Assembly (NCBI GenBank): GCA_951406725.2
Contig: OX597815.1
Span: 138,756,001-138,820,000 of the forward strand
DNA from: Octopus vulgaris
Lineage: Eukaryota
Direction: 5' to 3'
DNA length: 64,000 nt
Part shown: positions 1 to 64,000 of the stretch, one piece after another
Layout of the letters: every line of letters begins with the position of its first letter
Numbering within the stretch: the first letter of the stretch is position 1
Position numbers and translations under genes: made by a program
Notes under the pieces: generated by a model
The model's database searches: none
What the model was told of the DNA's origin: nothing
The model's input: the letters and a program-made list of their open reading frames with translations, nothing else

Positions 1-1039
1 ACTGACTGTAACGGTAGAATTTGAAGGAGAAATTATGTCTTTCAATAGTTAACTTCCTTTACAATTACATTTCTCAATGGCTAGGTATAACCGCAGATAT
101 GAACGATCTTTAAAATACTGTAAGTTATACGGAGTACTAGTAAAGGAATAAACTACTTAATACTTCGTACAGACAAAATAAAAAAGAAAGGTAACTTAGG
201 GTATTTTCTAGCCGTGAACGTATATAGTTATAATAAACTTTGTTATAGAAGGATTTTTTTCAGTATTTAATTAATCGACATTCCTGGTGATAGACAGGAT
301 AGTATACTTCGAGAAAAAACATCTACAATAATGTGTAAAAAGAAATATTTTCGTCTTTACATATATGTACTATTGGACATTCAAATACTGGTTGTGTTAA
401 GTAAAAAATGTTTTTTAAATCTGATTAAATCAGTAGAATATAATTAGTCTTATAGACTCCGGACATGGATACATGCGCTCTTAACATAGTTCATAAAACA
501 TAGAGTTTACCATAAAACCAAAGTTAATTCCCATATCCATTATTACTAACATTAATCTATTTTCGTTTAGGACATCATTTTGTATTTGTTCTGGATCAGT
601 TGGTTTAGCAGGTAGCTAACTCGTGTTAATAAACAAAACTGACAGACTAAGCGTTCATTCAGTTTATCAATATCTTAAATTCAGCAAAACAAATAGCTGG
701 ATGTGTGATTAAACTGACATATTTAACATTCAGATAATTCCATTTAAGTGATGGGTTTCTGAAAATTTACCTCCTGCCGATGCGATCATGTAGAAAGCAG
801 GTAATATACGCACACATATTTAGATTAAAGACTTAGATAATAACATAGAATATATTTAAAATATATATGGCTACATTAAGAGGAAATATTCGAAAAACAG
901 AAAGAGAGTACACGAAAGTACACAGAAAAAGAGTACCTGCCGAGGCTATAATGAAACACATCTCATATTCAATTATAATCCAAAGCGTTGCAGCAGTGGT
1001 CATAGCCATGGCTGATAAATTGAGGTTTGTGCGCGTATT

Positions 1040-1600
1040 CTTTTCTACTCGAATTTTTGGGAGAGGGGGACAGTCGATTTGATCGACCCCAAGACGCATC
1101 TGGTACTTACTTTATCGAACCCGAAAGGATGAAAGGCAAAGTCGACCTCGGCAGAATTTGAACTCAGAACGTAAAGACAGACGAAATACCTATTTCTTTA
1201 CTACCCGTAAGGGGCTAAACACAGAGAGGACAAACAAGGACAGACAAACGGATTAAGTCGATTATATCGACCCCAGTACTGGTACTTATTTAATCAACCC
1301 CGAAAGGATGAAAGGCAAAGTCGACTTCGGCGGAATTTGAACTCAGAACGTAACGGCAAACGAAATACCTATTTCTTTATTACCCACAAGGGGCTAAACA
1401 TAGAGGGGACAAACAAGGACAGACATTAGTATTAAGTCGATTACATCGACCCCAGTGCGTAACTGGTACTTAATTTATCGACCCCGAAAGGATGATAGGC
1501 AAAGTCGACCTCGGCGGAATTTGAACTCACAACGTAACGGCAGACGAAATACCACTGAACATTTCACCCGGCGTGCTAACATTTCTGCCAGCTCGCCGCC
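1040..1600 (-). mobile_element. Head-to-tail trimer of a tRNA-derived SINE: 1370-1600 full head with LINE-type tail; 1191-1369 headless with LINE-type tail; 1040-1190 headless with ordinary tail
   Basis: Three repeats of the core gaaaggatga(a/t)aggcaaagtcgac(c/t)tcggc(g/a)gaatttgaactca. The minus-strand head aggcggcgagctggcag...gagttcaaattcc has A/B-box-like motifs. Flanking near-TSD tttgtgcg(c/a)gtatt at 1026-1039 and 1601-1614. Confidence 0.85.
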
Positions 1601-4600
1601 TTTGTGCGAGTATTAACAGAAAAGAAATTCAGTTGAGTTTTAACTTTAAGAAGAACAGTATAGGTAAGATATTTATTAAGGAGGAACTTTAGGGATGAGA
1701 GAAGAATCTCATCTAAAATCTACTCGTTATCTACTTATATCATCTGCATTTACATGAAGGGAAACTTTTTTTCGTACATTGTGTACTCATTAAAAGTTTT
1801 GTAATGGAATTTCCATTTCCTTTATTAGTTATTTTGAGCTAGCTGACGAACATCGAGCTTTCGCAGTTTTAACTATACGCTATAGTTGATAATTATTATG
1901 AGTAACTCTAGTAAGTGGACAAGGGTATATATTGTTTCATATAAATTGTCATCAATGGATTTACGCGTTTGACTGATATGTTCAGTAATGGGTAACTGTG
2001 CTGAGTGATTTTGTGGATGACGTATCTGTGTATTTGATATGTACAAACCCACTTCAACCCCCCCCACACACACACACAGACGCAAACACACACACGCACA
2101 AATGCTGAAATTTCGTATATCAGGGTACAAACAAACATTTGCTATTTACACAATGATCTTTTAAAATGTCATAGGTGAGTGACCAAAATACAGAAGATGC
2201 TCAATAAGTCTGCAGTAATGAAAGAAAGTCACAATAATATGTAGAATACATAATATATCTATATTTACCGTGCGTGTCTATTAAACATTTTAAAATTGAA
2301 ATACTAGAGAGTATTTTGTCCTGTTTATTACATATTTGATTAATTTTTGTCTGAATATCTCACTTATTTTAAGTGAATTTTGAGAGCTGTTTGTTTTCTA
2401 TTTACTCTCACTGATAGTTATTTTCGAAATATTACTGAATATTGTCTGCTGATTTTTCATGACAAAACAAATATAGTATAAATGGCATAGATATCAGTTT
2501 TTCTTTTTTCTTTCACTTTCAAACTAAATTGACATATCGCTGATGAAAATTATTTCATTAATTGAGCAAACACGCTTCTTTATTAACTTTTAACATTTCG
2601 AATTATTTTCATAAATTCCTACACAAAACAAAGTTTCCATATATGTATAGGATAATTATTGAAATTTATAACTGAGAATTTCTAATTTACATTGACCGAT
2701 AAGTGTTTTCAATTAAATAAAGTTAATTACTAAATGTAAAACGACTATATTTGTTGACAAATAGGCGAAAGTAATCTTACGCAGATTACAAAACAAACAA
2801 ATCAATCTAGTTTAAGGTATGGCCATCATTAAGACAGCTAAAATCATTTCTATATCTGTTCAATATCTTAGTTTTGCTGTTTGGCACGTGACACATATTG
2901 GTTCCCGCTTGTTTTTAAGGACTTCTCTTAATATTATAATGCATTTAAGAAAGATGCACAAATATATATACATTTTATTATATATTTTGGACAAGAATGA
3001 AAATTGTGATAATGACAATCGTAGACTCTCCCACGCACATCGTATTACAACATTAATGTTCAGTATTGACACTTGCATGTTGATTGTAGAAACAAATATC
3101 TAGAGTCTAGGGATACTGGAGAAGTTTGTACACCAGTCCGCGGAAGATTTTCACCGTAGTGATAAGCGTGCTTCTGCAGATATAGTACAGATGACGAGAA
3201 GTTGACAGATGGATGTAGTAGTTATGTGAGAGTAGAGTTGCTGCGCAATTAGCTCTAAATAAGAGACGCTTTTGTATAATATGCAGAAGATAAACAGTGA
3301 CGGGATGAAGCAGCTACATATTAAAAAAATGAAGCGTGTTCGTGCGTGCTTTGTTACTAATCGGACGATTAGTTATATTTTGCATTTGGTTTAGGATATT
3401 TTAATTTGCATTAACAGAATTAAGAAATATATTGTCTAAATATGAAGCATTAGATGAAATATGTACTGTTCTTGAAGAGGATTGCTAGTCATTTGTACCA
3501 ACTTTGAATGTTTTACTTGTGTGCTGCACTATGATATAGGTGCTGATAAACAATACGGTTTACCTTATGTGTGAGGTCTTTGTGTCATTGTGAAATTAAA
3601 TTCTTTATATTACAGTGATTGTACAATGTATGTAAAGAAATTAAGGTACCTTTATGAAAGATTATATCGAAGATAGGAAAAATAACAGCAACTTGTTACA
3701 GTAACCCTAGTTCTAAACTTCAAAAGTAACAGGTGTCCTTGCTATATAACAAGGTAAAATTGCATGGAGTCCACCATATTTGAACATAAAACCAGTTATG
3801 CCGTTTCTTTGTTAATGCTCTATTCATAATACTAAGAATCACTCGGTAATTATGGCTGAATATTCAGCAGTAGCTATATGTAGCTGTATATTTGGCGATG
3901 AATTGTAGTTCCCAATCATTTTCGTTTTGCTGCAGATCATGTCGCTGGTTTCTCAACTTACTGAGTAAAATTTGTTTTCTTATCTCTAATGGAAGAACAA
4001 AATGTAAAGTTGGTTAAAACCATATGTTTTATTCATATGTACAGCTATTCTAACTTTACTTGAAATCTCAATAGCAGTTTTTTCGACCAATGTAAACCCC
4101 GTAATAGTTAATGCCACATATTGATGCGCGTCCTGAACTACCGCTGACACCTGCAAGCTGTGACATTTGTTTAAACAATGATTTTTTAAAAATGTATTCT
4201 GATTTTAACGGAAACTGAATAGTAACCGACATAAGAATATATTTCTTTGGACGATTAACTTTATGCTTAGGGTTAAACATAGCCTCACAATCTCTTGGCT
4301 AGCTTTTTCTTCGATCGCCGCAGGTCTCTTATTGTAGCAGAACTAAGTAATTTCATTTGAAAAGGCGGGTAATAAATTTGAATAAACCAGCCACTTACAC
4401 AGTCATGTTAAAACATTATCAGGATGTCTTATTTTCATTTGAGAGGTGAGAAAGCATAAGCCACATTCGATCTTCACAAATTTTATCATTCTCAGTTACT
4501 TCAATGCCTACACATTTTATTGGGTTTGAAACTAGTTCCTGTCCATAAAAACACAATCATTCACTCACCCGAAAAGCCTGTACATGTTAGTATATATCTT

Positions 4601-5854
4601 TAAAGGAATCTTCAGGTGATTTGGGGTTTTCTATAAACTTCAGTCTTTTATCGCTTCTTAAAAAAAGACCAACCCTACGTGGCAACCACCAACTCATCAC
4701 TCACTGGATAATCTAATTGTTGTATATTGAATATGTTTACAACCTGAGCAGCCAAAGCTCTTACCAAGTGTAAAGAATTCAACCATGACTGCAATCGATC
4801 AAACTTAAAACTATGAGAATGTTTTTATTTTATGATAATACTAGCACCCCAAAGCTCGATATTTTCCTCTCAAAGAGAAATTTTCTAAAACCATGACACC
4901 ACACAACAGTGTTTCGCAATGTGAAGAACAGCTTCTTTCTAATGCAGTTAATCACAAGCATTCTTGCTATCACATCCGACTACTTAGCGACAATGGAAAT
5001 AATTCTAAATCTGTATCCCGTACATTAAATCCAGTCAATCTTTCCCTTATCAGTGATCATTGAGGAGTTTCCTGCGAGACAGTTGTTATATTTCGTCACT
5101 TACTCTTCAAGAAACTTCAACAGGAACAATAGTTTGCTCTTGAAGCAGAAAGATCGACCAGTGTGTCTAAGACTAGGACCTTCTACGTAAGTTGCTCGCT
5201 GATATGTTCCCAATATATATCAAAAGTCACACACATCCACCGCAGTGGATGTGTGTGACATTTGTATATCTACTTTTGCTCACAGATAATAACTATTCTT
5301 TCTATCACAAAGCTAAGTTACGTCTCTCCAAATATCTTCATACTGTATACCAACGACCTCATTTTTTCACGTTTAATAACACACAGAGCTGTGCTGATGA
5401 TACAGCCATTCATACAAAAACTAAAATAAAAAAAAGGAATAAACAGAAAAAAAAAGATTCTGTACATATCAAGAAGACAGACTTATGTCACTCTATTCCT
5501 ACATATATGAAGTAGACAGTCTCATGTTACACTATTTCCATATATATTAAGTATACAAACTTGTTACGTTATTCCTGCATATAAACTACACACATCAAAA
5601 AGCCATAAAGATTTGAAGAGACTTTCAACATTAGTAGAAAATATATGGTGATAATAATGATGAGAATGATGAGAATAATAATGGTGATATTGATGATATA
5701 TGTGTAAGTTGTATTAAATCTTTTTCCTGAAGCATTACGACAAAAATGTATTATGTATATTTAATGAGACACGGTTCTATGATCTGTCTACAGATACTTG
5801 TTAACTATTGCCAAACACATTGAAGTAAGCTGTTTTTCCTAACGTACTGTCATA

Positions 5855-5895
5855 ATATATATAAATATGTATATATGTATATGTGTATATATGTA

Positions 5896-5976
<81 letters not shown>

Positions 5977-6003
5977 GTATCTATCTATCTATCTATCTAT
6001 CTC

Positions 6004-6060
<57 letters not shown>

Positions 6061-6125
6061 ATATATATATATATGGATATACATATATGTATGTATGGAT
6101 ATATATATATATGCATATTACATAC
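5855..6125. repeat. Compound (AT)n/(TATC)n microsatellite
   Basis: Direct inspection. Confidence 0.95.
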
Positions 6126-6318
6126 ACAAATTTAAATAAAGGGTCGTTCCTGAGCCATAGGCTAAAAATGACTCGTTTTCCGGATTCAATGACGTATATA
6201 TCTCCCAGGGTACGGAACGCCAGTATTCCTGCAACAGGATTACTAACTTTTGTCGGTTCAGGAAGCGAAACTATAATCTTGCATTAACACCCTAACCTGT
6301 GCGTCATGCGCCTCATAT

Positions 6319-6320
<2 letters not shown>

Positions 6321-6353
<33 letters not shown>
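6321..6353. repeat. (AC)n microsatellite
   Basis: Direct inspection. Confidence 0.95.
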
Positions 6354-6355
<2 letters not shown>

Positions 6356-7259
6356 ATAACGGCCAAGGGATTGCATCGAGGACGTTCCCCTTCGAGCCAC
6401 GAGGAAAATGAGGTACTTAGCATTTGTGATAAAAAATATATGTATTTAGCACTTTTGAGAGAGTCATCATGAATCATATAGTTATAGGAAATCCATACCT
6501 TATTTATATGTATGTTGTTTGAAAAAGATCAGGAGTTAAAAAATCTGGAGTTAAATTTTGGGAAGTTGTTATTTTGGGAGTGGTTGGGATGTTCCTTGTT
6601 ATATTTTAATCTAAACGTGTTTGTATAGATGTGTCTGCCTATCATTTTATATATGAATGTGCGTGTAAGTATGTGTATGTGGTGAATTGTTTGGAGGATT
6701 GGTTAGAGAGAGAAAAAGAAAAAGAAAAATACATGAAGAAAGAATGAAAGAGGAGTTTTTATCTGGTGTGGCTGAAATTGATGACAAGCCAAAAGAGAAA
6801 TTTCTCTTTTTGCTCAGTTGTTATGGTATACAGTTGTAGAAAATCGAATCTCTCAAATTATATTGGAAGGTCTCTAGATTAGTGTGTATTTAAGCGTATA
6901 TGTGTGAGAGTGTCTGTGCGTGTGTGTTCTGTGTTGGTTGCCTAAGTGAATTTTTCCAGTTATTTTAGTAACAGTCTGGGGACATTATTAATAATAATAA
7001 TATCCAGTGGTAATTTGATTTGATTCATCGGGGACGCTATTGTTTTAATAAGTATTTTTCATGTTTTTATAAACATACTAGCATTAAAGACCCGTCGTTG
7101 CCGGGTCATAGTGCTAGTGCATGTATATATGTGTATATATGTGTGTACATATTACATGTACATCTATATATATACATCTACACATAAAATACAAAATACA
7201 AAGTTATATCTTGATATGGCTTGTGATAACAATACTCAAAATATATAACAGACTGGAAT

Positions 7260-7574
7260 TGTTAGCCCGTCTCTTGTAATTTCGATCAATTGTATCTTGT
7301 CCTCCCTCTTGTATAGAAGTGTGGCTACAATCCAGCCTACCTCTACTTCTGGGAGGGGGAACCTTTTTAATTTTTTTTCCGGGACGTCCTACGTCCCAGA
7401 TATAAAGGTAAAAATAAAATAAAATATTTCCACTTTGCAAGTTTGAGTCTCGAGTACTCCCTTGCACGCTCCGTTGACTCGAACCTTGCTTCTATTGTGG
7501 CGAATTTACCGCCTCTAATTAGATACCTTTCATAGTCGCACCAAGACACTTTTCGAAGGTGCTTTCCTCCATGT
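7260..7574 (-). pseudogene. Decayed ORF1 fragment (downstream half) of a third related LINE; this is the insertion target
   Basis: Frameshifted translation MEESTFEKCLGATMKGI / YLIRGGKFATIEARFESTERA...LPLYLGRRTSR / KVPP / EVEVGWIVATLLYKREDKIQLIEIT aligns to both ORF1s in the window (YINRGKKYGTVEVRF..LPLYKGKRTSK..PPEADAEVLVAAV; FLTRGSKYGTVVVHF..LPTYLNRRITR..PPNVEAEWIVAAV). Confidence 0.8.
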
Positions 7575-7820
7575 TGTTTTATTATTACCCACAAGGGGCG
7601 AACACAGATGGGACAATACATTCTGATGATGGGGTCAGACAAACGAATGGGTTTTTACAATAAATCGGGTTTAAAAATTTTCATGAATAACAATAAATGG
7701 ACAGAAATCGAGTGATAGGACAGACCGGAAGACATTACGGGTGGAGTGGGTGCGGGTTTAGCTCGGACCCCACGAGCCCCGCCTCCCCACTGATACTTTT
7801 GGTTGCACTTGGTATTACAT

Positions 7821-10800
7821 TTATGTTGTAACTTTCATTCGCAACTTCCGTGCTACATCCTTCCATCGTTCTTCATACGCTCTCCTAGTCAGGCATATTC
7901 TCTCCAGCCCTATCTTCCTTTTCAGGTGAAAGATGAAATAATTCATCAAACCAGGGCCGGAGATGAACTTGCCTGACTGTAAACCTTTCATTCTCGTCTT
8001 CCATATCACCTCTTTCGCGATTGCTACTACAACGAGAAAACGAAACTTACCTTCATTCACGAGGAAATCCGGTGGGTCAATTTTTGTAATCGACTCAGTC
8101 GACAGCTGTACTCTTCGTGTACCTGACAACAGGTGTTCGGCATAAACCCACACCTCAGACACGTCCGGACAATGAACAATCGCGTGCGGGACGGTTTCCC
8201 TATCCCGCCCGCATCTTGGACATATCGGACTGTCTTGGCCACCGTGCCTTGCGAGTTTATCCCGAACAGGTAGAGCTCCTCTGTAGCATTGCCATGCCAG
8301 AGACTTCTGGAAGTTGTCCAGTGTCCTTGGCTCGAACGTACGTCGGAACAGACTGGCCAGCTGGTTATCGTCGAGACCTAGGGTTTCCCCAAGGTATCTT
8401 CACATTCCGCCTCTACCAACCCTCTATAGAAGAAAGTGGTGGAACCCCCACCGCAGGCGTTGCCCGAGCGACGGAATAGCAGGAGAGCCTTGCGACACTC
8501 CGTGTACCAAGTACCAAGTTTCGATCTACGATTCAGCCAGGTTTCCCATCCACCGAAACTAGTGAACTTGGGAAACATCAGTTTTGCTAGCGAAGACCAC
8601 ACCCGTTCACCATCCAGGTAGAGCCACAGATGTCTTAACCTCAGCGCATGTCTGCGCATCATCAGCCAAGGCATCCCTAGCCCACCCTTTAACGGTTGTT
8701 GACAGCAAGTAGAGCGTTTCACAAGTGGTTTCCCGCCCTTCCACAAGAAGTAGAAGAGCTGTCTTTCCAACTTGATCAACCACGAATCAGGGCAAGGAAC
8801 GACGGAAAGGCGGTAGGTGATAACCGATGCGATAAACACATTGGCCACCTCCGCCCTCCCTTTCAGGGATAGCCACCGCCAAGACCAGGTCTTGGCTACT
8901 GCAGCCACCTTGCTCGTTACCTCGCCCCAATTCTTCTCTATTTGGAGGTCTGGACCGAACCAGACCCCTAGCAGTTTAATCGGACCCTCCGTCCAACGTC
9001 CCACGACGCTGTCAGGAGGCATCGACTTGCCTCTCCAGGTGCCGAGTTGCAAGCCGACTGACTTTTCGCGATTAACTTTTGCTCCTGTCACCGTCTCGTA
9101 CACCTCTATGGCCTTGCCTACTTTACATAGGTGGTCCATTTCGGTTACGATGATGGTGATGTCATCCGCGTACGCTGACACTGATTTTCCATTACCTGGC
9201 TGTCTCGGGATGCCGCTCAGTTTTCGCAGTAATGGCTCAAGAGCCATCACGTACAAAAGCGGGGAGAGCGGACACCCTTGACGAACCGAGCGTTTGATTT
9301 TGAACGGCTTCGACAAGAAGCCGTTCACCCGAACTACCGAGTCGATGTTATCATAAATTTCGATAATCCACCTGAGGAATCCAAGGCTCAGCCCGAACTG
9401 TGCCAGGGCAGATACCAGGTAACGATGGTCGACCCTATCAAAAGCTTTAGATTGGTCTAAATGGACCAGTGCCCCACCCTTGCCAGAATCACTATTAAAC
9501 CCCTCTATAGTGTACCGCATTAGATGGAGATTATCCTGAATGGATCTGCCCGGAACGGCACATGTCTGTGGCCCCTCCGATCAGACCATCCGCGACACGC
9601 GCCAATCTTTTCGATAACACTTTGGCCAAAATCTTCAACTCTGTGTTTAGCAGAGTGATGGGCCTGAAATTATCAATGCACTCCCCCTTGCTCGGGTCCT
9701 TTCTGACGAGAGTCACTACTCCCCGGCGCACAGATCTGGGTATAAGCCCGTTCTGCTGCCAGTTCGCGTAGACCTCCGCCAGTAGGTGCCCGAACAAGTC
9801 TGGCATACTCTTATATAACTCATAGGGTAGACCATCCAAACCCGGCGCCTTGCCCGCGCCGCAGTCCGCCATTGCCTCAACCACCTCCTCAGGCGTGATT
9901 GGCCCTTCACAGCCCTCCGCATCTCGCCCCGATAAGCGCGGCAGACCGTCGAGTAGGTCCGTAAAGGCCCTCCTCCTATCCAGTCCGCCGCACTCACCGA
10001 AAAGCTGAGCGAAGTGCTCCTGAAAGGCCTCACACATCTCCTCGGGTTCGTTTATCAACTCACCTTGTTGGTTCGTCAAAGATCGAATCGTGGCATCGTT
10101 ACCATGCTGAGCTTCCACCACTCGGGCCCATCTCACGGCGTTGATTCCTTCACATCCCATATGACGGATTCTAGCCCTGACAATGCAGCCCATGTGTTTG
10201 GCCTCGAGGTGCTGGTTTAACACCAGTCTCTTGGCCGCCACCTGAGCCGCAGAGCCAGTTTTCATGGCTTCCTCTAATTCCTTAACTAGAGTAGTTTCCC
10301 TTCTAGCCTCTCTAGCCACTACTCCTATGCTATATCTAATAGACTCAAACTTGATGGCTCGTTTGAGGGCGTACCACCATTTGTTATTAATGATGGTACC
10401 AGATAGTGCCCTCTGAATTATATTCCTAATCCGGTCTTTGTACTCCTTAATCGCCAAAAGGGACGTATTAAGTTTCCAGTAACCGGATCCTCTATTTTTA
10501 ACCTTATCTATGTCAAGCTTACAAGTGACCATTTTATGATCACTGTAGCTGATCGGGTAAAACTGTGGACACTTAGCTATTTTACTGTCTACTTTTCTAA
10601 TTAGTATTCTATCTAGATACGACCTGGAAGATCCGTCGCTGTTTGACCATGTCCACAATGGAGCGTTCGGAAATTCCAGCCTATAAGGATCTGCTAGCTC
10701 AAAGCGGCTTAGCAGTTCCATGAAGCCACTGTTGCCTTTTCTATCTGGACACGAGCCAACATAATCTACATCCGCTTTGCAAATTGTGTTAAAGTCTCCT

Positions 10801-11216
10801 AGCACCACTAATGAATGCGAAGTACCAAGAAAGTTTTCTAGTTCACGAAAATAATCACTTTGCCCTGTATGGTTGGGTGCGTAAATTGCAACCAGTCTGA
10901 TAACTTTACCATTACTGAACGTCAAATCCATGACGACCAGCCTACCTTCTGGATCTGCAAAAATTAACTTTTTCTCAGAAACCCGGTTTCTTTTTAATAG
11001 GACCAACACCCCACTCCCGCCTGTAGGACTGCCAGGAGAGAAAAAACTCTCGTAGCCGTCAAACAGCGGGAGTAGACCTCTTGGCCCCTCTAGCCGGGTT
11101 TCTGTAGCAACAATAACATCTAAATTACGCGACCTGATATCATGCAGGAAGCGACCTTGCTTCCAGCCTGCTCCCAGGCCGCGCACATTTAAACAACCAA
11201 CATAAATGTAATCCAT
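7821..11216 (-). CDS. LINE ORF2: APE endonuclease, reverse transcriptase and C-terminal zinc finger; two 1-bp frameshifts (~9570, ~8387)
   Basis: APE motifs LNVRG, ETR, IYAPN, GDFN, LDRI, SDH. RT motifs LDQSKAFDRV, QGCPLSP, YADD. Bridging the shifts gives QTCAVPGRSIQDNLHLMR and ETLGLDDNQL...CPRCGRDRETVPHAIVHC, which joins the ORF pieces 9531-11216, 8378-9520 and 7821-8162. Confidence 0.92.
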
Positions 11217-11225
11217 TACTTACCT

Positions 11226-12604
11226 TTATATCAGTGGTTCGGTTTTTTCTTCTTCTTCCTTCTCTTTTTCTGGGCCTCGTGGGGGAGTCTGACGTAGGCC
11301 CTCGAATATATGTGGAGATGTTACATCCAACCTAAGTGGGCCTACGTCATGGAAGAATTCTGACTTTATCCGCCCGTAATCCTTCCGGTCTATTTTGTAA
11401 ATTACAAAGTCATTTTTTTTCTCTACTCTCTTCACATTGGCCATGGCTGCCAACACGTTTCCGAGTCTGCTATTTGATGCTTTTACGGCCATATATGAGT
11501 TCATTGACTCTTTTTTCTTTTTTAAAATTACTCTGGGAGGGGTGGTTTCCGTTTTTCTTTTTTTTTTTCCGATAATTTTTGCCCACCCCTCCTCATTTAT
11601 CTTTTCCTCGCTCTTTTTTTCTCCGCCGCTGGTTCTGCTGTTACCATCACCTCCACACCTTCAGTCTTCCCTTCTGGGCCGTCTGACGCTGCTTCTGGTG
11701 ACACATTGTCTTCTTTTTCTTTTGGCTTAGGTGCTTCCTGCGGTTTGGGTTGGGGCTGGCATTCCGCCCTTACATGCCCCTTCTTACCGCAGCCGAAGCA
11801 CCTCGGCTTTCTGCCCTCTACGAAGACTGTGACTCTTTCATCTTCGCTTATCCTTAGAGTCTCTGGGATCTCTTCCAGGGTTTGTACTTCTGCTTGTATG
11901 GCTATTATTATCTTTTGCCCTTTCCAGAATTCTTCTTCTTCTACGGTGGCCTGGAGGATGTTTATTTTTTCCTCCAGGCCTACCATAACTGCTGCCACTA
12001 GGACTTCGGCATCCGCTTCTGGCGGGATGTTGTTCATTGTGATCTTGGAAGTTCTCTTGCCTTTATACAGGGGTAGGAGAACAATATCCTCCGCTTTTAT
12101 GGGTTCCATGGATAGCTTCTTCGCTACCTCCTCTGACGTGAATCTCACCTCCACTGTGCCGTATTTCTTCCCTCGATTGATATACGTAATTTTATCCATT
12201 ATTGGCTTTAAGCAGTTTTCAATCTTTTTCTCCTCTATTTTTTGGATTGCTCTGTTTGTTATACTGAATGTCTTATAGATTATTCTCCTATTCGAAATAT
12301 CCTCCTGTATTTTGGCGTTTGAAGCCACGGTTACTTCCGTGCCCTCTTTTGACACACAGTCCGCATGTTTTCCCAGGTTGTCCACGTTAATTTTTTTAAT
12401 TTTCTTCCCAGCCACTTCAGCGAATTTTTTTGCTGGAGTTGATGCTGGTACTGGTTTTACCATTTTCTTGGGCGACGCCGCCTCTTTTTTCTTCGGCGAC
12501 AGCGCCTCTTTTTTTCTTGGCGACAACGCCTCTTTTTTACTTGGCGACAACGCCGGGTATTCATCCTCGCTCGTCACGGGCGAATAAGTGATGGGGGACT
12601 CCAT
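11226..12604 (-). CDS. LINE ORF1 (RRM-like region plus CCHC zinc knuckle, ~460 aa), one frameshift in an A-run at ~11615
   Basis: CFGCGKKGHVRAEC matches CX2CX4HX4C. Shifting frame gives SEEKINEEGWAKIIGKKKRK...KESMNSYMAV, in frame with ORF 11226-11504. The first ATG is at 12604. Confidence 0.85.
12465..12552 (-). repeat. 24-bp coding minisatellite in ORF1 encoding (A-L/A-S-P-x-K-K-E) about 4 times
   Basis: ALSPSKKE ALSPRKKE ALSPKKKE AASPKK. Confidence 0.85.
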
Positions 12605-12986
12605 CTTGAACAAATGGCTTTAACAAGCCTTTGGTAATCTAAATTGATTGTAGTTTTCCCCCACTGAGGGGGAACACCAACGCGAAGTCTTCGCGCGAAG
12701 GTTGACTTCGTCCGTTAGACAACAATGGACAAAAAAAGGTAGACCAACAGTATATAATAACAGAGATAAGTAGTATGAGAGCAAAAATATATATCAACTT
12801 ACTAATAACGCAATAAATTGATTTCCTCCATGTGATTTCTTTATTACCCACTAAGGGGCTACGAAGAATGGCGGACATAACAAAACATGGGGACATAGAA
12901 CATTATAATTAAACTTTATGAAAATGAATTGTTAAACGAAAAAAATGATAAAATGAAAGCGATACCAACGGCCCCGTCCGTCAGCA

Positions 12987-14403
12987 TCACTTACCTGTCC
13001 TTTGTTTTTCATAGTCACTTGAATGTTCTTTGTCAATACGAATAAATTCCATATCCATTCTTACTCCGAAATACTCATTCATATTTTCCACGAATTCATC
13101 GCTCATTCTTATATCTTTCACCTCCCAATTTTCCTTTTCACACCTCCCCATAAACTCACCTATGTTCTTTTTTTCAATCACAGCATACCTAGTCTCTCCA
13201 ACATCATACCGTTTATACTCTTCCATTAGACTTTTAACTTCCCTCTGTTCAGTCATAGTACAAATGTACGGCCTGGGTTCGATTTCAATCTCTTGTGTGT
13301 GTGTATTCTTTTTTTTTTTTGTTTTCTTGTTGGTGGGGAGCGGGTGGGTTCAATGTCTGCATGGATAGGGTGGGACTCAGAGGGTGTGGGAGGTTTTGGG
13401 GTAGATTGGAGTTCCATATTATTTTCTTTTTTTCCACATATTCTTCTCTTCCTCTTACTTCCAGCTTCCTTCCATGTCTGTGTATTCTCTTCCTCTGTTT
13501 CCTTCTCCTCTGGTTTCTGCTTCTCTCTCTCTGGTTCGGGATCCATTTCTTTCCCTGGGGGAGGGCAGAAGGCTCTTATGTGACCCCTCAGGCCACACTT
13601 GTAACAACGTGGAGCCCTGCCCTCCACCCACACTCTCATGATCACTTCTCCCAGTCTGATGCTTTCCGTCAGGTCCACCAGTACCTCGGTCTCTGCCTGT
13701 ACGTTCAGCTCCACTGTTACTCCTCTCCAGCCCTCGGACTTAACCGAGGCATGGAGAATATCTACTTCGTCCTCGTGGCCGCTGATCACAGCCGCCACAA
13801 TCCATTCTGCCTCCACGTTTGGTGGCACTCCCTCCACCCTTATTCGTGTAATCCTCCTGTTTAAATACGTAGGTAACAGTGTTACCTTTTCCGACTTCAC
13901 CGCCTTCGCTGCCATCTTCCTCGCTGCAGACTCAGTTTTGAAATGCACAACTACGGTCCCGTACTTGGATCCTCGAGTCAGAAAATTTATTTCCTCCTCA
14001 GTTCTTCGCAGGGCTTCCTCTATCCATTCCATGGTTAAACTTCTACCCTCTTCCTTTCGTTTGCGAACACCCTGTAAACAATGGTCCTCTTATCATACCA
14101 TTCTTTTCTCCTGGGTGTCGGTGATAGTTCCACCTCACCGCTTTCCTTTTTCATGTATTTCTGGTAACTTGGCAACTTGGCCATGTCGACCCCTTTCTCT
14201 TCCGCCTTCTTGGTTACACCGGCATAGGTATAACCCAGCTTCTTTTCCAATTCCCTTGCTGCCATATCTAGCTCCTTCTCAGACATAGGCAAGTCTGATA
14301 AAGACTCAAAAACTCCAGCCTTTTCCTCCATCAGCTTCACTGCAATTGCCTGTTCCAGTTCCTCATCCGTCGTGGATAAGTCTGTTAGCGACTCATAGTC
14401 CAT
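12987..14403 (-). pseudogene. ORF1-like protein, unit 1 (two frameshifts; distinct sequence variant)
   Basis: Pieces 14035-14403, 13253-14032 and 12987-13256. Private substitutions EEAL, KTES and IRIDKE. Confidence 0.8.
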
Positions 14404-14716
14404 TTCCTTCTGTCTGACAGACCGAAAACGGCCGCCAAAACAGAAAAAGTGTAACGCGCTGAACGAGCGAAACGCGAAACCGCGTCAACGCCGTTCAGAA
14501 TTTCCACAACAACAACAACCTTTTTTGTTCTTTTTTACCGAATTTCAGGAGCCGAAAAAAAACGTATTTCTTTATTACCCACTAAGGGGCTACGAAGAGT
14601 GGCTGACATCACAAAACATGGGGACATAGAACATTATAATTAAACTTTATGAACATGAATTGTTAAACGAAAAAATGATAAAATGAAAGCGACACCAACG
14701 GCCCCGTCCGTCAGCA

Positions 14717-16132
14717 TCACTTACCTGTCCTTTGTTTTTCATAGTCACTTGAATGTTCTTTGCCAATATGAATAAATTCCATATCCATTCTTACTCCGAA
14801 ATACTCATTCATATTTTCCACGAATTCATCGCTCATTCTTATATCTTTCACCTCCCAATTTTCCTTTTCACACCTCCCCATAAACTCACCTATGTTCTTT
14901 TTTTCAATCACAGCATACCTAGTCTCTCCAACATCATACCGTTTATACTCTTCCATTAGACTTTTAACTTCCCTCTGTTCAGTCATAGTACAAATGTACG
15001 GCCTGGGTTCGATTTCAATCTCTTGTGTGTGTGTATTCTTTTTTTTCTTTTGTTTTCTTGTTGGTGGGGAGCGGGTGGGTTCAATGTCTGCATGGATAGG
15101 GTGGGACTCAGAGGGTGTGGGAGGTTTTGGGGTAGATTGGAGTTCCATATTATTTTCTTTTTTTCCACATATTCTTCTCTTCCTCTTACTTCCAGCTTCC
15201 TTCCATGTCTGTGTATTCTCTTCCTCTGTTTCCTTCTCCTCTGGTTTCTGCTTCTCTCTCTCTGGTTCGGGATCCATTTCTTTCCCTGGGGGAGGGCAGA
15301 AGGCTCTTATGTGACCCCTCAGGCCACACTTGTAACAACGTGGAGCCCTGCCCTCCACCCACACTCTCATGATCACTTCTCCCAGTCTGATGCTTTCCGT
15401 CAGGTCCACCAGTACCTCGGTCTCTGCCTGTACGTTCAGCTCCACTACTCCTCTCCAGCCCTCGGACTTAACCGAGGCATGGAGAATATCTACTTCGTCC
15501 TCGTGGCCGCTGATCACAGCCGCCACAATCCATTCTGCCTCCACGTTTGGTGGCACTCCCTCCACCCTTATTCGTGTAATCCTCCTGTTTAAATACGTAG
15601 GTAACAGTGTTACCTTTTCCGACTTCACCGCCTTCGCTGCCATCTTCCTCGCTGCAGATTCACTTTTAAAGTGCACAACTACGGTCCCGTACTTGGATCC
15701 TCGAGTCAGAAAATTTATTTCCTCCTCAGTTCTTCGCAGGGCTTCCTGTATCCATTCCATGGTTACAACTTCTACCCTCTTCCTTTCGTTTGCGAACACC
15801 CTGTAAACAATGGTCCTCTTATCATACCATTCTTTTCTCCTGGGTGTCGGTGATAGTTCCACCTCACCGCTTTCCTTTTTCATGTATTTCTGGTAACTTG
15901 GCAACTTGGCCATGTCGACCCCTTTCTCTTCCGCCTTCTTGGTTACACCGGCATAGGTATAACCCAGCTTCTTTTCCAATTCCCTTGCTGCCATATCTAG
16001 CTCCTTCTCAGACATAGGCAAGTCTGATAAAGACTCAAAAACTCCAGCCTTTTCCTCCATCAGCTTCACTGCAATTGCCTGTTCCAGTTCCTCATCCGTC
16101 GTGGATAAGTCTGTTAGCGACTCATAGTCCAT
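14717..16132 (-). CDS. ORF1/Gag-like protein with CCHC knuckle, unit 2 (471 aa)
   Basis: CYKCGLRGHIRAFC; homologous to the adjacent LINE ORF1. Confidence 0.88.
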   Translation of the reverse strand: MDYESLTDLSTTDEELEQAIAVKLMEEKAGVFESLSDLPMSEKELDMAARELEKKLGYTYAGVTKKAEEKGVDMAKLPSYQKYMKKESGEVELSPTPRRKEWYDKRTIVYRVFANERKRVEVVTMEWIQEALRRTEEEINFLTRGSKYGTVVVHFKSESAARKMAAKAVKSEKVTLLPTYLNRRITRIRVEGVPPNVEAEWIVAAVISGHEDEVDILHASVKSEGWRGVVELNVQAETEVLVDLTESIRLGEVIMRVWVEGRAPRCYKCGLRGHIRAFCPPPGKEMDPEPEREKQKPEEKETEEENTQTWKEAGSKRKRRICGKKENNMELQSTPKPPTPSESHPIHADIEPTRSPPTRKQKKKKNTHTQEIEIEPRPYICTMTEQREVKSLMEEYKRYDVGETRYAVIEKKNIGEFMGRCEKENWEVKDIRMSDEFVENMNEYFGVRMDMEFIHIGKEHSSDYEKQRTGK

Positions 16133-16447
16133 TTCCTTCTGTCTGACAGACCGAAAACGGCCGCCAAAACAGAAAAAGTGTAACGCGCTGAACGAGCGAA
16201 ACGCGAAACCGCGTCAACGCCGTTCAGAATTTCCACAACAACAACAACCTTTTTTGTTCTTTTTTACCGAATTTTCAGGAGCCGAAAAAACCGCGTATTT
16301 CTTTATTACCCACTAAGGGGCTACGAAGAATGGCGGACATAACAAAACATGGGGACATAGAACATTATAATTAAACTTTATGAACATGAAGTGTTAAACG
16401 AAAAAATGATAAAATGAAAGCGACACCAACGGCCCCGTCCGTCAGCA

Positions 16448-17866
16448 TCACTTACCTGTCCTTTGTTTTTCATAGTCACTTGAATGTTCTTTGCCAATAT
16501 GAATAAATTCCATATCCATTCTTACTCCGAAATACTCATTCATATTTTCCACGAATTCATCGCTCATTCTTATATCTTTCACCTCCCAATTTTCCTTTTC
16601 ACACCTCCCCATAAACTCACCTATGTTCTTTTTTTCAATCACAGCATACCTAGTCTCTCCAACATCATACCGTTTATACTCTTCCATTAGACTTTTAACT
16701 TCCCTCTGTTCAGTCATAGTACAAATGTACGGCCTGGGTTCGATTTCAATCTCTTGTGTGTGTGTATTCTTTTTTTTCTTTTGTTTTCTTGTTGGTGGGG
16801 AGCGGGTGGGTTCAATGTCTGCATGGATAGGGTGGGACTCAGAGGGTGTGGGAGGTTTTGGGGTAGATTGGAGTTCCATATTATTTTCTTTTTTTCCACA
16901 TATTCTTCTCTTCCTCTTACTTCCAGCTTCCTTCCATGTCTGTGTATTCTCTTCCTCTGTTTCCTTCTCCTCTGGTTTCTGCTTCTCTCTCTCTGGTTCG
17001 GGATCCATTTCTTTCCCTGGGGGAGGGCAGAAGGCTCTTATGTGACCCCTCAGGCCACACTTGTAACAACGTGGAGCCCTGCCCTCCACCCACACTCTCA
17101 TGATCACTTCTCCCAGTCTGATGCTTTCCGTCAGGTCCACCAGTACCTCGGTCTCTGCCTGTACGTTCAGCTCCACTGTTACTCCTCTCCAGCCCTCGGA
17201 CTTAACCGAGGCATGGAGAATATCTACTTCGTCCTCGTGGCCGCTGATCACAGCCGCCACAATCCATTCTGCCTCCACGTTTGGTGGCACTCCCTCCACC
17301 CTTATTCGTGTAATCCTCCTGTTTAAATACGTAGGTAACAGTGTTACCTTTTCCGACTTCACCGCCTTCGCTGCCATCTTCCTCGCTGCAGATTCACTTT
17401 TAAAGTGCACAACTACGGTCCCGTACTTGGATCCTCGAGTCAGAAAATTTATTTCCTCCTCAGTTCTTCGCAGGGCTTCCTGTATCCATTCCATGGTTAC
17501 AACTTCTACCCTCTTCCTTTCGTTTGCGAACACCCTGTAAACAATGGTCCTCTTATCATACCATTCTTTTCTCCTGGGTGTCGGTGATAGTTCCACCTCA
17601 CCGCTTTCCTTTTTCATGTATTTCTGGTAACTTGGCAACTTGGCCATGTCGACCCCTTTCTCTTCCGCCTTCTTGGTTACACCGGCATAGGTATAACCCA
17701 GCTTCTTTTCCAATTCCCTTGCTGCCATATCTAGCTCCTTCTCAGACATAGGCAAGTCTGATAAAGACTCAAAAACTCCAGCCTTTTCCTCCATCAGCTT
17801 CACTGCAATTGCCTGTTCCAGTTCCTCATCCGTCGTGGATAAGTCTGTTAGCGACTCATAGTCCAT
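16448..17866 (-). CDS. ORF1/Gag-like protein, unit 3 (472 aa)
   Basis: Intact ORF with CCHC knuckle. Confidence 0.88.
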   Translation of the reverse strand: MDYESLTDLSTTDEELEQAIAVKLMEEKAGVFESLSDLPMSEKELDMAARELEKKLGYTYAGVTKKAEEKGVDMAKLPSYQKYMKKESGEVELSPTPRRKEWYDKRTIVYRVFANERKRVEVVTMEWIQEALRRTEEEINFLTRGSKYGTVVVHFKSESAARKMAAKAVKSEKVTLLPTYLNRRITRIRVEGVPPNVEAEWIVAAVISGHEDEVDILHASVKSEGWRGVTVELNVQAETEVLVDLTESIRLGEVIMRVWVEGRAPRCYKCGLRGHIRAFCPPPGKEMDPEPEREKQKPEEKETEEENTQTWKEAGSKRKRRICGKKENNMELQSTPKPPTPSESHPIHADIEPTRSPPTRKQKKKKNTHTQEIEIEPRPYICTMTEQREVKSLMEEYKRYDVGETRYAVIEKKNIGEFMGRCEKENWEVKDIRMSDEFVENMNEYFGVRMDMEFIHIGKEHSSDYEKQRTGK

Positions 17867-18043
17867 TTCCTTCTGTCTGACAGACCGAAAACGGCCGCCA
17901 AAACAGAAAAAGTGTAACGCGCTGAACGAGCGAAACGCGAAACCGCGTCAACGCCGTTCAGAATTTCCACAACAACAACAACGCTTTTTGTTCTTTTTTA
18001 CCGAATTTTCAGGAGCCGAAAAAAAAACACGGAGCCGAAAAAA

Positions 18044-18116
18044 CGCGACCTTTCTCTACATTGTATACTTTATAGGCTATAGTCTTTTCTTTAATTTAAT
18101 TTTTTATTATCCATCT
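18044..18116 (-). other. 73-bp copy of the target/flank sequence embedded between units 3 and 4
   Basis: Matches 37407-37482 with a few differences. Confidence 0.85.
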
Positions 18117-18268
18117 CTTTTTTTTATTACCCACTAAGGGGCTACGAAGAATGGCGGACATAACAAAACATGGGGACATAGAACATTATAATTAAACTTT
18201 ATGAACATGAATTGTTAAACGAAAAAATGATAAAATGAAAGCGACACCAACGGCCCCGTCCGTCAGCA

Positions 18269-19688
18269 TCACTTACCTGTCCTTTGTTTTTCATAGTCAC
18301 TTGAATGTTCTTTGCCAATATGAATAAATTCCATATCCATTCTTACTCCGAAATACTCATTCATATTTTCCACGAATTCATCGCTCATTCTTATATCTTT
18401 CACCTCCCAATTTTCCTTTTCACACCTCCCCATAAACTCACCTATGTTCTTTTTTTCAATCACAGCATACCTAGTCTCTCCAACATCATACCGTTTATAC
18501 TCTCTTTATTAGACTTTTAACTTCCCTCTGTTCAGTCATAGTACAAATGTACGGCCTGGGTTCGATTTCAATCTCTTGTGTGTGTGTATTCTTTTTTTTC
18601 TTTTGTTTTCTTGTTGGTGGGGAGCGGGTGGGTTCAATGTCTGCATGGATAGGGTGGGACTCAGAGGGTGTGGGAGGTTTTGGGGTAGATTGGAGTTCCA
18701 TATTATTTTCTTTTTTTCCACATATTCTTCTCTTCCTCTTACTTCCAGCTTCCTTCCATGTCTGTGTATTCTCTTCCTCTGTTTCCTTCTCCTCTGGTTT
18801 CTGCTTCTCTCTCTCTGGTTCGGGATCCATTTCTTTCCCTGGGGGAGGGCAGAAGGCTCTTATGTGACCCCTCAGGCCACACTTGTAACAACGTGGAGCC
18901 CTGCCCTCCACCCACACTCTCATGATCACTTCTCCCAGTCTGATGCTTTCCGTCAGGTCCACCAGTACCTCGGTCTCTGCCTGTACGTTCAGCTCCACTG
19001 TTACTCCTCTCCAGCCCTCGGACTTAACCGAGGCATGGAGAATATCTACTTCGTCCTCGTGGCCGCTGATCACAGCCGCCACAATCCATTCTGCCTCCAC
19101 GTTTGGTGGCACTCCCTCCACCCTTATTCGTGTAATCCTCCTGTTTAAATACGTAGGTAACAGTGTTACCTTTTCCGACTTCACCGCCTTCGCTGCCATC
19201 TTCCTCGCTGCAGATTCACTTTTAAAGTGCACAACTACGGTCCCGTACTTGGATCCTCGAGTCAGAAAATTTATTTCCTCCTCAGTTCTTCGCAGGGCTT
19301 CCTGTATCCATTCCATGGTTACAACTTCTACCCTCTTCCTTTCGTTTGCGAACACCCTGTAAACAATGGTCCTCTTATCATACCATTCTTTTCTCCTGGG
19401 TGTCGGTGATAGTTCCACCTCACCGCTTTCCTTTTTCATGTATTTCTGGTAACTTGGCAACTTGGCCATGTCGACCCCTTTCTCTTCCGCCTTCTTGGTT
19501 ACACCGGCATAGGTATAACCCAGCTTCTTTTCCAATTCCCTTGCTGCCATATCTAGCTCCTTCTCAGACATAGGCAAGTCTGATAAAGACTCAAAAACTC
19601 CAGCCTTTTCCTCCATCAGCTTCACTGCAATTGCCTGTTCCAGTTCCTCATCCGTCGTGGATAAGTCTGTTAGCGACTCATAGTCCAT
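18269..19688 (-). pseudogene. ORF1-like protein, unit 4 (frameshift at ~18505)
   Basis: Pieces 18495-19688 and 18269-18463. Confidence 0.8.
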
Positions 19689-20003
19689 TTCCTTCTGTCT
19701 GACAGACCGAAAACGGCCGCCAAAACAGAAAAAGTGTAACGCGCTGAACGAGCGAAACGCGAAACCGCGTCAACGCCGTTCAGAATTTCCACAACAACAA
19801 CAACCTTTTTTGTTCTTTTTTACCGAATTTTCAGGAGCCGAAAAAAACGCGTATTTCTTTATTACCCACTAAGGGGCTACGAAGAATGGCGGACATAACA
19901 AAACATGGGGACATAGAACATTATAATTAAACTATATGAACATGAAGTGTTAAACGAAAAAATGATAAAATGAAAGCGACACCAACGGCCCCGTCCGTCA
20001 GCA

Positions 20004-21421
20004 TCACTTACCTGTCCTTTGTTTTTCATAGTCACTTGAATGTTCTTTGCCAATATGAATAAATTCCATATCCATTCTTACTCCGAAATACTCATTCATA
20101 TTTTCCACGAATTCATCGCTCATTCTTATATCTTTCACCTCCCAATTTTCCTTTTCACACCTCCCCATAAACTCACCTATGTTCTTTTTTTCAATCACAG
20201 CATACCTAGTCTCTCCAACATCATACCGTTTATACTCTTCCATTAGACTTTTAACTTCCCTCTGTTCAGTCATAGTACAAATGTACGGCCTGGGTTCGAT
20301 TTCAATCTCTTGTGTGTGTGTATTCTTTTTTTCTTTTGTTTTCTTGTTGGTGGGGAGCGGGTGGGTTCAATGTCTGCATGGATAGGGTGGGACTCAGAGG
20401 GTGTGGGAGGTTTTGGGGTAGATTGGAGTTCCATATTATTTTCTTTTTTTCCACATATTCTTCTCTTCCTCTTACTTCCAGCTTCCTTCCATGTCTGTGT
20501 ATTCTCTTCCTCTGTTTCCTTCTCCTCTGGTTTCTGCTTCTCTCTCTCTGGTTCGGGATCCATTTCTTTCCCTGGGGGAGGGCAGAAGGCTCTTATGTGA
20601 CCCCTCAGGCCACACTTGTAACAACGTGGAGCCCTGCCCTCCACCCACACTCTCATGATCACTTCTCCCAGTCTGATGCTTTCCGTCAGGTCCACCAGTA
20701 CCTCGGTCTCTGCCTGTACGTTCAGCTCCACTGTTACTCCTCTCCAGCCCTCGGACTTAACCGAGGCATGGAGAATATCTACTTCGTCCTCGTGGCCGCT
20801 GATCACAGCCGCCACAATCCATTCTGCCTCCACGTTTGGTGGCACTCCCTCCACCCTTATTCGTGTAATCCTCCTGTTTAAATACGTAGGTAACAGTGTT
20901 ACCTTTTCCGACTTCACCGCCTTCGCTGCCATCTTCCTCGCTGCAGATTCACTTTTAAAGTGCACAACTACGGTCCCGTACTTGGATCCTCGAGTCAGAA
21001 AATTTATTTCCTCCTCAGTTCTTCGCAGGGCTTCCTGTATCCATTCCATGGTTACAACTTCTACCCTCTTCCTTTCGTTTGCGAACACCCTGTAAACAAT
21101 GGTCCTCTTATCATACCATTCTTTTCTCCTGGGTGTCGGTGATAGTTCCACCTCACCGCTTTCCTTTTTCATGTATTTCTGGTAACTTGGCAACTTGGCC
21201 ATGTCGACCCCTTTCTCTTCCGCCTTCTTGGTTACACCGGCATAGGTATAACCCAGCTTCTTTTCCAATTCCCTTGCTGCCATATCTAGCTCCTTCTCAG
21301 ACATAGGCAAGTCTGATAAAGACTCAAAAACTCCAGCCTTTTCCTCCATCAGCTTCACTGCAATTGCCTGTTCCAGTTCCTCATCCGTCGTGGATAAGTC
21401 TGTTAGCGACTCATAGTCCAT
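20004..21421 (-). pseudogene. ORF1-like protein, unit 5 (1-bp deletion in a homopolymer at ~20330, possibly a sequencing error)
   Basis: Pieces 20270-21421 and 20004-20273. Confidence 0.75.
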
Positions 21422-21762
21422 TTCCTTCTGTCTGACAGACCGAAAACGGCCGCCAAAACAGAAAAAGTGTAACGCGCTGAACGAGCGAAACGCGAAACCG
21501 CGTCAACGCCGTTCAGAATTTCCACAACAACAACAACCTTTTTTGTTCTTTTTTACCGAATTTTCAGGAGCCGAAAAAAAAACTGAGCAGAAAGCAGAAA
21601 GCAGTAAGGCTGATTTTTTATTACCCACTAAGGGGCTACGAAGAGTGCCGGACATAACAAAACATGGGGACACAGAACATTATAATTAAATTTTATGAAC
21701 ATGAAGTGTTAAACGAAAAAATGATAAAATGAAAGCGACACCAACGGCCCCGTCCGTCAGCA

Positions 21763-23181
21763 TCACTTACCTGTCCTTTGTTTTTCATAGTCACTTGAAT
21801 GTTCTTTGCCAATATGAATAAATTCCATATCCATTCTTACTCCGAAATACTCATTCATATTTTCCACGAATTCATCGCTCATTCTTATATCTTTCACCTC
21901 CCAATTTTCCTTTTCACACCTCCCCATAAACTCACCTATGTTCTTTTTTTCAATCACAGCATACCTAGTCTCTCCAACATCATACCGTTTATACTCTTCC
22001 ATTAGACTTTTAACTTCCCTCTGTTCAGTCATAGTACAAATGTACGGCCTGGGTTCGATTTCAATCTCTTGTGTGTGTGTATTCTTTTTTTTCTTTTGTT
22101 TTCTTGTTGGTGGGGAGCGGGTGGGTTCAATGTCTGCATGGATAGGGTGGGACTCAGAGGGTGTGGGAGGTTTTGGGGTAGATTGGAGTTCCATATTATT
22201 TTCTTTTTTTCCACATATTCTTCTCTTCCTCTTACTTCCAGCTTCCTTCCATGTCTGTGTATTCTCTTCCTCTGTTTCCTTCTCCTCTGGTTTCTGCTTC
22301 TCTCTCTCTGGTTCGGGATCCATTTCTTTCCCTGGGGGAGGGCAGAAGGCTCTTATGTGACCCCTCAGGCCACACTTGTAACAACGTGGAGCCCTGCCCT
22401 CCACCCACACTCTCATGATCACTTCTCCCAGTCTGATGCTTTCCGTCAGGTCCACCAGTACCTCGGTCTCTGCCTGTACGTTCAGCTCCACTGTTACTCC
22501 TCTCCAGCCCTCGGACTTAACCGAGGCATGGAGAATATCTACTTCGTCCTCGTGGCCGCTGATCACAGCCGCCACAATCCATTCTGCCTCCACGTTTGGT
22601 GGCACTCCCTCCACCCTTATTCGTGTAATCCTCCTGTTTAAATACGTAGGTAACAGTGTTACCTTTTCCGACTTCACCGCCTTCGCTGCCATCTTCCTCG
22701 CTGCAGATTCACTTTTAAAGTGCACAACTACGGTCCCGTACTTGGATCCTCGAGTCAGAAAATTTATTTCCTCCTCAGTTCTTCGCAGGGCTTCCTGTAT
22801 CCATTCCATGGTTACAACTTCTACCCTCTTCCTTTCGTTTGCGAACACCCTGTAAACAATGGTCCTCTTATCATACCATTCTTTTCTCCTGGGTGTCGGT
22901 GATAGTTCCACCTCACCGCTTTCCTTTTTCATGTATTTCTGGTAACTTGGCAACTTGGCCATGTCGACCCCTTTCTCTTCCGCCTTCTTGGTTACACCGG
23001 CATAGGTATAACCCAGCTTCTTTTCCAATTCCCTTGCTGCCATATCTAGCTCCTTCTCAGACATAGGCAAGTCTGATAAAGACTCAAAAACTCCAGCCTT
23101 TTCCTCCATCAGCTTCACTGCAATTGCCTGTTCCAGTTCCTCATCCGTCGTGGACAAGTCTGTTAAAGACTCATAGTCCAT
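21763..23181 (-). CDS. ORF1/Gag-like protein, unit 6 (472 aa)
   Basis: Intact ORF with CCHC knuckle. Confidence 0.88.
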   Translation of the reverse strand: MDYESLTDLSTTDEELEQAIAVKLMEEKAGVFESLSDLPMSEKELDMAARELEKKLGYTYAGVTKKAEEKGVDMAKLPSYQKYMKKESGEVELSPTPRRKEWYDKRTIVYRVFANERKRVEVVTMEWIQEALRRTEEEINFLTRGSKYGTVVVHFKSESAARKMAAKAVKSEKVTLLPTYLNRRITRIRVEGVPPNVEAEWIVAAVISGHEDEVDILHASVKSEGWRGVTVELNVQAETEVLVDLTESIRLGEVIMRVWVEGRAPRCYKCGLRGHIRAFCPPPGKEMDPEPEREKQKPEEKETEEENTQTWKEAGSKRKRRICGKKENNMELQSTPKPPTPSESHPIHADIEPTRSPPTRKQKKKKNTHTQEIEIEPRPYICTMTEQREVKSLMEEYKRYDVGETRYAVIEKKNIGEFMGRCEKENWEVKDIRMSDEFVENMNEYFGVRMDMEFIHIGKEHSSDYEKQRTGK

Positions 23182-23530
23182 TTCCTTCTGTCTGACAGAC
23201 CGAAAACGGCCGCCAAAACAGAAACAGAAAAAGTGTAACGCGCTGAACGAGCGAAACGCGAAACCGCGTCAACGCCGTTCAGAATTTCCAAACAACAACA
23301 ACCTTTTTTGTTCTTTTTTACCGAATTTTCAGGAGCCGAAAAAAAAACGACTGAGCAGAAAGCAGAAAGCAGTAAGGCTGATTTTTTATTACCCACTAAG
23401 GGGCTACGAAGAGTGCCGGACATAACAAAACATGGGGACACAGAACATTATAATTAAATTTTATGAACATGAAGTGTTAAACGAAAAAATGATAAAATGA
23501 AAGCGACACCAACGGCCCCGTCCGTCAGCA

Positions 23531-24949
23531 TCACTTACCTGTCCTTTGTTTTTCATAGTCACTTGAATGTTCTTTGCCAATATGAATAAATTCCATATCC
23601 ATTCTTACTCCGAAATACTCATTCATATTTTCCACGAATTCATCGCTCATTCTTATATCTTTCACCTCCCAATTTTCCTTTTCACACCTCCCCATAAACT
23701 CACCTATGTTCTTTTTTTCAATCACAGCATACCTAGTCTCTCCAACATCATACCGTTTATACTCTTCCATTAGACTTTTAACTTCCCTCTGTTCAGTCAT
23801 AGTACAAATGTACGGCCTGGGTTCGATTTCAATCTCTTGTGTGTGTGTATTCTTTTTTTTCTTTTGTTTTCTTGTTGGTGGGGAGCGGGTGGGTTCAATG
23901 TCTGCATGGATAGGGTGGGACTCAGAGGGTGTGGGAGGTTTTGGGGTAGATTGGAGTTCCATATTATTTTCTTTTTTTCCACATATTCTTCTCTTCCTCT
24001 TACTTCCAGCTTCCTTCCATGTCTGTGTATTCTCTTCCTCTGTTTCCTTCTCCTCTGGTTTCTGCTTCTCTCTCTCTGGTTCGGGATCCATTTCTTTCCC
24101 TGGGGGAGGGCAGAAGGCTCTTATGTGACCCCTCAGGCCACACTTGTAACAACGTGGAGCCCTGCCCTCCACCCACACTCTCATGATCACTTCTCCCAGT
24201 CTGATGCTTTCCGTCAGGTCCACCAGTACCTCGGTCTCTGCCTGTACGTTCAGCTCCACTGTTACTCCTCTCCAGCCCTCGGACTTAACCGAGGCATGGA
24301 GAATATCTACTTCGTCCTCGTGGCCGCTGATCACAGCCGCCACAATCCATTCTGCCTCCACGTTTGGTGGCACTCCCTCCACCCTTATTCGTGTAATCCT
24401 CCTGTTTAAATACGTAGGTAACAGTGTTACCTTTTCCGACTTCACCGCCTTCGCTGCCATCTTCCTCGCTGCAGATTCACTTTTAAAGTGCACAACTACG
24501 GTCCCGTACTTGGATCCTCGAGTCAGAAAATTTATTTCCTCCTCAGTTCTTCGCAGGGCTTCCTGTATCCATTCCATGGTTACAACTTCTACCCTCTTCC
24601 TTTCGTTTGCGAACACCCTGTAAACAATGGTCCTCTTATCATACCATTCTTTTCTCCTGGGTGTCGGTGATAGTTCCACCTCACCGCTTTCCTTTTTCAT
24701 GTATTTCTGGTAACTTGGCAACTTGGCCATGTCGACCCCTTTCTCTTCCGCCTTCTTGGTTACACCGGCATAGGTATAACCCAGCTTCTTTTCCAATTCC
24801 CTTGCTGCCATATCTAGCTCCTTCTCAGACATAGGCAAGTCTGATAAAGACTCAAAAACTCCAGCCTTTTCCTCCATCAGCTTCACTGCAATTGCCTGTT
24901 CCAGTTCCTCATCCGTCGTGGATAAGTCTGTTAGCGACTCATAGTCCAT
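23531..24949 (-). CDS. ORF1/Gag-like protein, unit 7 (472 aa)
   Basis: Intact ORF with CCHC knuckle. Confidence 0.88.
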   Translation of the reverse strand: MDYESLTDLSTTDEELEQAIAVKLMEEKAGVFESLSDLPMSEKELDMAARELEKKLGYTYAGVTKKAEEKGVDMAKLPSYQKYMKKESGEVELSPTPRRKEWYDKRTIVYRVFANERKRVEVVTMEWIQEALRRTEEEINFLTRGSKYGTVVVHFKSESAARKMAAKAVKSEKVTLLPTYLNRRITRIRVEGVPPNVEAEWIVAAVISGHEDEVDILHASVKSEGWRGVTVELNVQAETEVLVDLTESIRLGEVIMRVWVEGRAPRCYKCGLRGHIRAFCPPPGKEMDPEPEREKQKPEEKETEEENTQTWKEAGSKRKRRICGKKENNMELQSTPKPPTPSESHPIHADIEPTRSPPTRKQKKKKNTHTQEIEIEPRPYICTMTEQREVKSLMEEYKRYDVGETRYAVIEKKNIGEFMGRCEKENWEVKDIRMSDEFVENMNEYFGVRMDMEFIHIGKEHSSDYEKQRTGK

Positions 24950-25293
24950 TTCCTTCTGTCTGACAGACCGAAAACGGCCGCCAAAACAGAAAAAGTGTAA
25001 CGCGCTGAACGAGCGAAACGCGAAACCGCGTCAACGCCGTTCAGAATTTCCACAACAACAACAACCTTTTTTGTTCTTTTTTACCGAATTTTCAGGAGCC
25101 GAAAAAAAAACGACTGAGCAGAAAGCAGAAAGCAGTAAGGCTGATTTTTTATTACCCACTAAGGGGCTACGAAGAGTGCCGGACATAACAAAACATGGGG
25201 ACACAGAACATTATAATTAAATTTTATGAACATGAAGTGTTAAACGAAAAAATGATAAAATGAAAGCGACACCAACGGCCCCGTCCGTCAGCA

Positions 25294-26712
25294 TCACTTA
25301 CCTGTCCTTTGTTTTTCATAGTCACTTGAATGTTCTTTGCCAATATGAATAAATTCCATATCCATTCTTACTCCGAAATACTCATTCATATTTTCCACGA
25401 ATTCATCGCTCATTCTTATATCTTTCACCTCCCAATTTTCCTTTTCACACCTCCCCATAAACTCACCTATGTTCTTTTTTTCAATCACAGCATACCTAGT
25501 CTCTCCAACATCATACCGTTTATACTCTTCCATTAGACTTTTAACTTCCCTCTGTTCAGTCATAGTACAAATGTACGGCCTGGGTTCGATTTCAATCTCT
25601 TGTGTGTGTGTATTCTTTTTTTTCTTTTGTTTTCTTGTTGGTGGGGAGCGGGTGGGTTCAATGTCTGCATGGATAGGGTGGGACTCAGAGGGTGTGGGAG
25701 GTTTTGGGGTAGATTGGAGTTCCATATTATTTTCTTTTTTTCCACATATTCTTCTCTTCCTCTTACTTCCAGCTTCCTTCCATGTCTGTGTATTCTCTTC
25801 CTCTGTTTCCTTCTCCTCTGGTTTCTGCTTCTCTCTCTCTGGTTCGGGATCCATTTCTTTCCCTGGGGGAGGGCAGAAGGCTCTTATGTGACCCCTCAGG
25901 CCACACTTGTAACAACGTGGAGCCCTGCCCTCCACCCACACTCTCATGATCACTTCTCCCAGTCTGATGCTTTCCGTCAGGTCCACCAGTACCTCGGTCT
26001 CTGCCTGTACGTTCAGCTCCACTGTTACCTTCTCCTCCCCCTCGGACTTAACCGAGGCATGGAGAATATCTACTTCGTCCTCGTGGCCGCTGATCACAGC
26101 CGCCACAATCCATTCTGCCTCCACGTTTGGTGGCACTCCCTCCACCCTTATTCGTGTAATCCTCCTGTTTAAATACGTAGGTAACAGTGTTACCTTTTCC
26201 GACTTCACCGCCTTCGCTGCCATCTTCCTCGCTGCAGATTCACTTTTAAAGTGCACAACTACGGTCCCGTACTTGGATCCTCGAGTCAGAAAATTTATTT
26301 CCTCCTCAGTTCTTCGCAGGGCTTCCTGTATCCATTCCATGGTTACAACTTCTACCCTCTTCCTTTCGTTTGCGAACACCCTGTAAACAATGGTCCTCTT
26401 ATCATACCATTCTTTTCTCCTGGGTGTCGGTGATAGTTCCACCTCACCGCTTTCCTTTTTCATGTATTTCTGGTAACTTGGCAACTTGGCCATGTCGACC
26501 CCTTTCTCTTCCGCCTTCTTGGTTACACCGGCATAGGTATAACCCAGCTTCTTTTCCAATTCCCTTGCTGCCATATCTAGCTCCTTCTCAGACATAGGCA
26601 AGTCTGATAAAGACTCAAAAACTCCAGCCTTTTCCTCCATCAGCTTCACTGCAATTGCCTGTTCCAGTTCCTCATCCGTCGTGGATAAGTCTGTTAGCGA
26701 CTCATAGTCCAT
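25294..26712 (-). CDS. ORF1/Gag-like protein, unit 8 (472 aa)
   Basis: Intact ORF; local variant GEEKV. Confidence 0.88.
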   Translation of the reverse strand: MDYESLTDLSTTDEELEQAIAVKLMEEKAGVFESLSDLPMSEKELDMAARELEKKLGYTYAGVTKKAEEKGVDMAKLPSYQKYMKKESGEVELSPTPRRKEWYDKRTIVYRVFANERKRVEVVTMEWIQEALRRTEEEINFLTRGSKYGTVVVHFKSESAARKMAAKAVKSEKVTLLPTYLNRRITRIRVEGVPPNVEAEWIVAAVISGHEDEVDILHASVKSEGEEKVTVELNVQAETEVLVDLTESIRLGEVIMRVWVEGRAPRCYKCGLRGHIRAFCPPPGKEMDPEPEREKQKPEEKETEEENTQTWKEAGSKRKRRICGKKENNMELQSTPKPPTPSESHPIHADIEPTRSPPTRKQKKKKNTHTQEIEIEPRPYICTMTEQREVKSLMEEYKRYDVGETRYAVIEKKNIGEFMGRCEKENWEVKDIRMSDEFVENMNEYFGVRMDMEFIHIGKEHSSDYEKQRTGK

Positions 26713-27053
26713 TTCCTTCTGTCTGACAGACCGAAAACGGCCGCCAAAACAGAAAAAGTGTAACGCGCTGAACGAGCGAAACGCGAAACCGCGTCAACGC
26801 CGTTCAGAATTTCCACAACAACAACAACCTTTTTTGTTCTTTTTTACCGAATTTTCAGGAGCCGAAAAAAAAACGACTGAGCGAAAAGAAAGCAGTAAGG
26901 CTGATTTTTTATTACCCACTAAGGGGCTACGAAGAGTGCCGGACATAACAAAACATGGGGACACAGAACATTATAATTAAATTTTATGAACATGAAGTGT
27001 TAAACGAAAAAATGATAAAATGAAAGCGACACCAACGGCCCCGTCCGTCAGCA

Positions 27054-28472
27054 TCACTTACCTGTCCTTTGTTTTTCATAGTCACTTGAATGTTCTTTGC
27101 CAATATGAATAAATTCCATATCCATTCTTACTCCGAAATACTCATTCATATTTTCCACGAATTCATCGCTCATTCTTATATCTTTCACCTCCCAATTTTC
27201 CTTTTCACACCTCCCCATAAACTCACCTATGTTCTTTTTTTCAATCACAGCATACCTAGTCTCTCCAACATCATACCGTTTATACTCTTCCATTAGACTT
27301 TTAACTTCCCTCTGTTCAGTCATAGTACAAATGTACGGCCTGGGTTCGATTTCAATCTCTTGTGTGTGTGTATTCTTTTTTTTTTTTTGTTTTCTTGTTG
27401 GTGGGGAGCGGGTGGGTTCAATGTCTGCATGGATAGGGTGGGACTCAGAGGGTGTGGGAGGTTTTGGGGTAGATTGGAGTTCCATATTATTTTCTTTTTT
27501 TCCACATATTCTTCTCTTCCTCTTACTTCCAGCTTCCTTCCATGTCTGTGTATTCTCTTCCTCTGTTTCCTTCTCCTCTGGTTTCTGCTTCTCTCTCTCT
27601 GGTTCGGGATCCATTTCTTTCCCTGGGGGAGGGCAGAAGGCTCTTATGTGACCCCTCAGGCCACACTTGTAACAACGTGGAGCCCTGCCCTCCACCCACA
27701 CTCTCATGATCACTTCTCCCAGTCTGATGCTTTCCGTCAGGTCCACCAGTACCTCGGTCTCTGCCTGTACGTTCAGCTCCACTGTTACTCCTCTCCAGCC
27801 CTCGGACTTAACCGAGGCATGGAGAATATCTACTTCGTCCTCGTGGCCGCTGATCACAGCCGCCACAATCCATTCTGCCTCCACGTTTGGTGGCACTCCC
27901 TCCACCCTTATTCGTGTAATCCTCCTGTTTAAATACGTAGGTAACAGTGTTACCTTTTCCGACTTCACCGCCTTCGCTGCCATCTTCCTCGCTGCAGATT
28001 CACTTTTAAAGTGCACAACTACGGTCCCGTACTTGGATCCTCGAGTCAGAAAATTTATTTCCTCCTCAGTTCTTCGCAGGGCTTCCTGTATCCATTCCAT
28101 GGTTACAACTTCTACCCTCTTCCTTTCGTTTGCGAACACCCTGTAAACAATGGTCCTCTTATCATACCATTCTTTTCTCCTGGGTGTCGGTGATAGTTCC
28201 ACCTCACCGCTTTCCTTTTTCATGTATTTCTGGTAACTTGGCAACTTGGCCATGTCGACCCCTTTCTCTTCCGCCTTCTTGGTTACACCGGCATAGGTAT
28301 AACCCAGCTTCTTTTCCAATTCCCTTGCTGCCATATCTAGCTCCTTCTCAGACATAGGCAAGTCTGATAAAGACTCAAAAACTCCAGCCTTTTCCTCCAT
28401 CAGCTTCACTGCAATTGCCTGTTCCAGTTCCTCATCCGTCGTGGATAAGTCTGTTAGCGACTCATAGTCCAT
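27054..28472 (-). CDS. ORF1/Gag-like protein, unit 9 (472 aa)
   Basis: Intact ORF with CCHC knuckle. Confidence 0.88.
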   Translation of the reverse strand: MDYESLTDLSTTDEELEQAIAVKLMEEKAGVFESLSDLPMSEKELDMAARELEKKLGYTYAGVTKKAEEKGVDMAKLPSYQKYMKKESGEVELSPTPRRKEWYDKRTIVYRVFANERKRVEVVTMEWIQEALRRTEEEINFLTRGSKYGTVVVHFKSESAARKMAAKAVKSEKVTLLPTYLNRRITRIRVEGVPPNVEAEWIVAAVISGHEDEVDILHASVKSEGWRGVTVELNVQAETEVLVDLTESIRLGEVIMRVWVEGRAPRCYKCGLRGHIRAFCPPPGKEMDPEPEREKQKPEEKETEEENTQTWKEAGSKRKRRICGKKENNMELQSTPKPPTPSESHPIHADIEPTRSPPTRKQKKKKNTHTQEIEIEPRPYICTMTEQREVKSLMEEYKRYDVGETRYAVIEKKNIGEFMGRCEKENWEVKDIRMSDEFVENMNEYFGVRMDMEFIHIGKEHSSDYEKQRTGK

Positions 28473-28816
28473 TTCCTTCTGTCTGACAGACCGAAAACGG
28501 CCGCCAAAACAGAAAAAGTGTAACGCGCTGAACGAGCGAAACGCGAAACCGCGTCAACGCCGTTCAGAATTTCCACAACAACAACAACAACTTTTTTGTT
28601 CTTTTTTACCGAATTTTCAGGAGCCGAAAAAAAACGACGAGCAGAAAGCAGAAAGCAGTAAGGCTGATTTTTTATTACCCACTAAGGGGCTACGAAGAGT
28701 GCCGGACATAACAAAACATGGGGACACAGAACATTATAATTAAATTTTATGAACATGAAGTGTTAAACGAAAAAATGATAAAATGAAAGCGACACCAACG
28801 GCCCCGTCCGTCAGCA

Positions 28817-30235
28817 TCACTTACCTGTCCTTTGTTTTTCATAGTCACTTGAATGTTCTTTGCCAATATGAATAAATTCCATATCCATTCTTACTCCGAA
28901 ATACTCATTCATATTTTCCACGAATTCATCGCTCATTCTTATATCTTTCACCTCCCAATTTTCCTTTTCACACCTCCCCATAAACTCACCTATGTTCTTT
29001 TTTTCAATCACAGCATACCTAGTCTCTCCAACATCATACCGTTTATACTCTTCCATTAGACTTTTAACTTCCCTCTGTTCAGTCATAGTACAAATGTACG
29101 GCCTGGGTTCGATTTCAATCTCTTGTGTGTGTGTATTCTTTTTTTTCTTTTGTTTTCTTGTTGGTGGGGAGCGGGTGGGTTCAATGTCTGCATGGATAGG
29201 GTGGGACTCAGAGGGTGTGGGAGGTTTTGGGGTAGATTGGAGTTCCATATTATTTTCTTTTTTTCCACATATTCTTCTCTTCCTCTTACTTCCAGCTTCC
29301 TTCCATGTCTGTGTATTCTCTTCCTCTGTTTCCTTCTCCTCTGGTTTCTGCTTCTCTCTCTCTGGTTCGGGATCCATTTCTTTCCCTGGGGGAGGGCAGA
29401 AGGCTCTTATGTGACCCCTCAGGCCACACTTGTAACAACGTGGAGCCCTGCCCTCCACCCACACTCTCATGATCACTTCTCCCAGTCTGATGCTTTCCGT
29501 CAGGTCCACCAGTACCTCGGTCTCTGCCTGTACGTTCAGCTCCACTGTTACTCCTCTCCAGCCCTCGGACTTAACCGAGGCATGGAGAATATCTACTTCG
29601 TCCTCGTGGCCGCTGATCACAGCCGCCACAATCCATTCTGCCTCCACGTTTGGTGGCACTCCCTCCACCCTTATTCGTGTAATCCTCCTGTTTAAATACG
29701 TAGGTAACAGTGTTACCTTTTCCGACTTCACCGCCTTCGCTGCCATCTTCCTCGCTGCAGATTCACTTTTAAAGTGCACAACTACGGTCCCGTACTTGGA
29801 TCCTCGAGTCAGAAAATTTATTTCCTCCTCAGTTCTTCGCAGGGCTTCCTGTATCCATTCCATGGTTACAACTTCTACCCTCTTCCTTTCGTTTGCGAAC
29901 ACCCTGTAAACAATGGTCCTCTTATCATACCATTCTTTTCTCCTGGGTGTCGGTGATAGTTCCACCTCACCGCTTTCCTTTTTCATGTATTTCTGGTAAC
30001 TTGGCAACTTGGCCATGTCGACCCCTTTCTCTTCCGCCTTCTTGGTTACACCGGCATAGGTATAACCCAGCTTCTTTTCCAATTCCCTTGCTGCCATATC
30101 TAGCTCCTTCTCAGACATAGGCAAGTCTGATAAAGACTCAAAAACTCCAGCCTTTTCCTCCATCAGCTTCACTGCAATTGCCTGTTCCAGTTCCTCATCC
30201 GTCGTGGATAAGTCTGTTAGCGACTCATAGTCCAT
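28817..30235 (-). CDS. ORF1/Gag-like protein, unit 10 (472 aa)
   Basis: Intact ORF with CCHC knuckle. Confidence 0.88.
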   Translation of the reverse strand: MDYESLTDLSTTDEELEQAIAVKLMEEKAGVFESLSDLPMSEKELDMAARELEKKLGYTYAGVTKKAEEKGVDMAKLPSYQKYMKKESGEVELSPTPRRKEWYDKRTIVYRVFANERKRVEVVTMEWIQEALRRTEEEINFLTRGSKYGTVVVHFKSESAARKMAAKAVKSEKVTLLPTYLNRRITRIRVEGVPPNVEAEWIVAAVISGHEDEVDILHASVKSEGWRGVTVELNVQAETEVLVDLTESIRLGEVIMRVWVEGRAPRCYKCGLRGHIRAFCPPPGKEMDPEPEREKQKPEEKETEEENTQTWKEAGSKRKRRICGKKENNMELQSTPKPPTPSESHPIHADIEPTRSPPTRKQKKKKNTHTQEIEIEPRPYICTMTEQREVKSLMEEYKRYDVGETRYAVIEKKNIGEFMGRCEKENWEVKDIRMSDEFVENMNEYFGVRMDMEFIHIGKEHSSDYEKQRTGK

Positions 30236-30548
30236 TTCCTTCTGTCTGACAGACCGAAAACGGCCGCCAAAACAGAAAAAGTGTAACGCGCTGAACGAGC
30301 GAAACGCGAAACCGCGTCAACGCCGTTCAGAATTTCCACAACAACAACAACGCTTTTTGTTCTTTTTTACCGAATTTTACAGAGCGCAAAAAAACGCGTT
30401 TTTTTATTACCCACTAAGGGGCTACGAAGAGTGCCGGACATAACAAAACATGGGGACACAGAACATTATAATTAAATTTTATGAACATGAAGTGTTAAAC
30501 GAAAAAATGATAAAATGAAAGCGACACCAACGGCCCCGTCCGTCAGCA

Positions 30549-31967
30549 TCACTTACCTGTCCTTTGTTTTTCATAGTCACTTGAATGTTCTTTGCCAATA
30601 TGAATAAATTCCATATCCATTCTTACTCCGAAATACTCATTCATATTTTCCACGAATTCATCGCTCATTCTTATATCTTTCACCTCCCAATTTTCCTTTT
30701 CACACCTCCCCATAAACTCACCTATGTTCTTTTTTTCAATCACAGCATACCTAGTCTCTCCAACATCATACCGTTTATACTCTTCCATTAGACTTTTAAC
30801 TTCCCTCTGTTCAGTCATAGTACAAATGTACGGCCTGGGTTCGATTTCAATCTCTTGTGTGTGTGTATTCTTTTTTTTTTTTTGTTTTCTTGTTGGTGGG
30901 GAGCGGGTGGGTTCAATGTCTGCATGGATAGGGTGGGACTCAGAGGGTGTGGGAGGTTTTGGGGTAGATTGGAGTTCCATATTATTTTCTTTTTTTCCAC
31001 ATATTCTTCTCTTCCTCTTACTTCCAGCTTCCTTCCATGTCTGTGTATTCTCTTCCTCTGTTTCCTTCTCCTCTGGTTTCTGCTTCTCTCTCTCTGGTTC
31101 GGGATCCATTTCTTTCCCTGGGGGAGGGCAGAAGGCTCTTATGTGACCCCTCAGGCCACACTTGTAACAACGTGGAGCCCTGCCCTCCACCCACACTCTC
31201 ATGATCACTTCTCCCAGTCTGATGCTTTCCGTCAGGTCCACCAGTACCTCGGTCTCTGCCTGTACGTTCAGCTCCACTGTTACTCCTCTCCAGCCCTCGG
31301 ACTTAACCGAGGCATGGAGAATATCTACTTCGTCCTCGTGGCCGCTGATCACAGCCGCCACAATCCATTCTGCCTCCACGTTTGGTGGCACTCCCTCCAC
31401 CCTTATTCGTGTAATCCTCCTGTTTAAATACGTAGGTAACAGTGTTACCTTTTCCGACTTCACCGCCTTCGCTGCCATCTTCCTCGCTGCAGATTCACTT
31501 TTAAAGTGCACAACTACGGTCCCGTACTTGGATCCTCGAGTCAGAAAATTTATTTCCTCCTCAGTTCTTCGCAGGGCTTCCTGTATCCATTCCATGGTTA
31601 CAACTTCTACCCTCTTCCTTTCGTTTGCGAACACCCTGTAAACAATGGTCCTCTTATCATACCATTCTTTTCTCCTGGGTGTCGGTGATAGTTCCACCTC
31701 ACCGCTTTCCTTTTTCATGTATTTCTGGTAACTTGGCAACTTGGCCATGTCGACCCCTTTCTCTTCCGCCTTCTTGGTTACACCGGCATAGGTATAACCC
31801 AGCTTCTTTTCCAATTCCCTTGCTGCCATATCTAGCTCCTTCTCAGACGTAGGCAAGTCTGATAAAGACTCGAAAACTCCAGCCTTTTCCTCCATCAGCT
31901 TCACTGCAATTGCCTGTTCCAGTTCCTCATCCGTCGTGGATAAGTCTGTTAGCGACTCATAGTCCAT
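30549..31967 (-). CDS. ORF1/Gag-like protein, unit 11 (472 aa)
   Basis: Intact ORF; M40T variant. Confidence 0.88.
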   Translation of the reverse strand: MDYESLTDLSTTDEELEQAIAVKLMEEKAGVFESLSDLPTSEKELDMAARELEKKLGYTYAGVTKKAEEKGVDMAKLPSYQKYMKKESGEVELSPTPRRKEWYDKRTIVYRVFANERKRVEVVTMEWIQEALRRTEEEINFLTRGSKYGTVVVHFKSESAARKMAAKAVKSEKVTLLPTYLNRRITRIRVEGVPPNVEAEWIVAAVISGHEDEVDILHASVKSEGWRGVTVELNVQAETEVLVDLTESIRLGEVIMRVWVEGRAPRCYKCGLRGHIRAFCPPPGKEMDPEPEREKQKPEEKETEEENTQTWKEAGSKRKRRICGKKENNMELQSTPKPPTPSESHPIHADIEPTRSPPTRKQKKKKNTHTQEIEIEPRPYICTMTEQREVKSLMEEYKRYDVGETRYAVIEKKNIGEFMGRCEKENWEVKDIRMSDEFVENMNEYFGVRMDMEFIHIGKEHSSDYEKQRTGK

Positions 31968-32311
31968 TTCCTTCTGTCTGACAGACCGAAAACGGCCGCC
32001 AAAACAGAAAAAGTGTAACGCGCTGAACGAGCGAAACGCGAAACCGCGTCAACGCCGTTCAGAATTTCCACAACAACAACAACCTTTTTTGTTCTTTTTT
32101 ACCGAATTTTCAGGAGCCGAAAAAAAAACGACTGAGCAGAAAGCAGAAAGCAGTAAGGCTGATTTTTTATTACCCACTAAGGGGCTACGAAGAGTGCCGG
32201 ACATAACAAAACATGGGGACACAGAACATTATAATTAAATTTTATGAACATGAAGTGTTAAACGAAAAAATGATAAAATGAAAGCGACACCAACGGCCCC
32301 GTCCGTCAGCA

Positions 32312-33730
32312 TCACTTACCTGTCCTTTGTTTTTCATAGTCACTTGAATGTTCTTTGCCAATATGAATAAATTCCATATCCATTCTTACTCCGAAATACT
32401 CATTCATATTTTCCACGAATTCATCGCTCATTCTTATATCTTTCACCTCCCAATTTTCCTTTTCACACCTCCCCATAAACTCACCTATGTTCTTTTTTTC
32501 AATCACAGCATACCTAGTCTCTCCAACATCATACCGTTTATACTCTTCCATTAGACTTTTAACTTCCCTCTGTTCAGTCATAGTACAAATGTACGGCCTG
32601 GGTTCGATTTCAATCTCTTGTGTGTGTGTATTCTTTTTTTTTTTTTGTTTTCTTGTTGGTGGGGAGCGGGTGGGTTCAATGTCTGCATGGATAGGGTGGG
32701 ACTCAGAGGGTGTGGGAGGTTTTGGGGTAGATTGGAGTTCCATATTATTTTCTTTTTTTCCACATATTCTTCTCTTCCTCTTACTTCCAGCTTCCTTCCA
32801 TGTCTGTGTATTCTCTTCCTCTGTTTCCTTCTCCTCTGGTTTCTGCTTCTCTCTCTCTGGTTCGGGATCCATTTCTTTCCCTGGGGGAGGGCAGAAGGCT
32901 CTTATGTGACCCCTCAGGCCACACTTGTAACAACGTGGAGCCCTGCCCTCCACCCACACTCTCATGATCACTTCTCCCAGTCTGATGCTTTCCGTCAGGT
33001 CCACCAGTACCTCGGTCTCTGCCTGTACGTTCAGCTCCACTGTTACTCCTCTCCAGCCCTCGGACTTAACCGAGGCATGGAGAATATCTACTTCGTCCTC
33101 GTGGCCGCTGATCACAGCCGCCACAATCCATTCTGCCTCCACGTTTGGTGGCACTCCCTCCACCCTTATTCGTGTAATCCTCCTGTTTAAATACGTAGGT
33201 AACAGTGTTACCTTTTCCGACTTCACCGCCTTCGCTGCCATCTTCCTCGCTGCAGATTCACTTTTAAAGTGCACAACTACGGTCCCGTACTTGGATCCTC
33301 GAGTCAGAAAATTTATTTCCTCCTCAGTTCTTCGCAGGGCTTCCTGTATCCATTCCATGGTTACAACTTCTACCCTCTTCCTTTCGTTTGCGAACACCCT
33401 GTAAACAATGGTCCTCTTATCATACCATTCTTTTCTCCTGGGTGTCGGTGATAGTTCCACCTCACCGCTTTCCTTTTTCATGTATTTCTGGTAACTTGGC
33501 AACTTGGCCATGTCGACCCCTTTCTCTTCCGCCTTCTTGGTTACACCGGCATAGGTATAACCCAGCTTCTTTTCCAATTCCCTTGCTGCCATATCTAGCT
33601 CCTTCTCAGACATAGGCAAGTCTGATAAAGACTCAAAAACTCCAGCCTTTTCCTCCATCAGCTTCACTGCAATTGCCTGTTCCAGTTCCTCATCCGTCGT
33701 GGATAAGTCTGTTAGCGACTCATAGTCCAT
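32312..33730 (-). CDS. ORF1/Gag-like protein, unit 12 (472 aa)
   Basis: Intact ORF with CCHC knuckle. Confidence 0.88.
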   Translation of the reverse strand: MDYESLTDLSTTDEELEQAIAVKLMEEKAGVFESLSDLPMSEKELDMAARELEKKLGYTYAGVTKKAEEKGVDMAKLPSYQKYMKKESGEVELSPTPRRKEWYDKRTIVYRVFANERKRVEVVTMEWIQEALRRTEEEINFLTRGSKYGTVVVHFKSESAARKMAAKAVKSEKVTLLPTYLNRRITRIRVEGVPPNVEAEWIVAAVISGHEDEVDILHASVKSEGWRGVTVELNVQAETEVLVDLTESIRLGEVIMRVWVEGRAPRCYKCGLRGHIRAFCPPPGKEMDPEPEREKQKPEEKETEEENTQTWKEAGSKRKRRICGKKENNMELQSTPKPPTPSESHPIHADIEPTRSPPTRKQKKKKNTHTQEIEIEPRPYICTMTEQREVKSLMEEYKRYDVGETRYAVIEKKNIGEFMGRCEKENWEVKDIRMSDEFVENMNEYFGVRMDMEFIHIGKEHSSDYEKQRTGK

Positions 33731-34074
33731 TTCCTTCTGTCTGACAGACCGAAAACGGCCGCCAAAACAGAAAAAGTGTAACGCGCTGAACGAGCGAAAC
33801 GCGAAACCGCGTCAACGCCGTTCAGAATTTCCACAACAACAACAACCTTTTTTGTTCTTTTTTACCGAATTTTCAGGAGCCGAAAAAAAAACGACTGAGC
33901 AGAAAGCAGAAAGCAGTAAGGCTGATTTTTTATTACCCACTAAGGGGCTACGAAGAGTGCCGGACATAACAAAACATGGGGACACAGAACATTATAATTA
34001 AATTTTATGAACATGAAGTGTTAAACGAAAAAATGATAAAATGAAAGCGACACCAACGGCCCCGTCCGTCAGCA

Positions 34075-35496
34075 TCACTTACCTGTCCTTTGTTTTTCAT
34101 AGTCACTTGAATGTTCTTTGCCAATATGAATAAATTCCATATCCATTCTTACTCCGAAATACTCATTCATATTTTCCACGAATTCATCGCTCATTCTTAT
34201 ATCTTTCACCTCCTCCCAATTTTCCTTTTCACACCTCCCCATAAACTCACCTATGTTCTTTTTTTCAATCACAGCATACCTAGTCTCTCCAACATCATAC
34301 CGTTTATACTCTTCCATTAGACTTTTAACTTCCCTCTGTTCAGTCATAGTACAAATGTACGGCCTGGGTTCGATTTCAATCTCTTGTGTGTGTGTATTCT
34401 TTTTTTTCTTTTGTTTTCTTGTTGGTGGGGAGCGGGTGGGTTCAATGTCTGCATGGATAGGGTGGGACTCAGAGGGTGTGGGAGGTTTTGGGGTAGATTG
34501 GAGTTCCATATTATTTTCTTTTTTTCCACATATTCTTCTCTTCCTCTTACTTCCAGCTTCCTTCCATGTCTGTGTATTCTCTTCCTCTGTTTCCTTCTCC
34601 TCTGGTTTCTGCTTCTCTCTCTCTGGTTCGGGATCCATTTCTTTCCCTGGGGGAGGGCAGAAGGCTCTTATGTGACCCCTCAGGCCACACTTGTAACAAC
34701 GTGGAGCCCTGCCCTCCACCCACACTCTCATGATCACTTCTCCCAGTCTGATGCTTTCCGTCAGGTCCACCAGTACCTCGGTCTCTGCCTGTACGTTCAG
34801 CTCCACTGTTACTCCTCTCCAGCCCTCGGACTTAACCGAGGCATGGAGAATATCTACTTCGTCCTCGTGGCCGCTGATCACAGCCGCCACAATCCATTCT
34901 GCCTCCACGTTTGGTGGCACTCCCTCCACCCTTATTCGTGTAATCCTCCTGTTTAAATACGTAGGTAACAGTGTTACCTTTTCCGACTTCACCGCCTTCG
35001 CTGCCATCTTCCTCGCTGCAGATTCACTTTTAAAGTGCACAACTACGGTCCCGTACTTGGATCCTCGAGTCAGAAAATTTATTTCCTCCTCAGTTCTTCG
35101 CAGGGCTTCCTGTATCCATTCCATGGTTACAACTTCTACCCTCTTCCTTTCGTTTGCGAACACCCTGTAAACAATGGTCCTCTTATCATACCATTCTTTT
35201 CTCCTGGGTGTCGGTGATAGTTCCACCTCACCGCTTTCCTTTTTCATGTATTTCTGGTAACTTGGCAACTTGGCCATGTCGACCCCTTTCTCTTCCGCCT
35301 TCTTGGTTACACCGGCATAGGTATAACCCAGCTTCTTTTCCAATTCCCTTGCTGCCATATCTAGCTCCTTCTCAGACATAGGCAAGTCTGATAAAGACTC
35401 AAAAACTCCAGCCTTTTCCTCCATCAGCTTCACTGCAATTGCCTGTTCCAGTTCCTCATCCGTCGTGGATAAGTCTGTTAGCGACTCATAGTCCAT
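34075..35496 (-). CDS. ORF1/Gag-like protein, unit 13 (473 aa)
   Basis: Intact ORF with a one-codon insertion. Confidence 0.88.
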   Translation of the reverse strand: MDYESLTDLSTTDEELEQAIAVKLMEEKAGVFESLSDLPMSEKELDMAARELEKKLGYTYAGVTKKAEEKGVDMAKLPSYQKYMKKESGEVELSPTPRRKEWYDKRTIVYRVFANERKRVEVVTMEWIQEALRRTEEEINFLTRGSKYGTVVVHFKSESAARKMAAKAVKSEKVTLLPTYLNRRITRIRVEGVPPNVEAEWIVAAVISGHEDEVDILHASVKSEGWRGVTVELNVQAETEVLVDLTESIRLGEVIMRVWVEGRAPRCYKCGLRGHIRAFCPPPGKEMDPEPEREKQKPEEKETEEENTQTWKEAGSKRKRRICGKKENNMELQSTPKPPTPSESHPIHADIEPTRSPPTRKQKKKKNTHTQEIEIEPRPYICTMTEQREVKSLMEEYKRYDVGETRYAVIEKKNIGEFMGRCEKENWEEVKDIRMSDEFVENMNEYFGVRMDMEFIHIGKEHSSDYEKQRTGK

Positions 35497-35830
35497 TTCC
35501 TTCTGTCTGACAGACCGAAAACGGCCGCCAAAACAGAAAAAGTGTAACGCGCTGAACGAGCGAAACGCGAAACCGCGTCAACGCCGTTCAGAATTTCCAC
35601 AACAACAACAACGCTTTTTGTTCTTTTTTACCGAATTTCAGGAGCCGAAAAAAAAAACACGGAGCCGAAAAAACTTATTTTATTTTTTATTACCCACTAA
35701 GGGGCTACGAAGAGTGCCGGACATAACAAAACATGGGGACACAGAACATTATAATTAAATTTTATGAACATGAAGTGTTAAACGAAAAATGATAAAATGA
35801 AAGCGACACCAACGGCCCCGTCCGTCAGCA

Positions 35831-37249
35831 TCACTTACCTGTCCTTTGTTTTTCATAGTCACTTGAATGTTCTTTGCCAATATGAATAAATTCCATATCC
35901 ATTCTTACTCCGAAATACTCATTCATATTTTCCACGAATTCATCGCTCATTCTTATATCTTTCACCTCCCAATTTTCCTTTTCACACCTCCCCATAAACT
36001 CACCTATGTTCTTTTTTTCAATCACAGCATACCTAGTCTCTCCAACATCATACCGTTTATACTCTTCCATTAGACTTTTAACTTCCCTCTGTTCAGTCAT
36101 AGTACAAATGTACGGCCTGGGTTCGATTTCAATCTCTTGTGTGTGTGTATTCTTTTTTTTCTTTTGTTTTCTTGTTGGTGGGGAGCGGGTGGGTTCAATG
36201 TCTGCATGGATAGGGTGGGACTCAGAGGGTGTGGGAGGTTTTGGGGTAGATTGGAGTTCCATATTATTTTCTTTTTTTCCACATATTCTTCTCTTCCTCT
36301 TACTTCCAGCTTCCTTCCATGTCTGTGTATTCTCTTCCTCTGTTTCCTTCTCCTCTGGTTTCTGCTTCTCTCTCTCTGGTTCGGGATCCATTTCTTTCCC
36401 TGGGGGAGGGCAGAAGGCTCTTATGTGACCCCTCAGGCCACACTTGTAACAACGTGGAGCCCTGCCCTCCACCCACACTCTCATGATCACTTCTCCCAGT
36501 CTGATGCTTTCCGTCAGGTCCACCAGTACCTCGGTCTCTGCCTGTACGTTCAGCTCCACTGTTACTCCTCTCCAGCCCTCGGACTTAACCGAGGCATGGA
36601 GAATATCTACTTCGTCCTCGTGGCCGCTGATCACAGCCGCCACAATCCATTCTGCCTCCACGTTTGGTGGCACTCCCTCCACCCTTATTCGTGTAATCCT
36701 CCTGTTTAAATACGTAGGTAACAGTGTTACCTTTTCCGACTTCACCGCCTTCGCTGCCATCTTCCTCGCTGCAGATTCACTTTTAAAGTGCACAACTACG
36801 GTCCCGTACTTGGATCCTCGAGTCAGAAAATTTATTTCCTCCTCAGTTCTTCGCAGGGCTTCCTGTATCCATTCCATGGTTACAACTTCTACCCTCTTCC
36901 TTTCGTTTGCGAACACCCTGTAAACAATGGTCCTCTTATCATACCATTCTTTTCTCCTGGGTGTCGGTGATAGTTCCACCTCACCGCTTTCCTTTTTCAT
37001 GTATTTCTGGTAACTTGGCAACTTGGCCATGTCGACCCCTTTCTCTTCCGCCTTCTTGGTTACACCGGCATAGGTATAACCCAGCTTCTTTTCCAATTCC
37101 CTTGCTGCCATATCTAGCTCCTTCTCAGACATAGGCAAGTCTGATAAAGACTCAAAAACTCCAGCCTTTTCCTCCATCAGCTTCACTGCAATTGCCTGTT
37201 CCAGTTCCTCATCCGTCGTGGATAAGTCTGTTAGCGACTCATAGTCCAT
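35831..37249 (-). CDS. ORF1/Gag-like protein, unit 14 (472 aa)
   Basis: Intact ORF with CCHC knuckle. Confidence 0.88.
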   Translation of the reverse strand: MDYESLTDLSTTDEELEQAIAVKLMEEKAGVFESLSDLPMSEKELDMAARELEKKLGYTYAGVTKKAEEKGVDMAKLPSYQKYMKKESGEVELSPTPRRKEWYDKRTIVYRVFANERKRVEVVTMEWIQEALRRTEEEINFLTRGSKYGTVVVHFKSESAARKMAAKAVKSEKVTLLPTYLNRRITRIRVEGVPPNVEAEWIVAAVISGHEDEVDILHASVKSEGWRGVTVELNVQAETEVLVDLTESIRLGEVIMRVWVEGRAPRCYKCGLRGHIRAFCPPPGKEMDPEPEREKQKPEEKETEEENTQTWKEAGSKRKRRICGKKENNMELQSTPKPPTPSESHPIHADIEPTRSPPTRKQKKKKNTHTQEIEIEPRPYICTMTEQREVKSLMEEYKRYDVGETRYAVIEKKNIGEFMGRCEKENWEVKDIRMSDEFVENMNEYFGVRMDMEFIHIGKEHSSDYEKQRTGK

Positions 37250-37406
37250 TTCCTTCTGTCTGACAGACCGAAAACGGCCGCCAAAACAGAAAAAGTGTAA
37301 CGCGCTGAACGAGCGAAACGCGAAACCGCGTCAACGCCGTTCAGAATTTCCACAACAACAACAACTTTTTGTTCTTTTTTACCGAATTTTCAGGAGCCGA
37401 AAAAAC

Positions 37407-37482
37407 CGCAACCTTTTTCCTCTACATTGTATACTTTATAGACAATAGTCTTTTCTTTAATTTAATTTTTTATTATCCATCT
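37407..37482 (-). pseudogene. Decayed ORF1 fragment (upstream half) of the interrupted third element
   Basis: The minus strand translates IKEKTIVYKVYNVEEKG, matching DKRTIVYRVFANERK (array ORF1) and NRRIIYKTFSITNR (LINE ORF1). In those proteins this motif immediately precedes the segment found at 7574. Confidence 0.7.
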
Positions 37483-37753
37483 GGACTATTCCATTTCTGC
37501 ACGCTAATTTTATTTTTAATTTATTCCCATTCATGTGAAACCACTTATTCAAGTTCAACTCATTGATGCAATTTTATACCAATTGCTATTTTTACTTTTG
37601 TTATGTTACGATTATATTATACTTTAGTTTGATTTTAATTATTACTTACTACATATAATTCAATTGTTATTATTATTTTTATTGTTAAAGTGAAAGTATC
37701 TGACATAAAATAGAGAAACGTTTTTGTTTCACTTTTAACACGTAATACTGAAA

Positions 37754-38052
37754 TAGTGGAGAAGATATGATATTGCTATGGGCTCGCTCTAGGCAAGAAG
37801 TTGAACATTTGTTTTGCCCATGAAACTACATGGACCCTAAGTAAGGCATGTGTAAAATTTGAATGAAATTGGTTGTGTAGTTCTCAAGTTTTAGGGAATC
37901 GTAGTGGAGAAGATATGATATTGCTGTGGGCTCGCCCTAGGAAAAAGGTTAAAATGTTTTTGCCGATGACACTCCCCGGACCCTAAGTAAGGCATGTGTA
38001 AAATTTGAATGAAATTGGTTGTGTAGTTCTAGTTCTCACGTTTTAGGGAAAC
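37754..38052. repeat. Two diverged tandem copies of a ~148-bp unit near the putative Helitron 5' end
   Basis: tagtggagaagatatgatattgct...ggaccctaagtaaggcatgtgtaaaatttgaatgaaattggttgtgtagttct...ttttagggaa at 37754-37901 and 37902-38052. Confidence 0.9.
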
Positions 38053-38109
38053 AGACAGAGAGACACACGTTCTCAGTTTTATATATATAAATATTATTAT
38101 GCGTTTAGT

Positions 38110-38453
38110 TTATTCTTTTATTCTTTCATTATTTTACTTGTTTCAATCTTTTCACTGCGGCGATGCTGACGTACCGCCTTTAGTAAAAAAAAAAAAAAAA
38201 TTGACCCCAGGACTTATTCTTTGTAAGCCTAGAGCTTTTTCTATCAGTGTCTTTTGCTGAACCGCTATGTTACGGAGACGTGAAAACATCAACATCGGTT
38301 GTAAAGCGATGGTCGGGGGACAAATACAGGCACGCAAATATATACATACATAAATACATACATACATACATACATACATACATACATGCGTACATATATA
38401 CATACATACATACATACATAATACATACATATATATATATATACATACTTACA

Positions 38454-38492
<39 letters not shown>

Positions 38493-38640
38493 CGGTCTTC
38501 TTTCAGTTTCTGTCAAACAAATCCACTGACAAGGCTTTGGTCAGCCCGAGGGTATTGTAGGAAACACCTGCCCAAGCTTCCACGCAGTGGGACTGAACCC
38601 AGAACCAAGTGGTTGGGAAGCAAGCTTCTTACCACAACCA
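38110..38640 (-). mobile_element. tRNA-derived SINE of a second family, with an internal (TACA)n/(TA)n microsatellite
   Basis: Minus-strand head tggttgtggtaagaagcttgcttcccaaccac...gggttcagtcccactgcgtgg (A/B-box-like); homologous to 54576-54945; AAGAAT-like tail. Confidence 0.75.
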
Positions 38641-38979
38641 AAATGTTCTTCTATTGCCTTTCGGTGTTTGTGTCCTTCGGTTGGCATTTACTGAATGGAA
38701 AACTTTTGAAAATTCTCTTTCCACATATTTCCAGATACTCACTCAGAGAAATCTGGCATAGTTGCGGATTCATCCACTTTAGCTAAGAAAATTCTTGGGT
38801 TCGCCACAGACACATGTGCATACACATATGGATTCAAAATAAAGAACATCCCAACCAATTCCGAAAGATTCTCTACCACAAAACCTAAGAAAACAAATTT
38901 AGATTCCTTTTAACCCAAATCCTGACTACCTCCTTTTCCTTAATATATAAAATCTGTACACCATTTCAAACAATCTATA

Positions 38980-39040
38980 GACAGGCAGATATATAGATAG
39001 ACAGGTACATACATACACACATACATACAAACAAACATGC

Positions 39041-39071
<31 letters not shown>

Positions 39072-39125
39072 CATACATACATACATACATACATACATAC
39101 ATACATACATACACATATACATACA
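38980..39125. repeat. (ACAT)n microsatellite
   Basis: Direct inspection. Confidence 0.95.
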
Positions 39126-39444
39126 CCTGCTGAATACCAATGTTGAGAAATTCGGCTTCTCAAAACTAGAAAGGAGAAAGCTGATTCGAAGAATACAGAT
39201 CCAATGCATCACTGGAACTGTAAAAAATCTATAAAACTTTCCAGAAATTTATCATTTAAATATATACAATTATATTTTCGTTTCGCAGGCTGACAAACGG
39301 AAACCATCAACCATCATCTTTAAAATGTAAGTTTGGTAGGGTTAGCGCCTTAGTTGCCGACGGTAGTACTAAGTATGACCTCTCACATATACATACACTC
39401 TTATATAAGTACATAAAGTATGTGATGATATGTGATATGTGATG

Positions 39445-39451
39445 TATATAT

Positions 39452-39490
<39 letters not shown>

Positions 39491-39573
39491 ACCATAAGAG
39501 AATGTTATATCTGGACGAACATAGTAATAACGATATATAAGATTATAACTAAATAAATATATATGTATGTATA

Positions 39574-39628
<55 letters not shown>

Positions 39629-39691
39629 GCACCTAACCATTAGAGAGGGATATGTCTGGCAGAACATAGTAATAACGATGTGTAAGAAGAT

Positions 39692-39745
<54 letters not shown>

Positions 39746-39810
39746 CATGCATACATATTTACATTATGCATACGCATACATACACGCGCACATACATATA
39801 TACATATATA
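39445..39810. repeat. Cluster of (AT)n tracts with a short duplicated spacer (tctgg..gaacatagtaataacgat)
   Basis: Direct inspection; the spacer occurs at ~39510 and ~39655. Confidence 0.85.
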
Positions 39811-42800
39811 AGGTACTTCTTGTTTGCTTACATAACGAATAATAATATATGTATATTCATATTCGTATATGTACACATGTATATATGTCTACATATGTAT
39901 ATTGTGTTTTGAAATACATTACATCTACAAGAGATGTTATCTCTGGATGAATACATCAGTAACTTCCATTTCAATGATGTACTGAAGTTAAGTACGATAC
40001 ATTGATGGCAACTTGAATTTAATATTGCTGTCATTGTATATAATGGATTTATATTTGTGTATATATTTATCTGTGCAGAGCTGTACAGTGAGAGAGAGAG
40101 AGGGAGAAAGAGGAAAAGAAAGAGCGAGAGAGTAGGAGACAGACAGGGGAAGTGGGCGGAAAATAGAGAGTGTGAGAGAGAGGGAGTGAGAAATAGGGCA
40201 GAGAAATATATAGATACAAAAATTCAAAGCTTAATATTAAATCATCTGTTGTAAATGACATGAACATCGCAACGAAGGGGATAACAATTTTCACTGTAAA
40301 TAGTTACCACCTGCTTCTGAGATTATTATAATTTTATTTTATATGATATGCTGAATGTCAAGTTGTTTAAACAGGTGGTGAAAGTAGTTTCCTTCCGTTA
40401 CAACCGTTACACCGTTCTTCAAAATTATGTTATTTTGAGGTTTCGTGCGATCTTTATGAGGGCATAAAACACAAACATGTATTCTGTAGGTGAGGCAATA
40501 TAAGAAATATAAATGAACGGATTTTATGAAATTAACATAGAACATATCTGTTTTGTTTTTGACCTTATTTCTTGATACTTATATGAGGAATCATAGTTAT
40601 ACCTGCATCTTAAACATTTGTGGAAGACATTATTTTTTTCCAATATAGACAACTGTTTCTACGAACACAGACATGTATGGATCTCTATTTGCGTTAAATT
40701 ATCTCGTATGACACCCAATATATATACTTGATAATTAAGTCTTCTATCAGGATGTACATTGTATACATATAACTACAAGAAAATCAATACTGAATGGATA
40801 CAATTTAAATTTGCTACTGACAGATTCGTGTATAAATTTCAGAAAGATTGGAATTTTCACATCACTAAGTATACACAAAGTAATTATATATCTATTATGT
40901 ACAAAAGGCTTGAATTCTAATATAGCACTATTCGTATATGTTTATCTTAAGTGACATCAGCAATTTAATATTTTAATATAGATTTGGTTTGTTATTCATT
41001 TACATACAGGTCTAGTTAGTAAGTGCCTATTCAAGTGAAAGGTATCTTAGATAAGGTGACTTAAGTTGCCCTTAATCCCATCTTTTCCCTCGTTTTTCTG
41101 CATAGGTTCCGGAAGTGATTGTCCGATCGTAATATTTTCAATATAAAAAAAATCATCTCTATCTCACTCCAAAAAGGTATCTAACATCATATATAGTTAT
41201 CCCTAGTGCTAAATATATATCCATTAATATTGTCTTCTTACCCTATTTTGAACTCGGAAATATTTAGCTATAAATATTCGTCGCGATAACTTCGTTTTAT
41301 ACAGTAATTATATATCATATTAACATTACTCATAACAGTTTAATTAAGGTAACGTTCAAAACTATATTAGGCATGTTACCAGAATTACTATTTAATATAT
41401 ATTTAACTTATATTCAGTTCTATATTCCACACGGTATTCACTATACTGAAGTCCGTTTCATAATAACTCAAAATCAATTGTGATTTCTGTATGTGTTTAA
41501 TTAAAATTCGGACTAAAAAAACTTTTAACTCAATAAACTCTACTTAATAACCCTAATATTGTATTAATAAAAGTGTTATCTGGTGGAATAAATCCGTTTC
41601 ATTTGGATATTATCAATGAACGTAGCTTGATTTAATTTATATTTTTGTGTTTACTTAATTGAAAATCCCAATCTATTACATAAATATTAAATTTTAAGAA
41701 TGACCTCTGAAAATATTAAGTATTATGATGGACGATGTTTATCAAGTCTTCTTAAACCTGATATTGAAATATTCATCACTACTATCTTGTAGTTAAACAC
41801 ATTTTGCCTATAGTTAAAAGACATGCAGCATCTACTTCAAACTTGCTACTGCATGCTGACAAGAATAGAAGACCTATATGCCGACATTAACACTCAACTC
41901 ATAACAATATATTTCGATCCATTCAAACTACATTTCACTTTATATAACAAGTGCATTGTAAGGTTTAGCATTTCATATTACGTAGTTAACACATAACAAA
42001 AGGAAAATGCTGAGATATTATGTTTGAAAGGTGACAGACTAGGCATTGTTGAAATTACTGATATCAGAACATGTCAAACTCTTTCAGATACATTTGATTC
42101 AGTATGTAAATATTTTAGTGCATGTCACATTTCTAGCAAGTGTCATTCCTTCTATGACAAAGTAAACATATTCAACCTGTATTCAATACAGGTGGAACTG
42201 TACAAAAGATTAAAAGAAATATGTAACACACACATACACACACACACACTTACATAGTATACATATATACATATATGTATATATGCGTTTGTGTGCGCAT
42301 TTATGTAGGTGTGTATGTACGTGTTAGTGTTTTTATTCATGAACTGTAAATTCCATTTAATACTCCTTAACATCACGTAAGAAATATTCTCTTCAGCTTC
42401 ACCTCGTGATTTCCATTAAACCACTAATGGTACAACATATACCATCAATCACCAGATCCATTAATGTGGTAACAGAACCTGTATTCTCCTCCTCCTATTG
42501 CACCACAACCTCATCATTTGCGCTACTACTTCCACTACGACCATCAATTCTATCCAGCATCAAGAAATCACTTTGTTTATCACCGCCATCATCTCAGTTC
42601 TACAATACGCCTGCTAACATCAGTGACCTATTGAATTCAACAAGTACAGAACCTGTGAGTTCCTCACTAACTCTCAGTCGAACCACTTCTACAACAACAG
42701 GGGCCAAATCACTCAGTTCAGAAACTTCCATAAACAACAAACGCTCCACTTTTTCCCACGCGAATAAACGAACTCTTACAATATGTTACTATTTCCAACG

Positions 42801-44599
42801 TTACATACTATATTTGTAATATAACTGTATTTTCACGTTTTCTCCATGAGCTACACTCACAATTAAGAGACATACTGCCAACTAATAAGATACATTCACA
42901 AAAGTATTTGCATAATGAATCCTTTCACCAATAAATAATTCGATCTTGCCATATTCACTCTCTATTTTGATATCTTAAAGTGCATTAAATACTTAAATCT
43001 ACCCATTGTTATAGCAAAACTGATCCGGTACCTTCCTACAACTCAGGAAACGATTAGGTATTCAGTAGAAACAAAAGTAGCAATTGTGACGTATCAGGTA
43101 GCGCACCGACAACTCCAGAGACTCTAGATATCAATTGTTCTCTAAAAAAAGAATTCTTTTTGAGCATTTTCATCTGGCAAAAGAAACCCCAAAAGCGCTC
43201 TAGTTATAACACAGCATCAACCTCGACTCTGATCTCAGTGCAGATAGTACTCGCAGTGCTGCCACTAATCGAGAATGACTACAGTGCAAGTCTCACGAAG
43301 TAACGAAGTCACCTTATCATAGATGTTACTGTCAAATCTACTAGGTATTAACTCATTTATCAATGCACAAAAGTAAATTTCATATATTGAGGGTTAGGTA
43401 GCTGAATAGTCACAGTCTATCCTTCTCTGTAATCCATCTCAACATTTTCTACTCTGATGCCGGGTTAAAAAATTCAGCAGCATTAGTACGAATCGCTCAG
43501 GCCGAAGATATAGAAGAGGTACGATTTTCTTCCATGATCCCATGTCGAATAGGGAAAGTATTTATTTTTTACTAGCTATTGTAAATCGGTGTCTCTCAAC
43601 AACAAGGCTATTGAGCTCTCTTTAGAAGCTACCCCATGATTCTACTCTGCTTTCATGAGTTCGTTATAAAATTAAATGTTCTTATCTAGAAATGCAACTA
43701 TGGAAAAAATACTAATGAAATGTGAATTTAATATCCACTTTCACAATTGGTCAACAAATACTATGAAATCAGGAACTCACATCAACCACAGACAGCAGCA
43801 AAATATTGTAGAAACACTTTTCAATTTAATGAACATCTTTTCTTTGGTCTCAACTCGTGCTCGTCCAAAGATACAGAAAACGTTTTGGACTTAGTGTTAA
43901 GCTACTATGTTAGTAATATTCATTTTATTCCTGTTCTTAAACTCTTCTCTCAAATGATGCCACGACACTGTGTAGCCTCCTTTTTCATCATCCAAAATCA
44001 CTGATACTAGCCGACACATTTGACACCATGGATTAGCACAAAGAAAACTGGAGTGCAATCATACATGACATATAACTTGTTGACTGGTTTTCCATTCATA
44101 TCAAAGTATCCCTCTAGCTATTTGAAGATACCGTTATTAATGCACTCTATTAAGTCCCTAGCTGATCCGGAATAAAAAGATTTGCAGACATCCATGAAAG
44201 GTAGAAAATCATTGGGAAAACAAAAGCTTTAAAAATATCAATCGGCTAAAATGCCGTCAGCAGCACTCTTAGGATTGTAATAACAACTTTCGAATCGGCA
44301 AAAAGACATTATCTCCAGAGAAGCATAACAGAAATCATTAACAATTAAAATGTTAAAGAGAAAAGTTCGGGTTACTGAGAAAATTAGGCATCTCATAATT
44401 TTCTACATATTTGCTAAAAAAAAAATGGTCAAGTGTTTCGTCCATCGGCTCACTGATTTATGAAAACATTCTGCCTAGCGACAGCAAAGCCCTGAGAAAA
44501 TTTTTTACAGAAGACTGCTGTTCTGTTTTCAGTGATTTTGTATTAATGAAGTAAAGCCTTAGTTTCTTTCTGACGGATCTGTCGGCGCCAAGGCAAATA

Positions 44600-45950
44600 T
44601 AGTGGCAATAAATATAACTGAAGTTAAGCTGAATTTATTAAGTCAAGTTAAATGGGTTTCCTGCTCGTATCTTGACGAAGTGCCAGCATCAACTTGAATC
44701 TGCCATGCTAATCCCTGTGTGAGATTCTCAGATATAGGTAGTATACATGAACAATTACTATCCCTGTCTGTCATCCCACTTTTATACGGAAAGAAAAACG
44801 TTACTCGTAATTAATTATCATCAGATCTTACTAATCTGTTATATCAATAATTTATCTGAGAAGGTGGCGAGATTAGAAATATTATACTCTAAAGAGCAAC
44901 AGTCTTCTAAATAACAAATAGCACAATTTTTATGAAGGTATAGAATGTTTGATATAGTGTCTGGGCTACTTTGATGACATTTTAAATGCTTAATGTGAGG
45001 GCCGCCAACACGGATATTATATACTTTGATTTTAGTATATCCTTTAAAAGTGTCAAATTCAGCATCCTATGGAAGAAATAATCTACCACTGATATCTGCG
45101 GAAAAGTACTATAGTAGATTTTTTGTTACATCATTTGTGGTGTTTCACAACGTGCGTTGTTAGCTCACATATCTTCATTATTTATGTAACAGATGTTGCA
45201 AGTGTAAACTCAGTAACATAACATGTTTTTGAAGATGATTAAGTTTCTGGGTAGTAAATCGGACAGAACTCAAATCTGGCTTATACCTTGTGTGACAATG
45301 AGTGTTGAAAAATACATGCTATTAAATGAGTTGGCGATTGAGCTCATCTACTTTGAAAATGGAGATGTAATTAAACAGCGAATACAATTCCCTCAGGATA
45401 GCTCAAGTAACTATACTGGAATGCACACATATAGAGGAAAGTCGATATGTTCAGCGAATGTGCTGTTGATCCTTTAAACTATTCGGACAAGAGATCCTGG
45501 TATCATCGTTATTAAAGTTTCTACTTTTGGTGGTTGTCTTATTGAATATTGTACTCTTCTGTGGTCTATTCATACCAAACAAGGTGTTATAAATTGAATC
45601 ATGGGTGAGTTCAATTACAAAACAAAACAAATATACTAAGGAATTTTTAAAATGACATGACGGTTATTGTTTTACTGGGATCGCTTCAAAACTCGGACCC
45701 TATTCTCCTTAAAGGCACTGTTAGCAATAATATATTTTTATAATATACAAAATATTTCATCAAAGATGTGCAAACGATAATTTTTTTTTTCTAAATTGTC
45801 CCACTTCCTTTGCCATATTTCTCCATTAAGCGTCGAATCCACATCGCATTACGCAGCATTTGTAACCTGAATTGGGATTCCTTTATGCAATACTATGCAA
45901 TGCTATTGAGAAAAAATAAATGAAATAAAGATTCTATTACATTTAAGCGG
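44600..45950 (+). mobile_element. Highly decayed CR1/L2-group LINE RT remnant (may extend upstream to ~42400)
   Basis: Degenerate motifs in the expected order: SVIPLY..INYHQILL (~PIYKKG..NYRPISL), NSLLNNK*HNFYEGIECL (~QHGF..GRSC), DIIYFDFSISFKSV (~DVIYLDFSKAFDSV) at ~45013, LIEYCTLLWS (~LEYCSPVWSP) at ~45540. Confidence 0.6.
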
Positions 45951-46059
45951 TTTCTAACAAAAAAAATGCATGAAATACTTCTCCATGTAGAACAATTAAG
46001 TTACAAAAGGTCTTGGTCAATAATGTCTGAAACCTAAGTTATCCACCAAGCTGATCGCA

Positions 46060-46670
46060 ACCACAACCCTCTCTCCTTACATTCAACGGTCTTCCAACGA
46101 ATTTCCCTTTTCCTTTCTTTTCTACCCCTCCAACCTAGCCCTCCGTCGGAGGATCCTACCACCATCGCTGTTTTCCCCCAACCACCCTTGTCTTCCTTCA
46201 AACACGCCTGCAACCTACGCGATCTACTGATCCATAGCTCACTCCCACTCCAGCCTAAATCCTTCTCTTACTCCAGACCCCGTTTCAACAGACATCCGTT
46301 CATCACCAACATCACCTCCCTCACTGAATCTAAGCAACATACACCCCTTACCCGAGACTCCTTCTCCTGAACCTCATCTAATCTGGTATATTGCATTTAT
46401 TGTACCCTTTGCAACTGCCTATAAGTTAGTCAGTCGGGCCGAAGGCTAGCCAACAGATTCACCGAACACCTATGGGAATCCGCCTGCGGGAAAATATCCC
46501 TCGTTGCCCGCCATTTATGTTCCGCCAGCCTCACCATCTCACTGCCTTCGGCCTGGGCTTGCACCAAGGCTACACCAACACCAGACTTTGCCTTTGAACA
46601 GCGCTACATCTTCACTCTCCAAACCCAAACACCATTTGGTCTAAGGATAACCCCACCTTCCACAAACATT
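46060..46670 (+). mobile_element. Penelope-like element remnant (GIY-YIG endonuclease region)
   Basis: PLSSFKHACNLRDLLIHSSL...RDSFS*TSSNLVYCIYCTLCNCL*VSQSGRRLATRFTEHL resembles the PLE NLRDLLV...FSC.SSNLVYCI.C..C..YVGQTGR.L..RF.EH pattern. Confidence 0.8.
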
Positions 46671-47850
46671 TAAAATCATTTTATGAATTATTGCTTTATT
46701 GATGTCATTAGACCCACATACATACATACATACATACATACACCCACACCTACATTATATATACGCACGTACCGTGAACACACACACGTTTACATTTTCA
46801 GACATGTACAAAAGAACCTTTCATACAGACCAATACAGAGACACACACTTGCAGGCATCATACACATATACATACATACGCACGCACGCATGCACGCACG
46901 CTATTCAGTAATTAATTACCCTTCCAATCCATAATGTACCGCATTTATGTGAAACGTGCAATGTTGTGTTGTATAATAAAATATAGAAAAATTTCTGACC
47001 GTACCAACTGCTGTTAATCAATATAGTTTCAATGTGAAATCTACAAAATTTGAAAATTAGAAATAGTGTGATCATTAGGGGATGTAATATTGCACAATTT
47101 ATTGTCAAATCGGTGTCAAATGCCATAATATTAGATGTCAGCAAGGACGGTCAGATATTAAAATAATGAATTAAATCAACTCGTAACAAATCACTAGAAA
47201 GGGCATGGATAGCACTAATGTATACGTCATTTCACGTATTTATTGAATCCAGTAACCCATTGGGAATTAAATTAATGGCTTAGCTACTTCACTTTTAATG
47301 ATGCAACTCGAAGTAGATAAAACTATAAAACTATGTAAATATTGCGATATAAAAAAATCTATATCCCTGCTAGGATTCGAACTATAAATCTACTACTTAC
47401 TGCTTCGTCGTCTACACCACAGAGTAGCTGCAACTACTTTTCGAATAACTTTTTTCCCGTATACAATATACAATTTCACCTTGAAATCTATCTTGTTTTC
47501 CAGATAATTTGACAGTCATTTGGTGTTACTAATGATCTCGGTATGATGTTTGTCACGATAATTATTTTTCAGCTGTCTGCCGTTCATATTTAAGATATAA
47601 TAATTGGTCATATTTTGTTGTGAATTTCGAATCGAGGTTAGATCCATCACTATATTCATACTGAGTAGATTAGTTAATTGGGCTGAATCTAAGCCCCTAT
47701 CTATCTCTGAAACAAGTGGGAGTGTTGTGGAAATTCAGGAAGTAATATTAGTAGCGCAGGCAACCGATATGCAGTTGATACTTAATCACAGCCTGTTGGT
47801 ATGTTCCTAGTTTCGTCATTTCAAATTGGTACGTATAGTGTCTAGTTAGG

Positions 47851-48015
47851 AAGGCGGCAATCTGGCATTTCGTCGTTCTGAGTTTAAATTCCAGCGAGGT
47901 CGACTTTGCCTTTCATCGTTTCTGGGTCGATAAATTAAGTACTGATGAAATACTGGGGTCGATATAGTCGACTAGTCCCCTTTCAAGCCTTGTGCTTTCA
48001 GTAGGAAGGAATATT
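47851..48015 (+). mobile_element. Decayed SINE (same core as 1040-1600, ordinary tail)
   Basis: gaggtcgactttgcctttcatc...gtcgataaattaagtac...ctggggtcgat...gccttgtgc. Confidence 0.8.
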
Positions 48016-51000
48016 ACCTGTAGGTGAAATATTTATAACAGAAGACGTTTCATCAATGTTTCATCAAAGTTTTGCTGAACTCTTAGGAATCGAACATAGA
48101 AAAATTTTCATATACCAGTTAACGTAGGCTCTTAGCTATGAGCTTACGAAGCAAGCCTCAATTTTCCGATGCATCTGACGTTTCATTGCTTCTTCATAAT
48201 TATACAAGAGAGGAATTAACCTTTGTGGCCTGGCCATGGGAAATTTGCTGTAGGAATCAGGTATCATTATTGGTGGCCATGGATACTATCCATTTAACCT
48301 TCTGTAACTGCCGAACATCTAACTAAAGACGAGACAACAATGTTGAAATCTTAAGTCAACGAATGTTATAGGAATACGTAAAAGTTTTAAGACTGAGATT
48401 ATGAAACCACTAGTATGTATTGTCGTCTTACATTACAGAAATTCACATTGGATGTTACAACAAAAGTAATAATATTAACTGGCATCAAAAAAAGAATACA
48501 TATGCTTAATATAACCGACGTGCCTGAGAACAAAGCGAATACGGAATATCTATAAAAATATTACTTTACTTCTGTTGCATAAAGGAAAAATAGATATACT
48601 TCGCCAATAATATATACAATATACAACTAGTTTTCGTCTAACTCCTGGACAGCACTAATCAAATATGTGATCAAATGTATTATAGCCATGAAATATCTTA
48701 TGTTTTCCATGCCATTGAATTATCTAATACGTCCTTTTAACACAGGGAACTCTGATTTGAGGATTATTTGATCGTTATTTCTAAAAGACGCCCAAGTGAT
48801 TATGTAAGATGTTCATACGTTAGTGTGTATGCAGCTAATTTTATGAACGTAGCAGCCTTGAGGTTAAATAGTTAAATAGCATTTCATGTTTCTAACACAG
48901 CATTTCCCTTTCCGCAATGCAACGAGGGGAAAACACCTTTACTTTAATGTTGCTTCTAGCACTTGATCCTTGTGTTTACGCAGCATATTAATATTAATGA
49001 CAGCAAGGTATGATATAATGTAAACAATGTCATCTTCACATGTTAGGAACCAAAATTACATTCATATAGCTCTCTTAATATGTGTCCGATTTAGTAACAA
49101 AGAGGCTATACTGTCACTTATATTCTTTTAGAAAACATGAAAGGAAAAGAAAAACTGAGATGAGCTGCAGAGTGTCTGTCAGCCCAGTTATGTTTTTTGC
49201 ACTACTTTGTACATATGATAAACCATATTTCCGGCATTGTCAATAGTATAACAAACAGATTTGGAATAATAACATTTGAAAATATGATGCTTAATTACAC
49301 CATGCCTTATGATTGAATTTTTTATAAGTAAAAATTAGTTCATCAATAATTTGTATTGCACGTGATCCCATTATGTCTTGATGTATACTATTGCATACAG
49401 TTATAGCTTTCTTACAGATCACAATTCCTAAAAACATTTATTAGTTCCTAGTAACTGATATTTTCTTATGGAGCTCCATAAGAACGCGCTCGACATTCTA
49501 ATGACAATGGAATGTGATTTTGCCCGATATTTTTACTAAGACGAGGTATCACGTAGCGGTATCCTCATTGGCCCGTTACTTACTGGATTACAAGTCAAGA
49601 TAAATAGAAGAGGAAGTCACAATATCAGGACATATTAACTCTCGTGACTAAACAAGGTGAGACAATTGATGTCTTGAAGTTCTGTAGAGTGACTCCAACA
49701 GTCAAAGTAGGTGGCGTCACAACAACGTAGAGCAGTAATGGGCGGTAAGGGGGTTATTCAGGATCTGATAGGTGAAACAATACGGACGACGTATTAAGAA
49801 AACAATTGTTTTAAGTGGCGTTTGTTGGGGATGAAATGGGGGATGTTCTTTTAGAAAAAGAAGACGCAGACGGTAAGAAAAGCAGAGAAATGAATTGACA
49901 ATTTATGTAAGTTGGTTTGTGAATAATTGGCATCTAGCCGAAAGTTCTTCCTAAGTATGAGTACAACATTCCCAGATAGGTGAATGATATCTCAATGTGG
50001 TCATAACATGATATTTTAGAGAAGTTTCAAAGAATTCATAGTTAAGACATATCAAGGTGATATATTTCTGAAATTATGATTCATAATAAATTATAATCTA
50101 ATACATCTAACAGAATATGAAAAATGTGTTAATTTGAAAAGTTTTTTTTTATATTGTTACATTGACGCTTTCTGTCTCAGTTGTAATATATGTCTCTAAT
50201 AGAATTATTTAATCTTAAGAAAGCTTAAGCAAATATACAATATATATTTTACAAAAAAACAACGCAATCTGTCAAGAGAAACTTGATTATTACATTTTCA
50301 AATTATGCTTAAACATAAAAGTCAGTCTACATAAATATATACGACAAATTATTATGTACGCTAATTAATAGATAAGAGATCTGCGGGTACTCGCGAACCA
50401 GTCTTCGTATAAAACTGTATCAGTTTGTATTCTTTGTGTCAAAAGTGTGATCAGAGGCATGAGAAGCGCACAGACTGAGATACTTCTTAATCTCTTGAGG
50501 ATGGCATATATATACATATATACTCTTCTATTCTTTTATGTTTCAGAGAAAAGATATGTAATATGTGACGAAATATATATTAGTTCTGATTGGTTTGTAA
50601 TTTCTCCTGGAAATACAGGCTTTCTAGTATACCATACCTGTGCAATTATCACAGATTGAATCTGAAACATATAAAGACCTCCACGTACGATTAAGAAACA
50701 CTTCATTCCAGGATACTGGTATGGAGAGCAAAGCTGAAACCTTTTTTTTTTCTGAAGCATCTCACAGAGGACAGACATCAGTGTTTATTTTCTATCAGAA
50801 ATGCACGTATTAGTATTCTCACGAAATTATTAGGATAGGTAAACCTATGGACACATCTGACCTTAGGTTACAAAGGAAGAAAGTTAATTTAAAGAGGAGT
50901 GCTATTGTTCAGAATGAGGTGTTCTCTATCGTGTGGAGTTTTCATCTATTTATATAACATATAGGTTCAAAACTAGCTGCAAAAATTAACCAAGCAAACA

Positions 51001-51651
51001 GTCATTTACAAAGATCCATTCTGTGTAGCACACAATCTCTCCTTGGAAAATCGAAGGGTATTGAAAAACGCAGTTATCTAATATATGAAAGTTTTGGGGT
51101 ATTCCTCGTGTGCATGGGAATTTGCACTGTTAAAGAATGCGTTTTTGTTACTTAACACAAACGCAAACACACGCACACACTGGCACACACACACACCAAA
51201 CACACACATACACAATAAAGATACACTCAGATTGGTTTTGATTATTATCATAAAGCATTCATTACATATGTATCACTTCGGTGATATTTTTCTGTGTATG
51301 ATGTCCTGAAAAGCATCAACTTTGTATTTAATATCGATAGCATTGATAACGTTTTAAACACAAACAGTACAATTTCAATATGTTACCTTTAAATAATTCT
51401 ATACAAAAAATAAACTACATTAAATGATACATTCAACGGGCGTATATCTACATATAGTTTTCCAAGATTATACATACATACATAAAATATGTCTGGGACC
51501 TGTTTCTACTGCACAAATATGCTAGCTTCTGACATCTGGTTCCATCATGTTGCTTCTATTCCATTTTGAGTTCATCCCAGGTAACCACACCAGTGCAGCT
51601 TCATTCAAAGTGGTACCGAAACGAATTTTTGAAGCGAACAAGCCATTCTTA

Positions 51652-51652
<1 letters not shown>

Positions 51653-51717
<65 letters not shown>

Positions 51718-51970
51718 AATATATATATGAGCACGTGTGTGTTTGTGTGTATGTTGTATATATGCAGATTTATATATATATATATATATATGTAAATACA
51801 TCTATCTATCACAATCTATCTCGCTCCCTGTCTCCTCTCTCTCTATCTCTATAAATATATATACAAAGGTGTATGCATGTATGTATATATGTATACATAG
51901 ATACACACACACACACACATATATATATAAATGCATGTATGTATATATATATATACATATACATACATAC
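51653..51970. repeat. (AT)n/(AC)n compound simple repeats
   Basis: Direct inspection. Confidence 0.9.
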
Positions 51971-52568
51971 ATGACTTGCTTTGAAGTTTTGCATTCGGTA
52001 CAGTTTGTTTATTTTAGTAGTTATGGCCGCAAGGGCCCCTCCTAGCGTGCGGTATCTATGAATAGTAGTACCCTCTATATAATATAAATAAATATTTTCA
52101 AAGTGGAAAAATTTACGGATTTTTCTCTTACGAGGTTTTTCACGCTAACTACTGATAATTTTTTATAAAGATTTTATCCTCAATTTTAAATTTATATTTT
52201 TCACCGGAATAGTTCAATACTGAATTTTTGTTCCGAGTAAGCAATTTGTTACCGAAAAGCATTGCGAATACGCCCGCCATTTTCATAGATATGTAAAGAT
52301 AAACATTCGTACATGCTACGACGAATTCTACGGTTGGCTGTCGGGTTTGTAATGTTATGTTTTTTCTTATATGTCTTGAGTTTGTTGCACTGATGAGCAT
52401 AGAATGCATATTCTGTATTAATTGCGAAATCACAAGTGATATGTAACTAAATTATATTTTTAAATGACTTGCTTTGAAGTTTTGCATTCGGTACAGTTTG
52501 TTTATTTTAGTAGTTATGGTCGCAAGGGCCCCTCCTAGCGTGCGGTATCTATGAATAGTAGTACCCTC

Positions 52569-52577
<9 letters not shown>
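51971..52577. repeat. ~115-bp near-perfect direct repeat (51971-52086 and 52464-52577), period ~493 bp
   Basis: atgacttgctttgaagttttgcattcggtacag...gcaagggcccctcctagcgtgcggtatctatgaatagtagtaccctctatataatata; one mismatch seen. Confidence 0.9.
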
Positions 52578-52623
<46 letters not shown>

Positions 52624-54575
52624 TATATAACTATAGCCTAATAACAGTCTGATACGGCTGAATGCGACTTAAAATTTAATAAGCTCATTATATGAATTTA
52701 TCTCGAGGTGACTTCTGGATAAATGAGCTGATGTCATCGACAATCTAAATCCATTCATGGCACGTGGTCCTGGAAATACACCTTGAAATAAGAATTCGAA
52801 CTAATGGGTTGCCATATCCATAACACCATATCACAGGAGTGATACTTTTGTATTATCAGCGTAATCGTGGCTGACTGTATTGTTGAGTCATGCCTGAAAG
52901 AGCAACCAGAAACAGTTGTGGTCCCAGTACAGTCTCGTGAGGCACTCCGCTGCGAATTGATGTCTACTTAGGGAGAGCACCGTTGCCTGCAACTGTCTCT
53001 CTTCTATCCTTTAAAACGTCATGCATTTACGCTCCTAGTTTTCAAACCATACCAAGGTCACCCAGTTTGTGACATATCGTCCCGTGACCAACATTATTAA
53101 AGGTGTTGGCAAAGTCGAGATATATCACATCTACAATAAAGTGGTTGATCTGCTGTTTCAGTACCCAGTCGTAATGCTTTAGTAGCTGTGTGAGCCGGCT
53201 CCTCCCCGGGGCTTGCAGTTAGCAAACCATCTTCTTCAAACTCTGGACCTATCTTGCACCGAGGTGGGTTCTGTCGCAAAGTCGTAGAAGGCTTTAGGAT
53301 TCATTTTTAATGTATGAGACAAGTGGGGTAACACTAAGATGAATGAAATATACTTGCATCAGTCAAGGTCAATTGTATAATGGCACTGGAACGGAATATA
53401 TCCAGTATAGATATACATGATGGTTTTCGAGCTCAGACATTTATAATTTGTCCTTGACTACGTCATTGCTTATTTGTTACAGTGAAGTTCTCAAGTCAAT
53501 TTCTGCCAATTATTATCCAAGAAGAGTTCTTATAAAGTCATAAGATATAAAAATAAATAGATTTTATAGATTAAATGCTTGGTAATATCGTAATCAAAGT
53601 GATGCTAGCATTATTCAAAACTGGTGAAATTTGAACCTTAAACTCACAGAAACAAAACTAAATAATAACTAATATTTGTGCTGCTAACTCAATCTGTCTC
53701 TTAATTTTATCTCAGAAATATATGTATAGCGATACTGATAACTTAGTTCTATTGATTAGAGAATTGATGTCAGATAGATGTCAAAATTACTTGGAATTAT
53801 GTAGTAAAACTACGCAATCTAATGTCGGAACGGAGCAGTTCATAAGATAAGATATTATATGTCATTATTTCTGGATTTAACTCATGGGAATAGAGTTTAA
53901 TTTGATAATTCGTTTGATGCACATCTTCAGCGGCATACTGATTTCATAATTTAAAAGGACTTAAGAGATTTGATGTTGGAGAAATTATGTGTCTAATTTC
54001 CACACACTTCCCTATCTCATACCTAACTCACACATGTGAATGTACAATGCGGTTTTACGTTCTACTCCTACATCGATGCCTTTCGTAACGAATACAACTC
54101 GATGACATTAAAAGTATTAGGAAGTTGTGCTTATAAAAATATATTATATACATATATTCATGTTATCTTCATTGTAATCTAACGTAGGCTAGATAATCGA
54201 AATAATTAAATTTATCATGTGACAAAATAAGCATAGTTCCTTATTGGAGAAGTGATTATGGGGGAAGAAATCCTTTGAACAATGATTACAATTAGTAAGG
54301 CCACAACTTCAAATACAAGAATGGAAGTATTCGTTTGTACTTATACTGGGCGGGAATATAATAAGGATACGCTTTTTATATTATTAATATTCATTATAAC
54401 GACTTTGCTGGCTCCAACCATTGCGCTTTGATTGTGTTCGGTCTTGTTCCACGCGCACGCGCGCAAAGATACGTATACACGAACACGTATGCACACACAC
54501 AAACACTCATATATATATATATATATTTATGCATGCACACATATATGTATGTATGTATATGTCTGTGTGTTTGAG

Positions 54576-54945
54576 TGCAGGTATGTGTTGTAAGAAGGTT
54601 GTTTTCGACATGTTTTCAGGTTCAGTCCCACTGCTGGGTTCTGAGCAAGTGACTTCTACTGTTGAAGCTGGCGAACCAAAGCTTTATGAATGAATTTGTC
54701 AGGGGAATGTGGAAGAAGCAGCCTGTCGTATATATCTGAGTGTGTGTGCGTGTGCGCGAGTGTGTGTGTATACATATATGAGTAAGTTGTGTTTGTGTTT
54801 GTCTCCTACAATCACTTGAAAACAGTTGTCGTTTATTTACGTAACCGTAACTTAGTAGTTCGGCCAATGAGCCCGATAGAATACGAACCAGAACTAAGGA
54901 AGTATTAGGATAGACGTTTTTAAACTAAAACCTTTCAAGCCGGTG
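54576..54945 (+). mobile_element. Decayed SINE of the second family (as 38110-38640)
   Basis: gtaagaaggttg...ggttcagtcccactgc...gagcaagtg...accaaagc...gtcgtatatat..(TG)n..tttacgtaaccgtaacttagtagttcggc. Confidence 0.7.
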
Positions 54946-56067
54946 TTTGTTTACATTTCAAGTAAAAGACAACTACAGCTGTTATATATCTGTAGGTACA
55001 TGTATTTGTCTCTCTGTGTGTGCACCATAAAGGTGGATATATTATTCTTAACATACTTCTGTATGCCATAAACTGGATATCATTCGCTCTGGTATTTTGT
55101 CTCGAAGTAAGAATCTGACTGTGTAAAAACACAAATGACAACAACAAACTACCAGACAGAACTTTGATATGATTTTGCCTCTCAAGTTGTAGATATTCCT
55201 TCTCTCACTTCACCTAAGCTGGAAATGTTGTTCTTATGAGCAGGAAACAATAAACAATACATTCTTTTAGTTCAACACATCTAAGAGGTTAATAATAGTT
55301 CTATACGGTCGCAGAGTCGGAGTTTGTTTTTAGTTTGGTAGAGAGCTGGAAACTTTGAGAGTAACATTGCTGGAACAATTAACTCGATGAATGACGAAGC
55401 TTATCTTGTAGATAATGAAGCTGGTAACGTATTCCTCGTTTACGGTATAATTTCTGCTGTTGTTGTATTTTTTAAAGCTAAAAATGTACCAGCCAAAATC
55501 TTTCTGCGTTAATGGACAATTTAATATATAAAAATCTGAGTCATTCAAATATTTATGATAAGCAAACATTACTCATTTATGCTATAATAATATGTATATA
55601 TTTTCGGGCCTTGTGCCTAGAGTAGAAAGGAATAATATTTATATGTTTAACTCGAACAGAATTTAAGTGTCTTCTAGAAATAATTACGAAATAAATTATG
55701 TGGTTTGCAAATAAACCATATTAACCTAAAATTATTTTCGCATAGTCGGGTCGGGGCTGGGCATTTCTGGGTGGCGATATCAGACATAATTTTGTCTTCC
55801 TCGGCAAAGTTCAGTATTCTCAAAAAATTCCAAATTAACGATGATGAAAAAATAACTATATTATTATATTTAAATCCACGACGAACGAAAAATATTATCT
55901 AAAGCCTAGTAATGAAATTAGAGTTAAATGGGAAAGAAATAAAAACATTGATTTATTTTTCGAACGAAATTTGTGAGATTGCTCCTATGAATTGAAAATC
56001 CGTAAAGGTTAGTCCCTAGATTCTTGAAATTAATTATACTTTTAATATAAGAAAACTTTAAAGCGCT

Positions 56068-56275
56068 TAGCTGGCAGGATCGTTAGCACTCCGGACAAAA
56101 GCGTTTAGCGGCATTTCGTTCGTCTTTATGTTCTCAATTCAAATTCCGCCGATGTCAACTTTGATTTTCATCCCTTCACGGTCAATAATATAAGTACCAG
56201 TTGAGCACCATGGTCGATGTAAACGACTAACACCTTTATCCAAACTTGCTTGCCTTAGGTGAAAATTTGAAATCG
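56068..56275 (+). mobile_element. SINE monomer, first family, with an uninterrupted tagcggcatttcg site
   Basis: agctggcaggatcgttagcac...tagcggcatttcgttcgtc...ttcaaattccgccga. Confidence 0.8.
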
Positions 56276-56321
56276 AAATAAATTTTTCATAACTGATTTC
56301 AATTATCTCTTATTCTAATAA

Positions 56322-56532
56322 TTTCTAATAGAGGTACAATTCCTGAAATGTTTTTATCTATGATGGGGTGCGCGTAGTCTATTACTTTGACTCTAATATT
56401 TGACTGGTATTTTATTTTACCTGTTCTGGAACGATGAAAGGCAAAGTTAACTCCAGCAAGATTTGAATAGAACATCAAATGTCGGAATCAATCTGCAAAG
56501 CAATGTGTTCGATGCTGTTACGATTCAGCCTT
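56322..56532 (-). mobile_element. Decayed SINE in the opposite orientation
   Basis: gactggtattttatttt...gatgaaaggcaaagttaactccagcaagatttgaa. Confidence 0.65.
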
Positions 56533-57476
56533 TTCCTCTGAGATATGTAGCTTCTGAACAGTCTTACCAACAGCATGAAGGTTAATGAATACAACCCGTT
56601 CGAATATTATTTCATATCGTAATGATCAGGTTATTTTCTTTTTATATTTTTAATAACATGACAAAAATAGTTGGTGAAGTAGGGCATTAAAATTTCGAAT
56701 TCAATATATCCTTATTTTTACCAACATTATCTATATTTTTACTAAATGATTTTAGTTGGCATAGATGTGAAATGCAATTTTATCAGCTCTGTTTTCTGAT
56801 ATTTAATATCTTTTCTAGTAATTTACAATACTTATAAAATGATTACACGAAAGAAAAAAGCACTTCTAGTACAATGGCTAACATAGTAATTATTCTCTGC
56901 TTATAAGATTATATTAGTACTCAAACGTGCCTGGAATTGTCTCTCTTGAAACTTCAGTTAAATGAATATATTATTAGTTGCAGACAAATATTTTTTTCCC
57001 TCTTTGGTTAATTATTTTTAGTTGTATTTTATTGGTCCTTGTCGTAAATATATTAACATTACTTTAATTAAATTAATTAGTTTCAATTTTGATACGGGAT
57101 TCACATAATTTGTTTGCTACATGCTGCATTTCATACGTCAGTCAGGTGTCATGAAAACAGATTTCGGTCATATTCATCGTTAATAAAATATAACCGTGAA
57201 AAACTTAATTGGCACATTAACACTTGAAGGCTTACATCTAGGTTATTGATAGATTTTTCTCAATATATAAAACAATCTCGTGAAAGATGTTTGTATATAC
57301 AGTTTTACACCAATTAAGATCAACATTTTCATGTCATATATGTTACGTGCACTTTCATCTCCCATTATGGTGCCATTCTCAGTATATTGAAATACTGGAA
57401 ACTAAATTTTATGAGCATAATTTTTTAGCAGAATGATTACAGAAATTTCGTAGCAAACGATTCTTTCATTATATTG

Positions 57477-57556
57477 TATGTATGTATGTATGTATGTATG
57501 TATGTATGTATGTATGTATGTATGTATGTATGTATGTATGTATGTATGTATGTATG
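57477..57556. repeat. (TATG)n microsatellite
   Basis: Direct inspection. Confidence 0.97.
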
Positions 57557-58426
57557 CATGTGCATTATTCACTGCATGCCTTATAGGAGTATTTCATATT
57601 AAATATAGCTTTCAGTACATAGATTATCATGTAATTCGCCAATATGAAAACTACTATTAAGGTTTCACTAAATTCTTAATTAAAATTAATGTGAAAATTT
57701 TATTAATAATTTTGAATATATTCCCTTTTTATACTGTCTGGAGTTGATGTCGTTCTCGTCTTTTGAATTATCGGCAACCAATATATCTTTATGTTGTATA
57801 ACCGTTTAAAATCAGTTTGGCAACCAGCTTAATTTAAAGTAAAATATTTTGGAGATTTTTACCTTGCATACATTAAAGAAATAATCAATATTTTCTATAA
57901 GAGTAAATTGATTAAGATTTATAAAGATTAAGTTATAAAGGAGTTGAAAAATATTTGCTATATTAATTTAAGTTGCAGAGAAAATAGGTTGCTGCGTATT
58001 AATTTAGTCAATATACTTGGATATTGATGGATAGTCACATTAAGACTTTAAGGTTTCTTTGATCTTCAAAATTCAAACAAATTTATGAGATACTTAAAGT
58101 CTTAAATCCTAATGGAATTTTTTTGCCGAGCAGTTTTTTTTAAAAACGGCATCGTGTAACTTCAAATGTTATGGATTCCTGACATAAAACACTAACATAA
58201 GATTTAAATGTAATATTAGAATATTAAAAGAAATTTATATAAAATATATTTGTGATATTTAATGAGAAATCTCGAAATTACCTTTTTGCGTACGAACATA
58301 TTAAGTTAATCATCTACTCTGTTATATAATCATAACATGAATTAAAAAAAAAAATCTATTTGGGTTTTTAATACCCACGACTTTCTTTTCAACGATGAAA
58401 GACTACATTTATGCATCATGCAGTGC

Positions 58427-58535
58427 ATGTATGTATGTATGTATGTATGTATGTATGTATGTATGTATGTATGTATGTATGTATGTATGTATGTATGTAT
58501 GTATGTATGTATGTATGTATGTATGTGTGTGTGTG
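58427..58535. repeat. (TATG)n microsatellite
   Basis: Direct inspection. Confidence 0.97.
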
Positions 58536-59759
58536 GATACAGGTGCACATAAATAATTCATACTCATACATATATATGTCCATATCCCTGCACACTTATG
58601 TATATATATATATTATCTACATGCATGTACACACACACATACTTCCAAATACTTACACGAGCACACAAATTCACTGTAATTTTTTTTTATCATGGTATAA
58701 TATTTTATTGCTATTTTAATTTGGAACGCCAAAAACCTGACATTATGTACAAGTAAGTAACAATACTTCAGGCACATTACCTGTAGCCTTAAAAAAAGAT
58801 ATGTTATCGCATGTGAACGCTCTACTAGAATGTTCATAAACATACATATGTACAATTGAATGACACATAAAGCTAATGCATGCTTTTTAAGCATATATCC
58901 AAAATGATGCAACCTATATTTAATAATATCTGAATGCATGACACTTGGTAACTTATTGACTATAACAAATTTAATAGCCTCAGGCTTCTGTCAGAAATGA
59001 CATGTAGAACATTATTCAAAAGTGATTTGACATAATGCCTTACTATTTTCAAAATGCAATTACTGTAGATCACCAGGTAAATATTGCCTTTTCACACAAG
59101 ATATTAAACTTTTCACTGTGTCTAGACAGTGCAATTGAAGTATATTGTCTGGGCATAATCAAGAAAGTGAGACAGTGAAATTCATGTATATCTTAAGGGC
59201 ATAGTAAACAAACTGACGCAGGGAATATTGTTCTAGATACACCTAAAATGTGGGTTGGTAACGGCCGATATACCATTTATAAAAGATCTGCCCAATGACA
59301 TTTGTCTTGGGGATTAACACCAAGAGCAGTGATAACACACGTAATGCCTCATACTTCTGTCTCATCTACTGTTGCTTTAACGATTACAGCTCTTCTCATC
59401 AAAGAAACTGTCCCTTAAGTAACACTCCACTTGTGATTATCTATGCTTCTTTTCCGACCTTTTATCTAAGGTTATCCAGTAATATTCATTCATTATTATT
59501 ATAGAAGTATGGATTTTGATATTTGGTTGCTATTTCTAGCATGTGGACCATACCTGTTGAGGCTCAGTTGTTGACACAGAAAACTTACTTCATAGTCAAA
59601 TCTTTCCACCGTTTTCAAGGAAGAACTCTCCGATTATATAGGAAGCTCTCACCCAAATTACAGCCTTAATGTTCCATCTCCAACTACTTCATCAGTTTAT
59701 CTCGTAGGTAGTATTAGATAAAAGTGTTCTACAGAAAGTAGGTATAACTGATAAACATT

Positions 59760-60740
59760 GACAAATGATAGATACCAAACACATTCAAATTTTCGTTATT
59801 GAATTTTTGAGGAAGGAAATTTCTTAAAGAACATGAAACCAGCATTCAAGACAAACGCCGCAGTGGAACACCATTAACTGTAACTCCCAGTGAACGAATT
59901 GATTCTCACAGACAGATGTATCATAATCTACGAGCGCGCTGCACAATTGGACTATGGACAGAGTGCATTGCAAAAGGTGGTGGGAGACATTAAGCATCCG
60001 AAAGGTTGTGCAAATAGGTAACACTGCAGTTGATACATTATTTGGAGGAAGGAGTAGGGTGGAGATCTGCTCGGATTTGGTGAAAGCGTTTTCATCCAAT
60101 GAAGAGACGCTTTTTGTTTTTCATATATTGTCACATAGAGTCAAGGAAACGTGGGCGTAACTTTATGATTCGGTAACGAAATCTATGTTCATTGAAAGGT
60201 GTCACACGTCTTCGTCAACGTCTAAGAAGTTTGAGAACCAGCTATTGGCACAAAAAGCGTTTTGGAATGACAAGAAAGTAATATTCCTTAATTTTCTAGA
60301 ACATACCTGTATCATGAAAGAAAGTGTTATCTTGATACACATAAAATGCTCAGAGATGCTATTAGGGGGAACAGACTGAAGAAGAATCTTGAAACAATCC
60401 AAATTCACCTTGAAAATGCGCAACGACTCATCTTTTGCAACGAATAATGCAAACTAATTGTACTGGTTAGTGGTTCCCTATCCCTCATACAAATGCTGCT
60501 CTGGCGCACTCTCCAACTCAACCATTTCCTTTCAGTGAAAGAAAGGCTTCAGTGACAACAATTTGTTGACATCACAAGGTGAAATTAGCAGTGAAAAAGT
60601 GCGTGCAACAGTGCACACCTGAATTGTTTCAAAGAGATTTTGAGAGTTGGTCTCAGTGATGGCGTAACTGCATAGATTTTGATTGAGACAATTTTGAAGT
60701 AGTAGCTTTGTACAGAGAAAGAGGTATAATACTATCACGA
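59760..60740 (+). mobile_element. Decayed mariner (DD34D-type) transposase
   Basis: ETSIQDKRRSGTP; KVCANR.TLQL (~KVCARWVP..L); ETW; KKFENQLLAQK AFWNDKKVIFLNFLE (~KKFK.Q.SAGK..VFWD..GVI..DFL); a PYPSY..LA-like segment (~PHPPYSPDLAP) near 60475. TIRs not identified. Confidence 0.75.
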
Positions 60741-61742
60741 AACATCAATTAAAATATAAAAGAAATATGCCTATTTTTGCATTAGTTTCGGTGTAACATT
60801 CATACAATAAAATGTACACATTCACGTAAAAATATTACATGCAGATAAACACACACACGCGCGCACGCACGCTCGCACACACATACACACATTCACACAC
60901 ACACATAAATACATATTGGAAATTACCAAAATCCTTGTACTATTCATATCCCGTGTAAACGAAAGGATGCACAAATAAACATCCCTCGTAAGCTTGGCGT
61001 TTAAGAGAAGAAGCCAACAATATCAGACACTACAAACAGCAGGAAACTGAAATTCGTATCCCTGCAAGTTACACATTAAGTATACTCTCACAGCGTTTAC
61101 ACAGACAAAAATATTTAAAAATTGAAAATTTCCTGGGTATATTGCAGAAAGAAGTAAACCAAATAAAATAAGGTATCCCATGGAGTTTTCTCTTCAAAAT
61201 ATAGAGATACTGCAATAATACCCACCCTCGTAAGGTCAATATCAGTTACAGTAGTTTATAAAACTAGGCCAGCCTAAGGAACTTGTTGAAAATAATCACT
61301 TTGTTGTGCTGCAGATAACTAATAATAAATGCAAATTAACTGCAATTCTCATGTTCTGATCAAGTCTACCTTGTTTGTGACTAAACAAAAATGCACAGAT
61401 GTATTACCTGCTCAAAGAAGAATCTACTCAACTGAAACTACACCACATCTGTCGACGACAAAATAACGAAATATGATGCTATCACGAGCTAAGCGGTGAT
61501 ATAGATTCTTTAAAGCTATGGATCTGTGGAATAAGATCCTAGCTATTTGTTTTGTTACATACCATACGGCTGTTCCATCGCAACCGCGATGAACAATGCA
61601 ATGGACAAGTACAGCAATCTGTCTACCACTAAACTAAACTTTTTCGCGCTCTAATGTCTTAAAAAAAAAGGAATAATAATTCGCTGGGAGATGACCGGAC
61701 CTAAGATCGCAGAAAAAGAAGACTCACTTTCAATCGTAATTC

Positions 61743-61744
<2 letters not shown>

Positions 61745-61775
<31 letters not shown>
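61745..61775. repeat. (TG)n microsatellite
   Basis: Direct inspection. Confidence 0.95.
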
Positions 61776-61777
<2 letters not shown>

Positions 61778-62203
61778 TAAATAATTTAGCCAAACCTGCC
61801 TGTATCCTAAAAATTATGATAATTTAGAACTGCGTCTCACCAACAAATATATAAATATTCTCGACAAATATAACCAGTAGGTATTCAAGTTTAATATGAA
61901 CTGGGAAATCATCTAGTGGTTGTCGGTACTACACTCAAACTAGGTTTAGGAAGTAGCGCGGGTGTGGTTTCAGCTATAATAGAATTACTCGATGAGTAAA
62001 TCCTTGAAGTTTGCAAACCGTCATTGATTCCTTCCAAATTTCTAGAACGAGCTGTTCAACAGCAAAAAGGAATTTTTCATAGAAAAGCTTCCTAATGCTG
62101 ATAAAAGTATATGGTTTTCAAGTACAAAAAAATCCCTTCAGCAGCATGCCAATGATTTTTTTTTATCTATAGCTAGTGATTTCGCATATTTATCAACCAT
62201 TTC

Positions 62204-62544
62204 AGGCGGCGAGCTGTCAGAAACGTTAGCACGTCGGGCGAAATGCTGAGCGGTATTTCGTCTGCCGCTACGCTCTGAGTTCAAATTCCGCCGAGGTCGA
62301 TATAATCGACTTAATCCGTGTGTCTGTCCTTGTTTGTCCCCTCTGTGTTTAGCCCATTGTGGGTAGTAAAGAAATAGGCATTTCGTTTGACTTTACGTTC
62401 TGAGTTCAAATTCCGCCGAGGTCGACTTTGCCTTTCATCCTTTCGAGGTCGATAAATTAAGTACCAATTGCATCCTAGACTCGATCTAATCGACTGGGCC
62501 CATCCTGCCAAAATTTTGGCCTTGTGCCTAGAGTAGAAAAGAAA
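62204..62544 (+). mobile_element. SINE dimer: 62204-62376 full head, internal deletion, LINE-type tail; 62377-62544 headless with ordinary tail
   Basis: Junction ...gtgggtagtaaagaaata|ggcatttcg; near-TSD tt(t/c)atcaa(c/a)catttc at 62189-62203 and 62545-62559. Confidence 0.85.
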
Positions 62545-63587
62545 TTCATCAAACATTTCGAATAGTTACTCTTTTATCGGCTAGCCATGGTATTTCACTA
62601 GCATTATTCTTAAGTTCTTATTTCTGCATTTTTACCTCGAGTTAGCTCTGAGCTGATGACTATATCGCTTTCTTAAGACCGTAGACTGATGGAAAGATGG
62701 AAAACTTTTCTGGTAAGTCGATCGAGCGCCTAAAGTAACCTCATTGCTTTATATTTCTAAACATTTTTGGTGATGTTTTGAAATCTCAAACAACTTTTTT
62801 TGTTTCCCTCGATAGCAACACTACCACGCAGCGACCGAATCATTTGCAATTGAATATTTCGTGCAATTTTCTGCTACTATAGGGCCAAATCTGCATTGGT
62901 GTTTCTCCTGATTCTCTCTTCGACAATACAATCCTGATACTCGATCCTAAAAAAATTAGCTTTGAAACAACACATCTTTAAACGACAAGGCACTGATTTT
63001 TCTTTAACACATCTTGAGTAAGTACTAAACACATTGGCAGATCATTACTTCATACATATGCAACCACCACCAATTAAATAAGCTACAAACCAAGAGAAAC
63101 TCAGAGTAAATCAATTACATTTGTGTATCAGTCCTGGTGAACATTCAGCGTAGTTGATGGCAATCCCGACTGGTTAATAACCCTCAGATTTTTTTGTTTT
63201 AACGTTATCGTTTATAGGTAAGATAAGAGGCAAATTTAACACTAAGATTATTCGAACTCAGAAGGCAAAGATTTGCAACGAAATGCATTGAGTAATGCTC
63301 CTCCATATTATACAGATTTTGTTATACCCAACACTTCTCAGCAAAGTCCGTCAGTAAATTGAATGTGTTTTATTTAATACTGAATTTCAGCGAGGTGTTA
63401 CATTTAACAGAAAAAGCTACTTCACAATGCTATAGATGTACTTCTTGAGGAAAAAAGCATCTTATAACACCATTATATAATGATTGATGTAAAAAAAGTA
63501 TGAAACTAACTGATTCATATATCTGTATACGAGTCTTCTGCAAAGTATGAAATACACATAGATGAAGACAGTCAAAAGAATTTTTAT

Positions 63588-63787
63588 TATACATACATAT
63601 ATGCATACACACACACACACACACGCACATACACACATATACATACATACATGTACGTGTGTGCGTGTAGGTACATATGTATGTACGCATAGCTATACAT
63701 ACGTACATATATATATAACATAAATCATAATGTATATTATAGATATGCATATGTGTGTACGTGTGTGCGTGATATGCATGTGTGTGT
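63588..63787. repeat. Degenerate (AC)/(AT)/(GT) simple repeat
   Basis: Direct inspection. Confidence 0.85.
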
Positions 63788-64000
63788 TATTCGTCTTCTA
63801 TTAAAGCAACATTCTTTTCATTGGATTCAGGCATATCAAATTCATAAACACTACATATAGGATTTTACCAAGTATCATTGTGGCTCTCTGGACCATACGC
63901 TAGCTGAAGCCACCAAATGTATCTTTGTACTCTAATACGATGCTTAAAAGTTCGGAAAGCTAGAAGAGAAACTGATAGCTCCCACTGAAAAGAAAACAAA

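Follow-up and report, generated by a model that had tools for sequence, protein, structure and literature searches.

The window analysed here, a 64,000-nucleotide stretch of the Octopus vulgaris genome, carries close to its start a SINE trimer on the minus strand (1600-1040), in which a single SINE head is followed by three bodies; the dimer at 62205-62543 has the same joint (Table 1). In agreement with the sequence-only reading of this DNA, all three SINE-type tails in the window end AAAGAAATA and run on into GG(T/C)ATTTCGT (1370/1369 and 1191/1190 on the minus strand, 62376/62377 on the plus strand), the first G of the joint being SINE position 48. The near-TSD noted around each multimer was confirmed as well (13 of 14 bases match for the trimer and 14 of 16 for the dimer), and so was an uninterrupted site near 56110. 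Unit 2 of the trimer is identical to unit 1 at 162 of 179 bases, and the units in the window are about 10% apart. The trimer is free of any T4 run (terminator), and its last unit is likely the host SINE.

Table 1. SINE multimers, the intact target site and the LINE found in the window.
Feature	Positions	Strand	Remarks
SINE head of the trimer, SINE positions 1-47	1554..1600	-	A box tRNA-like by eye
Trimer unit 1, body from the target site (position 48)	1436..1553	-	B-box-like motif
Trimer unit 1, LINE-type tail	1370..1435	-	homologous to Tx1-like LINE 3' ends
Trimer unit 2	1191..1369	-	body from position 48, 1369-1256; LINE-type tail, 1255-1191
Trimer last unit, body from position 48 and ordinary tail	1040..1190	-	young ordinary subtype
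Trimer outer TSD, 3' copy	1026..1039	-	compared with 1601-1614
Trimer outer TSD, 5' copy	1601..1614	-	
Sister Tx1-like LINE, related tail, different target	7575..12835	-	Pfam APE endonuclease, RT, zf-RVT
Older SINE with intact position-48 site	56069..56228	+	site at 56110
Dimer outer TSD, 5' copy	62188..62203	+	3' copy 62544-62559
Dimer first unit	62205..62376	+	head, body with ~60 bp internal deletion, LINE-type tail
Dimer last unit, from position 48	62377..62543	+	ordinary tail

The SINE tail of about 65 bp was aligned with the 3' ends of four LINE-like elements and gave 45-52 identities over 60-65 aligned bases. A 3' tail homologous to a LINE, together with TSDs and 94,775 exact tails in the genome, is what was found of the characters of a tRNA-derived SINE. 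ARAGORN returned no genes and Rfam no matches for the SINE, the A and B box-like motifs being judged by eye only, and four tail sequences folded no better than their shuffles (z -0.65 to 0.42). Contigs from a related species (organism C) cover positions 500-1050 and 1568-1974 of the window, so both outer ends of the trimer are common to the two species, and the last bases of its ordinary tail (to 1050) are present on the orthologous contig. No contig from the four runs placed on the window spans the element. The tail-to-core depth of 0.11 in organism C vs. 0.54-0.64 is a hint only, contig depth not being equal to copy number.

The frequency of the joint was determined by counting the exact tail pattern across the 2.8-Gb genome and by classifying tails in a sample of 1.464 Mb (12 blocks, one of them containing the window). 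Tails had been proposed to be always joined to the same SINE position, and this did not hold: 28,838 of the 94,775 exact tails in the genome run exactly into the position-48 site. The sample gave 142 tail matches, 138 of SINE type, and 107 were counted after 31 tails lying in two long arrays on contig C5 had been left out. Position 48 followed 44 of these, non-SINE DNA followed 58, a point near position 12-15 followed 3, and another part of a SINE followed the remaining 2. Position-48 sites make up only 339 of the 2.93 million strand positions in the sample (about 1 in 8,600) and at most 16% of its GGTAT words; because such sites are so rare in the sample, the excess at position 48 is far above chance. 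The preference depends on the tail variant. Tails of the CAAT variant were found at position 48 in 509 of 12,872 cases (4%), as against 28,329 of 81,903 (by subtraction) for the other three variants; hence two tail bases shift the preference about ninefold. Joins were also concentrated near SINE position 12-15, a further hot spot, which was used mostly by the CAAT and CAGT variants (L003:1500, L008:1500 and sample blocks). The last monomer, expected to be always ordinary-tailed, is so in both window multimers, but among 48 last units in the sample 24 were LINE-tailed, 16 ordinary (young subtype) and 8 of other kinds.

The tails lying outside SINEs behave as retrotransposon insertions. From 235 tails checked, 98 were in non-SINE DNA; a head lay as far away as expected in 65 of these, and 36 gave a TSD match of 12-19 bp. 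About 7 of those matches are distant from the head and possibly due to chance. Since the final A of the tail differs from the target in 26 of the 36 TSD pairs, it belongs to the element, and the TSD begins just past it. In about 5 of the 36, the 3' copy agrees at its first or second base with the element and not with the target. The non-SINE flanks are themselves far from random, 36 of the 58 in the sample starting NNTA (9% in the background) and 12 starting AGAA; genome-wide, ANNTA comes next after 44,516 of 55,935 tails of the main variant.

A 5.3-kb LINE family uses the same base as the SINE, 48 of the 49 copies read ending at SINE position 48. The seed was a decayed LINE in the sample, which ends at position 48 and has a SINE head at its 5' end. 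The best 30 matches to the 3' end of this copy all stop at the site; 26 of them continue into a SINE body, 1 into a TSD and a full SINE, and 3 into a TSD and another LINE. Among 19 further copies, 18 are at the site, 15 of these with the junction base of a younger subfamily. A short LINE-tail pattern had 75 matches, 13 with the expected junction; 20 of the other 62 were read, and one of them was a SINE. Six young loci were read at length: five hold a full-length 5.3-kb copy that splits a SINE into bases 1-65 and the rest, with a 16-bp TSD, and the sixth is 5'-truncated. The young copies are 96-100% identical. Across copies, the family encodes an APE endonuclease (PF03372), a reverse transcriptase (PF00078), zf-RVT (PF13966) and an ORF1 zinc knuckle (PF00098). 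Preference for a target sequence (48 of 49 copies) combined with a TSD (16 bp) is the behaviour of the Tx1 clade, and we take the partner LINE to be Tx1-like, a label given from architecture and behaviour, as the named hits to it bear generic names only. The SINE tail is about 75-77% identical to the end of the partner LINE over the aligned bases, which is no nearer than it is to two other elements, and a search by pattern for LINEs with exactly the SINE tail gave no matches.

All five full-length young LINE copies (L301, L303-L306) lie behind a minority variant of the SINE head, which is carried by about 11 of 51 tailed monomers; this bias may reflect either a target preference or overwriting by the donor. 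At three of five young LINE loci a T/C difference was also seen between the 5' and 3' TSD copies, which hints at a donor origin of the 5' sequence, though it does not track LINE-internal variants cleanly.

The LINE present in the window is a sister of this family. It was considered as the partner of the SINE and rejected, 24 of 30 copies ending at another repeat; the others end at their own or a similar 5' end (3), at a different SINE-like sequence (2) or elsewhere (1). In ORF2 it is 71% identical to the SINE-targeting LINE, and the solved structure nearest to this ORF2 is human L1 ORF2. The family is young: frameshifted in the window, it has 1132-aa open frames elsewhere, and its copies sometimes lie in tandem (L131-L160). 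An ORF1-only array adjoins the 5' end of the window LINE (12836-37400, minus strand). It consists of about 14 units of about 1.76 kb with an ORF of about 499 aa that has no Pfam match; the units carry a tail almost identical to the last 27 bases of the SINE tail, and their junctions vary. The suggestion that the SINE multimers are a small-scale parallel of this array is a loose one: the type of tail is common to both, but the junctions differ. Other LINE 3' ends with related tails (blocks C5, C3 and C22) terminate in microsatellites, either (TATC)n, (TAA)n or (ATT)n. The Tx1-like families appear to have radiated onto different targets.

The SINE itself inserts into resident SINEs. A pattern combining the TSD with a full head had 128 matches, and 30 rows were read; in 22 of them (21 loci) a full tailed SINE is flanked on both sides by the site, and 8 lacked this arrangement. 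Compared with the last unit of the host, the nested inserts are younger (4.2% vs. 9.6%, 21 pairs, p = 0.001). At G000:C1:1,122,470-1,122,930 a full tailed copy splits an old SINE. The empty site of this insertion was found in organism C, in which contigs from three runs of three studies (one per run) join L063:2518 to 2767 without the 248-bp insert. Self-insertion is very likely the origin of the position-48 joint. Site-specific insertion into resident SINEs, as proposed from the letters of the window, was thereby upheld in part: the LINE at the same base, the loci of the form site, SINE, site and the empty site all speak for it, whereas the preference is partial and varies with the tail variant. 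Two tailed SINEs (L193 and L204) have part of a host head at the 5' end, inside their own TSD, and are likely derived from read-through transcripts of nested donors.

How the site is chosen allows for a variant of self-insertion, not for an alternative to it. Targeting might depend mainly on base pairing between the 3' end of the RNA and the nicked DNA; transcripts that read through from nested donors would then end in the target itself, and the enzyme would be only loosely specific. The ninefold effect of two tail bases speaks for such pairing, as do the roughly 5 of 36 TSD pairs in which the 3' copy follows the element; however, the 5' TSD copy, which is the true target DNA, usually holds the motif already, different LINE partners for each tail variant would explain the same data, and about 7 of the 36 TSD matches are perhaps fortuitous. 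We regard predominant RNA pairing as rather doubtful.

Different considerations apply to the multimers with a single head, the commonest form and also that of the window, since a second head was found in just one of the 43 headed multimers. Several observations favour independent insertion. Adjacent tailed units are 5.9-38% apart in 24 of 28 arrays, where random monomer pairs average 12.9%. First and last units showed no linkage of variants (Mantel p = 0.09 and 0.26, n = 14). The last units belong to several subtypes, as they do in proven LINE hosts, and are not younger than proven hosts (5.3% vs. 6.2%, p = 0.18). On the other side, they are younger than free ordinary monomers (5.3% vs. 7.7%, p = 0.008), and their age does not exceed that of first units (5.0% vs. 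4.2%, p = 0.37); the 26 "single" rows of the age comparison include a few position-12 joins. Where a dimer ends in the young ordinary subtype, its head is young and donor-like (5.3%, compared with 12.3% for ordinary monomers, p = 0.005). Within the expected TSD, donor alleles were present in 10 of 13 first units, at places where host alleles should have survived a simple join by short homology. Taken together, these data imply that the join lies in the head, through overwriting or later deletion, or that some dimers travel whole. The 5' end had been supposed to be resolved by homology with the host head; this is plausible, but the heads of single-head dimers look donor-derived and not host-derived. 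The donor-type heads fit homology-directed 5' joining or deletion, and they also fit the spread of some dimers as units. On balance, merging by homology is probably the main source of the single-head multimers, a claim we make with some reserve.

The spread of whole units raises the possibility that most single-head dimers are a composite SINE, which arose in a few founding nestings and was then copied as a unit from the head to the last tail, as Alu and other dimeric SINEs are. Lack of a four-T run in the trimer would permit RNA polymerase III to read through it, and L193 and L204 look like read-through copies that took part of the host head to a new site. Donor-like heads, the near-total loss of the second head, the similar ages of first and last units and the youth of last units relative to free monomers are likewise what whole-unit copying would give. 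The last units, however, are of several subtypes like those of proven LINE hosts, the units are unlinked, and some single-head dimers resemble L088:373-770, where a young first unit lies between an old head and an old last unit. A composite SINE would also leave the LINE at the same base and the empty site unexplained. Instead of one fusion, co-descent and a uniform structure, the marks of a fixed composite family, we found mixed last units, 2 to 24 units and no linkage, in samples small enough to accommodate a composite subset. We consider it unlikely that most single-head dimers have this origin. At L063:3668-4063, another single-head dimer, the contigs of organism C gave no bridge either.

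Unequal recombination or gene conversion between SINE copies at the DNA level, acting without targeted insertion, is contradicted as the main source of the multimers and very improbable in that role, since it cannot first create the fixed joint of tail to position 48, the window units are about 10% apart, and the TSDs, the empty site and the LINE all indicate insertion, and it holds for the long uniform arrays only. In four arrays (24, 7, 5 and 4 units) adjacent units are only 2.4-3.3% apart; these long uniform arrays are products of local DNA amplification and grow by local duplication, as the near-identity of their units shows. At G000:C5:60,092,070-60,098,043 (L090), near-identical SINE units of 184 bp form one array of 24 and another of 7, together with a higher-order duplication; the locus looks like a satellite in the making. 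Short-period arrays (about 64-69 bp) made of the SINE head and TSD were also observed at G000:C10:17,996,026-17,996,501, C5:87,874,181-87,875,484 and C13:69,036,080-69,036,318.

Altogether, we consider it likely that the trimer and the dimer are SINEs nested at position 48, probably inserted by the enzymes of a Tx1-like LINE, with the homologous heads probably merged at the 5' end. The tail would recruit the LINE machinery, as tail and target common to the two suggest, and the endonuclease and reverse transcriptase of that LINE or of a sister family would insert the tailed SINE in trans. The DNA is nicked where a GGTAT-like motif begins, and a TSD of about 12-19 bp results, as seen at non-SINE sites and around nested full-length copies. 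Recognition of the site may be enzyme-based, with some help from pairing of the RNA end. Every insertion remakes the site, so that units stack, as the tandem LINE and SINE copies show. The second head could be lost at insertion, if the host head is overwritten by cDNA that has paired with it, or later, by deletion between the two 65-bp repeats; the present data are compatible with both routes. Against nesting by LINE enzymes stands the specificity of the SINE, which is far lower than that of the LINE (about 30-41% vs. 98%). No single-head multimer gave a direct empty site, and the young donor-like heads and young last units also fit dimers copied whole.

More tentatively, and with less confidence than in the nesting itself, we raise the possibility of a self-reinforcing loop between LINE and SINE. 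The LINE would target its own passenger, each passenger insertion would plant and duplicate the target, and the donor head would overwrite the host head by homology; old SINE promoters might thus be refreshed by targeted, RNA-templated gene conversion, with two tail bases acting as a switch for self-targeting.

The closest precedent is found in crocodilians, in which, according to the accessible text of Kojima 2015 (PMC4494074), Tx1-Mar LINEs and SINEU share one target in a Mariner DNA transposon. The same text gives 13-23% of SINEU-1/2 and 90% of SINEU-3 at the target, and tandem copies formed by sequential insertion (PMC4494074). As far as that text allows a comparison, a Tx1 LINE with a passenger SINE, a single target in an abundant repeat, a weaker specificity of the passenger and tandem stacking are common to both systems. 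Tx1-Mar/SINEU, as described there, has a Mariner target, a SINEU with a poly(A) tail and an snRNA head, and tandem copies split by the TSD; in the octopus pair the target lies inside the passenger SINE itself, the tail is of LINE type and the second head is usually lost. Judged from this account, the octopus pair works like Tx1-Mar/SINEU and is not a member of it. Other Tx1-clade targets listed in the accessible text are Tx1D for Xenopus Tx1, U2 snRNA genes for Keno and microsatellites for Kibi and Koshi (PMC4494074). These elements, as presented there, likewise prefer particular sequences in multicopy targets, but their targets are not SINEs moved by the same machinery.

Dimeric SINEs such as Alu, Urop and the tree-shrew Tu II/III are treated, in the portion of PMC13023118 at hand, as fixed composite families that derive from a single fusion. 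The octopus multimers resemble the dimeric SINEs described there in having two or three related monomers, one head and one pair of TSDs. They differ, by the same partial account, in that the joints recur at a targeted base, the units number from 2 to more than 20 and the last units are of mixed subtypes. R2 targets 28S rDNA, has a restriction-like endonuclease and joins its 5' end in a homology-directed manner. R2 is also co-transcribed with its target, as stated in the accessible part of PMC4494074 (citing Eickbush 2000 and Fujimoto 2004). Target-derived sequence in the RNA could likewise give precise homology-directed 5' junctions in octopus, where the element has an APE endonuclease instead.

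In the literature covered (Repbase entries and subscription papers lay outside its scope), neither a SINE-targeting Tx1 nor a self-inserting SINE was described in octopus. The parts of PMC4824008 and PMC4758252 consulted do not describe octopus LINE-SINE self-targeting, and the consulted part of PMC13282606 names L1-Tx1 and SINE families and is silent on targets. No sequence for comparison, whether a central domain of the CORE, Meta or V SINE superfamilies or a consensus of octopus OR1/OR2, was present in two of the three supplement files of PMC4824008 or returned by a full-text search.

The usual targets of site-specific LINEs are rRNA and snRNA genes, microsatellites and DNA transposons. Here, the target lies inside a SINE that apparently uses the same machinery, so that the passenger provides new landing sites both to its own kind and to its carrier. 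The multimers are prone to mis-annotation, either as a 184-bp satellite or as a family of dimeric SINEs, and in this group SINE presence/absence markers depend on the resident copies. Exact nested joints number about 29,000, one LINE subfamily is young, tail variants contrast ninefold and sister LINEs have other targets; the octopus genome therefore offers a natural test system for the origin of sequence specificity in an APE endonuclease and for the way in which non-LTR insertions are joined at the 5' end.

Follow-up and report, generated by a model that had tools for sequence, protein, structure and literature searches.

Structure of the locus

The window, which is the whole stretch of 64,000 nucleotides from Octopus vulgaris that was analysed, contains at 7575-37413 an insert composed of one L1/Tx1-like LINE and 14 units that encode ORF1 alone (Table 1). 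The sequences on both sides of the insert are the two halves of a non-autonomous Helitron of about 1.1-1.2 kb, in which the 5' portion of a related LINE's ORF1 is present. In a preliminary description, a 30 kb complex was proposed to be inserted at a single point within the ORF1 of a third related element. The collinear flanks and the single point were borne out, but the host is a non-autonomous Helitron, and a free third element as host is ruled out by Helitron ends on both flanks. The insert limits proposed there, 7260 and 37482, instead lie near the limits of the ORF1-derived piece, and the left flank given as HMEE reads N-M-E-E in the window, the H occurring in empty sites.

Table 1. Positions of the features at the insertion locus in the window
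Feature	Position	Strand	Remark
Helitron 3' half, CTAG end before T	7078..7574	-	from sequence comparison of copies
G+C-rich palindrome (hairpin)	7089..7107	-	8 bp before Helitron 3' end; read from sequence
Decayed ORF1 piece, downstream part	7261..7574	-	its ~7261 end, where similarity to the donor-like LINE stops on the 3' side, is also insertion site 2
Target duplication (12 bp), downstream copy	7563..7574	-	nick probably between 7575 and 7574
Full-length L1/Tx1-like LINE	7575..12821	-	more than 99% identical to other copies
LINE ORF2, zf-RVT piece	7821-8399	-	
LINE ORF2, RT piece	8378-9580	-	
LINE ORF2, APE endonuclease piece	9531-11216	-	
LINE ORF1 with putative CCHC knuckle	11597-12604	-	tail continues in another frame, 11226-11660
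Target duplication (12 bp), upstream copy	12822..12833	-	separates unit 1 from the 5' end of the LINE
Head-to-tail array of 14 ORF1-only units	12834..37413	-	~1.73-1.82 kb each
Array junction with host sequence	18041..18124	-	~65 bp from upstream of the target
Helitron 5' half	37414..38093	-	ORF1-derived from ~37482 down to 37414
Putative TATA-like hexamer	37434..37440	-	formed by Tyr-Lys codons in the ORF1 piece; first base 27 nt upstream of the unit 14 start
Joint of ~570-bp deletion	37470..37482	-	long to short Helitron form

As in the L1/Tx1 group, the ORF2 of the LINE comprises an N-terminal APE endonuclease (PF03372, E 4e-14), a reverse transcriptase (PF00078, E 2e-23) and a zf-RVT domain (PF13966, E 1e-9), and its closest solved relative is human L1 ORF2p (E 3e-34). 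The ORF1 of the Tx1 clade carries a CCHC zinc knuckle. This motif is visible in the ORF1 of the LINE, with the Pfam zf-CCHC domain scoring below the cutoff (E 0.05-0.07). No Tx1-labelled sequence was returned among the named homologues, and the label "Tx1-like" reflects architecture and target habit.

The array units differ from each other by 0-23 substitutions, have an intact ORF of 471-473 aa in 11 of 14 cases, and share a tail motif with the LINE. Their ORF1s and that of the LINE fall on separate branches of a tree and do not fit a simple origin of the units as partner LINEs that lost their ORF2; the two may still have an older common origin. Some units are identical, and the same 32-nt leader is found at seven of the 13 internal junctions; duplication after insertion may therefore account for part of the array. 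The host sequence at one junction (Table 1) may have arrived as flanking sequence on the RNA, or may stem from duplication after a second nick.

The host Helitron and its ORF1-derived piece

The 3' ends of Helitrons are characterized by CTRR followed by T. Among the aligned copies, CTAG followed by T was found in 61 of 65 rows (a few loci being counted twice), and the 5' end is TC after A in 28 of 37 rows as judged by eye, the window copy having the C changed. A palindrome read from the sequence is present where a hairpin is expected, about 10 bp before the 3' end. No target duplication is expected at Helitron ends, and the flanks differ between copies. By a rough figure, this Helitron accounts for about 0.1% of the genome.

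The ORF1 origin of the internal piece is supported by a profile built from 16 ORF1 cores, which gives its parts 18.1, 16.4 and 9.1 bits, compared with at most 2.9 bits in 200 shuffles, and an in-frame copy of the piece has 30% identity to the LINE ORF1 (E 3e-29). The claim that the joined halves keep the spacing of the LINE ORF1 was confirmed by equal spacing in three loci (L014, L024 and L223). A donor-like full LINE family with 78-80% protein identity to the piece is present in the genome. No longer database relative of the piece was found, and 228 relatives gave no surrounding context.

Several forms of the Helitron exist. The long form keeps the donor-like LINE 5' UTR and about 175 ORF1 codons, and the short form, to which the window copy belongs, is without about 570 bp of this sequence. 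A further form is without the LINE piece, and an insertion (L408) struck it at the position that the piece occupies in the other forms; one filled locus (L154) represents a third deletion form.

Repeated use of one insertion site

The preliminary description withstood both conditions that it had set for its own refutation, since the flanks are not random and empty alleles exist. The best 29 other matches of the left flank comprise 17 uninterrupted empty sites, 6 sites with a LINE 3' end and 6 with the 3' end of an ORF1-only unit, at the same base. It had also been proposed that two different elements used one nick site, and several families were indeed found to use it, within ORF1-derived DNA of a third related family. 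The 3' junctions of the LINE and unit 1, described as 1 nt apart, are 5.26 kb apart on the two copies of the 12-bp duplication. The 1-nt offset is not supported either: the extra base behind it also ends the unit tail before other sequence in four loci (L105-L108), so that LINE and unit most simply share the same base.

When 30 LINE 3' ends were taken by position, 19 lay at the main base or at the copy of it made by duplication, 3 used a second site in the same Helitron (at the ~7261 end of the ORF1 piece) and 8 were elsewhere; among the 30 best-scoring LINE ends, 27 were on target. Target-specific Tx1 families likewise favour a single position within a repeat. The opening letters of several of the 8 off-target ends are similar, in line with a local preference. 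An exact-pattern census of the site returned 931 empty and at least 121 filled copies (121/1052), the latter being a lower bound since the pattern misses one tail subfamily, and 10 of 90 Helitron copies taken by position were occupied. LINE copies leave duplications of 12-16 bp that rebuild the site. At most unit 5' junctions about 9-15 bp of the target are lost, and about 9-12 bp are missing at the 5' junction of the insert in the window.

Host form, local sequence and independence of the insertions

Resolved filled hosts are of the short form in 33 of 33 cases, compared with 41 of 68 empty ones (p 5e-6). The 33 consist of 23/23 5' junctions from searches that were not host-seeded, leaving out L141 and L154, and 10/10 resolved hosts with the C allele; the total leaves out 2 of the 12 loci with this allele, along with several further filled ones that did not resolve. 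One upstream variant occurs in 6 of the 23 junctions but in 1 of 73 empty sites, and a flank carried on RNA may overwrite host sequence at the 5' junction and inflate the short-form count. An independent check is provided by the ancestral in-frame marker downstream of the site, which was found in 0/51 filled and 16/73 empty hosts (p 1.6e-4). No filled copy was found among the long forms, which have the most intact ORF1, although their local sequence is often identical: 14 empty long forms have a perfect local site, and divergence is equal in the two forms (90.9% and 91.0%). Since long forms with the same local site are unfilled, the choice of site probably needs context beyond about 60 bp upstream. 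These comparisons of copies suggest that the site is likely set by the upstream Helitron context together with the local letters.

An alternative is that the endonuclease reads sequence alone, as in Xenopus Tx1L, and that long forms are empty owing to lower accessibility, for example by silencing through their longer LINE homology. The Tx1L endonuclease nicks almost solely its target in vitro (PMC1950540), and most on-target junctions here are precise to one base. By hand count, the third base after the nick is A in 90 of the first 100 filled sites and in 30 of the first 100 empty ones. This apparently strong preference for A (90:10 versus 30:70) was downgraded: the exact pattern missed one tail subfamily, and in the by-position sample the bias falls to 6:4 filled versus 21:52 empty (p 0.07). 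The second site and the unit-to-unit junctions, moreover, have other sequence after the nick. Recognition of sequence alone is considered unlikely.

The preliminary description had suggested that the ORF1 of a relative may be a dedicated target, the Helitron copies being hit, on this reading, as a by-product. The site does lie in true ORF1-derived DNA, similar in protein to a full LINE family of this genome. However, those Helitron copies that are most ORF1-like are unfilled, as the downstream marker indicates, the Helitron form without the ORF1 piece was also hit, and it is the Helitron that multiplies the site. The donor-like sites that match the pattern are empty in 4/4 cases, which is weak evidence (p 0.61), as four are too few to count and filled ones could be missed by the pattern. 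No target was present at the homologous codons of live ORF1s of the inserting families among 11 family representatives. A dedicated ORF1 target is accordingly very unlikely as the original one.

Passive multiplication of one or a few nested insertions, by rolling-circle copying of the Helitron or by segmental duplication, would agree with junction variants that recur among loci and with the repeated leader in the array, but it is the least credible reading and, for the insertions, largely refuted by the host tree and by the identities of LINE and flank. Across 21 filled loci, LINE tails are 99.6% alike and host flanks 93.1% alike, the host value being taken from the first 100 bp because longer comparison is distorted by loci with later insertions. 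In a tree of hosts, filled copies are scattered among empty ones and form no single clade, and the filled sites show several tail families, truncation points and junction types. Near-identical LINEs in diverged hosts, the scatter of filled hosts and the varied tails and truncations indicate that the insertions are independent and not spread by Helitron copying.

Proposed course of insertion

Taken as a whole, we regard it as probable that one base of the Helitron has received at least 121 independent insertions of the LINE group and its ORF1-only passengers, and that the site is given by upstream context with a loose local preference. The ORF1 piece would be what is left of an older insertion at the place in the Helitron that it now occupies, shortened by deletion and multiplied through rolling-circle copying. 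Through a second deletion, the ORF1-derived site would have come to lie no more than ~80 bp from the Helitron 5' half and become the principal place of insertion. The APE endonuclease of the LINE would nick this site, where target-primed reverse transcription likely inserts the LINE and its passengers. Lacking an ORF2, the units may borrow it in trans via the shared tail, and later copies would be added either where the site is rebuilt or to the array's 5' end.

One transposon would thus multiply a landing site made from a gene of another, which represents a route to a new retrotransposon target. The long, short and ORF1-free hosts with the same local site form a natural deletion series, in which factors other than the endonuclease in the siting of APE-type LINEs are testable.

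Relation to known systems

Transposon-targeting families include Tx1L in Tx1D of Xenopus, and Tx1-Mar, Tx1-9_AMi, Tx1-8_Crp and Tx1-4_AMi in crocodilians (PMC4494074; PMC1950540). As in these systems, an APE-type LINE prefers a fixed position in another, often non-autonomous, transposon. Their hosts are piggyBac, Mariner, Harbinger and LTR elements (PMC4494074), whereas the host here is a Helitron, of which one deletion form is preferred, and the site lies in DNA derived from the ORF1 of a related LINE. No published Helitron was found as a LINE target, although Repbase, subscription papers and supplements may list such families, and the consulted part of an octopus repeat paper (PMC13282606) has no passage with target, nested or ORF1.

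R1 of Drosophila, inserted in 28S rDNA, also forms tandem arrays split by target duplication, with a fixed 3' and a flexible 5' junction, and one R1 lineage deletes 9 bp of the target and carries the upstream flank on RNA (PMC2718515). The target here is a transposon instead of rDNA, and an autonomous LINE is combined in the arrays with several families that encode ORF1 alone. The units resemble HAL1 (half-L1, PMC5753468), which is non-autonomous and encodes ORF1 alone, in this feature and in sharing a tail with a LINE; unlike HAL1, they have the target of the LINE, form arrays, and have ORF1s distant from that of the partner.

A possible promoter-like anchor upstream of the site

The main site lies 36-39 nt after the TATA-like hexamer, and in 27 of 29 junctions the unit 5' end follows it by 24-29 nt. 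One locus (L407) has lost the main site and carries its insertion 38 nt after the hexamer in different sequence; the positional cases are single loci each (L407 and L408). Two tests of a promoter-like anchor gave it no support: the hexamer is no better kept in filled than in empty copies (20/23 versus 65/73, p 0.72), and none of 41 long forms was hit at the ancestral position by the Helitron 5' half, where a simple ruler model predicts hits. That the upstream anchor is a promoter or a bound factor, with the nick near the transcription start, is the weakest step, and taken alone its chance falls somewhat short of even.

A fuller version, which is still more tentative, holds that the APE-type LINE would find its site by position behind the promoter-like anchor. 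The landing pad would be the wreck of an earlier insertion, in which part of a related LINE's ORF1 was kept in the Helitron and two ORF1 codons were turned by deletion into a TATA-like box next to the 5' half of the Helitron. Rolling-circle copying would have spread about a thousand such pads, and ORF1-only passengers with short leaders would be given a promoter.

Tethered integration is familiar from TRE5 of amoebae and Ty3 of yeast, and if position rules over sequence, it would extend to an animal LINE group. A model for the positional step is TRE5-A of Dictyostelium, an APE/RT non-LTR element that is placed by its distance from a promoter complex, probably through contact of ORF1 with TFIIIB (PMC5006619). 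The target there is a tRNA gene, whereas the promoter or factor here is putative. In another repeat, the donor-like family itself was seen by eye to follow a TATA-like box at a distance of about 33 nt (L267 and L268).

Nested Insert and Its Host Repeat

The insert in the window consists of a LINE and an array of ORF1-only units, and in a homologue search the named relatives of the LINE ORF1 were restricted to Octopus, which identifies the genome as octopus-type. The flanks had been described preliminarily as two halves of one sequence, and they are: among 29 other best matches of the left flank, 17 run directly into the right flank; in the other 12, the left flank abuts the 3' end of a LINE or unit, at the same base as in the window. 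The LINE and unit 3' junctions had also been placed 1 nt apart on one target. The junctions compared are the two copies of a 12-bp duplication, one on each side of the LINE, and the 1-nt offset vanishes because four other junctions assign the extra base to the unit tail. At window ~1372-1450 (minus strand), a different short repeat is joined to a solitary 3' tail from this element group.

Components of the nested insert (window coordinates)
Feature	Position	Strand	Domains
LINE, 5.25 kb	7575-12821	minus	APE endonuclease, RT, zf-RVT
14 ORF1-only units, head-to-tail, preceding the LINE	12834-37413	minus	

A first look gave 2055 and 482 candidates for the two flanks, both of which are high-copy repeats, and the joined repeat measures 1.0-1.3 kb in 21 whole copies. 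Its 5' terminus is TC following an A in 28 of 37 rows, and its 3' terminus is a hairpin and then CTAG preceding a T in 61 of 65 rows (both counted by eye, some loci twice); such termini are marks of a non-autonomous Helitron. Its 5' half contains an internal ~150-bp direct repeat, 86% identical (window 37754-38050). Tandem copies of the Helitron itself, observed at four other loci (L042, L043, L010, and L079), are expected from rolling-circle copying.

ORF1 Relic and Donor-Like LINEs

The joined host repeat contains a true ORF1 relic. When the relic was predicted in its undeleted state and used as a pattern, 273 matches were obtained. The 12 fetched were Helitron copies, and most represent a longer form, about 1.6-1.75 kb in length, in which a LINE 5' UTR and an open frame of up to ~180 codons are retained. 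Matches with longer frames were obtained by protein search, and 10 fetched loci yielded three full-length decayed LINEs and four further partial LINEs. The relic is 78-80% identical to the ORF1 of these donor-like LINEs, vs. 28-41% to the ORF1s of the inserting families. The related third element proposed as host therefore exists as a LINE family, but it is the Helitron that carries the target copies. At L408, a relic-free host is filled at the position corresponding to the present end of the relic, which suggests that the relic is what trimming has left of an earlier insertion there. The donor-like family appears to have its own, different target, since it has the same flanks at three loci (L264, L267, and L268; G000 C32:~530000, C1:~103604000, and C12:~46322000). 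There it lies within another repeat, preceded by CCAAT-like and TATA-like boxes; the distance from the latter is ~33 nt as judged by eye in L267 and L268.

Site Preference and Occupancy

The exact tail pattern identified 207 LINE 3' ends. Among the first 30 by position, 15 (the window included) adjoin the Helitron site, 4 the duplicated copy of that site ahead of a further element, and 3 a second Helitron site; 8 lie elsewhere. The 30 best-scoring unit ends adjoin the site (9), its duplication before another element's 5' end (8), another element (12), or an unrelated repeat (1). Off-target LINE and unit ends at L060, L061, and L106 are joined to repeats that are presumably SINE-like. Exact patterns counted 931 empty and at least 121 filled host sites. 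Of 90 host copies taken by position, 10 were filled and 73 empty, and 7 could not be assigned to either class. The insertions are independent, because LINE tails at 21 filled loci are 99.6% alike in hosts 93.1% alike, and filled hosts are dispersed through the host tree.

Where both ends of a LINE insertion could be resolved, the target is duplicated over 12-16 bp, with some deletions. At six 5' junctions (L039, L067, L092, L137, L138, and L143) the upstream duplication copy frequently shows one and the same single-base difference from the target, which indicates that a target-like sequence belongs to the LINE 5' end itself; this sequence resembles a YY1-type motif. In 27 of 29 junctions the unit 5' end falls 24-29 nt past a TATA-like hexamer, with part of the target removed. 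The same host site is used by at least five further ORF1 families (L032, L038, L002, L003, L047, and L137), mostly or all without ORF2, whose ORF1s are widely diverged.

Determinants of Site Choice

A relative's ORF1 as dedicated target, as initially proposed, is not upheld, because the most ORF1-like Helitron copies are those not hit. The searches that supplied the 33 resolved filled hosts had no upstream host sequence as seed, and every one of these hosts is of the short form, vs. 41 of 68 empties; the ancestral in-frame marker downstream occurs in 0 of 51 filled hosts vs. 16 of 73 empties. Long forms are as old as short forms, and a perfect local site is present in 14 of the long forms sampled. 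Since these are unfilled and the only differences between the two forms lie farther than about 60-75 bp upstream of the nick, local sequence is insufficient. Taken as a whole, context-dependent targeting is thus probable. A promoter step within it, in which the upstream anchor would be promoter-like, is a more tentative proposition, with chances slightly short of even. In one host lacking the main site (L407), the insertion lies in other sequence at the same distance from the TATA-like hexamer, and the donor-like family, in its different repeat, likewise lies about 33 nt past a TATA-like box (by eye). Counting against this step, filled hosts retain the hexamer no more often (20/23) than empties do (65/73), and none of 41 long forms has an insertion at the ancestral position. 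In the long-form Helitron at L281, an element tail lies within the captured 5' UTR, some 110 bp past the capture boundary.

Comparison With Known Elements and the Unit Array

Published Tx1-clade families target piggyBac, Mariner, Harbinger, and LTR elements (PMC4494074), HAL1 are ORF1-only elements (PMC5753468), and TRE5 are position-specific elements (PMC5006619). No Helitron serving as LINE target was found among the papers listed by the literature searches. The system is real and is a variant of the known transposon-targeting habit; new from this analysis are a family resembling the donor, a series of forms of the host, and the unfilled state of the most ORF1-like copies.

For array stacking and target loss, PMC2718515 offers a precedent in R1 of Drosophila, which stacks at a rebuilt duplication and deletes target through flank-bearing RNA. 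Units of the window array are 0-23 substitutions apart, with the ORF intact in 11 of 14. A 32-nt leader is common to 7 of 13 internal junctions, and one internal junction contains ~65 bp of host DNA from upstream of the target. Some of the array may have arisen by duplication once units had inserted. Such arrays recur on many contigs, with 114 unit 5' motifs, mostly clustered.

Follow-up and report, generated by a model that had tools for sequence, protein, structure and literature searches.

The window, by which we mean the whole 64,000-nucleotide stretch of DNA analysed here, contains a long run of retroelement copies abutting a LINE, and the question raised by this locus is how such an array was built and what its units have to do with their neighbour. 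The preliminary description proposed a single helper/dependent pair in which ORF1-only elements had docked on an autonomous LINE at an interstitial site. Fourteen minus-strand, head-to-tail units of 1.72 kb were indeed found to adjoin the LINE (Table 1), and the site is interstitial as described, lying at 138.8 Mb on a 215.6-Mb contig. Measured from T-run to tail the units are 1717-1725 bp long, and any two of the fourteen are separated by 0-23 substitutions. An ORF of 471-473 aa is intact in eleven of them, the number originally given, and 1-bp indels break the other three (U10, 383 aa; U11, 397 aa; U14, 122+259 aa). No APE or RT sequence was found in any of the fourteen, again in agreement with the earlier reading. 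All fourteen unit tails and the LINE terminate in GCCCCTT(A)GTGGGTAATA.

Table 1. Positions of the annotated features in the window
Feature	Position	Strand	Remarks
Left part of host Helitron	37416..38093	-	A-run at its end stops ~12 bp before the empty-site CATGG
14 family-A ORF1-only units arrayed head to tail	12835..37415	-	U01 at 37404 to U14 ending 12842
Seven junctions with 31-bp leader	21579..33930	-	U02 to U10 except U04/U05
Repeat of ~75 bp of Helitron-left sequence	18041..18116	-	between U11 and U12
Representative intact ORF1, 472 aa	16448..17866	-	U12
12-bp target duplication of the LINE, 5' copy, ACATGGAGGAAA	12822..12833	-	landing site of U14
Full-length L1/Tx1-type LINE	7575..12821	-	
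LINE ORF1	12604-11597	-	35% identity with unit ORF1 across 235 aa
LINE ORF2	start 11216	-	APE, RT, zf-RVT; frameshifts near 9570 and 8386
3' copy of ACATGGAGGAAA	7563..7574	-	start of Helitron right part
Right part of host Helitron	7077..7574	-	3' hairpin 7107-7089, CTAG end 7081-7078
Decayed captured ORF1 fragment in Helitron right part	7555-7379		matches LINE ORF1 126-187, 37%
Tandem SINE copies, period 179	1072..1601	-	tail as in LINE and units

The LINE has the ORF1 and ORF2 layout of the L1 group, with Exo_endo_phos, RVT_1 and zf-RVT domains identified by Pfam. The closest solved relative of its ORF2 is L1 ORF2p; among the best 120 matches one is named 'Transposon TX1' (38%) and none LINE-1, and human L1, found in a different database, is a weaker match than the TX1-named one. 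It was taken to be autonomous, which it is not as assembled, as its ORF2 is frameshifted twice, and its ORF1 seems to be cut short at 335 aa. A natural 1131-aa ORF2 is present on C15. The tail that is clearly common to the elements is only 18-25 nt long; a structured tail was considered and rejected, the folding being weak (z -0.9 to -1.8). That units and LINE have this tail in common holds, but it is not private to that pair since the SINE carries it as well, the copy at 1394-1378 ending in it. From the common tail and the common insertion site described below, we infer that an ORF2 of the LINE family would mobilise the units in trans. Among 100 of the 172 exact core matches in the genome, two isolated ones apart, no family-A ORF1 was seen to belong to an autonomous LINE.

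Both the array and the LINE sit inside a 1.2-kb non-autonomous Helitron, which was absent from the preliminary description. Helitrons are marked by a 5' TC, a 3' hairpin with CTAG, a lack of terminal inverted repeats and an AT-type insertion context, and the host element shows these marks, its ends being defined from 14 empty copies and 30 copies in total. At the same position in the best 30 Helitron matches, fourteen are empty, ten contain the LINE and six contain a unit, and at least 209 perfect empty sites are left. The target duplication first reported for the LINE is real, as a lone LINE at C5 has intact Helitron flank through ACATGGAGGAAA on its 5' side and Helitron sequence after its 3' end. 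We mapped 49 stretches, excluding the C17, C23 and C38 arrays, and found Helitron flank in 37 of them. Twenty run straight into the Helitron without a LINE, which speaks against an array docked specifically on the LINE, fifteen reach the LINE, and the remaining fourteen end elsewhere or were followed only part of the way. Twenty-two junctions of the tail with CACATGG were found, thirteen leading to the Helitron, six to the LINE and three to another ORF1-only family. CATGG follows at a distance of 1-3 nt after 99 LINE-type tails (a count that takes in both Helitron and LINE-type 5' tags) compared with 166 LINE-type tails overall, the two search patterns differing by 2 nt. About 40% of LINE-type tails lack an adjoining CATGG, which counts against the explanation proposed below. 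The LINE flanks exceed the 20% of flanks by which a multicopy-target preference of Tx1 type is defined in PMC4494074.

These junctions show that the LINE and the units use one site in a multicopy Helitron, and that the LINE's 12-bp duplication regenerates this site upstream of the LINE. What makes the LINE a landing pad is solely the Helitron site that is restored by the target duplication on its 5' side. The first unit of an array enters the Helitron site with or without a LINE, with the loss of about 12 bp of target.

The core matches include several other long arrays besides the one in the window. By our own reading of the rows classed as 'other', four of the 135 family-A 3' ends lie outside the system. 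Even with so many empty sites left, three or more tails occur at twelve loci compared with 3.2 expected by Poisson. Neighbouring units are no more alike than chance would have them: the 54 adjacent pairs outside the window have a median of 30.5 shared-SNP differences compared with 33 between arrays, and only one of these pairs is near-identical. Junction sequences show that subsequent units are inserted anywhere between about 75 bp upstream of the preceding unit's 5' end and about 100 bp within it, sometimes deeper, and that these insertions leave pieces of local flank behind as junction tags. Duplications were seen at C22, C14_65 and C3_177, and at C14_65 and C3_177 variants of the outer flank that are private to the locus reappear in the inner tags. 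At C5_144, C7_57 and C9_25 shared private variants are not evident in the inner tags, the window's own inner Helitron tag (between U11 and U12) differs from its outer flank by two substitutions and in the junction letters, and the inner and outer tags are clearly diagnostic at only two of the six loci that have both. Landing guided by the tail is suggested by all fifteen tails of one B haplotype, which run on into ACATG, and by the order of the two families, A being the upstream one in 21 stretches and B in a single one. Repair through long 5' homology, taking hundreds of bases from the neighbour, was rejected as the mismatch ratio of adjacent to between-array pairs is 0.73-0.99 with no 5' trend; the first mismatch falls at 148 in adjacent and 137 in between-array pairs, and the type of 5' end tracks the neighbour only loosely.

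Passage of the unit copies through RNA is indicated by their substitutions. Rare sense-strand changes in 123 copies comprise 184 A>G and 29 T>C, and 142 of the A>G changes fall in eight copies, which occur in both genomic orientations. The 5' neighbour preference (T/A>C>G) is an ADAR-like context. Helitron flanks are symmetric for A>G and T>C, and no A>G excess was found in ten LINE 3' ends, in nine copies of family D or, as tracts, in the units of the window. Donor-derived conversion of the Helitron-left flank was likewise rejected, as that flank showed neither a clear tract nor an excess of A>G. Taken together, the random-like neighbours, the locus-private flank duplications and the sense-strand A>G tracts argue that arrays are built by separate RNA-mediated insertions. 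They also bear out the claim that we are dealing with a genuine ORF1-only retroelement that is mobile, the unit having independent junctions throughout the genome.

Template jumping, a process known from R2, would instead produce a whole array at once, one RT event copying several RNAs or the read-through RNA of an array. Terminally redundant donors such as the C22/C31 duplication would permit switching at the common flank, the U02-U10 junctions are near-identical and both C14_65 units are rich in A>G. However, an RNA-to-RNA jump would not provide the locus-private Helitron flank at inner junctions, most A>G tracts are limited to single units, and by eye no order of families and junctions is repeated between two mapped arrays. 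We consider this reading unlikely.

The array in the window differs from the others in its uniformity, with a median of 7 substitutions compared with 20-56 in nine other arrays and 40 in between-array pairs. Its units form one haplotype that is found in only three outside copies (C22, C31 and C8), and U14 shares the uniformity though its junction type accompanies another haplotype elsewhere. Homogenisation or assembly polishing may therefore have acted on this array, or part of it may be a burst from a single donor or the result of local recombination. The leader at seven of its junctions corresponds to the flank, with the target duplication, of a unit that adjoins the remnant of a mariner transposase (C22/C31), and two arrays away from the contigs of that locus have this leader and duplication at their junctions. 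Contigs from run X2, which belongs to a different study and is of unrecorded kind, cover a unit and continue into C22/C31-type flank at both ends. The Helitron is not covered in this run and the LINE hardly so, while run X5 covers everything, differences that we do not take as evidence of expression.

Local amplification, with unequal crossing-over or gene conversion multiplying or homogenising a small number of insertions, would suit the low divergence and rare haplotype of these units, and two neighbours-but-one of family C at C1_142.9 are identical. In other arrays, however, neighbours differ like random pairs and ORF1s that are 22-62% identical are interleaved, the mariner-derived 31-bp leader has a different tail in the C17 array, and even the array in the window contains at least seven junction types. 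For the U02-U10 block local amplification is plausible, at somewhat under even chances; as an account of the system as a whole it is improbable, and we do not adopt it. Most likely, the uniform U02-U10 block comes from one donor lineage of C22/C31 type, to which a measure of local recombination may or may not have been added.

The same uniformity, the homopolymer frameshifts that are common across copies and the fact that no read or contig to hand spans the array could also mean that the fourteen copies are an assembly artefact standing for fewer real ones. We regard this as very improbable given the distinct junctions and private variants of the window units, the dozens of mixed arrays elsewhere and the occurrence of the head-to-tail joint in read-derived contigs of run X1, possibly this DNA's own reads; contig depth in the runs gives no copy number.

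At least six ORF1-only families share arrays and tail, and the pairing of one helper with one dependent must be given up accordingly. Their ORF1s are 22-82% identical to one another and about 30% identical to that of the LINE, which argues that they are not recent deletions of their presumed helper; among the elements examined, no parent LINE for an origin by internal deletion was seen. The ORF1 of U12 contains two RRM-like domains (approximately residues 98-261), one CCHC knuckle and then a low-confidence tail, and the knuckle is present in seven of eleven aligned ORF1s. The folds listed by structure searches were of generic RRM/ACT kind (79 aligned in the best match, with Z 8.9 and rmsd 2.5); LINE ORF1p was not among the matches listed, an absence that excludes nothing. 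In a word-index homologue search with residues 90-300 none of 1619 candidates scored, a profile search with a threshold of E<=0.001 gave 1619 proteins, all unnamed, and Rfam had no matches in three loci. Deep branches in a quick ORF1 tree were weak and long. Values of dN/dS, from a simple counting method with dS near saturation, are 0.16-0.26 for the whole ORF in A-B, A-C and E-F (0.23 for A-B and 0.16 for E-F) and 0.08-0.14 for the core in A-B2, A-C, B-C and E-F. These ratios indicate that ORF1 is kept under purifying selection.

We therefore propose, as the probable explanation, that the units are relatives of an L1/Tx1-type LINE that encode ORF1 alone and are non-autonomous, and that an array gains its copies mainly through individual target-primed insertions at or near the 5' end of the resident element. 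An ORF2 of the LINE family would supply endonuclease and reverse transcriptase by recognising the common tail, and transcripts would start and stop a few to tens of bases beyond the element. The RNA would then end in bases that correspond to the donor's flank and that can anneal to the target at its nick; as a donor within an array has the 5' end of another unit next to it, its RNA would favour 5' ends and so feed the growth of arrays. A wider reading is more tentative and somewhat less likely to be right than wrong: a telomere-free counterpart of HeT-A/TART, comprising one site-specific LINE lineage and at least six long-lived ORF1-only lineages. Here the flank bases borne by transcripts would largely set the landing site, so that membership of an array steers offspring to arrays in a self-reinforcing, RNA-guided loop, and ADAR-type editing of RNA intermediates would have been frozen into the genome.

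The outcome is that of fly telomeres, reached in another clade and at many loci. It opens to test the idea that array-building at safe sites, rather than telomere duty, favours ORF1-only parasites. Hundreds of natural junctions bear on how far RNA-DNA pairing, as opposed to the endonuclease, chooses the site. The system is also of interest because a Helitron may be the target of a Tx1-type LINE and because A-to-I-type editing would have left genomic fossils in a cephalopod-like genome.

The separate parts of this system are already known from HAL1 and HeT-A, from Tx1 targeting of transposons and from R1 tandems, whereas their combination was not found in the literature searched; Repbase/Dfam or the supplements of PMC13282606 and PMC4494074 may list the ORF1-only families or the Helitron target. 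Tandem R1 elements in 28S rDNA arise when a new copy inserts into the duplication that borders an existing one on its 5' side, one R1 subtype makes a constant short target deletion (PMC2718515), and in R1Bm and SART1 the 3' RNA bases anneal to the target (PMC7265360). These are autonomous R1-clade elements of rDNA or telomeric repeats, and the relevant sections of both papers mention no ORF1-only families. A LINE and its non-autonomous passenger share a site in a non-autonomous DNA transposon in the case of Tx1-Mar and SINEU-3 in Mariner-N4_AMi, and of Tx1L in Tx1D; a duplication is sandwiched between tandem passengers, and 5' extensions derive from the flank (PMC4494074). The passengers there are non-coding SINEs whereas the units here encode ORF1, and our arrays reach at least fourteen units, mostly inserted onto unit 5' ends and not at the original site. 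The Tx1 targets named in that account are piggyBac, Mariner, Harbinger and LTR elements, snRNA and microsatellites, with no Helitron among them (PMC4494074).

HAL1 (half-L1) and Ag-Sponge are non-autonomous LINE derivatives with ORF1p only, for which the pertinent passages of PMC5753468 and PMC5786205 mention neither arrays nor site specificity. Like these and HeT-A, the units carry a LINE ORF1 homologue only, and their dispersed copies were made through RNA with a LINE-like 3' end. The analogy with HAL1 and HeT-A drawn in the preliminary description fits. HeT-A-type elements attach new copies to the 5' end of earlier copies. In Drosophila, HeT-A and other ORF1-only telomeric Jockey elements form head-to-tail arrays mixed with ORF2-bearing partners, and ORF1-only lineages have founded further ORF1-only families (PMC13534243, PMC5786205). 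Our units likewise form ORF1-only head-to-tail arrays with an ORF2-bearing partner, but they are of L1/Tx1 type and not Jockey, the ORF2 of the partner being nearest to L1 ORF2p. They occupy many loci, the one in the window being interstitial and inside a Helitron, and their sites show target duplications or a short deletion.

Fourteen units of 1717-1725 bp each make up the window array on the minus strand, spanning 37404-12842. Self-comparison, ORF listing and alignment bear out the preliminary description, which had counted fourteen units in the same orientation, eleven with an intact ORF1; an ORF of 471-473 aa is present in these eleven, and the remaining three are disrupted by single-base indels. 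The ORF is a homologue of LINE ORF1 (35% identity over 235 aa with the ORF1 of the adjoining LINE) and carries a CCHC knuckle together with two RRM-like domains in the predicted model, which has a mean pLDDT of 58 and a core of about 70-90. The region 38100-64000 of the window is AT-rich, with microsatellites and SINE pieces, and gave no further LINE or unit protein match.

The window array was found to have the lowest divergence among the ten arrays with at least four units of its family (A), with a median of 7 substitutions against 20-56 in the others, and its haplotype is shared with just three copies outside the window. Part of this uniformity may therefore be due to a burst from a single donor, gene conversion, unequal exchange or assembly polishing. 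It had also been considered beforehand that the whole array might be one amplified fragment; the presence of at least seven junction types in the window argues against this.

The system is real and larger than first noted. Genome-wide, the core of family A has 172 exact matches, its commonest tail 122 and a short head-to-tail pattern 91 matching junctions, and match positions indicate further long arrays on contigs C1, C8, C10, C14 and C17 of the same genome. Families B, C, D, E and F are likewise all ORF1-only and carry the same tail motif. The ORF1s of families A-F share 22-82% identity with one another and about 30% with the LINE ORF1, and those distant pairs for which dN/dS could be measured gave 0.16-0.26; a quick tree grouped A, B and C at 100% SH-aLRT, the deep forks being weak. 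Forty-nine stretches, taken from the top DNA matches and the first 100 listed tails, were mapped, and the Helitron flank was present in 37 of them. The initial reading of an array docked on a LINE as a helper/dependent pair is not supported in that form, as twenty arrays end in the Helitron without a LINE whereas fifteen reach one (fourteen are unresolved or elsewhere), and several families besides A are ORF1-only.

The sequences on either side of the array and LINE belong to a single 1.2-kb repeat that is split in two. The repeat has 2057 first-look candidates genome-wide, and its ends have the features that define the Helitron type. The insertion site falls inside the decayed ORF1 fragment of the Helitron (see table), and related ORF1 genes are a possible original target. 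Among the thirty best Helitron matches, chosen by likeness to the window copy, fourteen are empty, ten contain a LINE and six a unit, all at the same base; at least 209 perfect empty sites are left. In nearly all the outer junctions listed, units at this site are attached to an A-run located about 12 bp further upstream. A 146-bp tandem duplication in the left part of the Helitron (window 37754-38030) also occurs in other copies, and at one locus (L076) the Helitron 3' end is directly followed by a second, partial Helitron beginning near the target region.

The window LINE encodes APE, RT and zf-RVT domains and carries frameshifts; a natural ORF2 of 1131 aa is present on C15. The LINE RT shares 64% identity with an Argonauta protein and 38% with a protein named 'Transposon TX1'. 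Together with the octopus-like appearance of a SINE, this points to an octopod source. A solo LINE leaves the Helitron flank intact and duplicates ACATGGAGGAAA; the predicted solo junction has fifteen matches, one of which was inspected in sequence. LINE-type tails in the genome list (G000) are often spaced about 5.26 kb apart (e.g., C1:8234890/8240148 and C4:143171174/143176439), likely representing full-length LINE dimers, and others recur at about 1.8 kb, likely representing short elements of the E/F type.

A total of 135 family A 3' ends were classified by script: 76 meet a unit 5' end, 16 a 5' UTR, 10 a Helitron tag before a unit, 10 the Helitron, 8 a LINE-type 5' end and 15 other sequence. 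Read individually, eleven of these fifteen still belong to the system and four lie outside. The tails are clumped, with twelve loci holding at least three where 3.2 are expected under a rough Poisson model of 100 of the 122 tail positions. Beyond the window, neighbouring copies (54 pairs) are about as divergent from each other as copies taken from separate arrays, a result that speaks against local duplication. At two loci (C14_65 and C3_177) private variants of the outer flank are repeated in the inner tag, as expected of target duplication; clear sharing was absent at four other loci, the window among them. Some units (L137-L138, L146-L147, L169 and L134) were inserted deep in the ORF of another unit, at positions of about 750, 1360, 1380, 1440 and 1525. 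These insertions lie at short stretches of microhomology and have left 3' fragments behind in the array. One array unit (L135, C1:74.68 Mb) is broken by an inverted duplicate of its 3' half, which could give rise to double-stranded RNA.

The bases directly after the AATAAA signal correlate with the landing site and would steer landing. In one B haplotype, all fifteen tails run on into ACATG, and A lies upstream of B in 21 stretches with the reverse in one. A 31-bp leader is present at seven window junctions and corresponds to the flank plus target duplication of a unit next to a mariner remnant on C22/C31; the leader also occurs in a C17 array, after a tail resembling that of C22. Contigs from a sequencing run of another study (X2, run kind not on record) span a unit and extend into the C22/C31 flank type at both ends. 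This locus is a likely donor of the window haplotype. Its two versions, L031 (C31:2.66 Mb) and L033 (C22:14.25 Mb), lie beside a mariner transposase remnant, are 96% alike over 4.1 kb and carry unit insertions that differ but occupy the same position, being allelic or duplicated. A donor transcribed with both duplication copies would yield an RNA able to pair through its 3' end with the 5' leader of a previous insert. Counting against the overall model, the tail has little length or structure and is common to an abundant SINE, which may be another passenger of the same LINE lineage since it shares this tail and forms its own head-to-tail repeats.

Rare substitutions in 123 family A copies, on the element sense strand, comprise 184 A>G against 29 T>C. 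The excess is concentrated in eight copies lying on both genomic strands, and the Helitron flanks are symmetric for the two changes. It was also found in one of fourteen B copies and was not found in ten LINE 3' ends or nine D copies. G is rare as the 5' neighbour of the A>G sites, a context in line with the neighbour preference of ADAR. The pattern probably reflects ADAR editing of RNA intermediates. In five single copies the tracts are between a few hundred and a thousand bases long, and these five are candidate fossils of A-to-I hyper-editing. No report of genomic A>G-edited LINE-type copies was found in listings of the mainly open-access literature searched.

Positions of annotated features (window coordinates, or contig and Mb for fetched loci)
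Feature	Locus	Position
Single copy with 18-35 sense-strand A>G changes	L133	C1:12.8 Mb
Single copy with 18-35 sense-strand A>G changes	L140	C3:20.07 Mb
Single copy with 18-35 sense-strand A>G changes	L143	C3:113.97 Mb
Single copy with 18-35 sense-strand A>G changes	L172	C14:65.43 Mb
Single copy with 18-35 sense-strand A>G changes	L043	C15:0.80 Mb
SINE with LINE/unit tail, head-to-tail, period 179	window	1072-1601 and 62204-62513
Decayed ORF1 fragment of the same ORF1 group in host Helitron	window; also L077-L102	7379-7555 and 37420-37482

The system puts known components into a new arrangement. An octopus repeat survey reports thirteen recently active L1-Tx1 families and, in the part covered, does not describe such arrays (PMC13282606); in the same literature listings, arrays of several ORF1-only families within a Helitron were not found to have been reported. 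The individual parts have precedents. HAL1, HeT-A and Ag-Sponge are ORF1-only, as are the units (PMC5786205, PMC5753468), and such lineages occur widely at Drosophila telomeres (PMC13534243). For the proposed pairing of the RNA 3' end with the leader of an earlier insert, precedents are the building of R1 arrays within the 5' duplication (PMC2718515) and the 3' annealing of SART1/R1Bm (PMC7265360). Finally, Tx1 families that have SINE passengers use DNA transposons as targets and make tandems (PMC4494074), much like the LINE and unit arrays in the Helitron.
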